From Octopus vulgaris (lineage: Eukaryota): a stretch of DNA of 64,000 nucleotides. Within the stretch, counting starts at the first letter, position 1. Every line of letters starts with the position of its first letter. The position numbers and the translations under genes are program-made. The stretch lies in assembly GCA_951406725.2 (NCBI GenBank), contig OX597829.1, positions 24,676,001-24,740,000 of the forward strand. The letters are read 5' to 3'. Positions 1 through 64,000 of the stretch are shown here, one piece after another. The notes below the pieces were generated by a model. The model was given only the letters and a program-made list of their open reading frames with translations. It was not told the DNA's origin and made no database searches.

Positions 1-1097
1 ACACAAAACCACACAGATGGGTGCTTACATGTGTATGTAATATTCAAACACAAAAGTGACTATGAACTCAAAATAATAAACTTTTGGCCCACTGACAAAT
101 CCAAAATTATTACTACAGTGTTACTACATTATTTCAGTACTGCTATATTATAGCTACATTATTAGTTCAGATATTACTTTCAATTGCTGAGCAACAAACA
201 AGAAGTACTTGGCTGACCTCCAGGTAACTCTAATCCCTCCAAGATAGAAGAAACATCATAAAAATAATTGTTTCAACATAAGTCACTCTAACCATTCCCA
301 AGATACGGGAAAGAAAGAAAGAAAAAAATTTAAATAACAGTAATCTAATTTTGAGACCTTATAATTATAGGTCTGGTGTTCATCTCAATTTAAGTAGATG
401 AGATAGAAATGACATATTGGATAGTAAACTATTATATCACACTGTGGTACCTACTTACAGCTCGGTAAACTGGACTGCTGGTAGTTAAGTGTGCTGGTCA
501 CAGAGACAGTACAGTGATCTATACCACTATATCACAATTACTTAAAGTATTCTCATATGTTTCTGAAACTAGTTTGTGTTTTCCTTTTTCTCATCATCAT
601 CATGATGACATCCATGTTTCATACTGGTATGCGTTAGACAGTTCAAGGACTGCATCATGCTTCAATGTCTGCTATTGTAGGGTTTCTACAGCTGGATACT
701 CTTTTTAACACCATCCACTTTACAGAGTGTACCAGGAGCATTTTTTTTTTCTGACACTGACACTAGTTTGAATATATGTGTGTGTGCGTGTATGTGTGTT
801 TGTATGTGTATAAATGAATGTGCATGCATTTGTGCCTTAGCACTCATATATGCGTGAGTCAGAACATACAATTCTTGCAAGCACACGAGTACTTAAATGC
901 ATAAACATGCATTTGCACAGATAGGTTAACATTTTCATGAATGAATGAATATCTGAATACCTGTTGTGTGCACTCAATAACCCAGTTGTACTATCATATA
1001 TGCGTTTTGTACAAAGTTATACATACATTTAAATACCATATACTTTAGATGTTTATGTGAAACAAAAGAATAAAAAGAACTTGTAAAAACTGTTTAC

Positions 1098-1186
1098 CTG
1101 AATGGATGTTAATATCGATGATACATCGTATGTTGGACTCCATCTATTCTGAAGTATATCCAAACATATGCTACCATCAGCGTAGA
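1098..1186 (-). CDS. UBE2A: Rad6/UBE2A coding exon 4 (89 nt; [30 protein letters not shown]) containing catalytic Cys88; the gene continues past the window start
   Basis: TTTTTTTCTGCTAG acceptor and GTAAAC donor; matches Rad6 residues 82-110. Cumulative CDS is 330 nt and in frame. Confidence 0.97.
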
Positions 1187-1904
1187 CTAGCAGAAAAAAA
1201 CAAAGACAACTTTATATTGCAGTTATTAATTAATAGGTTGGTTATTTAATGAGAAAAACTGGTAAAAATCAATTTCTTTCACGCATACATAGACAATTTT
1301 ACAAAGAGGAAAAACTCTAGATGAAATCTGAAATTTCAACATACATTTTATTATGCTCAATGGAGCATGAAAGACCAAGATATATCTGTTGAAATTTGGT
1401 CTTGGAGTAGGGAGAGATGAAAACTATCTTTAATTACTATTAAATGTCTAATTATATTCATTTGTTCAATATCTGTCTTCCCATGCTGGTTCAGATTTAG
1501 ACAGAGAATTATTTCAGGTAGGATTTTGTAACCAAATGCTGAACCTATTTCCAACTTTTGCTTGTTTTTCAAGTAAAGAATTCTTTCTTTATCCTTGAGG
1601 TCTTCAAATTTGCAGCATAACTGGTTATAACATAAATAAAGAATGTTACTTACATCAAAACTGCAAGTGACAAGTGAGGAATCTAAGAACATTAACACAC
1701 ATCATCATGTACACACACACACACACACTTGGCAGGCTTCCTGCAGTCTTCATCTAACAAGTCCCCATGCAAGGCATTAATTTGGTCAACCTGGGAAGTA
1801 TTGTATAAGATACTTACCATGGTGTTGCAAGGTGAAACTGAACTAAAAGTCACGGTTATGAACCAAACTTCTTGACCAGATAGGAAAAAATAAACACCAA
1901 CAGT

Positions 1905-2322
1905 CATAGCAGTGTGGTAAGAAGCTAGCTTCCCAACCACATGGCTCTGGGTTCAGTCCAACTGCATGTCACCTTGTCACCTTCTACTATAACCTACTAT
2001 ATAAGTCTAACTGCATATCACCTTCTACTATAACCTCAGGCCAACCAAAACCTTGTGAGTGGATTTAGTACATGGAAACTGAAAGCAGCGTATTGTATGC
2101 ATATATCTATGTGTATGTCTTTGTTTGCCACCGACCACATCACTACTTGACAACCAGTGTTGATGTGTTTACACCCCTATAACTTAGCAGTTCAGCAAAA
2201 GTGACTGATAAAGTAAGTACTAGGCTTAAAAATAAGTCCTGGGGTTGATTTATTCAACTAAAACCCTTCAAGGCGGTGCTCCAACATGACCATAATCAAA
2301 TGACTGAAACAAGTAAAAGAAA
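1905..2322 (+). mobile_element. SINE family A
   Basis: Aligns by eye with 61273-61645. Confidence 0.8.
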
Positions 2323-2397
2323 GTACCTAGGTTAGGAGGTGGTGGCAAGGAAACACTGTATACATAAACATACATGTGTGTGTATACACACACACGG

Positions 2398-3230
2398 GCA
2401 GTGAAAAACTGCCCGTGTCATTTCTCTGTTCAAAAAGGGTGACAACAAGTTGCCTGTCAACTATCATCTAGTCAGTCTTACCAACTGCATTGCAAACTGA
2501 AGGAATCTTGTGTCAGAGAAACACTCTGGAATTCTCACAACCTTATCTGGCCCTCACAATTTGGATTTATCCCTAAATCCAACAGCTGTGATCAACTTAT
2601 TGAGTTTCTTGAAGACATTACCTGGATTACTGATGGTAGCTCATAGGTCGAAGTTGTTTACCTTGACTTTGCTAAAGGTTTTAATTCTGTGCCACACAAA
2701 AGACTTATGGCAAAACTCTCTGCAATAGGTGTGAAAGATGATCTTTTTAACTGGTTGGAGTTCTTCATTCTCAGCTGAAAAGAGGTAGTCACAGTTCTAG
2801 GACAGCATTCTTCACCCTGTGAGATGTTATCTGGTGTATCACAGGGATCCATTCTTGGTCCCCTTTTGTTTGTTGCATACATTAATGATATAGATGCCAA
2901 CTTAAAGAATACCACAATGCTGAAATATGCAGATGACAAAGTGGGCATGCCTACAAAGTCAGAAAACAGCACAGCTCCCATGACTTTCAGAAACATTTTT
3001 TCACACTCAGAGGTACTGAAGCATGGAACAAACTACCTGCATCCTTTGAAACTTCCATGATTCCTGAAATTCGCCAACACTACGCCTGATATTCTCCCCT
3101 CAATACGCATGCACACGTGCATTTCATGACACATACACTATTCACTTTCCTGACATTTGCACATAATTCTATGTACTATACATGCAACTTTGATTTGAGC
3201 ACTGCACACAATAATTTCATTATTATTATT
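2398..3230 (+). mobile_element. CR1/L2-clade LINE reverse-transcriptase fragment, decayed
   Basis: Frameshifted motifs YLDFAK..SVPH, SGVSQGSILGPLLF..YIND and KYADD; (ATT)n-like tail near 3220. Confidence 0.85.
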
Positions 3231-4339
3231 TTTTTTTTATATACATCTATGCATATGTCTGAGTAAGGAGGGATTGCACTAAAACCTATTGGTATCAAAT
3301 GCATTATCTATCTATCCTCTTATGCTGGCAACCATCACTCACTCTCCCTCAGATATCTCTCCATTAGCTAAACTTTACAACCATAACCACCACCACCACT
3401 ACCACCACCCAATTTCATACTGCTAACTACCACTCCCCCCACCTCTGGTCACTCATTACTGACATCCATCACTTCCTCTCTCTCTCTCTCTCACCAATGA
3501 CCATTTTTACATCTATCCATCACAATCTCTTTCCCCTTCATGCCACTACTAATTCTCTTGTTGCATCATTTCTTCACTATTTCTCCATTTCCCCTTCTTC
3601 CACACATCATCCACCATGTTTTCCTTTTCCTCCCTCTCACCTAGGTTCATCTTTATTCACACTCTTACTTCTATCCATTCAATTGGTTACACTACTGCAA
3701 GTGAATGGAGACAGCAAACAGCAAAATGGACTCCACTACAAGACAATCTCACAAATGCTGAAGTTATGATAAATAGCATACAGTGCACTCTGTAAATTGC
3801 TTGGTGCTAGGAAAGCCAGCTGTAGAAACCACGCCAAAATTAAAACAAATGGGTGAAGCATGATTCCCCAACACATCTAAGAGAGGGAGAAGTCTGAAAT
3901 AACCAATTCAAACTCAGTTATTGCCATCCAATTCAACCCAGCATGGAAAGCAAACATGAAATGATGATGAAGCACATGTATCACACAGGTATCAACACTA
4001 TATCATTACCGTCTTCATCGTTTTTTGGTGTCTGCTTTCTATGCTGGCATGGGGTAGATGGTTTGACTGAAAGTGGTAAGCTGGAGAGTTATGCCAAGTT
4101 CCAGTTTGATTTAGGATGGTTCCAAGAGCTGGATGTCCATCCTAATGCCAACCACTCAAAGAGTGTCATGGATGCTTTTATGTGCCACAACTATGATTTC
4201 ACTTGGCTTGATGAGTCTTCTCAAGTACAGCATATCACCAAAGGTCTCAGTCGCTTGTCATTGTCATTTAAAGATTATGCTTCAGTACCTCGTCCCATGT
4301 CTTCCTGGGTCTACCTCTTTCACAAGTTCCCTTCACAGT

Positions 4340-4800
4340 TCAAGATTAGAGATTGGCACTTCTTTACACAGCTGTCCTCATCCATATGTATCACAAGACC
4401 ATACTAGCACACCACATCTGATGCCTTTTATGCCCAACTTTTCTCTCAAGATGCTTACACTCTGTTGTATACGCACACTGCATTGCACATCCAGCAAAAC
4501 ATACTGGTTTCATTTCTACAAGCCTACACATGTCCTTGGCAGTCATAGCCCATGTTTCACTGCTGTGTAACATGGCTCTTTGCACACAGCCATCATACAA
4601 TCTGCCCTTCACTTTGTGAGAGAGGCTCTTAGTTATCAACAGAGGTAGGAGCCCTCTGGACTTTGCCCAGCATATTCTTATTCTAGCAGCTACACTCTCG
4701 GAGCATCCACCTCCGCTCCTGACTTGGCCAGCTAGATAATAGAAGCTGTCAATTACTTCTAGCTTTCCTCCTAACAGAGGAGGGGGCATGATCAACAGTG
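4340..4800 (-). mobile_element. RTE-clade LINE 3' ORF fragment
   Basis: ORF 4391..4795 contains LEVIDSFYYL..GGCSESVAARIR..KGRLYDGCV..MLHSSETW, typical of the RTE C-terminal region. Confidence 0.8.
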
Positions 4801-5359
4801 AATATCAGTTCCAGGTGTGTGATTGCATGTGTGTATGTAGGAAATATGAGTGGGTAAGGAAGGAGGACGTGATAAATGGGGTGTACACAAAGAAAGGATG
4901 GAGAGCAGCATTGTAATAAACCTGTATAAATGAGTAATAGAGATGGTGTGAAGTGTGGAAAAGAGCTCAATAGCAAAGGCAGAGATCCGGGGTATGTAGG
5001 AGTAGATAGGTGACTGGATGGTTTTCTCTCTATCTCTATCTCTCATATATATATATATATTGAGAAAGAGAGAAACAAAGGAGTGTCAATGGCCAATATG
5101 AGACAGTGTCCAATAGTGGTATATGATATTAAGAAGAGTAATGGAGGGATGGTTATTTAGAAGACAGGTTGTGAGGCAGCTTGAATGCAGGGATATAGAC
5201 AAAATGATATGCTTTTAAGACCTCTCTTTTGCTGGGGTGGGCAGGTCTCCTCAAACACAATGAATCACAGTCATCTCACTCCTTTGCTATCTTTTCTGTA
5301 AGCTCAACATCCTGTAATTGGTCTTCACTACTCCTACTCACACCTTCCCAGGACTCCCT

Positions 5360-6560
5360 TTTCCACAGGTCACATTCACATTTAGTGATCAGCACTTTGT
5401 ACTACTGCACTCATCCATACTTGTCACAGTCATCTCCCCTGGACATCACATCTGATGCCTGTTATGCCCAGTTTTACTCTTAATACATTTGCCCTTTCCC
5501 ATATAAAGCACACTGACATAGCACATCCAATGGAGCAGTTATTTTCTTGTCTTTACATATCCTCTGCATTCACAGCTCACATTTCACAACCATGTAGCAT
5601 TGCTGTTTGTACACAAGCACCTTACAATCTATCATTCATTCTGAGAGAAAGAGAGCGGCTTTTGTTACCAACGGAGGTAATAGCTCTGAACTTTCCCCCA
5701 TTCTGTTCTTATTTTAGCAACTACTAGCAGTATCGCCCGGCGTTGCTCGGGTTTGTAAGGGAAATAACTATAAAGCATTTTTAGAGAGTTATAGCCAAAA
5801 AATGGGGAAAAAATGATGGTAAATTTTTTTTTTAGTTAAAAAGGTCGAGTTGCGTCCCCTAGACAGTCTGTGGTTTGTGTTTCTGATTCTCGACCCCATG
5901 TCGAATTTATCAATTTTTTTCAGAACTGGGGGAACTTTTCAAAATTTTCGCTGCGTTAGTTTTGAATTATGACATTGGGCTATGTACGTGTCAAGTTTCA
6001 TCAGAATCGGTTGAAAGCCGTGGTCAGGGTGAGGGTACAACCTAACAGACACACACAGACAAACTGCCGTTTATATATAGAGAGATGCTTTTAGAACATC
6101 CTACTCCACTGCAAATTAGGTCACTTAGGTAATAAATTATCTACTATCTCTAGCTAACCTCCTGGGCATCTGAGAATTTCTATTTCTCACAGGTTCTTAG
6201 TATCTATTGCTCTTGTGCATCTGTTACAAAAAAGTCCACTTTCTCCAAATTTTCTTGCAATTACACTGCAACTCTTATATAACTGTAATTTGCATCAAGT
6301 ACAGAATATAGAATTTCTACCTACTCCTTCTCTACATATAGAGTAGGGTCATTTTCCTAATGGAGGAAGCATTCAGTTTGTTTTCCTATTTACTATGACT
6401 TTGGTCTTTGTCAAGTTAACTTTAAGGCCCTTTCATTCCAAGTTTTGCTTCCACATCTGAAAGTTTTCTAATTCTATTACAGAATCAACTATTAGAACAA
6501 GGTCATCAGTATAAGAAGATTCTCATGGGCACTCACTCTTTAACTCCCCTGTTGTGTTTC
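5360..6560 (-). mobile_element. RTE LINE fragment interrupted by a Helitron
   Basis: Homologous to 4340-4800 and extends to the CPWE..YTDDLVL RT motif near 6500-6530. Confidence 0.7.
5724..6085 (-). mobile_element. Non-autonomous Helitron nested in an RTE LINE fragment
   Basis: Minus strand: 5' TC(TCTCTATATATAAA), 3' hairpin CCCGAGCAACGCCGGG then CTAG; inserted between A and T with no TSD. CpG-rich, so probably young. Confidence 0.8.
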
Positions 6561-8677
6561 CCCATTGCCTTTTTGACTTTAATGTTCCACAACTATGTCA
6601 CCCTCAGTCTGGCTGAAACTTTTCACCAACTACAGATTTGATCTGTAGCCATTAGTAAGTTGTCTTGCAGGACCTTCTAGTTGTCTTGTATGCTGTATGT
6701 CTATCTCCTCTTCCTTTTCAATTAATACTTAACTAGTACTTCTCTAAATTTCTGACTGTTCACTGAACTATTAAGCTTCCATTTTCCAAAGTGGTTTGTA
6801 TCTCTGTCCTTCTATCCCTAAGTCTGAAGTTACTAACCACTAGCCTATGTTGAGTTGTACATGCTTGACCAAGGAAAGACTGCATTTACAAGTATTTGCC
6901 TATTCCTGTTTGTGGTGAGAATATAGTCAATCTGGCTTGTGTTCCACCAAATTCATAGGTGATTACGTGCTTCTGGAATTTAGTAGAAGAAAACTGTGCA
7001 GGAACCCATCACATTACCATGCTCATATGACATGCAAACATACACATTAGTGCCTCCCCTCTCTGAGCTTATATTTGCAAGAATATCTGTGCATATGCGA
7101 GGAGGGGATGAGCAAGAAGTGTACTAGAATCACATATAGGCTGACTGCAGATTATAGGAGTTGTTAGTTCTCACAGTACTGTTAAAGAAAAAAAAATTCA
7201 ATACTCAGAATATTTCTTTAACCTACATGACCTAATCAGCAGTGGAGAAGGGTAATCTGAAAGTGATCAGAATAAGGACAACGTGAAAAAAGTGGATGTG
7301 CTAATACATCAGCTGACAACAACGATTTCTCTCTTCAAGGAAGTGGCAGATTGTATATTGTTTGTGTATGAAGTGTGTTGCTTACATGGTAGTGAGACAT
7401 GGGTATTGAATGAAGATATGAGAAAGTAGGATAGATGTGAAGCAAGCACAATCTTCTGGATATGTAATGTCAGTATGCATGAGCAACATAGTGAAGAAGA
7501 AATCAGTTGTAGTGTACAAGAGAGACAACTGGTTTGGTAAGGACATGTAATGCTCATGGAAGATGACAGAAGAGGAAAGAAGAGGAAGAAGAAGACATGA
7601 GCAGAGATGGTAAAGATTGATCTGGAGATGTCAAAAAGAGATGACAAAGAAACACCTATAGTGAGATGCTGTGTTAGAGAGGATACAGTGAGCTTGGGAA
7701 AGCGGATATAAAAATGATACTTATTTTATAATAATCATCTTTATTTAACAGCCACTTTTCTATGCTTGCATGGGTCAGATGGAAGTTGTTGAGACAGATT
7801 TTTCTATAGCCAGATTCCCTTCCTGCAGCCAACCTTAACTTGTTTCCAAACAAGGTAATATTTTCTCATAGCTAGGCATTTTTCTCAGAAGCTTAGAAAC
7901 AGCCTTGCTTCTATGACAATGATGCTCATTCACAACCATCACACACAACATTATGATTTTGCTACAAGGTCACAAGTTCTGTCTCACTGCATGGCATCTT
8001 GTATAGTTTCCTGCTATAGCTTCGGTGTTGTTGTGAGTGATATTAGAAGACGCGCGTGTGTGTGGTGGGGTGTATACAATGGGCTTATTTCGGTTTCCAT
8101 CTACAAAATCCACTCTCATGGCTTTGACTGACCTGAAGCTATAAGTAGAAGAAACATGCCTAACACACTACACAGTAGAACTGAAACTGAAACCATATGG
8201 TTTGAAGGCATACTTAGGCATGAAACTAAGTAGTAATATTTTAGTTCATTTAAGTGAAACATTTAATCTCTGAGAGTGCATAATGACTCAACATGTAGTC
8301 AATGCTATGACTTTAAATGAATTAAATATGAAGAATAGACTTCAAATATGCCCCAGAATGACATTACAATCGTAACTGACCAAATTACAAAATTTAAAGT
8401 AATTAAGATTACATAAATGAACAACCTGCCAATGGTTATATATTACTATATACCTGTCAACACAGTATATAGTAATAGGTACTACATTATCCAGCCCATA
8501 CCAGTACAGAAGACATGTAAAATTGTGATGAAAGAAAACAGAAAAAAGTTGTAACAGTGTCCATAGGAATTAAGCACCACATCATCTGCTGTAAACCATA
8601 TAACTGCTCACCACTACAACAAAGTGACATCACGATGTTATCTGTCCAAGTTAGAAAGCTTTACCTAAGATGCTAAG

Positions 8678-8715
<38 letters not shown>

Positions 8716-8716
8716 C

Positions 8717-9092
8717 TCTTTACTTGTTTCAGTCATGTGACTGGTGGCATGCTGGAGCACTGCCTTTAGTTGAGCTAATTGACCCCAGGACTTATGCTTT
8801 GTAAGCCTAGTACTTATTCTATTGGTCTCTTTTGCTGACCCACTAAGTTATGGGGACATAAACACACCAGCATCGGTTGTCAAGCAATGGTGGTGGACAA
8901 ACACAGACACACAAACACACACATATATACGATGGGCTTCTTTCAGCTTCCATCTATCAAATCCACTCATAAGGCTTTGGTTGGTCCGAGCCTATAGTAG
9001 AAGACATTTTCCCAAGGTGCCATGCAGTAGGACTGAACCCAGAACCATGTGATTGGTAAGCAAGCTACTTTCCACACAGCCACTCCTGTGCC
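8717..9092 (-). mobile_element. SINE family A
   Basis: Reverse complement of 61273-61645. Confidence 0.85.
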
Positions 9093-9168
9093 TACAATAT
9101 ATATATATTAGTCGAATAAAGTTAAAATATAGCCTGGTTTTTACATCTTTTATTATGGTATTTTAACA

Positions 9169-9206
9169 AAATTAGTGCTTTCATACATAGTGTACTCATC
9201 AGATTT
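9169..9206 (-). ncRNA. Minimal type-I hammerhead motif (mirror copy, sense to the Rad6 pre-mRNA)
   Basis: Minus strand reads aaat-CTGATGA-gtaca cta tgtat-GAAA-gcac-TA-attt; stem III has one CpG-type change (gcgc to gcac). Confidence 0.6.
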
Positions 9207-9308
9207 CAAATGTATTTAACTGACAGTTGAGTTCCTGACAACTTTAGTACCTCTTAGAGCACTCCAGCCAGCTGGTTGGAGCATTCTAAGAGGTACTAAA
9301 CACATTTT

Positions 9309-9346
9309 AAATCTGACGAGTACATTATGTATGAAAGCGCTAATTT
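9309..9346 (+). ncRNA. Minimal type-I hammerhead ribozyme motif
   Basis: aaat-CTGACGA-gtaca tta tgtat-GAAA-gcgc-TA-attt: stem I aaat/attt, intact core, 5-bp stem II, palindromic stem III AGCGCT, CUA cleavage triplet. Confidence 0.7.
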
Positions 9347-10018
9347 TGTTTAAACACCATATTAAAAAACGTGAAAACCAGACTACGTCTTAACTTTATT
9401 CAACTAATGTACAGATTCACACAAATTCGAAACTATATATATATATATATATCATAAATACAGTGTACATTTAAACACATAAGAGGTGGCCATAATAGGA
9501 CATCTAACCCACTAGAAGGAGTAGTTAAAATCCAAACCACTACAGGCTAGGCCACTGGTGGTAAGAAATTTTTAAATAATTTTTCACTACCCTGAAATTT
9601 ATATATATATATATACATTACACACACATAATCATCATCATTTATATAAAATGTACACAAACAGAATTGCCCAGATGAACAGCTGTATTTAGTTAGTTAT
9701 AAATATTTGGCGTTAATATACTTATATTTTTATATTTTTGTAAATTTATGTTTTTATAATTTTATTTTAAATTAATCTGAGTAACTGATTTCCAGAGAAG
9801 CAATGTTACTAAGGCACTAATGCTCCTAGAAAGGCATGAATGCCATAGTATTTCATGTGCACAAGCTTAATATCATTAACAATGTTTGTAGTGTCAAGTC
9901 TGAAAATAAAATTTAATACAATAGACACTTAAAACTACTTTAAAACATTCTAAATTCGAACCAGTTCTTTTACTAAGTGTAACACATTCTATTTTACTGC
10001 ACCTACACACCACATTAA

Positions 10019-10233
10019 CCTTTTAACATTTAAATTGGCTATATCTGGCTCAAATATTCTACGTGTTTTATGTACAAACCAGGCAAGTCTGACCTCACAC
10101 ACATACTCTAGAACGTTGTCCTAAAAATATATCATTGACATCTAAAAGCCATGAGATAAAATGCATGGCTAACTCAAAACAATGTGAATATAAAAAAACA
10201 TTACGTTGACATATTAATTTCAATGCTAGAGGG
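10019..10233. mobile_element. piggyBac-type MITE copy
   Basis: TTAA|CCTTTTAACATT ... AATGCTAGAGGG|TTAA. Confidence 0.7.
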
Positions 10234-11475
10234 TTAAGCAGATAAGACTAAGTTTAGCAAGCTGTCATATACTGAATAGGTGTGAAATTTAACATCTGCC
10301 CTTACATCTATCAATCTTTCACATTTTATTACACCAAACTGCAGCTGAAGGATATTTATTTCATATTTTCATGAAAAATAATGTTCTCACGAAGCACTTC
10401 CACTGCACATTTCCGGTTTATTATGACAACTAACAATACATATCAAAGTGAAATTTAAGTTTTACTGTTTCATTCAAATATGCTTTTCCCCCCCGCTTTT
10501 TTTTTTTTTTTTTTTAAAGAATACTTCCTTACCCTTCAATGACATTTCTATGGTTGAAAAGTAAAGCACAAAAACGAAAAAAAAAAAAAAAAGATCTATA
10601 TGAAATATGAGACCTTTTACATTAAAAATATTTAAACAAAAACTGAAATACTTGAAAGAAGCTCTAAGTCAATTAGCTTCTGGTTACAGTTACTGAAAAC
10701 AAAAGATCTGATATTTTGCAAATTTAGAATAAAACCATAAGGTTATTTAAATATTTATATTTGGTTTTTGCTAGATTAATCATTGTCTGGTTATTTTATT
10801 ATTAACCTTGTCATGTTGTATTCCTGCTGTAGCAAGAACAGGTTAAACATTATCTCTGTCATTATCTCTTGGTAAAATGGTAACGGAAAACACACATAGG
10901 GGGGAAAAAAAAGATGCAGCTAATTTTGTTCATTAGTTTGTCTGCAATCGTTACTCTTGAGCTGTATCTTAAATCTTTTACTTGTTTTAGTCATTAGGCA
11001 GTGGCCACGCTGGGGCACTGCCTTGAAGAACTTTTAGTCAAATGAATCAGCCCCAGTACTTATTCTTTAAAAGCCTGGTACTTATTTTATCAACCTCTTT
11101 TGTCAATCCACAAAGTTACAGGGAAATAAGAATTCGGTAGGTGGAAAATGCATGGAAAATCATGGTGTGTATGTTTCACATTTGTGCATCTCCAAATATT
11201 GTAAGCTAGAAGTGGTGACATCATTTTCCCTCTTAACAAATCATGAACTGGCTTTGTACTTTCAAAGAACTGTGAAATAAGAGATCCCTTACTTGAAATC
11301 TGGTAAGGGTTAGTGAAAAGAAGAGTCTCCAGCTATAAAACAATGCCTCAATAATATATTCATCTAAGCCATGCTATCCTGGTGAAATAGATATAAAAAA
11401 TACAAATGGAAAATTCCTAAACTCTTTAAAATGCCAACATTTTGGGGCTAGATTTTGCATAGTATAAGTATGACA

Positions 11476-11905
11476 TGGTAGTATGGTAAAAAGTTTGCTT
11501 CTCAACTACATGGTTTTAGATTCAGCCCCACTACATGATACCTTGGGCCATAGTCTTCTACTATAGTCCAGGGCTTACTAAAGTCTTGGGTGAATTTGAT
11601 AGACAGAAACTAGAAGAAGCCTGCCATATGTGCGTGCGTATGTGTGTGTATTTGCATGCACATGTTATTGTCTCCTTTCCTTAGCACGGCATGATATTTG
11701 TAAAGTGTTACTGTCATGCAAGCAGTGTCCTTTGTTTCTAATCTTCCGAGAACATGTCTGGTCACCGGGAAGTATTATCTTACTTGGAAACAGGTGAGAG
11801 TTGCTGACAAGAAGGGCATCCAGTCATAGAAAATCTGCCTCAGCAAATTTCGTCTGACACATGCAAGCATGGAAAAGTGGATGATAAGGAAAGATGACAA
11901 TGACA
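11476..11905 (+). mobile_element. SINE family C: family-A head with an RTE-type 3' tail (also ~7740-8220 minus and ~20910-21690 plus)
   Basis: Same tRNA head as family A, then a different body ending GAAGGGCATCCAG...CATGCAAGCATGGAAAAGTGG. Confidence 0.65.
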
Positions 11906-12130
11906 TGTAACTCACACAGACTGAGTTTTTAAGAATATGCCTCAAAAGGTAATTGTATTTTTAGCTGTTCTGTATGTACACAGGACTTTGAGCTCAAGTT
12001 GTATAATATTGTTTATCTGACTTGGTAAGAAATGAGCATGTTACATAGTGAACAAAAATACCAAAATGAAAATATACACTAAAAGAATGTAACATTTAAA
12101 TTATTAACGCCATAATCTGAAGATACATAC

Positions 12131-12246
12131 TATTTGGATGAAACATCTTTGATATAAATCTGACAGTAGGTGGTTTGTTGGGATATTCCTCTGTGAATTT
12201 TATTGTTAATTTGAAAGTCCCATCTTCAAATGGCGTATCATTTGGC
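12131..12246 (-). CDS. UBE2A: Rad6/UBE2A coding exon 3 (116 nt; [40 protein letters not shown])
   Basis: Lies inside ORF 12096..12281; CAG acceptor and GTATGT donor; carries the UBC-domain YPNKPP and HPN motifs. Confidence 0.97.
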
Positions 12247-13240
12247 CTGCACAATGAAAATAAAAATAAAAGAGAACACATTACAGAAAAATGATGAAAT
12301 ATTTCATTTCCAAAACTGGAAAAAAAAAATAATAAATAAATAAATATATTAAATAAAATGAAATAGAGAGGAAGGTTTTCATAAAAATGTATACATATTG
12401 TTGAGGTAAGAAATAATATCTGATATAGACACCTAGTTGAAATAAGGTTTGTGTTATTTGCCGATGAGAATTACTGCATAGCAATGATTGTAATAAGGGA
12501 ACAAAAAGGTAGGTACAAAATAAAGAATAGACAAATTGTTTACTACAAGATATAATAAGGAAGAAGGGGAGGATGTAGAGTCAGAAAATATAAAAGGAAC
12601 AGAGTTTGAAACAGGAGAGAGAAAAAAAGGCTAAAAAGGGTTACATTGACTGAAAAGCTAAACATGGCTGAAAGAAAGTTTGTATATCATGTAAATATAG
12701 TTAAAATTTTGTATAGAATTAATAGACAGTTCATTCCATTCGATGGTAGGCCGAATATATTATTTTGTTTCACTCAACAACTAGATTTTTGAGTATCTTA
12801 ATGAAAATCAGTTTCTTGTAAGTAGCTGGACCACCCCACCACCTCCTTTACCATGATGGGTATTAATCACAACAACTTCACTAGCATTTACAATGACCAG
12901 CAAAAGTAAATGTAGTATGGAAAAAAAGGCATCCAGTACAGTCTTTAAAGTGGTTAGCATTAGGAAGGGCATCCAGCTTTAGAAACAATGCCAAAATAGA
13001 CAAACTGCCAAACCAATATCAGTATGCAACACAAATGACAAACTAATGAAGTCAGAATCTAGATGAAACAAAAAAAAAAAAGAAGCATTTAATTAAAAAG
13101 AAAACTTCAAAATATCATGGGGAAGGGGGGTTGTTTATTTTTGTTATTTGAAAGTTCCTACAAACCATTTCCTCAGACAAATGAAATATTTGAAACTAGT
13201 ATTTCTTAAAAATATACTTAGTTAAAAAAACCCAAAAAAC

Positions 13241-13282
<42 letters not shown>

Positions 13283-14287
13283 TGATTCTTAAATTTTCCC
13301 TTTGGCTATTCAAAGTTTATAATATATTAGAAATGTTTTCTTAAGTACTCCCAAAGCAAAAACATTTTAAGTATTAAGCTAAAATGTTTTTAAAATGTGT
13401 TAATTGCACTCAGCCAAATTTCAAAAGCAATAAAAAGATATAGAAAGTAAAATAAATGAAGATTAATTAATAGTTTAATTGCTGGTTACATTGGCAAATA
13501 CTTCGTCTTTGTAAGGTTCATATATTTTGGCAGATAACTGAATGTGTTGTTTACATGGTCTAATTGAAGTGAAAGGAATAAGTAGTAGCTATTGGCAATA
13601 ATGAAGCAATAATCCCAAGACCCAGTCTTTAGTTTTATGATAGAACTCAAATAGCAGTTTCTAATAAGATTCTTCATTTTATCAACCCTTGAAGGATGAA
13701 ATACATGGTCTACCCGGAGAAAATTTGAATGCAAAACAGGTAGGAATGTAACTAAATACCAAAAGACATTTTGTACAATGTTATATTACTGGAATTTAAA
13801 AGTTACAAAAGTTAAACCAATGAAAGAACAGTTTCAGTATGATTAGAGAAAGGAAATCTTACTTCTGGAATTAGGAAATTTCAATACAGATTTCATAAAT
13901 TCATTTTGCAAATATAACCCCCTTGCCGGATATATCTACATTTGGCAGACATCTTCATTGTGAGTGTTATGTCAGACACGACCCTTTGAACAATGTCAAA
14001 TATATTTGTCATGTTTTACGTAAATATGCTTTGACAAGATTTAAATCAGGACGTTAAATGTCATAAGAATTTTGACACACCACTCCAATAACATATTGGG
14101 GCAGACACAACATGGCTGAGAATAGAGAAGCAGTGTAGAAATGCATGGAATAAAGATTTCGTTCGTTCAGCTCTAGCTTGAGGACATTGTACTTTAAAAA
14201 ATCTATCACTTCCAATAATATAATTTTCATCAAACAAATCAAAAAAGGTTGCCTCATTCTAAAAGTTATTTAATCAGCACTAATAAT

Positions 14288-15460
14288 AATGGTTTCGAAT
14301 TTTGGCACAAGGCCAGCAGGTTCAGGGAATGGTAAAAGTCGATTATATCAATGCCAATGTTCAACTGAAAGGGAAGTTAACCATGATGGAATTCGAACTT
14401 GGGATGTTAAGACGGACGAAATGCTGCAAAACATTTTGCCTGATGTGCTAATGATTCTGCTAGCTCGCTGCCTTAACCAATACTAACAGTAGTGATAGTA
14501 ATAATTGTTTCTGCTATAGGCACAAGGCCTGAAGTTAGGGGGAAGGGGTTAGTCAATTATATTACCTCACTACTCAACTGGTACTTATTTTATCAACTCC
14601 AAAAGGATGAAAGGCAAGGTCAATCTCCATGGGATTTGAACTGAGAACAAAGAGCCCCCCCCAAAAAAAAAATATCACTAAGCATTTTCCCTGACATGTT
14701 AATGATTCTGCCAGTTTGCCACCTTAATAATAATAATAATAATAATAATAAACCTTTCTACTAAAGGCACAAGGCCTGAAATCTTGGGTGAGTGGTCTAG
14801 TCAATTACATCGAACCCCCCCCCCCCAGTGTTTCACTGGTACTTAATTTATTGACCCCAAAAAGATGAAAAGCAAAATCGACCCTGGTGGAATTTGAACT
14901 CAGAATATAGTGACAGGCAAAGTACCGCATGTCACCTGGTGTGCTAACAATTCTGCCAGCTCACTGCCTTAATAATAATAATGTTTCTAATTTGGGCACA
15001 AGGCTACCAATTTTAGAGGAGGGATTTAGTCAATGAAACTGACCCCAGAATATAACTGGTACAGTATATAGTCTGAAAGGATGGAAGGCAAATTTAACCA
15101 AATTCATTTGGAAGGAACAAACAACAATTATAACATGAATATTTATTTTATTGACCCCTGCAGGATGAAAGGTAGAAATTGATATAGGGCAGGATTTTCA
15201 AATATAACTTAAAGCTTACTCATCATTTTTAACCAATATTTATTCTGCCATGCAGCCCTCATCCTTTGAATAATAATGGTTTCTAATATGGTCTGAAGAT
15301 CATATATTTAGAAAAGGGAGAAGTCAATTAATAGGTACTTATTTTCGCAGTTGCTAGAAGAATGAACAGAAAAAAATCTTGCAAAATAAACCTCTGGCAA
15401 GATTTGAACCCAGAAACCACAATTTACCTGTCACTTTACCAATTCTGCCACCTGACAACT
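14288..15460 (-). mobile_element. Head-to-tail cluster of about 5 SINE family B copies
   Basis: Repeated GGCACAAGGC...GAACTCAG...CTGCCAG(C/T)T..CC..CCTTAA units separated by (TAA)n. Other family-B copies lie near 47655-47848, 58830-59010, 59805-59990 and 60640-60848. Confidence 0.75.
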
Positions 15461-17690
15461 GTTAATAATAACTCATTGCAAATGTTTAGTAATATTAAAT
15501 TCATGCTTGTTGACACACACACACACACACCTTACAAGTGTCAATTTGTAAAATTAAACCGTTCATTAGTTAGCACTAGAGAAATAAACTGAAATGGTAC
15601 TAGTTTCTATTACAGAGATAAAGGGAAGGTTGGAAACATGTTTAAAAAAACAAAGAAAAGAAAGAAAATAAAAATGTTAAGACAAGATACCATAAGTTAT
15701 TTCTTTATTAATGAATTCTTGAGGAATCTGAACACTGTTATCAATATTACTTGATTTTGCATTCACTTTTTTTCCTCTTTCCTTGGTTGATATGACTGAA
15801 CATGTATATGCTCCAAGTCGTACACTGCAGCTATTTCTTCTAAATTTGTTTGACCCTTTAATATAAAATTTAATGTTGGATGATTTATGGGTGGGAGTGT
15901 TGTTTTTACCCTAAACCAATGCCATTTAATATTGCAGGTCATCATTTTGAAAATCTTCTTCCAGCATACAAAACAATACAGGTTTATTTTTCAATAATCC
16001 AGTACAGTGGAACTGGGTAAAGGAAGTAAAAAGGCAAACTATAAGGTTTACCCAAACATGTTCAGTACTTCACTATTTCTTGTTGAAATCTCCATTGGTG
16101 TTGATTTTACTTTTCATCCCTCTATAGTTGATTAAATAGCAGTTATATACTCAGGTTAATATGATCACTAAATCACATATCCTACAAAAAAGAAAATGCA
16201 GCTATTATACTTCTTGTAGAGGTACAAAAACAAATTCCAATTAAATTTTATAATACTGTTGTTCTTTAAATCCAGGTCAACTTTGATCAAAGATGTTCCA
16301 GCTATGACTATTTTGTCTTTTTTCAGACAGTAGAATGCCGTTTTTTTCAGGGATTTTTAGCTGCTATTCTTAGCAGGTTGATCATAAATATTGAGTACCC
16401 TGTTAGATGATGGTTGTAATGTGGTTATTGTGTAACCTTATCTATCAAAGGTCTGCTGGATTAAGGTCAACGTTATTATAGACAGTGACCTATATCACTA
16501 GAGGTTCCAACACTGACCGTTCTGTATTTTATTTTCAGATTATGCATCTTTTTAAGAACTATATGCATGCCTTCTCATTGAGTACAATAAAGTTTTGAAG
16601 AGGCGAGTGTACAATTGATTGAACAAAATCTAGTGTGTTACATATATCTATATTTGACTGAAGAATAGCAAAAAGTAAAAGTCTTACAATTTGAGTTGAA
16701 ATAGGAGTACTGTTAGTACAGAATATAAACCATCAAATTTAATACAACTATTTGAAACAACATATTAATAGTTACAGTGTAAGTTGTTGGTCTTGCAAAA
16801 ACAGCATTATTTATATCTAAGTAAGAAGACACAATTATACAAGAGAAATACAAAATTGTAACATGCAACCCTTACTCCAATGGTGAAAATTATCAATGTT
16901 TAACTGTTCAACAGATATTTTCCACCAGTGTGGTAATAGCTACACTATGTTTGGGTAATCCCAAGATTTTAAAATGCACAGAGGAACTAGCTCTCAAGTA
17001 TAAATAAATATGTGTTAATAAACACTCTAAACATTTTAACTTTATTTTATTGTCATACATTTAATTTTTGTAATTTCTCAACAGATTTGATTATGATAGA
17101 ATTTCTAATAAAATGAAAAACTATAGAGTTTATGAAGTCTTGGGGTGCTGGTATGGCAGTGTTGTTAATACATTCTATTTACAATTAACATTGCTTTAGG
17201 TTCAATTTCACTATACACTTGGACAAGAAGTTTTGTGAATGAAACTTGAAAGACTGAAACTTTGGGTGACAGACAATCTATTTTCCAGGTTAACTAGCCA
17301 TTGGATGCTTTTAATAGAATCCATTCTGTTGTAAGTATTCAAGTTAGATCTCCCATTGTAAGATATCGTCCATCCTCCAAACTTTTAGAAGCCCTGAATA
17401 ATACAAGCGCTGCCTTTTCTTCTTTAAGTCGTGAAAAATACAAGCAAACAATAACTACACACTTACAAAAACACGTGTTTTAAATCATTACCAACATATT
17501 TTGTTTAGCTATTCTATCAAATTCCTCATTTCCAAGAATGCTAACATGGCCAGAACATCAGCAAGATACTTAAACAGTAACCCAATGATAAAAGGAAATT
17601 TAACTTTCTTTATAAGATTTCATATTTCCAAATTGATTTAGAAAAAAACTTTACACAAGAAAAATCCAGAGACAACATATTCTATGTTAA

Positions 17691-17907
17691 CCCTTTACCA
17701 TTTAAACTGGCCATATCTGGCCCAGATATTTTACTTGCTTTATGTTCAAGGTCACCAGATCCAACCTCTTGCACCTAGCCTACAATGTCATAAAAATAAA
17801 CAACTGCATCATTAAATTCTCAAAGCTAGGAGATAATGCATGATTAATTCAAAACAGTGTGACTAAATAAGGATTACATTAGATAGAGTAATCTAAATGC
17901 TGAAGGG
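17691..17907. mobile_element. piggyBac-type MITE (other copies at 10019-10233, ~25082-25290 and ~46347-46502)
   Basis: TTAA|CCCTTTACCATT ... AATGCTGAAGGG|TTAA; internal sequence is shared among the four copies. Confidence 0.75.
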
Positions 17908-20900
17908 TTAATACTTTATTAACCCTTCTTTATTAATACTTTGAAGGGTTAATAAAGTATTAACCCCTCAGCATAACTGTCTCCAAATGAATCAGATGAT
18001 CTATTCCATATTAAGTTTGCACTGAATACTTGTGTGCATGCAATTTTGTTCAAGGTAGTTACATGATTATTTTAAAATATTTCTTAAGTAGTTTATAAAA
18101 GAGATTGGTGTGTAATTTTCAGGATTACTGATGTACATGCAGTTGGTAAGGAAATATTCTTTTCCTTCTCCTTTGAAGAAAGTGAAAAGAGAAAAATATC
18201 TGAAAGATCAGATGTTATTTATAACATCTTGTCTTGAATAAACAATGAAATCACAATGTTAAATAATAACTTCAGAGTAGGTATTGTTTCACAGGAGATA
18301 TGTATTTCCATTTCTGCTAGTCAGTGAGAGAGGAAAACAAGGAAATTGTAGTTTTTTAGATTATTTGAATTAAAAATTAAAGTGAAGATATTGAATTAAA
18401 ATCAACATGTACTTTTGGAATTAACATTCAAGTGTAGATCTTATAGTAATTTTTTTTCTGTCTTAGTAATTTCAGGAAATAATTCCTTGAAAAGTGTTTA
18501 GAAAATGTTTCATCTTGTTTAATCAATATATTGTAGAAATGTGATTAATAATTTTGATATAGGTTTTTTAATTCCTTATAATTTTTTTGTTAATTAGTTG
18601 GGTATGATTTTGATTACTTTAGAGAGATTTTTCCACAGGAATTCTTCTCAATTTATAATTCTTCTTTCTATTGGTACACAAGGTGTAAAGGGATCACACA
18701 GAAGGCTTTTTTTCTTTTTCTTTTGTTTTTTAGTGACTTTACAGAATCTCAGCAAACCTCAAACAATGGATTGCATTTATGATTTGGAACTGTGACAGAC
18801 TTTGAGTAAACATGGTCAGTTTAATAACTACATCAACAATTTTACATCCACTTTTCTGTGCTTGCAGGAATTGGATCGGTTTTATTTTTCAGCATAATCA
18901 TTTTCATAAGGTTAAGTTTCTTCAACGATTAACCTTCAACAGTTCATCCTATATCTTCCATGGGCTACCTCTTCCAAAGATTATTTCTCCATGGGTCATT
19001 TGGTACTTTGTTAGCCAAGCATTATCTTCCATATACATTGCAACTCTCTTCCAACTCTATCAACTTTGTCTTATAACCCAATTACTCTCTGAATATGAGC
19101 TCCAATATTCATACACACTAGCATTTCACATATAGCAGAACATGTTTGCCTTATTCTTTCCCCATTGAAGACTCATGTTTCACTACTATGCAACCGCACT
19201 TCACAATATCTATCCTTTGCTTGGGGGATAAAAAAAATCCTTTTTTCCTGTTGAGATAATAACTCTGAAATTTTATCACCTCATTCTTACCCTGCTTTCA
19301 AATACCCACCTCCAAGATACAAGATACATCAATGGAATTTGTATCTTTGTGGTACCAGTGCCGGTGGCACACAAGAAAATCATCCGAACGTGGCCGTAGC
19401 CAGTACCGCATAGACTGGCCTCCGTGCTTTGGGGACGTAGCCTCGTCTGGCTCCCCAGACCCCAGTTGAACCGTCCAACCCATGCTAGCATGGAAAACGG
19501 ACGCTAAATGATGATGATGATGATGATGATGATTGATGATCAGGTCATCTAGGTAACAAAAGCCGACACTTAATTCTAGGCATTAGCGAGAATTCATTTT
19601 TATGGGTGCTTTTACAGCTAACTTCTCCTGTGTATTTGCTACATGCAAAGTTTATTTTCTGTGTCATCCTGCCTGTGATACAACTACTACTCTTGGGCAC
19701 CAGTAAATACATGTTTACACTGGGAAACCCATATGTAATTCCTATCTCCAATGCCCACTAACAAGACAGTAGAGCCTCATCTTATTTACTGCACACTAAA
19801 AACCTTTCTCTTGACAAAGTTCTTTAGGCATTGCTTCTATATATGGAATTCCTTTCTTAATTCAACAAATGGAACTACTAAGCTTCTTAATACATTAACA
19901 TTGGAATTGGTTCTAATATGCTTCCTTAATTTTCTACCCAGCGACTGAGAATATCAGAGAACACTACTTTATATTACAGGGAGCTGAGAACAAGTTATTC
20001 CATACAGAATCATAATGGAATTTGAGAGAGACAGTATTTAGCAGTGACAATATTTACTTTTCACTTCTTGGCCACAAATGTGTGAGAGAAATACAGTATT
20101 TTGCTGTTTAAGTTTTGGGTGGTTTAATATGAATCTTCTTTATAGGGTTGTGATCATTAAAGATGCCCATGATTAGATAGGGTTCAGCGGGGGGTTAAGC
20201 TGTCTTTTTAATTCTATAACATAAGCTTCTGTGTCAGACAATTATTGAGCTGAAAATTAATTTGGGTAAAGTAACACAAACGAATGTAATTACATAAAGT
20301 AAGCCAAGAATAACTCAAATGGCCAAGAACATGAATTTTAAAAATTCAGGTAGGTAATGAGTGTATTGAATGATGTATACAAAAAAGTTAGCAATGGATT
20401 AAAACGTTACTCTTAATGAGAAAAAATATATATATAAATCTAACTAATTCTAAATAACGCTCAAAAAAGAGAAGGGAGATAATTTCAAGACACTGTATTT
20501 CACATAAAAATCTTCCTTCTTTGGCAATTAAATCTGATCTATGAGAGCAGAAAAATATAACAGTTACAGGCATGTTAAGGCTCATCAATCAAGACAGTCT
20601 ACTCCAGACTATTTTGATCAATTAACTCAGATTGAAGTATGCAGAAAAACAGTTGAAAACCAATTTTGGCCAATAAATTCACTTTCATAAAAATCTGTTC
20701 ACTGATCATAGCAGTTATTCCCTGCCAACAAACATTAGAATCTCCCCCATCCCCACCTTCCATCCTAAGCATAAGATTTCAATTTTCCAATTTTCTAAGA
20801 AACTGCCTCCCAATTTCTTGAAATTATCTCCCCTTTCCTCTGAGTCACAAACGAATGCTGCTAGGCTTTTGTTTTCTTTCTCTAAGAAAGGAACGTCAAT

Positions 20901-21197
20901 TCATTGAAGGCATGGTTGTGTAGTAAGATCACTTCCCAACCATATGGTTTCCAATTAAGTCCCATGTTATGGCGTCTTGGGCAAGTGACTTCTTTATAGT
21001 CTTGGGTCAACCAAAGCCTTGTGAATGGATTTGGTATACAACTGAAAGAAGCCCACAATGCATGTGTGTGTGTGTGTGTGTGTGTTTGTGTCTCCTTGTC
21101 CTTGACATTGCTTTAAAGTTAAGATGAGTATCACTGTCATACAAGTGTCACTCATTTCCAATATTCTGTGAGAATATATCTGGCCATGGGAGAATAT

Positions 21198-21570
21198 CAA
21201 ACCTGGGCACCAAACCATTAATTGTTAATTAACAAAGTTAACATTTTCTTTAATGATTTAACTTTGAGTTAGCTTTGGAAGTCATTATCGGACCAATTAA
21301 CTTCTGTTACATTTAACTTCCGTTAACTTCAATTGAATTGAAATCAACAGATCTTATAGTTTTGGCACTTTTTAAAGGTGTTGTTAGGTGATTTTAGAGC
21401 AAAAGCTAATTTTTTGGGGTTTTTTTTCTATAATAAAAATTAACATTAACTGTCTATCAATAACTTCCATTACATTTTTTAAAGAATTAACTGATTAACG
21501 GTTATCAAAGTTAACTTTTTGGTTAACAGATTAACAGAGTTAACTTTTCAATTAACAGTGCCCACCTTTG
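21198..21570. mobile_element. hAT-like MITE rich in TTAAC/GTTAAC motifs, inserted into a SINE
   Basis: Ends CAAACCTGGGCAC / GTGCCCACCTTTG; degenerate target duplication (GAGAATAT / GGGAGTAT); the SINE sequence resumes after 21570. Confidence 0.6.
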
Positions 21571-21936
21571 GGGAGTATTACTATACTTGGAAGCAAGTGA
21601 GTGTTGGCAACAGAAAGGACATCTGACTAGAAAATCTGCCTCAAACTCTGTCTGGCCAATGCAAGCTTGGGAATGTGGGTCTTAAATAATAATATTTTGA
21701 TTAATCATTTAGTATATCAGCACTACCAGTGACTTGTATGTAACAAGTCAGAGTTACTAATATCTAACATCAGAGCTACAGATGTCATAATGTTTATCAT
21801 AACCTCCCACCCACGCTAGCATGGAACACAGACGTTAAATGATGATGATGATTTAATCTGATGCTATCAGGACTCTTAAAAATCAGTTCCTTAGAGACGA
21901 TACTAAGGGTGGATACCTGTGAAGAGTCTTTGTATC

Positions 21937-22172
21937 TTTTACTTGTTTCCGTCATTTGACTGCAGCCATGTTAGACCACTGCTCTGAAGGGTTTATTCAA
22001 ACAAATCAACCCTGGTGCTTATTTTATAAGTCTGGTACTTACTCTACTGGTCTCTTTAGCTGAACTGTTTAAGTTATGAGGATGTAAACAAACCAGCACC
22101 AGTTGTTAAGCAGTGACAAGGGACAAAAATGAAGAGATAAACATATATATATATATACACACATACACATCT

Positions 22173-22209
<37 letters not shown>

Positions 22210-22351
22210 CAGATTTTCAGTTTACTAAATTCACTCACAAGGCTTTGGTCAGCCAGGGTTATAGTAGAAGATATTTGCCCAAGCTGCTGCCTTGCAATGA
22301 GACTGAACCCAAAACCATGTGATTGGAAAGCAAGCTTCTTGTCACGGAGCC
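21937..22351 (-). mobile_element. SINE family A
   Basis: Diverged reverse-complement copy. Confidence 0.75.
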
Positions 22352-23077
22352 ATATCTTCTTGGGGGACCTTTCATTATTTATGAAGGACAAGAACATAAA
22401 TAACCTTTAAAAGAAATTAATCACTTTGCATCTAAGCAAGATCCCCCCACCTCACTTTCTTTGCACTTGAATTTTTTTTCTCTTTAATTGAAATCAAGAC
22501 AGACATGCAGTCAATATCATCATAAGCTTCAACTCAAGGCCATTGACTGTCAGAATGAACAAACTTATGACACTTGAAATATCTCAAAGAGTTGAGAATA
22601 TATGGCTCAACCAAGGCATTATATATAATACAGAGCTCTTTGAGGTAATATATTGTTTTCAGCTATTAGGAATAATTGGTTTGGCAACAATTTTGTCCCT
22701 TTTGATAAAGATACCTTTTTAACAGATATTACATATTATAGGGAAAGTTCATGTATCTTCTCTATCCATGGACCAGAAATACCAAGGAGCTGATATTAAG
22801 AATACTATTACCAAAGATTATTTTGATATGAAATTACTTTCCATTTCAAACCCACCAATGCATATACAAATTAATATCTTCTGTTTTGTGTATTTGGGAT
22901 TTCCAGATGTATTACTCCCCTATACTCCCATTCAAAATACAATTGAGTGTTAAGAAGGGCATCCAGCCATAAAAACCCTGCCAAAACAGACAGTGAAACA
23001 TGGTGCAGTCTTCTGCCTAACCAGTAACTGTCAGCATGGAAAACAGACGTTAAATGATGATGATGATAATGACAGCC

Positions 23078-23380
23078 CTCACTGGTCAACATTAGAAAGG
23101 ACGGCTACATAAACCCCAGCTACTGCTGGTGGTATCATAAGCTTACCTAGTCCTCTCTGTATACAGTGGTTGATATTAAGAAGGCCATACGGTTATATAA
23201 GCCCAGCTACTACCGGTGGTGTCATGATAAACCTACCAGCCCTCACTGTATACTATGGTTGATATCAGAAAGGACATATAGTTTTATAAACCCCAACTAT
23301 TACAAATGGTGTTGTGATAAACCTATCAAGCTCTCACTGTATACAGTGGTTGATGTTAAGAAGACATATAGTAATATAAA
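23078..23380. repeat. Diverged ~90-bp minisatellite, about 3.3 copies
   Basis: CTC(A/T)CTGTATAC..TGGTTGAT recurs at about 23153, 23242 and 23333. Confidence 0.75.
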
Positions 23381-23407
23381 TTTCACTTCAGACCTGGAGT
23401 GAAACAG

Positions 23408-23766
23408 TGTTCCGGGTTCAGTCCCACTGCGTGGCACCTTGGGCAAGTGTCTACTACTATAGCCTCGGGCCGACCAAAGCCTTGTGAGTGGATTTGGTAG
23501 ACAGAAACTGAAAGAAGCCCGTCGTATATATGTATATGTATATATTTGTGTGTGTGTTTGTGTACCTGTGTTTGTCCCCACTAGCATTGCTTGACAACCG
23601 ATGCTGGTGTGTTTATGTCCCCGTTACTTAGCGGTTCGGCAAAAGAGACCGATAGAATAAGTACTGGGCTTACAAAAACAGAATAAGTCCCGGGGTCGAG
23701 TTGCTCGACTAAAGGCGGTGCTCCAGCATGGCCGCAGTCAAATGACTGAAACAAGTAAAAAGAAAA
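23408..23766 (+). mobile_element. SINE family A, 5'-truncated, CpG-rich (young)
   Basis: Starts at GTTCCGGGTTCAGTCCC and retains CpGs. Confidence 0.85.
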
Positions 23767-24855
23767 AGAGAGAGAGTGTAGTCAGTAAACATTGAATGCA
23801 TCAACTGAAACAGCAGTAGACATGTTAATTTTAGATGAGTAGACAACCAATTTATTTTTATCTAAATATCTGCTCATTCCAATATTTAGATACAATAATG
23901 ATGATAATTCTATCTCATTTAATCCACACAAACATGGTTTTATTTCATGTAATCATCATCATTAGATGAAAAATTGTAAAATGAAGATAAAACAAGAAAA
24001 CTAAGCATCAATTAAGCAAAGCCTTGTAATATTTCCCCTCAGTTCTCAATTTTTATAGTTTTAGAGGGTGTACAAAATCAAATGTTGAGACAATTGTTTG
24101 TCAAATAAACGTTGGTAATGATTTTTATTCATTAACTCAGTTTGCAACTTATTTTCCCAGGTATCTGGATTGAAATGCAATTATTTTATCATGTATTGAA
24201 ATTAAAAAACCTTCATAGAAGCTGGATACTGAGACCTCATGAGCAGCTCTCAAGCAGACTATAACCATACAAACCAGCCAAATGGAGGTCTGATCAGAGC
24301 ACAATGCGAATGAACTTTGAGGTCACTTACAACACTCAGTAATAAACATTGTAGTAAATGGTACAATATATGTAAATACTTTTAATAATTGTAATGTTAT
24401 GAATGGCAAATACTTAAGTTCCAAAATGCTAGCCAACATCAGATCTAACACATATTCCTAACAACTTAAGTGAACAGAGAGGGATGAAATTAAGAATATT
24501 TACAACTAACATAAATATTCAATAAAAGCAGCTAGTAGATTTGAACTCAGGATCTATGATTTACTAATCTCATCACATTTACTTGACTACATTAGTTTTG
24601 CATCCAAATATATTTCTGTAAACTTCATCCAAATGATAAAATCTACAAAGAAAATGGCTCAGTTTTGTAGCTTGTTCCTTTAGAATTAAAAAATTTATCA
24701 AATTTACAAGAAATGGTTGAAAGGCAATTAAAATGGCAGACTAAAGGGGACACAGATAACAACCAGAGTGAATGACTTACTTGAAATGACTAAAATATAG
24801 AATATAATGTATACAAATTAACATAAAACTTTAGAAATGGAAAACAAAGTCTAAC

Positions 24856-24936
24856 CCGAAAATCACAGCATTCCATAGCATAATATTGTTATCTGTTGGT
24901 GCACCACTCACACCGGCAGGAGGATCTTCTTGAAGC
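24856..24936 (-). CDS. UBE2A: Rad6/UBE2A coding exon 2 (81 nt; [28 protein letters not shown])
   Basis: Poly-T tract plus CAG acceptor (24938-24937) and GTTAGA donor; translation is nearly identical to Rad6 residues 15-42. Confidence 0.97.
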
Positions 24937-25859
24937 CTGAAAAAAAAAAAAAAAAAAAACATAAATAAATAAATATAATTTGAAGTGGTATTTCAACATT
25001 CTATTTCAATAAAATCCTTTTCCAACTCTTGCTTCCTGACAATGATTTAAAATTGCAAATTTTGTGTGAAGTGATTCTTTTTAAGCTGGCCATATCTGGC
25101 TGAAATAGTCTACCTGTTTTATGATTAAACTAGATTTAAATGGCCTATCTCACCTACCCTACATTGTCAGTCTAAGAACAAAACAATCATATCATTGAAA
25201 TATGAAAGCTATGAGGTAATGCATGATTAATTCAAAACAATGTGAATAAATAAGCATTATATTTGACAGAGTAATCTGAATGCTAAAGGGTTAAACCAAT
25301 CTCCAGAACATACAACAACTGTTATGTATTTTATTAACACTACTATTGAAAAGATGGATGTCTGCCCTAATCAAATTTGAACTGAAAACAAAACACAGCA
25401 AGATATTTAATCTAGTTTTTCTTATCACTGGCTGATTTTTTTTTCTTATCACCAATCAATTTTTTAGAGTCAATTTTTAAACATATTCTGGTTGTTATTA
25501 TTCAATTCTATATTATTCACTGATCCCTGTTTATCAAAATTTCTTCGCAATTAATTGCATTTTAAAAAGGTTCCATACAGTTTCTGTCAGTCATTCACAA
25601 GGAATTGGGTAACACGATGAAACAAAACCTGAAATCAAAAAGTCTTACGGTTAGCTTAGCATAAACTGAAGTTCTAATAAGCAGGAGAACAGACAGAACA
25701 TTAATCCTTCCAGGTAAATGACCCTGTTCCATATGTAGATAAATTGTAGGTAGAAAATTCATATGGTCTGTTCAGTGCAAACTATGAACTCATAAGAGGT
25801 GCAGTGAAATCAAAGATAAATTCATAAAGTAGAATTTGCTTGTAGCAGATGTACAGGAG

Positions 25860-26480
25860 CAATGAATAAGAGCAAACAAGGAATAGATGTTCTGAGATGC
25901 CCAGGAGGCTCCCTAGAACTACTAGATATTTTCTGTTAGCTAGGTGACCTAATTAGCAGTAGAGGAGGAAGCTCAGAAAGTATAGTTACTAGAATATGAA
26001 ATAGCTACAGAAAGTGCAGAGAACTTTTACATCTGATGGTAATAAAAGCCCTCTCTCTCAGAATGAAAGGCAGATTGTATGATGCCTGTGTATGAACAAC
26101 TATGCTACACGACTGTGAAGTTTGAGCTGTGAATGCAGAGGACATGTGAAGAGTTAAAAGAAATGAAACAAGTATGTTCTGATGGATGGGCAATGTCAGT
26201 GTGCATGTACAGGAAAGTACACATGTGCTTAGAGTAATATTGGGCATAAGAGGCATCAAATGTGGTGTGTAGGAGAGAAGATTGCATTGCTATGGTCATA
26301 TAATGCTGAAAGATGAAGACAGCTGTATAAAAAAATGCCAATTGCTAAACACAGAAGGGGCATGCAAAAGAGGAAGACATGGGACAAAGTGGTGAAGACT
26401 GACCTCCTCTGAGCCTCTCAGAGGAGGTGATAGGGGATCGAGATGAATGGTGTTGTGCTGTGTTTGAGAAGACATGTCCA
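25860..26480 (+). mobile_element. RTE LINE 3' fragment
   Basis: Homologous to 4340-4800 (LGDLISSRGG..SLRMKGRLYDACV). Confidence 0.75.
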
Positions 26481-26929
26481 TCTCAACTATCAAGCCTTCT
26501 CCCACAACTTACTTGTTTTCTTCACTTCCTGCTACACTGAGCTGATATCCTCTGAGTCCAAGTCATTCCCTATCTCTAATTATGTCACACTCTTTTCCCT
26601 TAGAGCAATCCCTAGTCTGTTTCACATTCATGTTGTACTTGAACCTCACATTCCAATTTTCTCTCTCTCATTTTCCAGATGGGCAAGCCATGTATTCATT
26701 CACCTCATCAGCAAGATACCTGCTCCTCTCCCTCTATCATAGTTTCTTTTTCTAGTCTATACCTTACTCAGTTGAGGGGTTTTATTTTACAGGTACTTGG
26801 GGGCCTCACTGGTGCCACATAAAAAGTCACCCAGTGCACTGTAAGTGGTTGGTGTTAGGAAGGGCATCCAGCTGTAGAAACACTGCCAATGTAGGCATAA
26901 AACCTGGTGGACCCTTTTGGCTCACCTAT

Positions 26930-27076
26930 TCCAACCCAGGACTTATTCTTTGTAAGCCTAGTACTTATTCTATCGGTCTCTATTGCTGAACCGCTATGTT
27001 ACGGGGATGTAAACACACCAGCATCAGTTGTCAAGCGATGTTGGGGGGACAAACACAGACACACAAACATACACAC

Positions 27077-27137
<61 letters not shown>

Positions 27138-27313
27138 TATACATACATATATATGATGGGCTTCTTTCTGTTTCCATCTACCAAATCCACTCACAAGGCT
27201 TTGGTCGGCCCAAGGCCATAGAAGACATTTGCCCGAGGTGCCACGCAGTGGGACTGAACCCGGAACCATGTGGCTCATAAGCAAGCTACTTACCACACAG
27301 CCACTCCTACGCC
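26930..27313 (-). mobile_element. SINE family A
   Basis: Reverse-complement copy with an expanded (TA)n. Confidence 0.85.
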
Positions 27314-28007
27314 TTTGTTTATAATTTCAGCAAAAGAATTGTTTGTTGATCAATACTGATAAAATGAAATATATTCTAGTTTTCTCAGAAAAATTCCAAG
27401 AAAGAGTAAAAAGAAAGAAAAAAGTTTTTTTTTTATTTTTATCAAATTTGCTTTCACAATAAATATAAAATCAAACAATAATAAAAAAAAAAAGTGTTTG
27501 TCTTTAAAATATTTCCCTAATCATCAATGTTGATTGTTGTTTAGCACCAAGTCAGTCAAGATCAAGCAGGCTAATGATCAAAAAGTATCCCAGCCATGAC
27601 CATTTCATATATTTGTTTTTAAACATAGTATATCAAGGATTACATGAGGCCACGTGCCCTTACTTTTAAGATGGAAGGGAGGGCTATAATTTAAAGGAGA
27701 TTTGACTGCTATTTCTAGCAGCCTGAATGGCTACAAAGATGTTATTTCATTGGCTGAAATTATTACAGTAGTCTCAATTTTATCTCTGTCAAACATTTTT
27801 CTGTTTTCTTCAATATAGTGATGGTGGTGGTGGTGGTGGTGGTGGTGGTTACATGACTTGAGGTCTGGTAAGTGAATAAATGAGGCTGGTGCAGTTAACA
27901 TGGGTGCACGAAAGACAATTGTTGAAGAGACAGTTCCAGCGGTGGTTCTTAAAATGAAAGAGCCAAATGTGATTAATGCTTGGCACAGGACTGTGTATGT
28001 GAGAGAG

Positions 28008-28056
<49 letters not shown>

Positions 28057-28347
28057 AAAGGTAATGGAGTGCAGAAGACACAGCAGGTAAATATCAAGAA
28101 CTAAAAATAAAAGTCCATAGTAGTAATAGTAAGAGAGCATAGAGCAGGTGAGATGTTATGAGATTGTGTTTTTACTTTTTGGAAGGCTTGGTTTTAACTC
28201 TTTTGATTCCAACCCACCTGAGACCACTTTTGGTCCTATGTTACAAACTTTGTGTTTTAAAGTGGTCTAAATTACAACCTTCCATTAAAATTACAAGTAA
28301 AATTGTTCCAAACATCCTTTACTTGTTTGAGAAATTTGACAGCAGCT

Positions 28348-28672
28348 AGGGTTTTAGTTGAACAAATTGACCCCAGGACTTATCTTTTTAAGCATAGTAC
28401 ATATTCTATTGATCTCTTTTGCTGAACTGCTAAGTTATGGGGATGTAAACACACCAACACTAGTTGTTGAGTAGAGGTGGGGGGACAAACACAGACACAA
28501 AGACACACACACAGATATATGACAGACTTCTTTCAGTTTCAGTCTACCAAATCCACTCACAAGGCTTTGGTCAGCTTGAGGCTAAGACACTTGCCCAAGG
28601 TGCCATGCAATGGGACTGAACCAAGAACCATGTGGTTGGGAAATAAGCTTCTTACCACACAGCCACACCTGT
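28348..28672 (-). mobile_element. SINE family A
   Basis: Reverse-complement copy. Confidence 0.75.
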
Positions 28673-29329
28673 ACCTATAAAGCTTAATAATTACAAAGTT
28701 ATTTTCATGAGTTTACTAAATTCTTCATTGTGTACAAAATTTTGTTCAAAAGTAATGTATTTCAAAAGAAAAATAGAAATAAATAGTTAAGATGGTTAAC
28801 GCCTTATTAGCAAGATTTTCCTATTGTGACAATTTTTAATACTTTGTGTATCCCATTTGCAGGTTAAAGGCATGCCTGGAAACAACAAAAAATTTAACCA
28901 GAAAGCTAACTGAAAGGAATCCATTCTATGATATGCCATTAATAAAATGAGTTTGAATAAGTTGATGGTTTACTAGGATGCCAGTATTCAAACCATTCCA
29001 TGTCCCCAACACAACAACAACCCTCTTAACAAAATGGAATGATAGTTGATAGGGAACTAAAAGCTAAGTAACAAGTTTGGAAAAAAACCTAGAAAAATGC
29101 TAAGAGGGAGTATTTATCAAATGGCTAGAAAAGCAACATGATGGGTATACTTGGTTAAGGAAACAAAAGGGGAGAAATTTTCACATGTTATAAACACAAG
29201 AATCAGAAGTGTGAGATGCTCAAAATATCTGGTGAGGATTTGATAACTACCTGGATTGGCAAAGCAGTTTCATAATAAACTGCTACAAAAGGCAAAAGAG
29301 ATGCACCAGAGAGAGAAGAAGCTACAGAG

Positions 29330-29467
29330 AAATCAAACAAACTGGATCAGGTTATGAAAGTCACAACACAAATCATGATAGGATAAACCAGTGGTTCCCA
29401 ACCTGTAGTCTGCAGACCCCTGGTGGTTGGCAAAGGTAGTATTTAGGGTCTATGAACTAAATTCTAA

Positions 29468-29507
<40 letters not shown>

Positions 29508-30545
29508 TAAGGATAAGCATATTAAAAGGGCTCCGTTTGAAAACTCATTTAAATAAAAGGGGTCCTTGGTAGTGAAAAGGTTAGGAACTACTGGGATGAA
29601 TCTAGAAGAGATGCAGTGTGATTTCATATCTTAGCGAGGTAAGAGAAATACTTAGCTAGGAGTAAATCATTATTCCTAGACTTTGTTAATGTAGATGCGT
29701 TTGACAAGGTATCACATACAGCAATTTGGTGGTCACTAAAGAAACTGGGTATTGATAAATGGCTTGTGAAAACTGTACAAGCCATTTATAAAGGCACAGT
29801 AATTAAAGTGAGAGCCATCAATGACTTCAGTGAGAAGTTTGGTGTGAAGGTTGGAGCCCATCAAGGCTAAGTTCTCAATTCACTCCTATTCATCAAAGTC
29901 CTATAGTCCATTGCAGAGGAGTTTAAGACTAGCTGTCCTTGGGAACTCCTATATGCTGATAATCTAGTTCTCATAGTTTAACAGAGAGGAAATTTCAGAC
30001 ATGAAAACAAAACACAGAATTGTGAGAGGCCTCAAGATAAACTTAGCATAGATTATGGTTTTAGTAAGTAGGAAAGAAGACAGGACCCTGGTTTCTTGAT
30101 GGAAAAAGCCTTGCTTGATAAACTGAAAAGTAGGTATAAACTCCACACATTGTACCTAATGTAAGCTATAGACACACATGGTGTGTAGTGGAATCACAAG
30201 CAGACTATCCAAGAATGTACACTTTCCTATGTGATAGTTCACTGGAGCACAACATACTATGAATACACTGGGAAAAGATTCTTGTAAATGCTCAGATGGC
30301 TTGCAATATGTAGCTTTTGTTACCAAGGAGATGGTTGCACTGAAAGTATAGCAGCCAAGGTGAAAAAAGGTTGGAAAAAATTACAATTGCAATGCTGTAC
30401 ATTAGTAAGGCAGCTGCCTTAAGAAGACAGGGTAAAAAATGAAACTAGTACCTTCTGCTGGATGTGCATTGTAAGTGTGCATGAACATCAAAATACAAAT
30501 ATGTGTAGAGAAAAACTAGGTGTAAGAGGAATCAGATGTAGTGTT
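29330..30545 (+). mobile_element. RTE LINE RT fragment
   Basis: Decayed AFDKV, VGAHQG and CPWELLYADNL motifs; split by the hAT MITE. Confidence 0.8.
29389..29593. mobile_element. hAT (Charlie-like) MITE nested in an RTE LINE
   Basis: TIRs CAGTGGTTCCCAACC / GGTTAGGAACTACTG; 8-bp TSD GGATAAAC / GGATGAAT. Confidence 0.8.
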
Positions 30546-32169
30546 ACATGCTGACATGGATTCAAAGTCTGTCTCATGCTCCAGTGTCTGCTTTGACATG
30601 GCTTCTACAACTGGATGCACTTCCTAATGCCAACTACTTCACAGTGTGCACCAAGTGCTTTTTCCCATTTTTCATGGCACCAGCACTAGTGAAGCCACCA
30701 TGTAGCCTTTGACACACTGAAGCACAATTTGTTGCCATAACAAACTTCAACCCTGACAGTCCTCATATTAGAATATATAGTCACATCAAAAATCCAGACA
30801 CCTACAATGCCCCAGAATAATACTACAGTATCATCTTTAAAATATTATGTCTCCCACTAAGTCTAAACAAATGCAAAAAATACACTCGGTATTAATAAAG
30901 ACATTAACCCCAATCACTGTTCTAGGAAGCACTTCATCAATAAAGAGTGCAGAACAACAACTGGCATGTTCTGACCAAGTCCATCTCCCTCGCTCCCACT
31001 GTGACATTCATCAAATGAAATACAACCGGACAGTAGAGGTAGTACAATGTGTTTAGACAGCCACACTGCATCCTATATGATAGAGTACACAGGTCAGACT
31101 TTACCGTAATGTTCTCCTAAAAAGTACAGTCATGGCATATCTAGAACAATACATCTGTAAGTCACATCTACTTCTTCAATCGACAACCTAGATCTGCTCA
31201 ATCAGAAATGACCTGCATTAAACAACAACAACCAGCCAAAATAACAATTTAATCACCCTCTTACTCCCCTACACACCAACTTTTGTGCAATATTTACACA
31301 ACACTAATTAGATTAGCAAGACCTCATGTGTAGCCGGATTAAAACATTAAAAATAGCTCCTATAAATAACGAACGCATTTTTTTTATATTGATTTTGTAG
31401 CAACTGATTAGGGTATTAACTAGTTTTGATGGGTCGTTACATTTTGTTTTTTAATGTAACTTTCACATCAATATTTTTCCAGGTTAATTAACTATCTCAA
31501 AAAGTCTTACATAATTCAATATTCAATTAAAGCTATTTTTCCTTTTCTTTTTTTTTTTTTCTTTTTGCAAATAAATGCACAGCCAAATCTTAATCAATTA
31601 ACAGTGAAATGAAATATTTTATCAAAATATTTCTATCCTTGATCTATCTTGCTGTCACCATTCTAATATATATACATAGATATAGCTTTATATATATTAC
31701 ATGTGTACAGACAGACAGACAGATAGATAGAAAGATCAGGGTAAGAGCTCTTACAAATGGAAGTAATTGTTTCAAATTAAAATTTTTCATAAAATAATTC
31801 CAAGCAATCACCAGTTCCCTGTAATAATGTCCATTTTCTATGCTGGCATCAACAGCGCAGACTAGTAATGTAACATTTTGTCTGCTCACCTCCCCTTTCC
31901 TCTCTATACTCTGTGCGTACAAAGCCATTTGTCAGGCCTAAAAGACTATACAATTTTTCCTGCCACCAATTCAACACCATTCAAATGAGCAAGGGAGTTT
32001 TTTCTCTTAAATCACACCCTACCACCTCAGAAATGAAGGTTACAACTGAAAATGTAGTGTTGGGTGCAATGTCATGGAATGATGATGACTGAAATGTCTA
32101 ATCATATGTTTGCTTATTCAGAACCCAATGGGGATTAAACAACTTTTCACTTAACATTTATTTTATATC

Positions 32170-32765
32170 CTTTACTTGTTTCTGTCACTGAATAGCAACT
32201 ACACTGTGGCACCATCTTGAAGGACTTTAGTTGAAGAATTTGATCCCAGTACTTATTTATTTTTTAAGTCTGGTCTCTTTTTGCTAAACTGCTAAGTTCA
32301 GGGAAATAAACCAAAAGCTGTTGTGAAGCAGTGGAGAGAAAAAACACAAAGACATACACAGGATAGGTTTCTTTCGGTTTCTTATTTCTTTACTGCCCAC
32401 AAGGGCTACACAGAGAGGGGACAAACAAGGACAGACAAATGAATTAAGTCGATTATATCGATTCCAGTGCATAACTGGTACTTATTTAATCGAACCCCCG
32501 AAAGGATGAAAGGCAAAGTCAACCCCTGTGGAATTTGAACTCAGAGCGTAAAGACAGACGAAATACCACTAAGCATTTCGCCTGGCATGCTAACGTTTCT
32601 GCCAGCTCACCGCCTTTCAGTTTCTGCCTACTGAATCCACTCATGAAGCTTTGGTTAACCCAGGGCTATATCACAAATTACTTGCCCAACATGCAAACAC
32701 AATGGAACTGAACCCGTAACCATGTGGTTTGGAAGCAAACTGCCTACCACACAGCCATGCCTGCA
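32170..32765 (-). mobile_element. SINE family A with a family-B SINE nested at ~32380-32615
   Basis: Family A 3' half and head are separated by a complete family-B copy. Confidence 0.7.
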
Positions 32766-33894
32766 CAGTAAACCTATTTAAACTTAAAAACATATAAAAC
32801 ACTTATTCTTTTAACAATAGAAATCAATTTCACTCATCACTGAAAGACAAATTATCATATTTACATTGTACAAATTGGACTAAATGACGTAGTTTCACTA
32901 ATCTTTCCAAAATCATTCTTCAGTAAGAAATTGGAACATTATTTACAGTAATGCTACAACAATGAGATTATGAACTGAATCACTTGTTCCTTTATAGGTT
33001 CAAAGTTGTCTTCTATTCATCAAAAGTAACATTAATATACTATCTTCTACCAATCTTTACTTGTTTCAGTCATTGCAATGGTTTGCACCCACATTGAAGC
33101 ACCACCTCGAAGGGTTTTAGTCAAATAAATGAATACCAGTCCTTAATTTTAAGTCTGGTACTTATTGTTGCTCTCTTTTACCAAAATACTAGGTTAGAGG
33201 GTCTGTAAAGAAACCAACACCAGTTGTCAAGCAGAGGGTGAGTGACAAATGCAAACACACACACACACACATATATATATACACACACATGTATATACAC
33301 ACACACATATATATACACACACACATATATACACACATACACCAGCACTGGTGCCAGATAAAGAACACCTGTACTGGTACCATATAAAAAAAACACTTAG
33401 TTGGTGTTAGGAAGGGCATCCAGCTATAGAAACCTTGCTAAAACAGACAATTGGAACCTGGTGCACCTCTCTGGCTTGTCAGCTATCAAACTAGCCAATC
33501 CATGCCAGCAAGGAAAATGAATATTAAATGACAACAACGATGATGATGATGATGACACAAATAACAGCCTACTACGCAGTTTCTGTCCGCCAAATTCACT
33601 CATAGGGTATTAGTCAGTCTGGGGCCTAAGACATTTGTGCGGTGGAACTGAACTTAAAAACATGTGGTTGCAAAATGAGCTTCAAAATGAGTGGCCATCT
33701 GCCGTTCCTGCAAAATGAAAACTTTTCGTCCAAGTCAAAAGAAATATGTTTTCAGTACAATCAATATTTTACCAACATGATTCTTTTTTTGGTCCGGCAG
33801 TTAAATCGATCAAAAATGTTGCTTAGTTTCCATAAATTAAGAGAACACATTAGAAATTAGTTTTGATATATTTACAATACATTTAATAATTTAG

Positions 33895-34340
33895 CATCCA
33901 TGCCAGTGGATCGCTAAGAGTACCATACAAGCGTGATCGTTGCCAGAGCAACAAACTGACCTCCGTGCCAGTGGCATGTAAAAAGCACTATTTGAGTGTG
34001 ATCGTTACCTGTGTCGCCTTATTGGCACTTGTGCTGATGGCACGTGAAAAGACATTCGAGTGAGGTCGTTGCCGGTGCCACTGGACTGGCTCCTGTGCAG
34101 GTGGCACATAAAAAGCACCATTTGAGCGTGGCCGTTGCCAGTACCACCTGACTGGCCCTCGTGCCGGTGGCATGTAAAAGCACCAACTACACTCTCGGAG
34201 TGGTTGGCGTTAGGAAGGGCATCCAGCTGTAGAAACTCTGCCAGATCAGATTGGAGTCTGGTGCAGCCATCTGGTTTGCCAGACCTCAGTCAAATCGTCC
34301 AACCCATGCTAGCATGGAAAGCGGACGTTAAACGATGAGG
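33895..34340 (+). repeat. RTE-type 3' tail element with an internal ~65-bp tandem array
   Basis: GTGC(C)GGTGGCAC-like ... AAAAGCAC units repeated about 4 times, then TTAGGAAGGGCATCCAGCTGTAGAAAC...AGCATGGAAAGCGGACGTTAAACGATGA. Related tails at ~19350-19530, 22940-23070 and 33340-33555. Confidence 0.75.
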
Positions 34341-36799
34341 AGGAGGAGGAGGAGGAGGAATAAGAAATAAACACAGTTTAGAGGAAATAAACTTCTGGAG
34401 ACAGTTTATAAAACATAAACATCTTCCTGCTTACAACTAGATAAATCACATAAATTTTGTTACAGATAGTGTTAGATTTCAGTTGAAGGCTTTTCATGTG
34501 AAAACAAAAATAGGACAATTATTATCACATATATAATAAAGTCTTCCTCACAATGACAACAGTCTTCAATATCTAACAATAGCTTATTAGCTCAGTGTTC
34601 TGTAACATTGTATTTACATAATAAATACCAGCCTGAAATGCTAGGTCTCCAACAAACTTCTATTATTAATATGAAGTGGTAAAAGGAGCATGTATTAGCC
34701 AGGACATGTTAGTGGGCTAGCAGCCTAGCACCTGGAGAGGCAGGTCCTTGCTGGCTAGTATTCTAAGTTGTTCTTCCAAAGGCCATATCAAAAGATTTTA
34801 GATTTGGTTTAAGGCCAGACCTTCAGGACTGGAGTTGAGACAAGTAGAGTAACCAGTTTCATTAAAAAATGGATTAAGAGGAAAGTGAAGCAGAGGTAGC
34901 AAACACCACTTAAAATTAAAGCATCTGATCTTTTGCTCTTTGTAATAAAGATTTATTTGATTGGCTGTAATTTCGCCTTAGATACCAGTACTTACTGCCT
35001 GCTATGGTTGATGATTCACAAGAATACTCTCTATTTGCAGAGATTCTTATACATTAATGAGTGTTACCATTATTTTCTCATTACACCTTTAGCATAACTA
35101 CAGTCAAGTGAAGACTAAGACTTGATGCTTGGTATCTAAAATATAGTCAGATACTCACAGCCCTTTATCACTCAATGTGGTTGGTAGTATGTGAAATTTT
35201 ACATTCTATAGAGGGTAGCAGTGGGCAAGAGCTATGACATTCTCAGAAAACTCAAGGATTCAGCAAATATCAACTCAAAAGAACTTTTAGAAACCCCTTG
35301 CATGACAGTGCTATGAGAGTAAGAGAAGGTGATTGCCAGTTTGGGAAAATTCTATTTACTAATGTTAGTGCTACCAAACTAAGTCTATCCAGATAGGTAA
35401 AGGTCATAAAACTATTGTGTGCATTTATTCAATGTCGAAGAATTACTGAGTATATCATGAGAAATGCCATGCTATTTTCCTTTTGGCTATGAGATTGTAT
35501 AAAGACAAGACTGAAAGGATTAAAGACAGACATTATTCTCTTTGGCCAGGAGCTCAGGTATCCCAAGTTCCACTTGAAGGTGAGGGAAAAGATGGAGACA
35601 CTTTAGTAAATTTGCAGAAAATTGAATGGAAATGGCAAGAATGACCAAAATGACTGGCCTTATTCCCAAATGGTACTAGAATGTTGGAGACTAAGGTGAG
35701 AGGACACTTGCCCTTGGTAATCCTGGATCTATATTATAGATACTATCTGTATCCACATTGTATATAAATTACTATTGATAGGTTCTATATGTGCCTGCTC
35801 TATATAACATTAATATTGATACTAGCAGTACCTGTAGAAATTTCACTTATTTCAAAAACTGTAGGATGGCTGGAAGTTTAGGAGAACCATGAAATATATA
35901 TATACATTTTTTTTTTTTTGAAATTGTATTTTGTTTGAGGCATTTGATAATGTAAAAGTCCACGTAGGTAGTAGTGAATGAGCAGTCTTAAGAGGCAACA
36001 TCTTTAAATTCTTTCTCATACATTAATCACTTCATATCTTTAGTTTTCACTAGGCCAGTAAAGTAAACAGTCTTAACTATCACAAAGAAATAATCTAGCT
36101 ATAATAATATTCTACTGTATGATTACATTGGTAAAACTTTAACAAATCTTCATGTTATATTGCATCTTTATTTTCATATCAGAGAAAAGTTCATATGGCT
36201 AGAATTGTACCCTCAGTCCCATTGAACAAAGAGAACCCACAGCTCACTGCCGATTCTCAAAAAAAAATCTCTGTAATATAGGTGCAATTATGGGTGTACA
36301 GTCAAAAAGTTTGCTTTGTAGCCATTTACTTCTGAGTTTGGTCCCTCTACATAGCATCTTGGGTAAGTGTTCTTTACTATAGCCTTGAGTGAAATTAGAT
36401 AGAGAAACAATGTATGAATGTGTTTACACTTATGTCACTTAAAACAGGTGATGTTGGTGACTTACTGTAATACAGCAGTTCAACAAACTTACATTAATAA
36501 ATTAAGTACAAAATGTTTTAAATATTTACGAAGACCAATCTGCTTGACCACCCACAAAGGTAGTGCTGCAGCATGGCTATAATCTAATAACTGGTAGAAG
36601 ACAAAAGGAATATTAAAAGACTAAATAAACTGAAATATAATCCAATATATTTATCCAACCATCCATTTTCTCTGCCAGCTATTCCTGGGAGAGTTGAGAA
36701 GGTTAAAGTCCTCAGGTACCTTTTCGTAGGCTCCTAGCAGAAGCAACCAACATTACCCTTTTTGGTTAGATTTCTAGGCTTGACCAACCAATACTATAG

Positions 36800-39200
36800 A
36801 TATTATCCAACTGTCTTACTCTTTGCCTACCCTAAGGTCTCCTATCATTTGGCTAGGCTTGGAGAATCTGTCTTGCAATCCTTTCCTGCAGCATTCTAGG
36901 CCACATGTCCGTGTTACTGGAGCTGTGTTCTCTCAATGTAGAGAAGTAACAGCTCAACCTGGAGAGACTCCTTGATCTCCGAGTTATGCACCTGGCCAAA
37001 TAACATTAACCCAGAGATCCTTTGCAGGAACTGCATTTTGATTATATTCATGACCATATGTGAAAATAAGCATGAAAACTGAATTAAAAGATAGTAAATT
37101 GGGTGGGGTGGGGTGGGGGGTAACCAACCTCTCCTTTTCTGAGGAGTGAATACTGGAGCTAGTGCATTATTGTGCTAGCACTGCAATTCAAGCATTCAAT
37201 TCCACCTCCTGTTTCCTATCACTTGTGAATACAGTCCTGAGATACCTAAACTTGTCCACTTGCCTCACAATACTAATTTTCATCCTTGCTTTGTAACACT
37301 TAGCAGCAAACCCTTCCAGTGTAAGCTGGAGATCATTTTCAGATGAGTCAAGTAGCACCATCAGCCAACCAATCCTACACCTACCTATTGTGATACCATT
37401 TTCAGAACAGCTGCACATGTCAATCCAGTCTCTAAAATTATGAAGAGGAGAGATGACAATATACACTCCTGCCAAAGTCCAGCACCCAACTTAAAAGGTA
37501 CCTATTTCTTTACTACCCACAAGGGGCTAAACACAGAGAGGACAAACACACGGATTAAGTCGATTATATCAACCCCAGTGCGTAACTGGTACTTATTTAA
37601 TCGACCCCAAAAGGATGAAAGGCAAAGTCAACCTCGGCGGAGTTTGAACTCAGAACGTAACAGCAGACGAAATACGGCTACGCATTTCGCCCGGCGTGCT
37701 AACGTTTCTGCCAGCTCGCCACCTTAAAAGGTACCATTTACCCAAACACAGACATCTGGGCATTCATATAGAGCCTTTACAGCAAGCAGAAATTCCTCAT
37801 TAATTCCAAACTTCAGAAACTCTCCACAGCATGTCCTGTAGCATGTGGTCATATGCCTTTTCAAGGTCTACTAACCAAGGATACATCTCTTGGCGATATT
37901 CACATGATTTCACAAAGACTTGCTATCAAGTGAATATCTGGTTAATTGCACTGTGTCCAGGACAGAAGCCACACTGTTCCTCAGCAAGTTTCAGCCCAAC
38001 AATTTCTCTACCCCTCTTTCTTAGACATCTAGCATAGACTTTAAAGAGGATTGACAAGGGGATTCCTCTATAGTAAGAGCACTCTCTCATCTCCCTTTTT
38101 AAAATTAGGATTATCACACTGGACTGTCATTACTTTGGTTTCTTTCCAGAGGTCCAAGACACCTGGCATACACAAATCTACCAGAGAGGACTTAATATTT
38201 CAGGCTGAATCTCAACCTCTCCAGCAGCCTTACTACATTTGTACCTCTATTACTTCAGCCTCTGTAAGGTTATTCTTCATTCCTAGATGCATCTTGTGCC
38301 CACAAAATTTTTTTATTATGACTGCTAAGTCAATGGATAGCCTGCTGGAATACTTTAAAAGTCAGAATCCAGCATAACCCCTGACTCCTCCCATTACTTA
38401 GTCCTGGAAGTCTTTATTACCTCTTAGCATACTGCATGTGTAGAAGGGGAGACCTGTTTCCAAGCCAACTTTTGCAAGCTTCCTTTGCTTGCATGGCATT
38501 CTTAACTTCCCGATTAAACCAGAGAGTTCTTTTCCCACCTAGTGCTACACCAAGATACTATTGTCCACAGTAATGTACAATTGACATCCTCAATTTGTTC
38601 AGGAAGTCTTTGAATTCAGATACAATAGTGTCCACATATTTGTTACTGATCCCATCATCTGCCAGGGCTTCCTACTTCATCATACAAGTCACAGTGAACT
38701 TGCCAGTTTTGTGAGTTCTCCCCACTGTAGGTATTCTCAGGTTGCAGACAACTAAGTGGTAATAGCTCAAATCCTCTCTTCACACAAATATCCAGTACAG
38801 AATCAAAGAGGTCCAGGATGATAACAAAACCTATCAGTGACCTCTGTCCCAAAGTATCCCTATATCAGCCCATTTCCAGCACAAAAGTCTATTAAGGATT
38901 TTCTGTTCACATTATGTCCAGGGTCACCATTCTTCTCAATAACTCCTTTCCATGTCTATTGATTGGTGTGCATTGAAGTTTTCTTATAGGACAAATGACT
39001 CAGTGTTACCTACATCTAAAGCTGTAGGGACTTCACCAAGGAAGGCTCTATAGTTGCAAGGCTCTAAATATAGAGCCTTGCAACAGCCACAGTAGTCCAT
39101 TCTTCAGTCTAAGCTTCAGTAGGCAAACCTTCCCACAGTCAAACAGGGGCTTGTCTGTATCCCCCATTCCCATTGCGCCAACATAGGTGGCACCACACAG
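36800..39200 (-). mobile_element. Second RTE/L2-like LINE family, decayed endonuclease and RT
   Basis: ORF pieces RECSYYRGI..LAEEQCGF, VDLEKAYD, QVDKFRYL..FTSD and GQRSLI; interrupted by a young SINE. Confidence 0.75.
37503..37725 (-). mobile_element. Young SINE family B (tRNA head, Meta-domain-like GCCTTTCATCCTT..GGGGTCGAT..AAGTACC) with target-site duplication
   Basis: CTTAAAAGGTACC at 37490-37502 and 37723-37735; CpGs intact. Confidence 0.85.
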
Positions 39201-39619
39201 TGAATTTCTACCTTCCATCCAGATCCAAAATACAAGAGCCAGAGAAACTTGAAGAAAAGACACTGATTTTATCTAACCAGTAGCAGTTGGCCTCCTCCAC
39301 TAGTTCCTGCTCTTTACCTGTAAGGATTATGACAGCCCAACTCCCAATTACTAACGGTTGTTCTCTCCTGGATAGGTTTCACAAAACCCTTTCTTTTCAC
39401 TTCATGTCTCCCAGAACAAGTTGCAACTTAATGGTGATGGTACCAGCAATATATTTTTCAAATGAATCCCTCCACGTAAGGTTCAAATGCGTCCCTTGTT
39501 AACTTAAGCACTGGACAATGCAGTAAAGTTTTTTTTTTAAAACCCTTTTCATACTGCAGCTTTTGGTGGTTTCATTCACATCTGACACCAAGCTGGTATT
39601 TATACAGGACTGATGTAAG

Positions 39620-40175
39620 ATACATTTATATTATTATTTACATTGGATGGATATGTGTCCTCATTTTGTTTGTTGTTAGCTGCAGGGACTTCAGCTAACA
39701 TTTTGGCTGATATTTTCTCCAGCCTTCATCAGGTATCCTAGTGAAATTTTGAACACAACGCTGAGTTCTCATTCCTAAGGTATTTTTTGATGTTATTATT
39801 TATTCAAGACACTGCCTGGAATTGAACTCAGAATCTTGGGGTTAGTAGCTTACACTCTTAACCACTACACTATATGCCCATGGGGTTAGTAACCTGTGCT
39901 CTTAACCACTACACTATGTGTCCATGGCAAACAACATAGTGGTTAAGAGTGTAAGCTACTAACCCCAAGATTCTGAGTTCAATTCCAGGCAGTGCCTTGA
40001 ATAAATAATAATAATGACATCAAAAAATACCTCAGGAATGAGAACCCAAGGTTGGGTTCAAAATTCCACCAGGATACCTGGTGAAGGCTGGAGAGTAAAT
40101 CAGCCAAAACATTGTGGTAACAACAAACAAGATGAGGACACATATCTGTCCAATGTAAATAATATAAATAATGTA
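39620..40175. mobile_element. Foldback element B: two divergent units, each a tRNA-like head plus a degenerate hammerhead
   Basis: About 39620-39867 is the reverse complement of about 39937-40175. Head: TAGTGGTTAAG (A box) ... GAGTTCAATTCC (B box). Downstream: CTG(A/G)TGA-a-GGCTG...CAGCC-aaaa(c/t). The spacer holds a ~44-nt duplication of the head. Confidence 0.75.
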
Positions 40176-42943
40176 CAGAATTCCCCATCTCTAAAATATA
40201 GAGCAGTATCATTATAATTTCAATCACATGATATTTACAAAATGTACTTGACATGACTGGATCTACAAGTTACACCTGGACACCTGCATAGCCGTTATAT
40301 ACATATTAATATTCACATGCACAAACACTGACATACAAAAAATATAGAGATTTACATCTATAAACAGAAGATCTTAGAATTTTTCCATTCTTGTGAAATT
40401 ATTTATATACTCAGACACAACTAAAAAAAAAATACAAACAAATGCAGAGAGAGAGAGAGATAAAATAATGAAGTAACTAACAATGCAGTGACATAGCAAA
40501 TTTTGCAATGTCTTAATATTTTCCTTCTCCCTTAAATTTCTTCTCTTTTTCCTCTCTCCACCATCATCACAACTTTTTACCTCTTATTCTATTTGACTTA
40601 CTTCCCTTAGCATTACACTAAAATGGGTGAGAATGCACTATTGCATTCAGATACTAAACTATATGTATGTCTTATATAACATTATTGCTGCTATACAACA
40701 ACCACTACCTATACTTATGTCTTATATAAACATAACTACTGCTGCACTACAGGTGTAATATGTACTTATGTCTTACATTACCAATATACTAAACTACAAA
40801 ATATATATCTCAACTACTCTGACTTCACCTCACCATCTAGCTAAACCCTTCATTGCTGGAACATTTCCATTGTTTAGGATCTACAATTCCACTTATAAAT
40901 AATTCCAATGAAGATATCCTGTTTCCTGTAGAGTGGATGTGCTTACTCTACTATATAGTTAGTTATAAATTCAGGCCTTGTTTCAACTTTTCTGTTATGT
41001 GTCTATCTCAATGGCATACACTCAACTACTTTAGAATTGAATTAGTGACAGAAATTTTATTGTTCCAATAAAATCCATGAAAAAAAAAAAGAAAGAAAAA
41101 AACATTAAGTAAAACTACAATTTCTACTTACAAAACAAAATACAAACAAGATATTTTTGTAGGAGAGGAGGTGTGTAATCAAATAGACCTCAATACAATG
41201 GCTGTATGATGATCTAAAGAGTATTTGAACTAAAAAGAGAGATGAAATTAAACATGGACATGAACTTCTGTCCAATTTTACAACCAGCTTATAAAATAAG
41301 TAACATTTTGTTTGGCCAAATTATATTAACATCGGCATCAAGCTGTTAAAAGGAGGGGAACTGGAGTAAATAAAAAAATTAGACTTGGTTTACTTTTCCT
41401 AAAGATAAGAAACAAGTTCATATTGATTTATGTTGATAGATCAATACAAGAATCGTCATAGACTACTTTCTATATTGACCTTATATGGGATCTTGACAGC
41501 TTTTTAATTTTTCTTCATATACAAAGTACATAGTTAATGTTTCGCATACTCCAGTACAGGTGAACAATTCACAGAGACTACAATGTGTATATACACAACT
41601 AAACACATGCACTAATTAAAAACAAAATATTTCACATTCAAAGTATTCTTAGCTATAAAACAAAAAAAAAAAAAAAAAAATAGGTAAACAGTTGAGTTGA
41701 AGAATGATAATGAGCACAATACATCTGAGAGTACATTTGCAGTGAATATATGGTACAGAGATCCTTGTAATGTACTTACCTGGCTAAGAGCAAAAGTGGA
41801 GAGAGAGCGAGGGAGAGAGAGAGATTTAGGCAAGTGTACTAAACAAGAAATTGCTGATTTCAGAGGGGTTTTTTTTTAAACTTTGGTTTTATTTTAACAA
41901 TATTGAGATTGAAACAACTCCAACGGAAATACATCATAAACAAAAAACATTCTCTTGGTGTAGCCAAGTGTAGTCTGAATCTTGTATATGTAGAAAATGA
42001 AACCATTTCTATTGGCACAGGACCATATATTTATTATAGGTGAAGTGTATATATAGGTGTCTAGAACTTAATATTATTATTAAATAATGACATTTCTCTC
42101 AACACTTCCAGAATGACAAAAGACAATGTCAAGTCTGAATTTCATACAAAACTATAAGAGGCAACAAAGCTCAACACTGTAAAGGCCAGATTCTCTGTAA
42201 TTTCTACAACTTTACCAACTGAAATAAAGATTTCTAACTTTGACAGAATACCAGTTATTTCATTAATCCCTTCTACACCCATCAAAAGCAAAGTTAGCAC
42301 AGCAAGATTATAAAAATTTACACAACCAATTCTATCAAGCAGTAAATAAGCCAATAATTGAGCTTATTGTGGTTACTGCTTAAAATAGCAGCCAAATACT
42401 CCTTAAATCACATCCTATATCTTAAAAGAAAGACTCATTTGATAATGCAATTCAGAGTACACTACATATCTATAGACAGCTGAACAGCAGTTAGCAGGTT
42501 GCAGCACATGGCCTAAGCCATGAGCAATATTCTTTATGCAAGAGACAGAAGACTACAAAAGCGTAAGACATGTCAGCCAAGTGGAAAAGCACACAGCAAT
42601 GAAGGCTACAGCTAACACTGCAGCACATTTCATCATGTTTCCAGTGTATGGCTGCCATTGTGCATCTGACTTTGACCTAAGATCCCACATGAGGCTACAC
42701 AAATGAACAAAGTGCTAGGTTGGACTTTATCGACCTCAATAATTGACCAACAGCAAAATATCTATAAGCATAGTCAACCCTGGATACATAACCAGTGTCC
42801 ATAATACAGCATACTTATAGACACTCAGGATACAATACAGGCAATATAGATGTACAGCACAAAATCATTTTGTCTGGTCCTCTACTGAGCCTACCAATTC
42901 TCTTCTTGGATATCTTTTTTGATTCAGTTAATATCAGTTTATA

Positions 42944-44045
42944 TTGGGTTATCAGATAAATTTGTTTATTTCTTTCCGACGTTATTTGAATTAACACAAC
43001 ACAAATTTTTATTGTAGTGTACTATGTTATTTTGTAGCTTTATTTTCCTCTAGAAGTTGTTTTATCATTTTTGAAATTTGAATAAATTTTACCTCTTTAC
43101 AAATATATGATGATGGAGTATTAAGTAAGAAAACACAAGTGTTCAAATGCTGCTCAAGACATTCGTGGTGTGTATAGAGAAGGTTCTACTACTGAAAGAA
43201 CTGCACAGAAATGGCTTTCATGCTTCAACAACGGAAAATTCAACCTTATAGACTTTCTGTATTCCAGCCAACCATTTCAATTCAAGGAAGATTGATTGAA
43301 CCAGCTCATCCACAAAGATCTGCACCAATCCACTCGGAAATTGTCCTAGAAGATGGGATGCTGTCACGATACTGTTACACTTGATGAGTAAGATTCAAAA
43401 ACTCAGTGCATGGGTGCCACACATTCTGAGCAAAACTGACAAACTCCAGTGCTCTTCTATTGCTCCAACAACACCAAGCTACTCAAGGACATGAAGATTT
43501 CTCTACCACATTTCACTGGAAATGAAAAATGATGCCTTTACATGAATATGAAGCAGAGAAAATAATAGCGGAGTTCTGATAAACAAACGACACCTCAAGC
43601 CAAACCAGAGCTGCATCCATTATGAAATGCTTGAAAACAACTAGTCAATGCAGAGCTTTATATTCAGTAAATGTACTGGTTCAACAAGGCAATCTAGTTC
43701 AAACAGTCTAACATGAAGTGTTTCTTCAAGACAACCACATTTTCCTCCACATCACTAATTTGATCAAAAATGCTGTTCAAGAGCTCAGTTGCAAAGCTCA
43801 ACTGCACCCAATGTATTTCTGGATATAGTACCTTCAGGTTATTGCCTTTTTTTGCTAACTCTCCACCAGCAAGAGGTTTTATTCAACAACATGGAGCTGA
43901 ATACATGGGTCGATGAATACTTTGAGTCAAGACTCAGTTATTTCAAGTCAAGGCATTGACAAGAAAGAAGGTGATTGATTTGTTAAAATTGTTGATGAAA
44001 AAAATGATTAAAATAAGTGTAAAGAAAAAATTTATGACAACCCAA
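42944..44045 (+). mobile_element. Decayed mariner (Tc1/mariner) transposon
   Basis: TA-TTGGGTTATCAGATAAATT ... AATTTATGACAACCCAA-TA terminal inverted repeats with a TA duplication. Transposase relics: ERTAQKW (~43194), WVPH (43411), TGNEK* for TGDEKW (43515) and a frameshifted HPxYSPDxxPSDY (~43805). Confidence 0.9.
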
Positions 44046-44099
44046 TACATTCTCTCCCTGTAAAATAGTCAATTATGATCAGTGTATTTAATTACTTGA

Positions 44100-44420
44100 A
44101 GGTGTTTGGCTTAGTGGTTAGGGCATTCGATTGTCCATTATAAGACCACGAGTTCAATACCCAGCAGTTATGTTGTGTCCTCGAGTAAGAAATGTCATTT
44201 CACATTACTCCAGTCCATTAAGCTGGCAAAAATGAGTTGTAAGAGTAATTCAAGGGGCTAGTCACGTCACATTCTGTGTTACACTGAATCTACCCAAGAA
44301 CTTGTTAAAAGTATGCATGTCTGTGGTGGGCTCAGCCACTTACACATTATTTCAAGAGGAAGCTGTTCCATTACCTGCATCAACTGGAATCCTTGTTGTT
44401 GTAATCAACAGGGCATCAGT
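44100..44420 (+). mobile_element. Additional tRNA-derived SINE family
   Basis: TGGCTTAGTGGTTAGGG A box, GAGTTCAATACC B box and TGTGTCCTCGAGTAAG central motif. Confidence 0.55.
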
Positions 44421-45316
44421 GTGAGTGTATTCAATTAGTGTGTCACAAGATGGTCAAACATAATATTAGTAAAAAAAAAAACAACTCTTAAAAGATTTAA
44501 GTAGTGAATCCTGTAATTCACAGGGTTATGTCGTCGAAGCACTGGTCTTCAAAATGAGTATCCAGAACAATATTGCATGGCACAGCCTGTCCAACCAAAA
44601 CAGCATGGTTTGAACTCAGCACAGCACAATGAACTGTTGTGCTACCATCATGAATTAGGGTGACCTTCATTGCAATCAACCTTCAATGATGTAGAAACCA
44701 ATACCAACTTTCAGTTAACACTTTATAGTAGTTGCCTCATTAAACCAATAATTAGGATTCTAACACAGATAAAATATACTTCCCAAAGGTTCTGAAACAA
44801 AATCAAAAGATACTGATAGATAGCAATAGTATAAACACTAAAAAAATGGTAGAAACATATCAATTTCTTTTCAGATGAAAATAAGAAATAAAAAACTAGT
44901 TTTTAAACCTATTTGTCACAGCAGATCTACAGTCACTATCGTCCTCTTTCAGCCACTACAACCACCTTACAGACATCAGACCATTTGCAATCACTACAGA
45001 ACCCTTACAGTCACCACAAATCTCCAAGAATATTAAATTTCTCCTATTAACATTCATTGTGATCCTTAAGTTATTAAATTCTTACAAGTCTATTGAGTAG
45101 TAATCATCTAATGAGATAGAAGCTATGTGATTGCTTAACACACTAAAAGTTAGCAGCTAAATCTCTCTCAAATCACACCCCATCTTAAAACAGAAATGAC
45201 AAATTCAACAGTGTACTCTCGAGTACACCAAACTTAGAGATACAAGGGGCAAGATGGTCCTGGTGGCAATATCTCTGACAATAAATCTGTCAAATGAGGA
45301 CCAACTCAAGATTAAA

Positions 45317-45665
45317 TAAGAGCACTCAGATAGTGCAAGCCTCTACCAAGGCAACACCAACGTCCTCTCAATGATTAGCCAGAGATGATTTTTAAAATGC
45401 GAATATCTGAAGTAAACTCAACTGCTTTCACAAATGAGAATACTAAAAAAATGAACCAGACTGCTCTCAAAAATTAAGTAAAAAAAAAAAACAGGCAAAA
45501 TAATCCAGAATCCTTGTCCAGTACCGGATTGATCTCAAAGTCTAATCAGTTCATGCTAGTCACAAGGCAAACATTCCTGAAATCGTGAGATATCTTGTCC
45601 ATGGACAAACAAACAAACAAACAACTGAAAACAAACCTCTGCTTTCACTAAGGTGGAGGTAATAA
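45317..45665 (-). mobile_element. Helentron-associated (HINE/DINE-like) element
   Basis: Minus strand: TTATTACCTCCACC...GCAGAGGT hairpin, (TTTG)n microsatellite, subterminal inverted copy CTTGGTAGAGG and 3' hairpin GCACTATCTGAGTGC. Confidence 0.55.
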
Positions 45666-48152
45666 CAACCACCATCAAGTAGTAAAAAAAAATATTTCAT
45701 TATATAGAGTTTCTAAGAATTTTACTTTTCATTCTTGAAATAAATTTATAACCTGCTGAAGACTAAAGTCTTTGGATTTATTACTGCTACATTACCAATT
45801 CTTCAAAGCCATAAGATTTCAGGAGTAAAATAATCTACTTGCAAAACAAATTATTTACATGTATATTTTTAACTCGTGTAAAATTCCATTCATATTAAAC
45901 AAATGTATTTAATCGGACAAATCAAAAGCCATCCAATATTAAAAGTTTTTAATAAATAGTTCAACAAATAGTAACAGATTCTAACAAAGTTGCAATACCT
46001 GAAATTGGATTGGAGTTAGAGTTAACTGATGAAATTGATTCCAGTTCTAAACTGATACTTTATTTTATCAACTCTGGAATGTTTGAAAGCAAAGTTGACT
46101 TTGGTAGGATTTGATCTCAGATGGCAAAATATCAAAAGATACACCACAATTTTGATACTCAATAATTAAACTGCCCTAATTCAGCAAGATAATAATGAAA
46201 GGTTATGTTCTGTATTTACTGAGGAACTAGTATCGAATCAAACAAGAAAGATACCTACCAAATTCCAAAATTCTGGAACCAAAATCTGGATTTATATTCA
46301 GACAAAAAGTTTCTAATCAGCTTATAATTAAAGGAGATATATTTAATCCTTTTGCATTCAGATTACTCTATGAAATGTAATGCTCATTTATTTTTAGAAT
46401 GACATATTATAGGGCAGGTGAAAGAGACAAAATCTGGCTAATGTGAAGATAAAACAAGTAAAATATATAGGCTGGATATGGTCAGTTTAAATGCTAAAGA
46501 GTTGAAGCTAAACAATTCTAAAATTAACATGTAAAACGCCATGTCAAAATCATCCATTTATGTCCATTTTCCATGGTAGCATGGATTGGACAGGCCAGCA
46601 CAATCAGTTTCTTTTGGAAGTCACTATTCTCAAAGACAGACCAGAGGACCATGTCAGTAGATTTGGTTTCTCCAAAATCAATGCTCTTCTTATCACCAAT
46701 GTTTATAGGATATTTATAGTTTAATGGCTATTTTATAATGGCACAAGCACTAGAGAGATTGTCATGTCTTTGATGAGATAGGTCTAAAGGAAGATTTCAA
46801 CTTTAAGCTTTCTCTGCTCATTCACCAACCACTTTAGATACCATAAGAGCAAAATGCACAGCTTTTATATCAATCTTTTAGCATTGCTAAATATTCATCT
46901 CTTATTTAGACACAATGACAACAGTTAAAGAAGGCTATAATTAATTGCATCAACCTCACTGCATCCCCATTCCAGACTACTATCATTACTATTTATTTTA
47001 TCAAGTGGAGGGACATAAAAAAAAGTCAAGATTTGAACTTGGCACCTTGTGAACTGAAACTAAAATTTTCCAGCTATCAATTTTATATATATATATATAT
47101 AACCAGGTATGTTAATTTCCTTTTTATAATCTGAAAATATTTGCTTTGTCCCACATATATGCCATGCTAATCTCCAACTGCAGTCAAGAACAATTTCAGG
47201 AAAAACCAACAAATGAGATAAAAACTGACAAGTTATATCATCTAATTAACCTTTTAATTACATATCACTGTAGTACACAGTACTGTCAAATCAGTGCCAG
47301 TTTCCTTGCCTTTCCAACAACAAAAATAACACCTACCTATTGAGCTATTAAAGTTTTAATTATTGATAATTAATCATAACCATATCTAGCTCCATTCCCC
47401 AAGATTCAAGAGTGAGGTATCTTCTTTGTTTCAAACTTGTTTATTATTCTTATTAATTCTGCAATAACATTGAGAACATTTGCATTTAAAAGTTCCTAGT
47501 GCAAGCCAATGTTAAGTACACTTAGTAAGGTATGATTGAGTGAAAAGTGACCGTGATCAACAAGCATGTCCCCAACTTCCTACAAAAAAGTTGTACACTT
47601 AATGATGCAATCAGCATTGATTGTCATGTACCTATTATCCCATACAATCAAAGACAATAATAATTTCACATTTTGACACATGCCCAGCAATTTTGAGGTG
47701 AGGGGGCAATTTGATTACATTGATCTTACAAAAAAATAAACAACAAAATTGACCACAGCAGAATTTGAACTCAGAATATAAAGAGCCAGAAAAAATGTCA
47801 CTAAGCATTTTGTCCAACACACTAATGATTCTGCCAGCTCACCACCTTTATAAAAACAGGTAGTGAAGCCTTAATGATATTGCTCAACCAGAATGAAAAG
47901 TGACAATGAATAGCATAAACCTGTTTTGGAAAAGATCTATGCAGTGGTCACAGTTGAAAGGCCTTTGATCATAAATGTATTCAATGATAGCTGGCAGAGA
48001 GTTAAACATTTATCTTACCTCTCTGTTGTCTGGTTTCTTAAATCATGTAAAAGATGCTACCAAACATTTCACAAATTTAAAGTTTTTGTATTTGCTTTGC
48101 AAGATTCTTGATGTGAAACCATGAGTTGAAAACAGATTTTGATTTATATTGA

Positions 48153-48478
48153 GAGGGTCATTATGCTAAAACACACACACTGGTTCTATTTCACTTCTTT
48201 CATCATTTACCGTCCGCTTTATTCATTAATTGGTTACTAATTTAATCAATTAACTAATTGAGTGCTTGATTAGTCATGCAGTTTAGTCAATCAGTAGAGA
48301 GGGTATGTCACTGAATAAGTTGAGAATGATGATGAAAGGACTTTGACATGATCGACTAATTATCCAAATGAGTGATTAAATAACAAATTAGTTAATTAGT
48401 TAAATAGTTAGCCAACTGACAAATAATAAAGAAATGAAATAGAAGCAGTGTGTGTTTGTTATTGGTGTAATGACCCTC
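48153..48478. mobile_element. MITE with ~50-bp terminal inverted repeats
   Basis: GAGGGTCATTA...ACACACACTGGTTCTATTTCA at left mirrors TGAAATAGAAGCAGTGTGTGT...TAATGACCCTC at right. Confidence 0.65.
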
Positions 48479-48536
48479 CCAAAATATAAACTGTTTTCCT
48501 TTTAGGTATTCAAAGAATCATTGTATCAACAAAGAT

Positions 48537-48813
48537 GATGGTTCTCAAAGCAGTTCTCTTAAAAGCATTCTGGTCTTTCTGCAAGTCAAGGGATCTTTCA
48601 ATAGAAAAATATTTCATAAAAAAAGAGAAGTATTCACCATTTCAAAGTAATCTTTTTATATAATTTGTTTTTCCTTTTAAACAATTCTTATTTCATTTAA
48701 TATTTTATTAAAATATTAAAGATGAGGGTTGTCTGGAGAATATAGGCATGAGTTCTGTGATTTTTGGAAAATAATATAAGGGTTCACTGACAAAATAAGT
48801 TTGGGAACCACTA
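48537..48813. mobile_element. Degenerate hAT-type MITE
   Basis: TGGTTCTCAAA ... TTTGGGAACCACT inverted ends. Confidence 0.5.
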
Positions 48814-51087
48814 ATATAGAAAATACTATATAAATGTTGATAACATATTGGGTAACATACCCACTATGTTTTCTGTAGCTGAAGATCCACTAGTAACCTA
48901 CTCATCACTTTCACTTACCTGAGGAATCTCACCTTATAGAAATTTTTGGTGAAAGCAGTCTTACAACCCTTAATATTAAAGCTTTCAACAATATCTGGAA
49001 TCAGAATTCTCCTGTCAAAATTATCCACTAATAGGCCAATAGGCTTCATCAGTTGCACATTTACTGAATCAATGTACAATCTCTTTCCAATCCCCATTCT
49101 ATCAACTCTGGTGTGCTCTCAAGTTCAGTCTTGTCTCTAAACTCTCCCTTTTATAAATCAAAGGTCTACTAGCTGTCACATCAAACAAATACTACTCTTA
49201 CACAGATGATAGTGGCCCTTCACTCTTTTTTAACCTTAGCCAAGTATGCATTAACCACTCACCACCTAAATATCACACACCAAACTTGCACCAATTCAGA
49301 AACAAAGACCTCAAAAGAATCCACCAATAAGGGATATACCAGTATTGGCTGTTTTAACTTCAGGGAAATACATGTATTACTTATATCAAGAAAACATCAT
49401 CACTCTACATTCTGCTTAATCTTGGGAAGTACTCAACCTGAGCCCTCGAAGATCTCTCCTGGCAAAAGCACATCCTTAACATAGCTAGGACTGCATCCCA
49501 AAGCCTGGTCCTTCTCTTCAGCGTCAGAAGATACTTCATCCCCCATCCCAACCGTCACTGATACTCTTACAAATTTCAGGCATGACCCACAATAGAGTAT
49601 TGCTCTCACACCCAGGATTGGACTGCTGCAACATACAGCCATTCAAGACCAAATCCAGAAAAGGGGCATCAGGATGAGATTGGCATAAAGTCACTCACAT
49701 ACATGTTCCCATTTCTCATATATTAGATATGTCTCCACTTCTTGTTTTTACTACCACTACCACTACTACTGCTGCTGTTGCTGCTGGAATGGTCTCCGTT
49801 CCTCAGAACTGATTGGGCTCATGTTGCCTTCACTCAGGAATTTCTGACTCACTCATCATTTCTATTTCCCTTATAACACATGTAACATCCGATCCCACCA
49901 GAAATCACATTAATCAATAAAGGACTGCTTCCTTCCAAGAGTATCATCATCCCTCAGGAATTTTTCCTCCTGCTCACGTCCTTCATGCAGTAGTTAATTT
50001 ACAAAGGATTCACGAGGAACATAAATGTCACCAATGTCTAGAGTTTCAGGCGACCTGTGATGGCTATGGGCACTGTCCCTTCCTCAAGACTAAACAAATA
50101 AAGAACAATTATATTGATTTGTTTGAATGAATAACTAACTGTGTCATAATGGAAAACACACACAAAATGCTATTGTTGATTTATCTAATTCAAGCAAATA
50201 CTCACAAGACAACAAAAAAATGTCAGTAGTCATTTCATAAAACTACAATTGTTTATAAATTAGATTGTTTTCTCTATAAAGTTTTCCCGTTCCAGCTTGT
50301 AGAAATAACAGCGAAATCTCCCTCGTTTTCAGATTCTTCAGTTTTTAGAACAGCAAGCACAGGACGTAGAGCCGGACACAGTACAAACCCCCTGCCCCCC
50401 ACCACCACCAAAAAAGGAGAGGTGATCACGGTTAGAATACCTTTGATCATATAAGAGGCCAGCTGAATCTTAGTTAAGTTCATTGATACAAACAGTTGCT
50501 ATTCATGTGTGAAATGTTATTCCAACTTTCATGTCTCTCTTAGTCAACATCTTTAACAATTACTGAGACAACGAGAGGAAGGATATTATTTGTTGCCGCA
50601 TACAAACAGGTATCTTTTGATATATATTTCAAAACTAACTTCAGTAGATACCTGGTAGAGTAAACAGTGAACAGCATCTCATTCCGCTCGACTAATACAC
50701 CAACTCTTTAATCAAGAGGGAAAAAGAGCCATCTTGACAAACGAAGTCAATAATATTGACGAGACAACTAAGGAAGTTTGAAATTGAATGAAATTAATAA
50801 ACATCCTGATATTTAAAATATAACTAAAGTGTGTGTCATAACACATATAGAAGCAAACAAAGAAAATTGTAGAAAAAAAAAGGAAGAAACGTGGAAGCTT
50901 TAACAGTAAAATTAAGACTTAATTGTATTTTGGATTGAAAGAATAACATATATTATAATAAACTGCATGATATAATTTTAAAAAGTCAGCGACCTAAGAG
51001 GTTACTTTGGTAAGATGAAAAAAAAAAAGAATTTACGAAGTTTCCGACAAAAGGTTAATTATTAAAAACATCCCTTACTAAAAATAA

Positions 51088-51173
51088 ATAAATAAATAAA
51101 ATAAAGACCAAGCTAATGAGATCAGACAATATAAATAAATAAAATAAAGACCAAGCTAATGAGATCAGACAAT
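51088..51173. repeat. Perfect 43-bp tandem duplication
   Basis: ATAAATAAATAAAATAAAGACCAAGCTAATGAGATCAGACAAT occurs twice. Confidence 0.9.
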
Positions 51174-52320
51174 ATATGTTATAAAATCTTCAAAAGTATT
51201 ATTAGTGTAATGCCATATTCGAAAAAGAAAAGCATTGCAAATAAAGCAGATATAGTTTTAATTATTCTGTATCTCAGTCCTCTATTAATTATATTCATTA
51301 GCAAATAAAGTAAAACGCCCTTCCTCGTAACTGATATATCCTCTGGAAACCTAGATCATTTAATAACAACAGCAGAGGATAGCCAGTTTGCTGGCTCTGT
51401 GTGTATACACACACATACGTACATAAACACACACTCATGCACTTAAAAAACAGTTCCGATTGTTTCCTAAAGATCCTACCCTAACAAATGAGTAATATTA
51501 TACAAACATAATATACATATACCCATGCACAATCACACACAGAACGTTTGCTAAGGGCACAAAAGCTCGATTACGGAAGTTTATTACTTATTACGCTGTC
51601 AAAATATGTTTTTGGAATATATTTTAATTACAAATTAACACAACCATGCTAATAAGTTAATCATAAAAAAACCCAATTGTTAAATCATTAGAAAAAAATA
51701 ACAACTAGTAAATTAATTCTTAGCCAACAATTGACACCCAGAAATAAGAATAGTTCTGAGAAACTAAATATTCCGCGATATTTAGACAGGAATTCTATAG
51801 AAGTGTTTAAACGAAATGCTTCTTTTTAATTAAGAGTTTATAAGATAAATGAGAACAAGTTGCTAGGTGTATAGACCATTATTAAACAAATCAAGCTCGG
51901 GCAAGCAATAGATAGTACTGGTTGGTACTCTTAACATTTTACTATGAACCAGAGCAAACTAGAAAATAGTAATAGCAACGCGATTGTTTTTGTTTAAACC
52001 CAAAGACATCCAAAACCAAGCAGACAAAATTTGGTTGCTATTTCTAGTGAAGTCGGGTTCTCTTGAATATAAGTCTACATAGCGGTTCTCTTGAATATAA
52101 ATTTTGTTGCTGATTAAGATAAAATATTCCGAAGATTTTGATTAAATATGAAGTAAATGGCAGCGATTCAGGAATAAGGAATGTCGTCTTGAGGTATACA
52201 AAAGGAAGAAAACAGGTATAGGTGTTTATGGAAAGACAAAATAAAAATGTAAATAACACAGGAATGCTATGGAAATCTATTTCAACATAAGACCCAACCT
52301 AAGATATTTAATATTTCATC

Positions 52321-52353
<33 letters not shown>

Positions 52354-52355
52354 TC

Positions 52356-52410
<55 letters not shown>

Positions 52411-54321
52411 AACATATCTCCAAATATACATATATATAATATACAAGCATATCTCTAAATATATATATCTCCACACACACACACACACAATGTGTAGTGT
52501 GAATTAGAGGAGAAAATTCAATTATATGTATATATTTATAGTCTTGGGAGAGTCATTACGCCAATAATAACAACACACGCATAGGTCCAATTCCACTTCT
52601 TTATTATTAATCAATTGGTTAAATATTTTACACACACACACATTATTTACTATGCAGTCAGAAAAAACTGAATAATAGAGCGGAAAGCAGTTTCATTTGA
52701 AAAATATAAATTATAAACAACACAACCTACTTCCTCCTCACAAACATTTTTAATTACGGAATGCAGAGTGGCAAATGATAAAATCTCTTCAAGTACCACT
52801 CAAAGTCAATTAGCAATAAAACTACAATATGGTATTATATAACAAACAAGTATTTTATTTTTTAAAAAAGGTCTTAGTTCAGGTGGAGGACAAATATAAC
52901 AAAATCCCCATTTAGTTTGAAAGGTCATCCATCGAAAGACTTTAGAGACATTAACACCATTGTAGTAATTACAATTATCATCATCATCTTCACTAGTATT
53001 ACTACTATTACAAATACTGTTATCACTACTATTATTACTGCTATTATTACTACTACTACTACTACCACCACCACCACCACCACTGTTGTTTTTATTGGTA
53101 GAGTTGTGTTTGAGAAATGGCATGAACATCACAACTGCTCAATAGCAGCAGCAGCTCCTATAAATGTGATGCTTTTATATGTGAACAGATTTATTAGAGC
53201 CTGGATTGATTCGCTTGACGACCATTTCCAAAGAAATTCGAAATTTCTCACCTTGAGATGATAGCAAAGTAGAAACTAAATTTTAAATATATGAAATATG
53301 TATCACATCTACAATAATAAATGGACTTGCAAAACACCAACGTTAATTAATGGGGAAACATTATATGATATTTTTTTTTTTTTTAAACTGAGTTCTTGAA
53401 TAATTTTCATACTAAGTTTAAAAAAAAACAAACAGAAAAAATATTTTTCTATAATAAAAACAAAGAAAATAGGGAGGTGTGTGTGTATTTGTGTTTTGAA
53501 ATGTTTGGAGCAATGCTAAAGCGGAATGGAGTGAATATTTCTTTAAAGAAACTAGCTACATTAATTAGTTGCCAATTGGTAACATCTGAGGAAAAAATCT
53601 AGATGAAAAGAAGCACCGAAAACATTGCGGCTAAGACAGAAAAAACAAATGAAAACACTCATAATTCGCCATTATCCAAATGGAGAAGAGAGGGGAAAAA
53701 AAGTTTCTAGACAGCGATTTGCGCGTGTGTGTGTGTGTGTGTGTACGATATAATCCGACAATAAACCAAGGAAGGTTGTTTTTAATAAACAAATCAAGGT
53801 GAAGTAGTTAAGGTGTATGAAGTCTGTTTACTAATAATAATAAACATTGTTCATTTGATAACAGAAAAAAAATAATCTCTCAGGACAAAAAGCCAGATAT
53901 TTTCGACCACCAACCGTCGCCTCCTCCACACCACTCGATGGCCTTCATGCAGCACTTTATTTTATCGACCCAGGAAATATGAAAAAGGCTCGAGAATTAC
54001 AAATGATATATGTTTACTCGTCTGGTGCTTAGGGAAGCTAAAATTAGTAAACAAAGATTTTTTTATTTTCTTTAATTATAGTATTTTGTCAATTCTAATT
54101 CCACTGAAATGTAGAAATTGACGCCAAGAACGAATTAGGTTTTGGTTGGAAAAGCAAACGTGGAGGAAGGCAATGAAAAACTTAAATATATTACCCTACT
54201 TCTCTAAATATAAATTATGAAACTGAACACTAATAAAACTATTTTCTCTGGCAATGATTCTTTTATTTAAGTGCTGAGATTAAAAGGAGTAAACAGGTGA
54301 AGTTTATAAGATATATTTATA

Positions 54322-54361
<40 letters not shown>

Positions 54362-54559
54362 GCTGATTAGAAACTAACGCAATACATTTAGGTTCAGTGC
54401 TAAAAATAACAGCTAGATCTCCAAATTACTGTCTTAAATGAATGTGATCAGCTATACAAAAGAAACGCACATACACATGTGAACACGCTATTATTCCATG
54501 CTTGCACAAGTCCTCTCCTCAGCATCTTGTCACTTGTTGTGATCCTTCATAAGCTTCTT

Positions 54560-54947
54560 GGATGAGATTCCACATCATGAAATCAGACTCCAACACCTCT
54601 CCCACATGTTCGTTCCCCCCATGGATCACTAGGTACTTCTTTACTCAACTGTCATCCTCCATACACATCACATACCTCTACCCACTTCAGTCTTCTCTCT
54701 TACACACATCTGATCCTTCTTATACCCAGTTTTTTTTTGTTTTTTTTTTTGTCTTTCGTTCTCCTCCATTTACACTAACTACCACAAAGTTTCCTTCATT
54801 TTCACTAACTATCACACATCCAGCAAAGCATGCTGGCTTCATTTCTGCCCAACCCTTTACACACCCACATTCACTGCCTATGTTTAGCCACCATGTAACA
54901 CCACACTTCATACACAATTATCATACAATCTGCCATTCACAGACAGA

Positions 54948-54989
<42 letters not shown>

Positions 54990-55290
54990 CCCATTGTTGC
55001 TAACAAAGGTAACAGCTCCCTAAACTTTTTACAACCCGTCTTACCCTGGCTACTATGTATTCAGAGCACTCCCTTCCACTGTTAATTAGATCACCTAGGT
55101 AACAGAAGCCATCAACTATTCCTAGGAAGTCTGAGTAGTAGAAAGTATTTCACAGGTTCTTTTATTGCTAATATTGAGGATCTGCTGTAACTGAAGGTCT
55201 TTCTTCTCTTGTCAACAAGCCTGTGGTACACGTTTTGTGTACCCACAGTTTTACAATGCTAATATCATATGGAATTCCTATCTACACCCT
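54560..55290 (-). mobile_element. RTE LINE 3' fragment
   Basis: Homologous to 4340-4800 (GFCYLGDLI, LHGSE-like), broken by (GA)n. Confidence 0.65.
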
Positions 55291-55379
55291 TTCTGCATTT
55301 CAAGCACAGCCACTTCCCAGTTGACACAAGGGTCCTGTGTGCGTGTATATATATATATATATATATATATGCCGAATTA

Positions 55380-55425
<46 letters not shown>

Positions 55426-55820
55426 CATACTCACTGTATATATATATGAGTGTGTGTGGTGATCATGGCTTGCTGATAACATAATATATATTAGTCAAGT
55501 TTTTTGTACGCGAGTTCATTTACATGGTGAAACCAAGAACAGAGAGAACTCAATACCTGGAAGAATAAATAATATTTTGGCATTGTTATTGTTTTAAGTT
55601 TATTATTTCCAGTCCTTGACTTGATTCCTAACATATGGCATTGTCCACCTAAACCTGATAGTGCCCATCCCTCATTAAGACTACGCTTGAAGTTATCATT
55701 AGACAAGAATGTAATGTATTAGAACTGTTGCACTACATTGGAAAACCTTCGAGCTATAATTTCATTTTGTGGGTTTTTTTTAGTACACACGCCAGACATA
55801 CGAATACGCACACACACAAC

Positions 55821-55864
<44 letters not shown>

Positions 55865-56078
55865 GTTGTGTGTGTGTATTCGTATACCCCCACACACTAT
55901 ACATTATATATACTTATATATATATATACACACACACTACACATATTTATATATACACACACACTACATTTATACATACATTCTATATATAAACTAGATT
56001 TTCATATATATACACACACACAATACACACATATATCCACACGCGTATATATATTTATTTTATACTAATATACGCACA

Positions 56079-56127
<49 letters not shown>

Positions 56128-56163
56128 CACGATATACACTACATACATACGCAGAGACATGAG

Positions 56164-56202
<39 letters not shown>

Positions 56203-56873
56203 CACACTAGTAATAAAACTAGTGAAGAGTATGTTTGTGTCATTCAACCTGTTAGAAATAGCAACCTAATCATTGTACATCACAGAATCGGGATAAGTGT
56301 AGGTCTTAAAAAAAATAAATAATTGAACAGAGATGGTCACGCCTGGAACACATACGACGATAATATTGCCCTGAATGAACTGCCCTCGGATAACAACAAC
56401 GATAATGTGTGCATGTCTCTCCCTGCTCACCTTTTATTTTCGTCCAAGACAGGAATTTTAAATAGAATAAAGAACATAGAATGTTTGGTTTAAGATGTTT
56501 CTAGAGAGGGGAATAGCAGAGAATGGACCAAACATATATGGAAGGAAATACAAACACACATATGAGAGTATGAGTGTGCATAGAAGTATAGTGTATATAT
56601 ATTATATATATATTCATAGGTATTACATAGATGTATTTCTATATAAATATGTGTGTGTGCGTGTATATATATATGTGTCGTTAAAACAAAGAACAGTAAT
56701 GTATATACAACATATGATAATAAATATACATACACATAATAACATTTATGTAAATTATATAATAGAATAAATAAGGATATAAATAGAGAGAGAAACGTTA
56801 TTCATATACAAATATGTGTGCGTGTGTGTAGAAAGGGGACATATATATATTTACATATATATATATATATTTT

Positions 56874-56930
<57 letters not shown>

Positions 56931-57094
56931 ATACATACATACATATATGTAATATTTTGTATGGTAGAAGCCATATTGAACATTTACTCTAACAGTAAGA
57001 AGAAATCAAACAGGACATAGACAAGATATACATGTACATAATTTTAGAGAGAAATCTTGTATTAAAATGGCAAGAAAATATGTGTAATTTTTAC

Positions 57095-57138
57095 CTCATG
57101 AAATCCCTCATTAATCGTCTCCTCGCCGGCGTAGCCAT
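57095..57138 (-). CDS. UBE2A: Rad6/UBE2A-like E2 ubiquitin-conjugating enzyme, coding exon 1 (44 nt; MATPARRRLMRDFM-R)
   Basis: Reverse complement reads ATGGCTACGCCGGCGAGGAGACGATTAATGAGGGATTTCATGAG|GTAAAA, matching the Rad6 N-terminus MSTPARRRLMRDFKR. GT donor at 57094-57093; frame joins exon 2. Confidence 0.95.
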
Positions 57139-57764
57139 TTCTGGGGGGGAGGGGGGGCTTATCCGGAGCTTTTACTTAATTTCTGTATTTATCTTTGATA
57201 TTGTTATTGTCGTTGTTATAGTGTTTTGTCTATTTTTTTTTCCCTTTAATATTCAGTTATATATACATATATATATACACACATATATACGTATATATAT
57301 ATATTAAAAAAAAAGAAAAAATTCCTCTTTACCAAGAACGAGATTAAATCACACTTAGGAGTCTGTTTTTTTTTTAGTTGTTGTTGTTGTTTTTGTTGTT
57401 GTTGGCCTTCACTGATGCTGCTGCTGCTGCTGCTGCTGCTGATGATGCTTTTGTGCTTGTTTTTTTGTTGAGCAACGATTTTGTATTTCTTCTTCTTCTT
57501 CCACAAATGTTGGAACTTTCCTAACACCGTTTTTTTTTCTAATTTTATTTATTTATTTATATTTTTAATCTAGTTTATTTATTCCATACATATATTTGTT
57601 ATATGTACTTGTTAGTTACATATATGTATAGAGATAGATACGTATAAAGCCCTCTATATTTATTTATATATACACACATATATATATATATATATAAATG
57701 TATGTACAGACACACATACAAAGTATATGTATTACATTTATTTGTGTGTATTTATATTTTTGCA

Positions 57765-57795
<31 letters not shown>

Positions 57796-57840
57796 TATGT
57801 TTATATCAGTGTGTGTGTATGTATATGTGTTCTTGTTTTT

Positions 57841-57906
57841 ACTTTCCGTTGATGACGTAATGCATCCGGGACTTTCTTTGCACATGCACGTGACATTCAT
57901 GTGAAC
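57841..57906. promoter_or_regulatory. Candidate proximal promoter/enhancer of the Rad6 gene (CRE/ATF-like, E-box and NF-kB-like motif cluster)
   Basis: ATGACGTAA (57852-57860), GGGACTTTCT (57868-57877), CACATG (57881-57886), CACGTGAC (57887-57894) and TCATGTGA (57897-57904) fall within about 60 bp, roughly 720-770 bp upstream of the ATG, with intact CpGs in CpG-poor surroundings. Confidence 0.45.
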
Positions 57907-58433
57907 CAACCAGCCCAGACAAGTCTTTCAGTCGTTACTACCACCACTATTAGTATTGCTGCTGCTACTACTACTACTACTACTACTAATGCTGCTGCTG
58001 CTGCAGTATTACTATATTTATATTGATATGTGGTAATTGTTGTTTAACCACAGGTGAGCTCTGATTCAGCCGATCTATGATCAGAAGCGTTCCACTATCA
58101 ACAACAGCATCTTTTCCTTGCTTCCACACACCCAGGACTGCATTACAGTCCTGTTTTTAAGAAACTAGGTGTAATTTTAGATAGTTTTTGGCTATTATTT
58201 CTAGCCTGTCAAGATACTTCATGGAGGCTGTTTTTTCTTTTAATTATTTTTGTGTATGTTGCGTTGATCGCGTCGTTAAGGAGCTGTTTGTTATTAAGTC
58301 TCGTACTGGCTTTATCTAGGAGAGCGAAGAGCTTCCCGAACTCTTTGCAAAGTTGCACATTTTCCTATTACACCTGCAGGAGCAACAGAATCTCTTTAGG
58401 GATGTAATGCAGGGTGCTGTCTTCTGTTAGAAG

Positions 58434-58465
<32 letters not shown>

Positions 58466-58518
58466 CCGGACTAAACACATAAATGTGAAACAAGGTGTAA
58501 AAAAGAGTACTCAAATAC

Positions 58519-58646
58519 CAGAAAATTCAACAAAATCTGTTACTCTGAGTTTCTCGTTGTCGTTCATCAGACAGTTTTTGCTAGAAAAAACTGTCTGATG
58601 AACGGCAACGAGAAACTCAGAGTAACAGATTTTGTTGAATTTTCTG
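58519..58646. mobile_element. Foldback element C (near-perfect ~61-bp arms) with a hammerhead motif in each arm
   Basis: 58519-58579 versus 58586-58646 differ by one mismatch; centre GCTAGA; (TA)n runs nearby on both sides. Confidence 0.8.
58591..58628 (+). ncRNA. Minimal type-I hammerhead ribozyme motif (mirror copy on the minus strand at 58537-58574)
   Basis: ctgt-CTGATGA-a cg gcaa cg a-GAAAC-tcaga-GTA-acag: stem I ctgt/acag, intact core, palindromic stem III ACTC-A-GAGT, GUA triplet. Stem II is weak (2 bp plus a GCAA tetraloop). Confidence 0.7.
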
Positions 58647-58712
58647 CTGCTTTAAATAAAGTATGTATATATATTGGCTAAACTGGCAATATGACCATTC
58701 CGAAATATAACA

Positions 58713-58828
<116 letters not shown>

Positions 58829-59560
58829 AGCATCGGGCTAAATGCTCTGCGGAATTTGTTCCGGCACTTTAACCGTTTTGAGTTCAAATCCGGCGGTGTT
58901 CAACTTTACTTTGCATCACTCCGAGATTGATAAAAGGAAAAACCAGTGAAGTCTTGTGGTCAATTTAATCGATTAAATAAATACTCCTCTCTCAAAATTT
59001 CTAACCCTAAGCATGTGTTAGAAATTATTATTATTATTATTATTATTATTGTTATTACTTTAAGGTATTTAATTGTGTACTTCAAATTGTGCCAAGGTCA
59101 ACTTTGCCTCCCATCCTTCCGGATGAAATACCAGTCAAGTGCTGGGACTCCTGCCCCTTCAATATGTATCTACGTGGCTATATTAGAAATGATTTTTATC
59201 TACCGAGGTGACATAATCATTTGTACACCGGACAAATGTTTGGTGGCATTTCATCCGGCTTTACGTTCTACTTAAAATTTGAGGTCTTGTGACTGTTAGA
59301 AATATGTATGATTATTATTTGTCTTTCGTACTTGTCTTTTTTCTTTTCTTTTTTGTCACCCTCGAATCTAAACCTTCGCGTTTTTATTTTTTAATAATTT
59401 ATTTTTGTATTATCCCTGCTTCTGCGGTACTTATAGGGGAAAAAAATTAAGTTATGACCCTAAGTTCTGATTTAAAATCCCACTAAAGTAGATAATACTT
59501 TCATCCTTTCACAATCAATAAAATAAGTTACAGGCGAGCAAAGGGTCGACATAATCGATT

Positions 59561-59601
<41 letters not shown>

Positions 59602-61272
59602 CACATACACAACTTCTGCTCGAGAAATTCTTAACGTAAATATTGTTACATAAGTCGCCTTTTCGTTTCGATTTCGATAATACTACACGATATTTAAGTT
59701 TGAAGATGCTAGTTATGTCCCTTCGCTTTCACTTCTGACCGGGTTCAAACTCGTCTTCCTACGCTCCCACATATTTCTGTCTTCTGTATAATCATTATTA
59801 TTTAATGCGGTGAGTTAGCAGAACCTTCAGCCTCGAGGACAAAAATGCTTTTTGCAGCAATTTTTCCTGCTCTTTACATTACGAGTTCAAATTCTGCTGA
59901 GATCGGCTTCACCTTTCATCCTCTTGTGACCCCCAAGGATCGATAGGATAAATAAATCGACTAGCCCTCTCCCCCAAAATTAGAGACTTTACGCATTTTA
60001 AATTTTTTACTGGCTAATGAGAAACACATAAGAGATGTCAACCGTTCACTCTTCCAACATTTTGTAAGGTGTCAGGGAGCAGGGAAGAAATGGTAATCTT
60101 GTTCAAGCCGCACGTTTTGAAAACAGACTTCCTCCCACCACCGTTATAGAACGAAAGCAACGTAATATATTAAATAAAATTCGGCATACCTATACAAGTA
60201 CCCCCCTCCCCACGGCTTTGTTTCTCAATAACTTCCAAAAAAATTGATATTTTTTTAACAAATATGCTTCAAATGTTGCAGATTATTATTATATCGGAAT
60301 TTTTTGTGAAAAGATTTTTCTGAGGATGGGGAAGGGAGTTTCTGAAAATTTTAAAAGTTGTCTTTGTTTCCTCATAACTTTCAGAAGAATGGGTATTTGT
60401 TTTTGAAATTTTCTACAAATACCTTTCAGATGGTGTTGATTACGATTATATAGGAATTTAATACGAAAAATATTGGTGGACTCGCCCACATACATGACAC
60501 TCATAACAATTTTTTCCGAAATTTCAAGTTTCATATGATGTGTGTCTGTATGTTTGTGAGCTATGTAACAGTAAACAAAAATGACCACTGATACCAACAT
60601 AATGGACAAAAGAACCAGTTTTTATGTATTGATTTCAGATTTTGGTACTAAGCCAGCAATTTCGTGAGAGGGATAAGTCGATTACATTGATCCTAGTCCT
60701 TAACTGGTACTCATTTTATCAACCCAGAAAAGATGAAAGAAGACAAAGTTTACCCCAGCAGCATTTGAACGTAGAACGTAAAAATCAAAAGAAATATTGC
60801 TAGGTGCTTTGTCCAACATGGTAACAATTCTGCCAGCTCACCATCTTAACCACTCTTTATATATTAACAATTTCAAGTAATTGTGCATCTTGTAATGGTA
60901 AATAAAAACCAGTATTTCTTCTGTCGTTTATTCCATGGTCATCATTTACCCATTACATTGTAGAAACCTGACGTACATTTGTTACACCCATCAGTTACAT
61001 ATATCCATGACTGAATAAAGTGATATGGTACTAAATTCAAATATTTTGAAGTAGCCTTAATTTTGTTTTGTTTTCAAATTTATGTAGTATCATTAATATA
61101 CTATAGAGTATTACCTATCATATAACAGGTAACTTTGAAAGTATACCTCTGAGTAATATTAGAAAATATGGCATACATACCACAAATTATAATTTACTTT
61201 TATCAAATTTCTTGGCACATACAGAATGATGAAATGAACACCTATTTTCAATACTTTAAAATGAAATTAAGT

Positions 61273-61645
61273 AAGCGTAGGAGTGGCTGTGTGGTAAGTA
61301 GCTTGCTTACCAACCACATGGTTCCAGGTTCAGTCCCACTGCGTAGTACCTTGGGCAAGTGTCTTCTACTATAGCCTCGGGCCAAGCAAAGCCTTGTGAG
61401 TGGATTTGGTACATGGAAACTGAAAGAAGCCCGTTATATATATGTATGTGTTTGTCCACCCAACATCGTTTGACAACCGATGCTGGTGTGTTTACGTCCC
61501 CGTAACTTAGCGGTTCAGCAAAAGAGACCAATATAATAAGTACTAGGCTTGCAAAGAATAAGTCCTAGGGTCGATTTGCTTGACGAAAGGTAGAGCTCCA
61601 GCATGGCCACAGTCAAATGACTGAAACAAGTAAAAGAGAGTAAAG
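61273..61645 (+). mobile_element. Full-length tRNA-derived SINE, family A (octopus OK/OR-type)
   Basis: TGGCTGTGTGGTAAG A box, GGTTCAGTCCC B box, internal microsatellite and 3' CAAATGACTGAAACAAGTAAAAGA; many copies in the window. Confidence 0.85.
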
Positions 61646-62175
61646 AATAAAACAAATTTCTCATTTGTATAATTCCTCCCATAACTATTCTATCATTCTA
61701 ACTCCCTTTCTTCTGTTTCTATGATTCTTTCTCTTCATGAATCTTGCACCCCTTAAAATTAACTCTCTCTGTATCTCTCTTTTGCTCTCTCTATTTGATA
61801 TAAAGCATGACTGGACAAAAAAAAAGAATCAAGCAATCAACTAACCAACCAACATTTATACAAACTATTTTTATAGAGATTTGTGTTTTGAGATATTATT
61901 GTTATATTTACAGCTACCAAATGCTGTAATACTTAAGAGATAGTTATAGATTTCTCAAGGGGAATTATACAATCCAGTATGAAATTTTATGAAACAACCA
62001 AGACTACTACATATATGGTATGTCCAACAATAAAATATGACTAGTTACCTTTTGGAACATGTTTTTATTTGAGAATTTCTGGGGGGTTTTTTTGTTTGTT
62101 TTTTGTTTAACATGTTAATTTCACTCTTTGTTCACTTCTATATTTGTTTATTCAGGCTAGTACAGAGTAGATTAA

Positions 62176-62567
62176 TCTCTATATATATAAAGCTGAAGTT
62201 GTCTGTGTATGGCAGGTTTGGTAGCCTTCAACTAACACTATCTCTTCCGAGACCCTGCGGCGCAAGTTGACCAAAATTAAAAGTATGATAGAAGAAGGAT
62301 TGCTCTTCCTTCCGTAGAAGAAAAAATTCAAATCGGACGATGTTAACACCAAAAATTATTAACATCAAAAAGGTGCTTTTTTTCTATGAAAATCCCTATT
62401 TTTTACGATTTTTTTACTACTGTGTCGTCATTTTTCGGTGTATTTCAACCAGAAAAATGTTCACTTAAAGAGAATAACAAGCTACATAATGCAAAATTTT
62501 TACTTTTCAAAAATTCCAATTCTAAAGGGTCAAAACAAACCCAAGCAATGCCGGGCGATACTGCTAG
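62176..62567 (+). mobile_element. Non-autonomous Helitron
   Basis: A|TCTCTATATATATAAA ... AAACCCAAGCAATGCCGGGCGATACTGCTAG|T; same 3' end as 5724-6085. Confidence 0.8.
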
Positions 62568-64000
62568 TATATTATTAAAGTATAGTTTTATGGCTAGATG
62601 TTCTTCTTGTTGCTAATCTTTAGCTGTTTTTCAAGCAAGGAATATGTTATTCTTTTGAAGCTGCAATGCCAACAGACAACCCATTGACAGCAGAAATGAT
62701 GACAATGTCACTGCCTAAAGCTCAGCAATTTTAAAAAAAGCACAAATATATATACACACAAACACCTATATATACATAAATACATGCATTTATACATATG
62801 TCTGTCCATCAATGTTTTTTATTCCTTCAGCCAGTCCATCCATTCATTGATCCATACATCCACAATAGGTTTCTTTCAGTTTTTTTCTCTACCAATTCTA
62901 CATGTAAGACTTTGCTTAATCAAGTGAGAAGTAAAGTTCTTAACATCACAGCCCAGACAGTACCTATGTTAATGTATTTCCCTTAATTTTTCCTTAAATT
63001 GTTACATTCTTTACACTTGTTACAGAAGTTAAGGATAATTTGAAAACGAATTGCTTCTGTTCTCAAAAAGTGCAGCTTCAACAAGATTATTGTTAAAATA
63101 TATGCTTTTAAAAATCGTTTTATTCATTCTCACCATTTCAGATTGTTATTATGGTGTTTAGCCCAAGGTGAAACTTGGCTCACCAAATCTATGCTAAAAA
63201 GTATTCCATCTGTGACCATCCAATCTTTTTCTCTGTTGAGTAATAATCAAAGGAATGCAATTCTGCATACAAGCAGCTGAAATGGTTGTTTCTGTAAAGG
63301 ATCTTGTGAGCAATATTATTTGACAAAGTAACCCAGAGCTCAGAAAGTCACTCTGAGCCACTGTTTGTCTGCTTTGAGAGATCTCAACTCTAGTACTACA
63401 GTCATGTGATTTGAATGTTGTAGGAGGTAATCACCAGATTGGTTCTTCAAGCCAGTAGGCAAGAAACATAGGAGTAGACCAAGAACAAGACAGTTGGATA
63501 ATATCCATAACCTCAGTTGCTCATACCTGGGAATCCAACCAGAAAGTGTGATGACAGTTGCTTCTGATAGAGTCTTCCTATGGAGGTAGTACGTGAGAAT
63601 TTTACTCCCTTAACTCTTCCAGGAATAATGGACATAAAAGTTGGATGGATTGACAATGATGACAATTATTCAACAAGTCCTTTTTTTTTTTAATAAAAAA
63701 GTTAAGGTGTGATTCGAGGGAGATGTGATTGTTATTTCTGGCAGGTCAAGTGACCATAAATTCTGGTGATGGAAAGGCTATGGATTTTTAAAAAATTGAG
63801 TTACAGTGAAATGACTGAACTTCTAAGTGGTCATTCAACTTGCAAGAAATGACTACCAATTTTTTTTAAACTCATGCTTTACCTGCTAAAAGACACATTA
63901 GATGGTGAACTTTTGGAATAAAGAATTTTATCCACAAAAGAAAACATGTTTAGGAAGGGAATTTCTAAACCAGACAATTATTCTTGTATTTATAATGTTG

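Follow-up and report, generated by a model that had tools for sequence, protein, structure and literature searches.

The DNA analysed here, a window of 64 kb from Octopus vulgaris, carries on its minus strand the exons of a Rad6/UBE2A gene, which lie near 57.1, 24.9, 12.2 and 1.1 kb; Pfam UQ_con matches two of the three exon pieces tested. Exon 1 (57095-57138, minus strand) translates as ...RLMRDFMR, with an M at the second-last position where the usual Rad6 sequence has a K. The host intron of interest spans about 10.9 kb (1187..12133, minus strand) and harbors an inverted repeat, the donor being some 2.7 kb and the acceptor some 7.9 kb away. SINE-like repeat copies, which presumably resemble repeats of octopus genomes, are found within the gene in both orientations (8719-9095, 23404-23676, 26930-27314, 28383-28676, and 61271-61634), and four other inverted pairs, made up of SINE-like and other repeats, share the intron with the element. 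The plus strand at 2779-3060 matches Pfam RVT_1 with E 8.8e-7, narrowly missing the curated cut-off; this piece of a reverse transcriptase seems to be left over from a LINE that has no relation to the hairpin element.

Folding bears out the foldback that an earlier note on this DNA had placed at 9107-9408, with an energy of -150.5 kcal/mol, a z score of -20.4, and none of 100 shuffled sequences as stable, and the RNA of the minus strand is more stable still (-166.2 kcal/mol). The inverted repeat arms, delimited as 9099-9218 and 9297-9416, are 84% complementary. The left arm (9107..9274, minus strand) is sense to the Rad6 pre-mRNA and the right arm, as defined by the arm alignment, covers 9269..9408 on the plus strand. 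They meet head to head with zero spacer in a 6-bp palindrome, CAGCTG, at 9269..9274. Of the 141 columns in the arm alignment, 20 (14%) show a difference, and the right arm has in addition lost 28 nucleotides, the equivalent of left-arm positions 9219-9246, in an internal deletion flanked by TAAA microhomology. Only the right arm is followed by what is likely a tail, which is A/C-rich, 25 nucleotides long, and located on the plus strand at 9409..9433. Since this tail lies outside the hairpin, the span of 9107..9408 describes the foldback well, and the element itself likely ends at 9433. The left end of the hairpin runs straight into an (AT)n target microsatellite (9097..9108), directly behind the SINE-like repeat at 8719-9095, and the end of the tail adjoins the right (TA)n target microsatellite (9434..9452). 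A target-site duplication cannot be discerned within these (TA)n flanks. The copy contains no ORF, its one open stretch of 18 codons ending immediately 5' of the hammerhead on the minus strand.

Each arm harbors a minimal type I hammerhead, in which the core formed by CUGANGA, GAAA, and UH is present together with helices I and II. The plus copy (9309..9346), which is antisense to the host gene, was described correctly beforehand: stem I aaat at 9309-9312 is followed by CTGACGA (9313-9319), the helix II segment gtaca-tta-tgtat, GAAA (9333-9336), gcgc, TA (9341-9342), and attt up to 9346. Its stem III palindrome AGCGCU is intact and cleavage is predicted 3' of 9342. The minus copy (9169..9206) mirrors it; its C3 is position 9202, its N17 position 9173, and its predicted cut lies 3' of 9173. 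That this copy is sense to the Rad6 pre-mRNA, with the complementary arm being transcribed first, follows from the minus-strand exons on either side of the element. The three differences reported between the copies are all present, at the variable core position N7 (9198/9317), in loop II (9190/9325), and at a stem III CpG (9176/9339). The claim that an intact core exists on each strand is thus accurate as regards the 12 fixed core positions and does not extend to stem III of the sense copy, whose palindrome is broken to AGCACU. A descriptor of the minimal hammerhead found three matches in the window (9313, 9202, and 60320) and none in any of 200 dinucleotide shuffles; the match at 60320 on the plus strand is solitary, unrelated, and free of any foldback. 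A search with Rfam gave no match at gathering score across the 64 kb, and a hammerhead was not among the eight weak matches around the element.

The broken palindrome is reflected in folding. The stem III self-duplex is worth -8.3 kcal/mol in the plus copy versus -2.3 kcal/mol in the sense copy, and when pieces of 56 nucleotides were folded as dimers, the plus copy paired via its palindrome whereas the minus copy gave no clean double hammerhead. No second copy of the family was found in the 64-kb window, and the descriptor scan detected no same-sense partner for the sense hammerhead. The motif is unlikely to cut by itself. Two tests asked of the arms themselves gave non-significant results: there is no difference in the 12 core columns versus 20 in the 129 columns elsewhere (P 0.13, Fisher 0.15), and 11 of 17 transitions are of the kind that yields G-U pairing in the sense RNA (p 0.17). 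The presence of two intact cores fits neutral decay. CpG decay was set aside as the source of all three differences between the hammerheads: among the changes listed, N7 of the left arm has no majority one, and the C of the plus copy therefore looks derived.

The origin of the arms becomes apparent from contigs of other sequencing runs. Contigs from four of 24 runs, carrying two organism labels, were aligned to the element at 80% likeness. These runs share at most 0.23 of the words with the window (about 80% of one of them, X4, having been read), and they likely represent relatives, not the window's own genome; among 20 runs listed, none is given as RNA and none had half of the words. The aligned contigs numbered 63, 8, 697, and 730 in the four runs, the last two being X4 and X5, which identifies a high-copy family. 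The left arm is colinear with these contigs up to 9274, where they continue into other sequence, as seen from loose ends of 30 nucleotides in at least 4, 23, and 23 contigs of runs X1, X4, and X5, respectively. At least 27 contigs of X4 and 47 of X5 likewise have loose ends behind 9405, showing that the family continues past that end. As both arms start at 9274 and the family extends beyond it, the hairpin corresponds to two 5'-truncated copies arranged head to head, the left one being likely the 3' end, or pLTR, of a Penelope-like element (PLE), and the right one a second copy with the same family start position. The family's loose-end consensus at the junction contains just the 4-bp core AGCT, versus CAGCTG here. 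The tail resembles the 3' continuation of the family, in that an 18-nucleotide motif derived from the loose ends agrees with 9408-9425 at 15 of 18 letters (three mismatches), a motif for which the window offers six matches, four falling within microsatellites.

The same contigs provide a view of the hammerhead across the family. The best 40 of 57 rows of family differences leave the 12 fixed core positions untouched, while 8 of the 26 remaining hammerhead positions carry a difference. The palindromic stem III allele at 9176 accounts for 85%, 90%, and 69% of the depth in X1, X4, and X5, and for 24% in X2. Other genomic copies mutating their core as freely as their flanks, an outcome that the earlier note had named, along with a lack of cleavage, as speaking against its reading, is not what the listed rows show. 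The test is nevertheless non-discriminating, as active PLE lineages keep their core anyway: the family as a whole conserves the core, as expected of such lineages, which says little about this copy. Loose ends before 9208, in at least 15 contigs of X4 and 18 of X5, reveal a second subfamily with a different helix II around the same core. Record 13 of X2, a contig of 1702 nucleotides aligned to window positions 9170-9258, has its hammerhead region near one end and, in the element's sense, about 1.5 kb upstream of it, where the parent ORF may lie. Pattern scans were also run on other collections. Those of viral contigs returned no locus for family copies, and repeated scans of metagenome contigs gave 0 then 1 locus and those of genome contigs 0 then 4; the one metagenome and four genome contig loci resemble the element nowhere beyond the pattern and were set aside as chance matches.

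A hairpin with terminal inverted repeats and TA-rich flanks could also be a MITE-like foldback family that arose from a PLE end and now spreads as a whole. One contig speaks in this direction: record 10 of X2 (215 nucleotides, organism A, depth 2.5) spans 9134-9340, and hence both the deletion of 28 nucleotides and the centre, aligning without gaps at 11 differences over 207 nucleotides. It is one of 32 records listed, a further 1546 records lying outside this listing. At 94.7% identity it is a possible orthologue, and may thus represent an insertion shared with another species; a sibling foldback, as the MITE-like reading would have it, is less likely. Most family contigs are of the single-arm type, and this record is the only one listed that spans the centre. 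At least 50 loose ends leave the element behind 9274 for different sequence. The centre of the hairpin is crossed by no record among the 24 listed for X1, X4, and X5, and none of the best 15 of 26 joints falls there. With a tail on one side only and no second copy in the window, spreading as a complete hairpin is very unlikely, and two truncated copies joined at a single insertion remain the preferred reading.

The architecture of the locus recalls what has been published for PLEs. Their insertions are characterized by an inverted 5'-truncated copy, a tail of 30-40 bp at one end, and a bias for microsatellites (PMC8557442), with (TA)n recorded for 26 of the 27 Hydra-clade PLEs listed in the supplement of the same study. 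Head-to-head inverted PLE repeats with junction palindromes have been read as the outcome of self-priming (PMC3846280), and the tail has been tied to two start sites of reverse transcription (PMC11167929). The present element displays an inverted, 5'-truncated, head-to-head copy with a junction palindrome, membership in a multi-copy family, and (TA)n on both sides. It shares with EN+ PLE insertions the head-to-head copies, the junction palindrome, the (TA)n, and a hammerhead near the 3' end, hence on both strands, and may share the one-end tail (PMC8557442, PMC3846280). It differs from them in keeping only about 170 nucleotides per arm, in having no ORF, and in its tail, which at 25 nucleotides is shorter than the published 30-40 bp and was recognized through a motif that is non-unique in the window. 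Since no ORF for a reverse transcriptase or a GIY-YIG endonuclease is linked to the family, membership among the PLEs, which is likely, would rest on structure. The transposon origin of the hairpin had been missed by the earlier note.

The hammerheads themselves can be compared at several levels. In the supplement of PMC8557442, those of Hydra-clade PLEs mostly lie about 80-210 nucleotides from the 3' end, and C3 of the present element, about 120 nucleotides from the end of the tail, falls within the range given there. Most of the Hydra-clade PLEs listed share with the element an additional nucleotide behind CUGANGA and in front of GAAA, and in Penelope-13_HM both strands bear a hammerhead. 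By contrast, Hydra-1_Obim, an octopus family of the same supplement, has a hammerhead unlike that of the element, and four window motifs found no match in the portion of the supplement searched. The minimal hammerheads of metazoan PLEs (PMC4209133) share with the element a helix I of 4 bp, an extra nucleotide after A9, a tiny palindromic helix III, and dual copies on opposite strands located 100-700 bp apart. However, helix II has 4-5 bp here and 7-8 bp in Schistosoma, a G-U pair replaces the conserved G10.1-C11.1 pair, and the palindrome of the sense copy is lost. For the giant squid, 235 Rfam hammerhead loci were counted (PMC6962438).

Two other known systems show a partial resemblance. Non-LTR retrozymes (10.64898/2026.07.22.740005) are, like the element, non-coding, related to PLEs, and equipped with a type I hammerhead, but they are arranged head to tail in tandem with their hammerheads on the same strand, whereas the element is inverted with one hammerhead per strand and so falls outside this group. 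The palindromic Harbinger repeat of Xenopus, an ADAR substrate (PMC5625713), is likewise a self-folding repeat of 200-300 nucleotides, for which tight self-pairing in transcripts is predicted. In contrast to it, the present element is likely derived from a retroelement and specific to its locus, and its editing by ADAR is a prediction.

What does the foldback imply for the ribozyme within it? The proposal that it sequesters the ribozyme is upheld by folding: within the full hairpin, adopting the hammerhead fold carries a penalty of about 55 kcal/mol, its ensemble share being about 1e-39, bearing in mind that nearest-neighbour folding underrates hammerhead folds and gives even isolated arms shares of only 2e-6 to 4e-4. 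When prefixes of the minus-strand RNA were folded, the core region was paired into the long hairpin in eight of eight. The second half of the proposal, that sequestration is what makes an intronic insertion tolerable, finds no such support, since monomers are reported to be inactive (PMC4209133), stem III of the sense copy is weakened, a same-sense partner is missing, and PLE insertion routinely yields such an inverted copy (PMC8557442, PMC3846280). ADAR editing of the duplex, also put forward, would be plausible, given that palindromic repeats are heavily edited (PMC5625713). The centre-spanning contig of X2, which comes from a run guessed to be RNA at a depth of 2.5 and without matched DNA, has a single T>C in 9275-9340.

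A more far-reaching version of the argument is that the inverted copy might act as a built-in antidote, which would mask its own ribozyme during transcription, so that intronic foldbacks would pass selection and solo copies in sense orientation would be purged. The idea appears in none of the 12 titles listed, out of 86, by a literature search aimed at it, and is improbable; if it were true, these genomes would be filled with intronic ADAR substrates. For the present locus, the idea of the earlier note amounts to a selection filter, in which solo copies would be lost through their cleavage of the pre-mRNA, with only self-masking foldbacks persisting in sense orientation in introns. Sequestration is indeed strongly predicted by folding, the family keeps its core among the rows listed, and tandem retrozymes are modestly depleted from the introns of Xenopus relative to intron size, although 42-44% of these copies are still intronic (10.64898/2026.07.22.740005). 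In this gene, moreover, both family-type hammerheads sit in foldbacks. The second is element B (39621..40175), an unrelated head-to-head foldback in intron 1 of Rad6 that belongs to a different hammerhead-bearing family and has a duplicated piece at its centre. Its arms are identical at 213 of 232 positions, and the cores, whose C3 lies at 39732 on the minus strand and at 40078 on the plus strand, have decayed in both, GAAA having become AAAA in each and the plus arm also reading CTGGTGA; the cores in such insertions thus do decay. Purging would moreover require that solo copies cut. The monomers of PLE hammerheads are reported inactive and the dimers cleave weakly (PMC4209133), the hammerhead was dispensable in vitro and assisted by protein, and RNA-seq of Anolis contained no read starting or ending at the cut site (PMC11167929). 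Splicing can also proceed across a broken intron by exon tethering (as cited in PMC5126111), and a mechanistic origin is available for the inverted copy. Such a filter is decidedly unlikely to account for this foldback.

An extremely unlikely alternative is that the element has been domesticated as a regulator of Rad6, editing or protein binding opening the duplex so that the hammerhead cuts the pre-mRNA. The intact core of the sense copy, the greater stability of the minus-strand fold, and the possible orthologue would all be in keeping with a function in the host. However, neither the core test nor the G-U test reached significance, the stem needed for a sense dimer is mutated with no same-sense partner at hand, and the arms have diverged at 14% of columns in addition to the deletion.

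The hairpin is thus very probably made of two 5'-truncated copies of a high-copy repeat, placed head to head in a (TA)n of the Rad6 intron, likely as one dead PLE insertion whose hammerheads are likely non-cutting passengers. The arms start at one position of the family, which continues upstream with different sequence, each arm carries the family hammerhead, and the tail is present at one end only. Published PLE biology suggests how this may have come about. A GIY-YIG endonuclease and reverse transcriptase would have inserted the element into (TA)n, with cDNA synthesis beginning at two nearby sites of the RNA, which would explain the one-sided tail. The AGCT palindrome would then have let the truncated strand either prime itself or anneal to a second cDNA, giving rise to the inverted copy. 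The divergence of the arms, including the 28-nt deletion, would represent neutral decay since insertion. During synthesis of the Rad6 pre-mRNA the sense hammerhead is predicted to be zipped into the duplex, and as it would have no good dimer partner either, the intron should remain uncut. The duplex would serve as an ordinary ADAR substrate, sequestration and editing being by-products and not the cause of the insertion's survival.

The element in itself matters little. It is a compact case of the published signature of inverted PLE insertions, and while this kind of insertion is already known, the family it comes from is likely unmatched to any described one. Where a hairpin in an animal intron bears hammerheads on both strands, the first reading should be that of a PLE footprint, as this case shows. 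The present element would find a modest use as a test case: the function of PLE ribozymes has been called unclear in the PLE literature, and comparing solo with foldback intronic copies may tell whether PLE hammerheads ever cut the host pre-mRNA in vivo.

Follow-up and report, generated by a model that had tools for sequence, protein, structure and literature searches.

Hammerhead-bearing palindromes of Octopus vulgaris as probable inverted pseudo-LTRs of three families of coding Penelope-like elements

The window, i.e., the 64,000 nt of Octopus vulgaris contig OX597829.1 which were analysed, contains three palindromes, here termed A, B and C. With considerable confidence we interpret each of them as two 3' ends (pseudo-LTRs) of one coding Penelope-like element (PLE), truncated on the 5' side and joined head to head. 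Three different families are represented, and the pairs were likely made anew at each insertion. Each arm is linked to a reverse transcriptase (RT)/endonuclease frame, one arm is tailed and the other untailed, the targets of C are (TA)n, and many distinct junctions occur. The inverted pseudo-LTR architecture as such has already been described (PMC3846280; PMC4209133; PMC8557442).

The foldbacks and their hammerhead motifs

The first-pass annotation had placed foldbacks at 9107-9408, 39620-40175 and 58519-58646. Inverted repeats are indeed found there: 9099-9218/9297-9416 in A (84% identity), 39701-39800/40010-40109 (88%) and 39793-39878/39926-40011 (93%) in B, and in C a single 61-bp hairpin on folding of 58519-58646 (z -23.7). 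With the tail of one arm included, the elements extend further than first reported, over 9107-9433 (A), 39620-40208 (B) and 58466-58661 (C). The arms of A, B and C are mutually dissimilar, as had been claimed; the best cross match covers 14 nt (E 0.025).

The untailed arm of A (9107..9274, minus strand), a putative Neptune-type 3' end, terminates in (TA)n and is 89.5% identical to a long genomic copy, L047. Its minimal hammerhead motif (9169..9206, minus) has a stem-III palindrome broken by one change, GCAC for GCGC. The tailed arm (9269..9433, plus) has a short internal deletion at about 9296 and a shortened tail (9409-9433), followed by (TA)n. It carries a minimal type-I hammerhead (9309..9346, plus) with a 4-bp stem I, CTGACGA, a 5-bp stem II, GAAA and the palindrome AGCGCT; cleavage is predicted after 9342 on the plus strand.

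In B, the untailed arm (39620..39884, minus) comprises a tRNA-like segment (about 39799-39878), a short (AAT)n and a decayed hammerhead (39693-39736). An additional partial copy of the segment at the junction (39885..39929, minus) is likely the trace of template switching at the 5' end of the RNA. The tailed arm (39935..40208, plus), apparently the 3' UTR of a Penelope/Poseidon-type PLE, has a partial tRNA-like segment up to about 40001, (AAT)n, a decayed hammerhead (40075-40117) and a tail (40176-40208, plus).

The tailed arm of C (58466..58586, minus) has lost 33 nt between 58518 and 58519; the remaining tail occupies 58466-58518, with (TA)n outside, and the minimal hammerhead motif (58537..58574, minus) shows one change in loop II. 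The untailed arm (58581..58661, plus), which motifs assign to the 3' terminus of a young PLE of the Hydra clade, is joined at a recurrent CTAG hot spot and has a minimal type-I hammerhead (58591..58628, plus; predicted cut after 58624). Over 35 nt this ribozyme has 3,636 identical matches in the genome and the control has none, which bears out the suspected high copy number.

Minimal type-I hammerheads combine a CUGANGA/GAAA core and UH with stems I and II and a stem III that is palindromic. A strict scan of the window for them gave matches at +9313, -9202, +58595 and -58570, i.e., on both arms of A and of C, and one further weak match at +60320, unrelated to the foldbacks. In 200 dinucleotide shuffles the mean was 0.045 and the maximum 1 per shuffled window. 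The reported presence of minimal hammerheads on both arms therefore holds for A and C. Both window arms of B, already noted as decayed, fail the scan: G12 is lost and GAAA has become AAAA on both, and the plus arm additionally reads CTGGTGA. An intact core is present in 21 of 30 other B copies.

Like the metazoan PLE hammerheads, these are of type I with a short stem I and a palindromic stem III, and B shares the extra base after A9 (PMC4209133). The G10.1-C11.1 pair conserved there is present in B; A has G10.1-U11.1, and C has an A-A mismatch closing a stem II of just 2 bp. Four unrelated families, A to C and a further one, D, retain stem I and the palindromic stem III in differing letters; the core of D departs from the published motif by a U4-to-C change. 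Rfam returned no hammerhead for the window, which is no counter-evidence since its models fit canonical motifs, and sub-threshold miRNA matches only. Monomer folding of A and C gave no significant hammerhead fold. RNAcofold, which does not address catalysis, predicts that the palindromes of A, C and D pair between two molecules.

The mirror-image ribozymes do not amount to a dimer arrangement. The two motifs of each foldback lie on opposite strands and one transcript contains one ribozyme paired to its own antisense; thus, a foldback cannot supply its own dimer. Across copies, identity in core versus flank is 0.963 versus 0.954 in A and 0.978 versus 0.961 in B (non-CpG positions), and C copies are nearly invariant. 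As the cores of A and B decay about as fast as their flanks, no selection is visible in the copies and stem covariation, proposed earlier as a check, is uninformative. In the foldbacks the hammerhead is likely a passenger.

The coding parents of the three families

The arms of A, B and C are each continuous with a frame of RT and C-terminal GIY-YIG endonuclease. The proposed Penelope origin is right on this evidence, and in longer copies all three families run into coding PLEs. Clade assignments, made from motifs and homologues, are best taken as provisional.

Longer A copies extend upstream into a frame with a CxxxxCxxC linker (present in L051 and L047) and a GIY-YIG domain (PF01541, E 4.8e-6, above cut-off), and in 21 of 30 loci found by the A protein the A arm follows within 400 nt downstream. 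Neptune elements possess a Cx2-5CxxC linker between RT and endonuclease and have (TA)n targets; TA flanks were seen in most A copies. Linker and targets suggest a Neptune-type element, and Nematis, also with a linker, is a possible second assignment. The 5' ends of A form a loose cluster only (7 of 47 arms at -88..-60). Among the copies examined, no intact full-length A or B was found.

Longer B copies extend into a frame of RT thumb and endonuclease, and nearly all of 26 longer homologues of this frame carry RVT_1. In 26 of 30 loci found by the B protein a B arm is located within 600 nt. L287-L289 run from thumb through endonuclease without a CxxC linker, as in Penelope/Poseidon elements, which have a C-terminal GIY-YIG domain and no zinc-finger linker. 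Pfam gave no match for the B fragments nor for the C frame, so the identity of both rests on motifs and homologues.

The B 3' UTR contains a tRNA-Arg-like segment, fixed 33 nt after the stop codon in 28 of 30 loci, with box A and box B at tRNA positions. tRNA-Arg was the best or a tied match in 10 of 10 heads, in 9 of 10 above all 100 shuffles. ARAGORN reported no tRNA in the segment, nor did Rfam on five loci. Avoidance of T runs in B was legible in just 3 of 30 loci and carries no weight here. The 5' ends of B copies gather at -6..+2 of the first base of the segment, whose start is a 12-nt palindrome. The pile-up at this base suggests a candidate Pol III promoter. A free tRNA-headed SINE was considered for B and rejected, because longer copies run into the coding frame and the arm lies near the protein loci.

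The C parent is a 3,365-bp tandem unit with an open frame of 727 aa, for which we found 1,761 homologues; a PDB search gave no sequence match for the frame. It displays RWK at 53, DKT at 129, CxCx5C at 578, CxxC at 683 and CxH at 711. Together with the hammerhead and (TA)n targets, these motifs agree with the published definition of the Hydra clade, in which CxCx5C is a linker and CxxC and CxH lie towards the end (PMC8557442). The family is very young and abundant. Family D, a young Neptune family of 775 aa, was tried as a partner of C and dismissed, since none of 20 loci matched at the DNA level.

Ends, junctions and the formation of foldbacks

The ends of C were counted in the loci of the first 100 matches listed (66 loci, 120 arms), a sample which required one intact 35-nt core and hence under-counts arms starting inside or after the ribozyme. 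In these matches 111 of 120 arms end exactly at +73 or +139, (TA)3 follows 96 of the 111, and of 45 inverted pairs 43 are tailed on a single arm. Arm starts are concentrated just upstream of the ribozyme, with 49 of 120 at -24..0 versus 6 at -124..-25; about half of the insertions are minimal foldbacks starting in this one 25-nt window. One-sided tails and a tandem unit in C, and a single tail each in the window copies of A and B, are the features expected of pseudo-LTRs.

On the favored reading, the PLE protein would nick both DNA strands and start two short cDNAs, the inner ends of which would then be joined. In vitro data on an anole PLE (PMC11167929) suggest that the two cDNAs begin at two internal RNA sites, in C presumably +73 and +139, which would leave a one-sided tail. 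For the shortest foldbacks, priming may occur in the upstream pseudo-LTR; the cDNAs would then reach the 5' end of the RNA shortly before the ribozyme, run off there and anneal via short palindromes or microhomology. The starts of C at -24..0 are likely such run-off ends, although the pile-up could reflect a pause at the ribozyme instead of a transcript start. A TA-rich box upstream is too near an initiator-like motif for canonical spacing, which likewise counts against a transcript start. The hammerhead belongs to the parent PLE, whose tandem RNA it would cut either in dimeric form or assisted by protein.

How does this compare with other explanations? The first-pass annotation spoke of non-autonomous families, and a master foldback might be transcribed and copied in trans by a PLE protein. 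In its favor, 40 of 40 scored matches are identical over 64 nt including the junction, 391 strand matches, or about 250 insertions (estimated from the first 100 matches listed), fall on just two exact junctions, and the promoter candidate of B means that solo B arms could be transcribed. The impression of a fixed C unit is nevertheless an artefact of a junction-spanning query. Among 26 short pairs there are about 19-21 distinct junctions; one and the same asymmetric junction has the tail on the left in 11 and on the right in 19 of 30 copies and occurs on two sequence backgrounds. Thus, C foldbacks likely form anew per insertion. Further, the arms make up an unbroken series of lengths reaching to full-length copies, short and long copies interleave for the one diagnostic base tested, and the anole protein requires RNA beyond the tail which foldbacks do not have (PMC11167929). 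Self-propagating families are therefore very improbable. Variable junctions, a tail on either side and coding continuity equally disagree with a retrozyme-like unit, which is non-coding with fixed ends and arranged head-to-tail. MITEs of a TA-targeting DNA transposon with incidental hammerheads are all but impossible, and the linkage to RT frames by itself refutes them. The palindromes are short, near-perfect and have TA on both sides, yet the ends are asymmetric instead of symmetric terminal inverted repeats with a fixed target duplication, the linkage is to RT/endonuclease frames and not to a transposase, 5' truncation varies, tandem units occur, and the hammerhead motif is far above chance. 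That MITE would be a misannotation had been predicted.

More serious, if on balance unlikely, is self-priming, in which the ribozyme or a short palindrome would halt a single cDNA and the cDNA would then fold back and copy itself, without any transcript start. PMC3846280 reads such palindromes as self-priming, and junction hot spots coincide with short palindromes, CTAG in C and the 12-nt palindrome in B. The diagnostic base is always common to both arms (all 51 short and all 16 long C insertions that were readable), a concordance which fits two cDNAs as well as one. However, snap-back predicts a fixed relation between the arms, and the tailed arm exceeds its partner in length in 16 pairs, falls short of it in 20 and matches it in 7. 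The upstream 500 nt offer 65 four-base palindromes, but the junctions are concentrated at -24..0 only, and many of these do not use CTAG.

Known systems and implications

The finding as such is ordinary PLE biology. Published insertions of endonuclease-bearing PLEs likewise show head-to-head 5'-truncated copies of which one may be tailed, junctions with palindromes or microhomology, tandem units and (TA)n targets; the C tail differs with 66 nt versus 30-40, and a count like ours for C was not found in the accessible parts of these reports (PMC3846280; PMC8557442). Dual minimal hammerheads on opposite strands, 100-700 bp apart, were also noted before (PMC4209133). In Poseidon of Anolis carolinensis (PAc) cutting and extension affect both strands, the tail is defined by two internal sites at which RT starts, targets are AT-rich and the ribozyme is dispensable for insertion in the in vitro assay. 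Those data concern one clade in vitro, whereas here a genomic signature is counted in a Hydra-clade family; the tRNA-like segment of B is a further difference from PAc (PMC11167929). Hydra PLEs resemble C in the single frame with C-terminal endonuclease, the five motifs, hammerhead and (TA)n, though the C unit has 3.4 kb versus 'generally <3 kb' and the family is very young and abundant (PMC8557442). Non-LTR retrozymes share a type-I hammerhead; they are non-coding head-to-tail repeats with canonical hammerheads, in contrast to the inverted pairs seen here (PMC7229834).

tRNA-derived hammerhead retroposons, like B, have a tRNA-like head beside a hammerhead. Schistosoma Sm-alpha is one of these. 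Unlike in such retroposons and in retrozymes, the B segment is a fixed part of the 3' UTR of a coding PLE. Tentatively, and with more doubt than conviction, we propose that the B pseudo-LTR acquired a Pol III promoter which derives from tRNA-Arg and immediately precedes the hammerhead. Pol III RNAs from the first tRNA-like base might then template most short copies, and a single element would give rise to a coding RNA as well as a SINE-like RNA of its own. Considered together with C, minimal foldbacks might be genomic 'strong-stop' products which map PLE transcript starts without RNA data. If the segment is a working promoter, it would directly link PLEs to tRNA-derived hammerhead retroposons, a link not found in the literature searched.

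Repeat annotation should list palindromes of this kind under Penelope insertions rather than under MITEs or miRNA-like genes. With thousands of near-identical copies, two exact 3' termini and sharply clustered 5' ends, C allows the two-site priming model derived in vitro to be tested in a genome, and the open 727-aa frame makes the Hydra clade assayable. Finally, the foldbacks would seed the octopus genome with many perfect double-stranded hairpins, which could feed RNA editing or silencing.

Parent elements of the three foldbacks

The first-pass annotation described three palindromic elements, A, B and C, with hammerhead ribozyme motifs on both arms. All three are present, and comparison of their arms confirms that they are unrelated. 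Their bounds had been drawn too short, because one arm of each carries an extra 3' tail. With the tail included, element A occupies 9107-9433, element B 39620-40208 and element C 58466-58661. A descriptor scan for minimal type-I hammerheads was positive on both arms of A and C (shuffle mean 0.045, 200 shuffles). Element B was rightly called decayed: G12 is gone from both arms; the core is retained in 21 of 30 copies of the family. Every element has its minus-strand motif in the left arm and its plus-strand motif in the right arm; the arms thus meet head-to-head and their 3' ends face outward. A weak hammerhead-like match at 60320-60353 (+) has a poor stem III, is unrelated to families A through D and is probably due to chance. 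Two further hairpins, at 17892-17980 and 55798-55885, the latter centred on (TA)n, carry no hammerhead motifs. A ubiquitin-conjugating enzyme gene has an exon at 12099-12470 (-) (UQ_con, E 1.6e-14).

The assembly searched (2.8 Gb) contains the window. The proposed Penelope origin is borne out by the coding sequence of Penelope-like elements (PLEs) with which each of the three is continuous. Element A yielded 670 candidates, the remaining copies among 40 scored being 82-91% identical. In longer copies the arm is continuous upstream with a decayed frame, which encodes a CxxxxCxxC linker and a GIY-YIG domain scoring above the Pfam cut-off; conversely, a search with this endonuclease protein found an A arm at most 400 nt downstream in 21 of 30 loci. 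By its motifs element A fits the Neptune definition of PMC8557442. The 5' ends of its arms form a loose cluster only. Upstream of the A endonuclease, loci L047 and L051 hold family B copies inside or abutting truncated family A frames, and at L048/L049 an A foldback recurs every 965 bp in a tandem array, which reflects local duplication of an already inserted copy. The window also contains an abundant SINE-like repeat (2022-2235, 8719-9095, 23404-23676, 26930-27312, 28383-28670, 61271-61634); element A sits in a TA run directly after one copy.

For element B there were 3,696 candidates (89-93% identity in the remaining copies among 40 scored). Longer copies extend into coding sequence for an RT thumb and for an endonuclease lacking a zinc linker, and RVT_1 is present in 25 of 26 longer homologues of the linked protein fragments. 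Element C belongs to a 3,365-bp tandem unit with an open 727-aa frame. This frame shows all Hydra motifs sought from section 11 of PMC8557442 and has 1,761 homologues, each about 700 aa long; a Pfam search of it gave no match. Beside one C insertion, a different family has left a PLE-type RT fragment with an open frame of 348 aa (L026:2020-3063 (+), RVT_1 E 0.012).

Recurrent formation of element C foldbacks

Forty of 40 identical matches had suggested that element C is a fixed unit; the query spanned the junction, and an unbiased pattern search overturned this reading. It returned 3,636 exact genomic matches to the 35-nt C ribozyme (control 0), which occur both as tandems and as inverted pairs spaced by 49 bp to 5.4 kb. 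The loci of the first 100 listed matches comprise 66 loci with 120 arms, numbered here from the G at 58593. Their 3' ends are sharply defined, at +73 in 56 arms and at +139 in 55, and (TA)3 follows 96 of 111. Exactly one arm is tailed in 43 of 45 inverted pairs. Starts accumulate at -24 to 0 (49 arms, versus 6 at -124 to -25), and genome-wide 686 arms match exactly across -26 to +3.

Minimal foldbacks make up 26 of the 45 pairs and display about 19-21 distinct junctions, the most frequent a perfect palindrome on CTAG (5/26), followed by the window's own variant (2/26). Genome-wide these two account for 391 strand matches, roughly 250 insertions. The window's asymmetric junction occurs on two sequence backgrounds, and in 30 copies the tail falls on the left side 11 times and on the right 19 times. 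A diagnostic base is common to both arms in 67 of 67 readable insertions. Thus, the foldbacks arise repeatedly from the coding family, with one source for both arms.

According to PMC11167929, an anole PLE protein in vitro cuts and extends both strands, requires RNA past both of its start sites and inserts without ribozyme cleavage; reverse transcription begins at two internal sites, the interval between them being the tail. Element C, with its two sharply fixed 3' ends, agrees with this scheme. If priming takes place within the upstream pseudo-LTR (the duplicated 3' end), cDNAs would run off at the 5' end of the RNA; two short cDNAs could then join by annealing at short palindromes or microhomology. 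Within the 5' pile-up is what we take, from the general consensus, to be an initiator-like motif, its A at -15; a TA-rich box upstream is nearer than canonical spacing allows. On this model the pile-up would mark the RNA 5' end, a putative transcript start. Alternatively, a pause at the ribozyme followed by snap-back, as argued in PMC3846280, might produce the foldback; against this, the tailed arm exceeds the other in length in 16 pairs and falls short of it in 20. Arms beginning after the predicted cut are under-sampled, so ribozyme cleavage may also supply some 5' ends.

A tRNA-like segment in element B

Along the B arm a tRNA-like segment is followed by (AAT)n, the hammerhead and the tail. 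Among 30 loci retrieved by the segment, a hammerhead arm lies within 250 nt in 25, two of them the window's own arms, and farther away in 3. Loci retrieved by the endonuclease have the segment just past the stop codon in 28 of 30 and a hammerhead arm within 600 nt in 26 of 30. The segment is therefore a constant part of the 3' UTR of this Penelope/Poseidon-type element. It contains what we presume, by general consensus, to be box A and box B, spaced as in tRNA; ARAGORN and Rfam called no tRNA in it. Compared with 20 tRNAs of the same genome (five usable isotypes, one gene in wrong orientation), tRNA-Arg is the best or tied match in 10 of 10 heads, as we call the segment, and exceeds all 100 shuffles in 9.

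The 5' ends of B copies pile up at the segment's start. A retrieval with the hammerhead alone gave 46 arms: 26 extend as far as the segment, 13 as far as its first base, and just 2 of those 13 continue upstream. Of 43 pooled heads, 21 end at -6 to +2 and 7 continue (5 by script, 2 by eye). A 12-nt palindrome coincides with this start, so the pile-up is compatible with either a transcript start or a strand-switch hot spot. At the junction of the window copy lies an additional, incomplete head, as a template jump at the end of an RNA would leave. The reading of the segment as a Pol III promoter is tentative and less likely than not.

Ribozymes in foldbacks and in parent elements

The foldback architecture, ribozyme class and clades are already published; PMC4209133 describes opposite-strand motif pairs 100-700 bp apart and low dimer activity of minimal hammerheads. 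Our literature search, covering few subscription papers, turned up no account of a tRNA-like promoter within the pseudo-LTR of a PLE and none counting a PLE 5' pile-up. Families A, B and C may be on record in supplements or repeat libraries.

Family D, absent from the window by sequence comparison, is a very young Neptune-type PLE (L181-L200, e.g., L192:34-3632 (+)). Its two frames (454 and 775 aa) overlap and are similar in many copies; as the second is -1 relative to the first and a seven-T run lies within the overlap, a programmed frameshift (or an intron) possibly joins them. Its hammerhead has a C at the U4 position; CCAAT- and TATA-like boxes lie upstream.

The foldback motifs lie on opposite strands, and a transcript's single ribozyme pairs with the antisense arm (predicted -102 kcal/mol for C); the hammerhead is therefore likely inactive inside the foldback. 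Copies within each family decay evenly. Stem I, at 3-4 bp, and the palindrome of stem III are kept in four unrelated families with differing letters, a pattern suggestive of selection acting in the parent elements.

Follow-up and report, generated by a model that had tools for sequence, protein, structure and literature searches.

A tRNA-Arg-like head in the terminal repeat of a hammerhead-bearing Penelope-like element of Octopus vulgaris: a likely internal promoter

The window analysed here is a 64-kb stretch of Octopus vulgaris DNA (64,000 nucleotides of contig OX597829.1), and the question raised by its positions 39620..40175 is what kind of element places a tRNA-like head beside a hammerhead ribozyme motif, and does so twice in opposite orientations. 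An earlier note on this DNA had proposed a SINE-like retrozyme, analogous to the Sm-alpha repeats of schistosomes. The motifs it quoted were all found in place in both arms, but the present study traces them to a different source, a terminal repeat that belongs to a protein-coding element.

The paired arms and their repeat family

The locus consists of two decayed terminal-repeat pieces joined head to head. The arms form an inverted repeat of 100, 86 and 58 nt pieces with a complementarity of 88–93%, as the earlier note had described, except that the right arm reaches to about 40206 and includes a 30-nt tail that the left arm lacks, and that an additional partial head copy of about 44 nt (39881–39925), adjoining the centre, had been missed. 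In a self-comparison of the 64-kb window the pair is the best-scoring inverted (minus-strand) match, and on the host-gene strand its predicted fold is about −370 kcal/mol. A chance hairpin was rejected as an explanation of the arm pair, as was a MITE, given the lack of terminal-repeat structure, the variable junctions and the link to an ORF. The features are listed below, with signed positions counted from the start of the head (PLE, Penelope-like element).

39621..39772, minus strand: left arm, ORF start to tail-less 3' end; ATG at 39772, frame broken after 25 codons
39697..39735, minus strand: left arm hammerhead; G12 and C15.2 changed, 3' strand of stem I replaced by an insertion (39677–39696); predicted inactive
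39807..39884, minus strand: left arm tRNA-Arg-like head, beginning at −5; A box 39872–39862 with one CpG-type change, B box 39827–39819
39881..39925, minus strand: additional incomplete head (about −2 to +42), tandem to the left arm on its upstream side
39920..39929, no strand: symmetry centre, a fold-back junction with a short palindrome across the tRNA 5' end (decayed GCCC-AC-GGGC)
39926..39997, plus strand: right arm tRNA-Arg-like head; A box decayed (39932–39942), B box intact (39977–39985)
39998..40037, plus strand: right arm (TAA)n / A-rich spacer
40038..40205, plus strand: right arm, opening 55 codons of the PLE ORF, frame still open; weak match to the N-terminus of a related full-length PLE protein (pairwise E 0.002)
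40075..40116, plus strand: minimal type I hammerhead of the right arm, altered at three core positions (A6, G12, cleavage-triplet G); predicted inactive
40176..40206, plus strand: PLE 'tail', right arm only
~57095–57138, 24855–24936, 12130–12250 and 1100–1190, minus strand: host-gene exons; first intron 32 kb

Both window hammerheads are mutated in core positions and are predicted from their sequence to be catalytically inactive, in agreement with the earlier view that these copies are probably dead. The insertion in the left hammerhead (39677–39696) is a 94% match to a 16-nt stretch 658 nt away (39020–39035), and may have been locally templated.

The pair lies inside intron 1, between exon 1 near 57123 and exon 2 near 24929, of a ubiquitin-conjugating-enzyme gene on the minus strand. 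We take this gene to be Rad6/UBE2A-like, and for it the pair is most likely a neutral intronic hairpin. Elsewhere in the window there are near-perfect palindromes at 58519–58646 (97%), 55798–55885 (96%, centred on a TA microsatellite) and 17897–17974 (88%), for which Rfam miRNA matches were below threshold. A dispersed repeat of ~350–400 nt occurs in many copies on both strands (8716–9097, 23409–23765, 26932–27314, 28318–28680, 61271–61642 and more), and a fragment at 2658–3060 resembles, by motif, a LINE reverse transcriptase.

With the right arm as query, 4806 first-pass candidates were obtained from the same genome, 40 of which were scored. The exact intact hammerhead core has 3226 genomic copies (reversed control, 0) and a 29-nt head motif with at most one mismatch has 4287 (control, 0). 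Head and hammerhead co-occur, as the earlier note had supposed, in 47 of 60 position-ordered heads examined by script. Among 169 copies not chosen by their core, the commonest core is CCGAAAC (72/169), against 17/169 for CCAAAAC, so that the GAAAC core reconstructed in that note is indeed the family form; the next commonest variants are CpG-decay products, and 41 of the 169 copies have a fully intact core. Rfam and ARAGORN called neither a tRNA nor a hammerhead in the window, in 18 good loci or in two short stretches, and relaxed ARAGORN settings gave only noise on control loci; both labels therefore needed other tests. The hammerhead fold is absent from the predicted folding of the monomer, as expected of a minimal motif. 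The family ribozyme likely needs a dimer or protein help, and it may be dispensable. Expansion of the (TAA)n spacer is frequent, and the spacer or its surroundings often hold insertions of other repeats, LINE pieces among them (L032, L041, L128, L137, L421 and others).

The arrangement of copies was surveyed in the first 100 listed exact-core copies, position-ordered, on one contig (C1). An inverted upstream partner is present in 63, making the inverted dimer a usual form of insertion. One arm is tailed and the other tail-less in 46 of these 63 pairs, a pattern with which the window pair agrees, and the 3' ends are bimodal and about 30 nt apart, with 54 at +235–259 and 41 at +275–283. Direct (head-to-tail) downstream copies were seen in 3 of the 100, and tandem arrays are rare.

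The coding element behind the arms

Translation of two loci (L007 and L004) revealed reverse transcriptase (RT) and GIY-YIG-type coding sequence upstream of the head, and in 28 of 30 loci selected by an ORF piece the head lies directly after the stop codon, with both subfamilies found among the ORF-bearing copies. Walking upstream closes the unit, since the 3' part of the arm is the start of the same ORF. The repeat unit is 2665 nt long and consists of the tRNA-like head, (TAA)n, an ORF of 838 codons and 30 nt of 3' UTR, followed by the next head; the family-majority ORF, whose ATG lies at +120 of the head, is open over all 838 codons. In three copies (L450, L281, L294) the pseudo-LTR (pLTR) flanks the ORF body on both sides. 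The first ORF codons contain the hammerhead and the tail, the ORF beginning 34 nt ahead of the hammerhead core, so that the minimal ribozyme motif of the family sits inside the ORF start. Read as protein, it gives TPDEG...PKRCV, which recurs at the N-terminus of full-length relatives (P0005 and P0138). The arm body differs in length between the subfamilies, and the difference is in frame.

At the protein level, Pfam RVT_1 matches two of five family fragments, one of them above cut-off, and 131 protein relatives were found, with RVT_1 annotated on nearly all of the 120 among them that were listed. Pfam GIY-YIG gave no match in the family's own fragments and matches a relative (P0023); the C-terminal GIY-YIG endonuclease with its CCHH motif is supported by motif and homology. 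Inspection of the translations revealed no Zn-finger linker separating RT from endonuclease, in contrast to Neptune and Nematis; as neither of these clades had a named row in the quick protein tree, phylogeny does not fix the clade of the element. An Anolis protein of 836 aa, which may be the Poseidon protein PAc, is 33% identical to the octopus family. A PDB sequence search returned only weak group II intron-like RT matches, no relative was found in the first metagenome scan or in the viral scan, and when a tRNA-less PLE family was sought in the same genome all 30 fetched loci belonged to the same family. Long copies are ~85–95% identical to the majority sequence and their frames are mostly broken, so the family looks old and largely inactive. 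It is nearly certain that the element is a PLE, and the arms can be described as 5'-truncated pLTR copies of an autonomous Penelope/Poseidon-type retroelement.

An inverted dimer with a one-sided tail is ordinary PLE anatomy. An inverted truncated partner and a tail at one side were described for PLEs by Craig 2021 (PMC8557442), and hammerhead pairs on opposite strands, 100–700 bp apart, with most copies linked to truncated PLEs, by Cervera and de la Pena 2014 (PMC4209133). Frangieh 2024 (PMC11167929) reported that PAc nicks and extends both strands, that reverse transcription begins at two internal sites bounding the tail, and that the PAc hammerhead is protein-dependent and is dispensable in vitro. 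The window feature is best explained as one Penelope/Poseidon-type insertion, made of two short terminal-repeat copies head to head. By extension from the PAc biochemistry, the element's RT/endonuclease would nick both DNA strands, priming inside the RNA at two tail sites would yield one tailed and one tail-less cDNA, and cDNAs reaching the end of the template could snap back or anneal at the palindrome, which would account for the symmetric junction in the window. In two further loci (L159, L177) a short copy from −5 is joined in direct orientation to mid-ORF, as if the template had jumped at the end of the RNA.

These results bear directly on the idea of an independent, non-autonomous SINE or retrozyme, composed of a tRNA head and a hammerhead as in Sm-alpha and borrowing PLE enzymes. 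Short copies far outnumber long ones, with only about 10 of the 100 sampled extending more than 100 nt upstream of the head, and intact short copies would carry a promoter without a terminator, so that some may be secondary source genes. But the identical head occurs within ORF-bearing copies of both subfamilies, the body is the start of an ORF with an in-frame length difference between subfamilies, the family is not organized in tandem arrays, and no other body was found behind 60 heads. An independent family of this kind is extremely unlikely, and a stand-alone SINE or retrozyme was rejected as the origin of the arms, being largely refuted. Truncated products of the element itself would be SINE-like, and no separate SINE family is needed to explain the short copies. 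The classification offered in the earlier note did not hold, therefore, because its head and hammerhead belong to the terminal repeat of a coding Penelope-like element in which direct downstream copies are few (3/100); most of what it observed is explained by the hammerhead and inverted dimer being known Penelope anatomy.

The head as a candidate promoter

What this anatomy leaves to be explained is the head, which is placed 30 nt past the stop codon and carries A and B boxes. Its tRNA origin rests on alignment to the genome's own tRNA genes: tRNA-Arg(TCG) aligned best among 30 fetched genes, which span only six isotypes, and for each of the four heads tested, those of both window arms included, its score was above that of all 300 shuffles. 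Both subfamilies match the A and B box consensus in full; they differ at three positions inside the boxes, each time by a purine swap where the consensus is purine-degenerate. Pairing of the T-stem is lost, the anticodon arm has drifted from that of a tRNA, and the acceptor stem is, by sequence, still able to pair. No A/B-box pattern was found after the ORF in any of 36 metagenome PLE ORFs (those of 80 loci having a long open frame), including six with a hammerhead-like core visible downstream.

The 5' ends of the copies are concentrated at this head. In the 100-copy sample, 48 copies extend as far as +5, and 35 of these have their end between −8 and +5 (28 by alignment and seven fold-backs by eye), over a background of 0.004–0.007 per nt just downstream and ~0.001 further upstream (binomial P 7e-28); four pairs in this sample are the two arms of one insertion, and those copies are consequently not independent. 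A second sample comprised 60 of 100 listed exact head matches, the first 36 having been skipped against overlap and the last four not fetched. Here 39 of 48 end at −9 to +5, nine run upstream and another 12 end at +6 to +17, with one copy (L442) looking misclassified by eye. About one in five head-reaching copies continue upstream. Ends placed at +57 to +71 are a cheap-gap artefact in the (TAA)n spacer and were left out. One near full-length copy (L450) begins at about −2, spans the entire ORF and continues into the head that follows, a second (L161) begins at +4, and two other ORF-linked repeats extend further upstream; of the four ORF-linked 5' repeats reaching +5, only two end there. Many junctions consist of a short snap-back followed by a jump, for which a template reaching about −6 is needed.

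A smaller group of ends, seen by eye at −15 to −30, lies downstream of a TATA-like word overlapping the stop codon, and a second start region around −15 to −36 is possible. Upstream of the head, the native sequence repeats the head start in imperfect inverted form (−14 to +10; 39920–39929 and 39870–39884 in the window), and positions −13/+9 co-vary between the subfamilies (C-G 43, T-A 14, other 10). This covariation represents one evolutionary event and may stem from fold-back conversion.

The sense strand of the 2665-nt unit has no T4 run (P 0.026 by synonymous shuffle) and 31 A4 runs; G4 runs are also absent (P 0.27). A control set of 36 further PLE ORFs shows no T4 depletion, with 313 runs against 287 expected, and none of the six control ORFs of at least 800 aa is T4-free, but two of the 36 controls have no T4 and two reach P 0.05 or less, so that T4 absence provides modest support. 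Transcripts were sought in three raw RNA-seq runs, about 6% of each being read and reads on the long copy being taken at ≥84% likeness. The 6424–9432 reads so placed are equal on the two strands, their depth falls from 3' to 5' like copy number, and 295–379 reads per run span the genomic fold-back junction. Neither a start peak at the head nor an end peak at the ribozyme cut was seen in these runs, the cut-site test being an insensitive one, and the pattern fits read-through of embedded copies.

From the pile-up of 5' ends, the near full-length copy that begins there and the absence of T4, the head likely marks a transcription start. As judged from the genomic copies, the pile-up very probably marks the 5' end of an RNA, and the odds moderately favour Pol III as the polymerase that makes it. 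Our preferred reading, held with similar, slightly greater assurance, is that the tRNA-derived segment acted as the internal promoter of the element, probably for Pol III, and set the RNA 5' end; transcription would then start some 6 nt ahead of the tRNA 5' end. A general point against this reading is that an uncapped Pol III RNA makes a poor mRNA.

Its main competitor supposes that the tRNA is a passenger, a retro-copy with a (TAA)n tail that landed in the ancestral 3' UTR of an element with an ordinary Pol II promoter like that of Drosophila Penelope, the pile-up reflecting either a nearby Pol II start or RT stalling and snap-back at a hairpin. The head with its (TAA)n does resemble an inserted simple retro-copy and its cloverleaf has decayed. 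A conserved hairpin (−14 to +10, −9.6 kcal/mol) lies exactly at the pile-up, together with the palindrome, and could itself stop RT, and many junctions are fold-backs (11/60 in the second sample). The Drosophila Penelope promoter is TATA-less, LINE-like and internal (PMC2377424). In the octopus element a weak TATA-like word ~34 nt upstream makes a Pol II start possible, and a few ends cluster at −15 to −30 by eye. However, some 22 of the first sample's 35 ends do not look like fold-backs by eye and still pile up (P 7e-16), both subfamilies retain intact boxes where the T-stem and anticodon arm have drifted from the tRNA, and the sense strand is T4-free; we regard a passenger tRNA as rather unlikely. 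Another account has RNase P recognize the tRNA mimic in a long Pol II transcript and cut it at +1, releasing a unit-length template. Several copies do end exactly at +1 or +2 and the acceptor stem can still pair, but the T-stem is broken, fold-back at the palindrome requires bases upstream of +1, and bases −1 to −7, which such a cut would remove, are kept in many copies; because of the latter the account fits poorly, and it is very unlikely.

The promoter reading also has a strong form, in which an autonomous coding retrotransposon captured a tRNA gene as its promoter, the whole 2.7-kb unit was transcribed by Pol III, and terminator-like T runs were purged from the ORF. We consider this form unlikely. 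If true, it would mean a Pol III-transcribed coding retroelement, at once its own LINE and its own SINE, and cap-independent translation would be needed. If the promoter works as proposed, it would offer a direct route from PLEs to Sm-alpha-like 'tRNA plus hammerhead' repeats, and the PLE transcription start would be marked in thousands of genomic copies. With its start so marked, sequence data could be used to test the template-end, snap-back and two-primer models of PLE integration.

Comparison with known systems

The octopus family shares with Penelope/Poseidon PLEs, such as PAc of Anolis (PMC11167929, PMC8557442), a single ORF with RT followed by GIY-YIG, the pLTR, a hammerhead over the ORF start, a tail at one end, an inverted 5'-truncated partner and the lack of a visible Zn-finger linker. 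The PAc ORF starts at hammerhead stem II (PMC11167929), whereas that of the octopus element starts 34 nt before the core, and a tRNA-derived A/B-box segment is not mentioned in the portions of these two papers available to us. The ribozyme, compared by sequence, is no different from the minimal PLE hammerheads as characterized in the accessible part of PMC4209133, with which it shares the extra base between 9 and 10.1, the G10.1-C11.1 pair, the lack of a real helix III and the palindromic 15.2-16.2. The part that may be new is the likely tRNA-derived promoter in the pLTR of a coding element. Full-text searches yielded no description of one, and an octopus repeat annotation (PMC13282606) names 31 recently active Penelope-like families but gives no such detail in its available text; most subscription papers, supplements, Repbase and Dfam lay outside the scope of the search and, given the latter two, the family may already be catalogued.

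Outside the PLEs, the schistosome repeats Sm-alpha and Sj-alpha (PMC6765202, PMC2770079) also have a tRNA-derived, Pol III-type promoter beside a type I hammerhead, and, as in elements of the SINE/Sm-alpha type, a tRNA-derived head with A and B boxes and a defined 5' end is present in the octopus family. Sm-alpha is, according to the accessible text of these papers, a non-coding SINE, often in tandem, with a hammerhead that cleaves in vitro. In the octopus family, unlike in Sm-alpha, head and hammerhead make up the terminal repeat of an element that codes for protein, with a minimal ribozyme and head-to-head copies, and the head is shared with the ORF-bearing element (28/30), which sets it apart from non-autonomous SINEs. 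Non-LTR retrozymes (PMC7229834, bioRxiv 10.64898/2026.07.22.740005) likewise comprise short hammerhead repeats related to PLE pLTRs, but are defined by head-to-tail tandem repeats that give circular RNAs (PMC7229834), and only 3 of 100 octopus copies have a direct downstream copy; the words 'tRNA' and 'polymerase III' are absent from the main text of the preprint in the version available to us.

The TRIMp3 elements Cassandra, Helenus and Ajax (Kojima 2024, PMC10886601) are the closest functional analogue, in that they have a small-RNA-derived Pol III promoter inside a terminal repeat, probably from an old insertion. They are non-autonomous LTR elements of less than 1.3 kb, whereas the octopus carrier is an autonomous PLE, and their autonomous partners have been argued to need Pol II (PMC10886601). 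As a coding PLE, the carrier falls outside the TRIMp3 type, which comprises LTR elements that are non-coding and bear a PBS, a PPT and a target-site duplication. The octopus element combines an Sm-alpha-like layout with a TRIMp3-like logic, and is a member of neither group, nor a tandem retrozyme.

Follow-up and report, generated by a model that had tools for sequence, protein, structure and literature searches.

Penelope-like elements (PLEs) of the Hydra clade carry hammerhead ribozymes and, in almost all families, insert at (TA)n (PMC8557442). In Hydra-2_aMil the motif combines helix I CTGT/ACAG, helix III ACTC-g-GAGT and a GUA site (PMC8557442, File S2). By a by-eye count of the 25 Hydra families given in that source, ACTC-N-GAGT occurs in five, with A as the loop base in Penelope-3_HM, and helix II is flanked on either side by unpaired bases in 15, of which 14 are U·U, one is U·C and none is A·A. 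The minimal hammerheads of metazoan PLEs have a CUGANGAH core, in which an extra unpaired base follows A9, together with a palindromic helix III; they cleave weakly in vitro as dimers and not at all as monomers, and pairs on opposite strands are already in print (PMC4209133). Natural hammerheads with 2-bp helices and a U·U start exist as well, A·A going unmentioned there (PMC3088659, section 8). With regard to insertion, PLEs in general show truncated copies in inverted orientation and a tail on one side only (PMC8557442, PMC3846280), and purified PLE protein, which is predicted to form a dimer, nicks and extends both strands without a need for ribozyme cleavage and begins synthesis at two internal positions, which mark the limits of the tail (PMC11167929). 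Metazoan retrozymes carry canonical hammerheads with loop 1–loop 2 contacts and a short helix III, in tandem units of 150–450 bp (PMC7229834).

The present study concerns a palindrome, element C, in a window of Octopus vulgaris DNA (the whole stretch that was analysed, 64,000 nucleotides of contig OX597829.1). A preliminary description had reported a hairpin with hammerhead motifs about 1.4 kb from a Rad6 ATG and had suggested a Penelope link. Both statements hold: 60 of 61 arm positions are complementary, each strand bears a motif, the distance is 1381 nt, and helices I and III match those of published Hydra-clade PLEs, and three relatives that share these helices have Hydra-type endonuclease ends just upstream. 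Our analysis makes it highly probable that element C represents the paired, 5′-truncated 3′ ends of a very-high-copy hammerhead repeat, lying head to head in a TA run and likely pasted there by Hydra-clade PLE enzymes, and that the hairpin is a likely by-product, predicted to keep the ribozyme inactive.

Anatomy of element C and its hammerhead motifs

The features of the locus, by window position, are the following.

57094–57138, minus strand: first coding exon of the Rad6/UBE2A-type gene, a neighbour outside element C (contigs; Pfam on a later exon)
58434–58465, no strand: (TA)n run, the presumed target, at the long (tailed) end (TRF, 16 copies of TA)
58466–58518, minus strand: tail that forms the long 3′ end of the left arm, not part of the hairpin in the preliminary description (depth; tail motif)
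58519–58522, minus strand: site of an internal loss of ~33 nt, with short CAG(A) repeats on either side (loose ends)
58519–58586, minus strand: left arm, 5′-truncated 12 nt upstream of helix I (family continues behind 58586)
58570, minus strand: start of the mirror hammerhead core in the left arm
58580–58590, no strand: head-to-head junction with one shared A at 58586 (sequence; loose ends behind 58586)
58586–58661, plus strand: right arm, 5′-truncated 5 nt upstream of helix I, with a short 3′ end ~33 nt after helix I (contigs)
58591–58628, plus strand: minimal type I hammerhead motif (sequence; by-eye comparison with PMC8557442, File S2), composed of the next seven features
58591–58594, plus strand: helix I CUGU, with its partner ACAG at 58625–58628
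58595–58601, plus strand: CUGAUGA core
58602, plus strand: unpaired A before helix II
58603–58610, plus strand: helix II, 2 bp, CG-GCAA-CG
58611, plus strand: unpaired A, then GAA at 58612–58614
58615–58623, plus strand: helix III ACUC-A-GAGU, 4 bp with a 1-nt loop
58624, plus strand: A17, with the predicted cut site after GUA 58622–58624
58662–58808, no strand: TA-rich right flank, with a short TA stretch at 58662–58674 and (AT)48 at 58713–58808 (sequence; TRF)

The arms, 58519–58579 and 58586–58646, enclose a 6-nt loop (58580–58585). Their sole mismatch (58560 T, 58605 G) turns the helix II loop from GCAA to ACAA in the left arm, as the preliminary description had seen. The computed folding energy is −102.1 kcal/mol for the RNA hairpin (z −23.7; none of 200 shuffles equally stable) and −69.7/−67.6 kcal/mol for the DNA hairpin. 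A type I hammerhead descriptor matches at five positions in the 64-kb window, two of them in element C, two in element A (below) and one at 60320, compared with a mean of 0.01 and a maximum of 1 in 100 block shuffles of the window. The core (C3 U4 G5 A6 N7 G8 A9, G12 A13 A14, A15.1–U16.1 and H17) is complete in both arms, which bears out at the level of sequence the proposed hammerhead reading with a predicted cut after 58624, and ACUC-A-GAGU is indeed a palindromic, dimer-type helix III like those of the PLE minimal hammerheads. Where a paired 10.1–11.1 (usually G–C) and a stable helix II are expected, element C has A·A and then 2 bp. No Rfam family matched element C at gathering score, and the 52 Rfam matches up to E 10 held no hammerhead family, the top rows being generic, sub-threshold microRNA hairpins; a microRNA precursor was rejected on this lack of a match at gathering score. 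The fifth descriptor match, at 60320–60360 (CTGAGGA...GAAA), lies in AT-rich sequence with G–U-rich helices and is probably a chance or decayed one.

Element C exceeds its hairpin: it extends over ~58466–58661, is inserted in (TA)n with TA runs as its bounds, and has a tail at one end only. On the left, summed depth in the bin 58441–58497 is 1.5–3.3×10^5, against 5.5–21 on unique flank. In all four DNA runs, the loose ends behind 58521/58522 equal the reverse complement of 58647–58661 plus the loose end behind 58661; about 33 nt have therefore been lost from the left arm, and the outer edge of the hairpin is a deletion breakpoint rather than an element boundary. On the right, 16 contigs of run X4 fit to 58674 and then pass into TA, others continuing behind 58661. 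The two 3′ ends, short at 58661 and long at ~58466, thus differ in length by ~70 nt. Family sequence continues behind 58586, which identifies the left arm as 5′-truncated there, and since truncation falls 12 nt (left arm) and 5 nt (right arm) before helix I, the element is a stub without an ORF. The gap between the two helix I starts is 16 nt. A MITE or foldback DNA transposon was rejected, because outer ends unequal by ~70 nt and variable junctions leave no fixed ends or centre. There is no second copy or tandem monomer of element C in the window, and 57000–60000 holds only microsatellites by TRF.

The closest described systems are Hydra-clade PLEs (Hydra-2_aMil, Hydra-1/2_Ajap and Penelope-3_HM; PMC8557442). 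Element C has helices I and III of the same type, the GUA site of Hydra-2_aMil, a (TA)n target and a motif ~100 nt from the 3′ end; in a by-eye comparison with 25 families it also has the Hydra-type architecture of a 4-bp helix III, a 1-nt loop and unpaired bases beside helix II. The inverted 5′-truncated copy, joined head to head in element C, is noted for Penelope-13_HM (PMC8557442). Element C departs from these families in helix II, which is at least 3 bp and without A·A in the Hydra-clade table but 2 bp and A·A-flanked here, and in its U4>C core variant, which forms a large subfamily in the element C family, unlike the Hydra-clade relatives; the published octopus Hydra-1_oBim has yet another hammerhead (PMC8557442). 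Its tail is ~70 nt, versus the 30–40 nt published for PLEs. With the PLE minimal hammerheads it shares the CUGANGAH core, a palindromic 15.2–16.2 region suited to dimers and a short helix I, whereas it lacks their conserved G10.1–C11.1 pair and their helix II of 6–8 bp, and its motifs are spaced 16 nt apart instead of the reported ~100–700 bp (PMC4209133). Inverted pLTR insertions (PMC3846280) and PAc of Anolis (PMC11167929) resemble element C in their head-to-head junctions, one-sided tails, microhomology junctions with deletions, AT-rich targets and two reverse transcription start sites; element C differs from the pLTR insertions as a 200-bp stub without an ORF, the target site duplication of which is unreadable inside TA runs. 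Non-LTR retrozymes share with it a non-coding sequence at the locus, a type I hammerhead and high copy number, but element C is inverted rather than direct and has no tandem monomers and neither the canonical helix sizes nor the loop contacts (PMC7229834). Elements of this kind are already in print; neither the tables examined nor the literature searched yielded a family in which helix II is 2 bp and flanked by A·A. Variants of dimeric PLE hammerheads were reportedly described in 2017, and that of element C may already be among them. A search for the family motifs in supplementary files of PMC8557442, PMC4209133 and PMC13282606 gave no match, with the caveat that FASTA line breaks can hide one. 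Loop 2 of Penelope-2_NV, acggcaacgt, is identical to the T variant of the whole helix II region of the element C family (PMC8557442, File S2), a likeness that may be due to chance or may hint that the short helix II arose through loss of a basal stem.

An abundant family and its Hydra-type relatives

Read contigs place element C in a very abundant family. In four of four DNA runs (three organism codes), summed contig depth over 58441–58725 was 1.2×10^5–1.5×10^6, against 5.5–21 for the unique flank; summed depth is not a copy number and is taken here only as of the order of 10^4 times single-copy depth, and similar copies likely number more than 10^4. In organism codes B and C the flank contigs stop at 58424. 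No ORF was seen in the family, the loose ends of which extend at most 30 nt. Among the 15 joints listed out of 35, 14 unite left and right arm at varied points, as expected for other head-to-head family copies, although with sides of 22–29 letters these joints are weak evidence. The loop change GCAA>ACAA is private to the left arm (C at 58560 in 87–99.7% of family depth). The family consensus at the base of stem II, a check that the preliminary description had itself proposed, gives A58611 as the commonest letter in four runs (43–72% of depth, with G at 18–38% and T at 9–19%), and no variant of A58602 is listed; A·A beside helix II is therefore the usual form of the family, and neither a mark of decay nor the unusual feature that had been noted. 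Only U4 (>C, 18–48% at 58596) and N7 vary in the core at 5% of family depth or more, counts which leave out contigs below 80% identity and so are biased toward conservation. The U4>C form (CCGAUGA, at 58596/58569), with its large family share, may be a tolerated core variant or may mark an inactive yet successful subfamily.

Two further palindromes in the window, elements A and B, have the same head-to-head geometry. Element A (9099–9416) belongs to another family and has TA runs outside; its hammerheads at 9202 (minus) and 9313 (plus) have a 5-bp helix II, helix III AGCGCU/AGCACU and a CUA cut. Element B (39621–40175) is longer and has decayed hammerhead cores at 39732 (minus) and ~40078 (plus), with the core sequence CTGATGA A GGCTG...CAGCC. 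Pfam searches of 15 of the 46 window ORFs of at least 90 aa found no GIY-YIG domain; they found UQ_con, an RVT_1 fragment (2779–3060) and a weak DUF match. A further repeat, 62180–62575, which begins in TA and has a short GC-rich stretch and CTAG at its end, has a summed depth of 700–5000 in three putative RNA runs against 14–15 in run X12, the counts of which are incomplete; presumably it is Helitron-like.

The strict family pattern had no match in metagenome and viral contigs. A relaxed pattern, with helices I and III fixed, had none in viral contigs and matched at least 123 loci elsewhere, at least 120 in metagenomes and three in one MAG; wide flanks were taken for 80 of the metagenome loci. 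As these relatives were chosen by shared helices I and III, the helix match is not independent evidence, and the helix II of element C is absent from all 142 exact relaxed-pattern matches listed. Most relatives listed are of the Hydra-2_aMil type, so their source is probably animal host DNA. An ORF ending ELISKCRHENKFYL, which is the end of the Hydra endonuclease in the alignment of Fig. S7 of PMC8557442, stops 98–154 nt upstream of the motif in three relatives (L001, L023 and L121), of which L001 also shares the helix III ACTC-A-GAGT with element C; Pfam searches of these three ORF fragments gave no GIY-YIG match. Three loci inside the bacterial MAG (L121–L123) are animal-type Penelope-like sequences and likely reflect host contamination; a second ORF in L121 (2937–3479) is a GIY-YIG one (Pfam E 1.6e-6).

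The geometry of element C recurs among these relatives. Of the dual-motif loci among the matches listed, 26 of 27 are head to head, and in 25 of those 26 the gap between the helix I starts is −1 to 48 nt, a distribution biased by short-read assembly, which favours short inverted arms. After three duplicate loci had been merged, the 23 pairs among the matches listed comprised 18 with one long and one short 3′ end, one short/short, one long/long and three cut by contig ends, such that mixed ends occur in 18 of the 20 decidable pairs listed (p = 2×10^-4 against 0.5). One locus, L020, has a long perfect mirror around the junction and short/short ends, and is possibly an assembly fold-back. Among the 62 single-motif loci listed that have upstream room, 12 have a partial inverted partner, and in none of the 12 does this partner have its 5′ end at the cleavage site. 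Two further comparisons were set aside: membership of both arms in the same subfamily (19 of 20 listed pairs) was dropped, since subfamily tracks the source data set, and the difference in mean distance per 65 nt, 1.75 within pairs and 2.35 between loci, is too slight to serve as evidence.

The tail of element C gave mixed results in comparison with those of the relatives. A profile of 46 relative tails found no match on it, the best window scoring 3.9 bits against 2.5–6.7 in 20 shuffles. A 12-nt tail motif of the Hydra-type relatives, picked by eye afterwards, matches at 58518, one of 19 matches in the window. Its offset of 18 nt, with the ~33 nt deleted, amounts to ~51 nt, the modal offset in the relatives (28 of 48 listed); the chance of this post hoc match is ~0.002 for an 11-nt slot.

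Proposed origin of the two arms and predicted masking of the ribozyme

Collectively, these observations suggest the following model of insertion. A GIY-YIG endonuclease would cut both strands within a TA run, and each target 3′ end would prime reverse transcription on uncleaved element RNA, from a proximal start site for the short end (58661) and a distal one for the long end (~58466). Both cDNAs would stop just past the ribozyme and be joined by minimal microhomology at the 1-nt overlap (58586). The left arm later acquired its deletion and point change. The model agrees with the in vitro behaviour of purified PLE protein described above (PMC11167929). The motif itself would be inherited from the parent element and would there show weak cleavage, either as a dimer or when aided by the protein of the element. 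Since both arms span the whole ribozyme, the template would have been uncut, or religated. A published alternative for inverted copies is self-priming on antisense RNA (PMC3846280), which may also apply here but does not by itself predict the pairing of short with long ends; for element C we infer double priming. A wider proposition, possible although we hold it rather doubtful, is that a dimeric PLE enzyme left the short/long rule as its footprint, by priming one cDNA from each end of a single break at its two RNA start sites, on RNA uncut by the hammerhead. With its 2-bp, A·A-flanked helix II, the motif of this family would also rank among the smallest hammerheads in nature, and would depend for its activity on dimer formation or on the protein of the element.

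In its present setting the ribozyme is predicted not to cut. The motifs lie on opposite strands and point outward; one RNA therefore holds one ribozyme and its antisense, and in read-through RNA the antisense arm is made first. The hammerhead-compatible ensemble of element C lies 72–74 kcal/mol above the hairpin ensemble in the fold computation. In a model without tertiary terms, the hammerhead fold of an isolated arm as a monomer has P ~1e-4 to 1e-7, and the double-hammerhead dimer has −12.4 kcal/mol against a cofold minimum of −15.2 kcal/mol. The 64-kb window holds no same-strand partner for a cis dimer. Only a transcript that starts inside the 16-nt centre could free a motif. The preliminary description had ranked this palindrome as the best-preserved candidate for activity, a ranking that these predictions reverse, as a closer match between the arms means better masking.

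Arm divergence in element C is 1 of 61 (95% CI 0.04–8.8%), so that, of the window's three palindromes, it is the youngest, arm identity being 101/120 (84%) in element A and 221/248 (89%) in element B. Its age would be roughly 2 My (range ~0.1–12) if the calibration of PMC13282606, in which a distance of 0.09 equals 25 My, applies. The arms thus fit a recent insertion, one of the two causes that had been offered for their identity; the other, gene conversion, is not needed, since a single insertion would produce the two arms together.

Other readings, the Rad6 neighbour and significance

A different parent would leave the geometry and the masking unchanged. Element C may derive from a non-autonomous, non-coding hammerhead repeat, retrozyme-like or consisting of a pLTR only, that PLE enzymes moved in trans, a reading that would account for the very high depth and the lack of any ORF seen and that gains from a 2026 preprint deriving animal retrozymes from PLE pLTRs (bioRxiv 10.64898/2026.07.22.740005). 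We nevertheless regard it as unlikely: the tandem monomer is absent at the locus, a 4-bp helix III with a 2-bp helix II departs from the canonical retrozyme hammerheads (PMC7229834), and Hydra endonuclease ends precede three of the relatives that share helices I and III. A fold-back error of the assembly, or a local duplication that later inverted one copy, is a hardly credible source of the hairpin, even though no contig spans the whole of element C. The arms are not mirror images, differing in both 5′ truncation points and 3′ ends; the right arm keeps 15 nt that the left has lost, all of which match family sequence; and the geometry recurs in 23 distinct relative loci among the matches listed.

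A role for element C in regulating Rad6, whether by co-option or simply by its presence, would have to act through a promoter cruciform or through a long dsRNA hairpin in an upstream transcript that serves as a substrate for editing or small RNAs. Rad6/UBE2 has its ATG at minus-strand position 57138 (MATPARRRLMRDFMR), and a later exon of the gene gives a UQ_con match in Pfam. In two putative RNA runs the exon 57094–57250 continues into a further exon, and in a third a 667-nt contig covers it; the 5′ UTR extends to at least 57250. At least 45 kb of the window are taken up by this minus-strand gene (12096–12470 to 57094–57138), and element B and most other repeats of the window fall in its introns. 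About 700 nt upstream of the ATG, at 57853–57894, are the motifs TGACGTAA and CACGTGAC, which we take to be CRE- and E-box-like, and this stretch is a candidate core promoter of Rad6, ~570 nt from element C. A bacterial promoter scan gave chance-level results and is irrelevant here. In favour of a regulatory role are the position of element C 1.3–1.5 kb from the ATG, the computed stability of its DNA hairpin, and low-depth contigs of the putative RNA runs over 57841–58424, which in the left flank at 58032–58424 reach a depth of 2.5–8.8 against 42–205 on the exon; that these runs show no cover on the right flank carries no weight either way. Such a role is nonetheless very improbable. Element C is one of likely more than 10^4 similar copies, with three such palindromes in this 64-kb window alone, and a deletion and a substitution have accrued in its left arm; that the runs are RNA is itself a guess, and no listed contig bridges the element. 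TA runs can extrude cruciforms, and those flanking element C could do so as well. The cruciform potential that had been noted near the promoter is thus physically plausible from the predicted fold, and nothing was found to link it to the control of Rad6.

Element C, as the insertion by-product favoured here, most likely amounts to ordinary genomic debris rather than to an active Rad6 switch, and as one of many transposon stubs the locus itself matters little. It carries a caution, that perfect ribozyme-bearing palindromes near promoters in the O. vulgaris genome are usually insertion by-products, and is of modest use in two ways. It points to a Hydra-like family that is abundant, has a helix II reduced to an unusual degree and includes a U4>C subfamily. 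The asymmetry of the two ends bears, in addition, on the manner in which PLEs produce inverted insertions, and is testable with the existing in vitro PLE system. If the proposed footprint of a dimeric enzyme were true, head-to-head stubs would be the default product of PLE integration.
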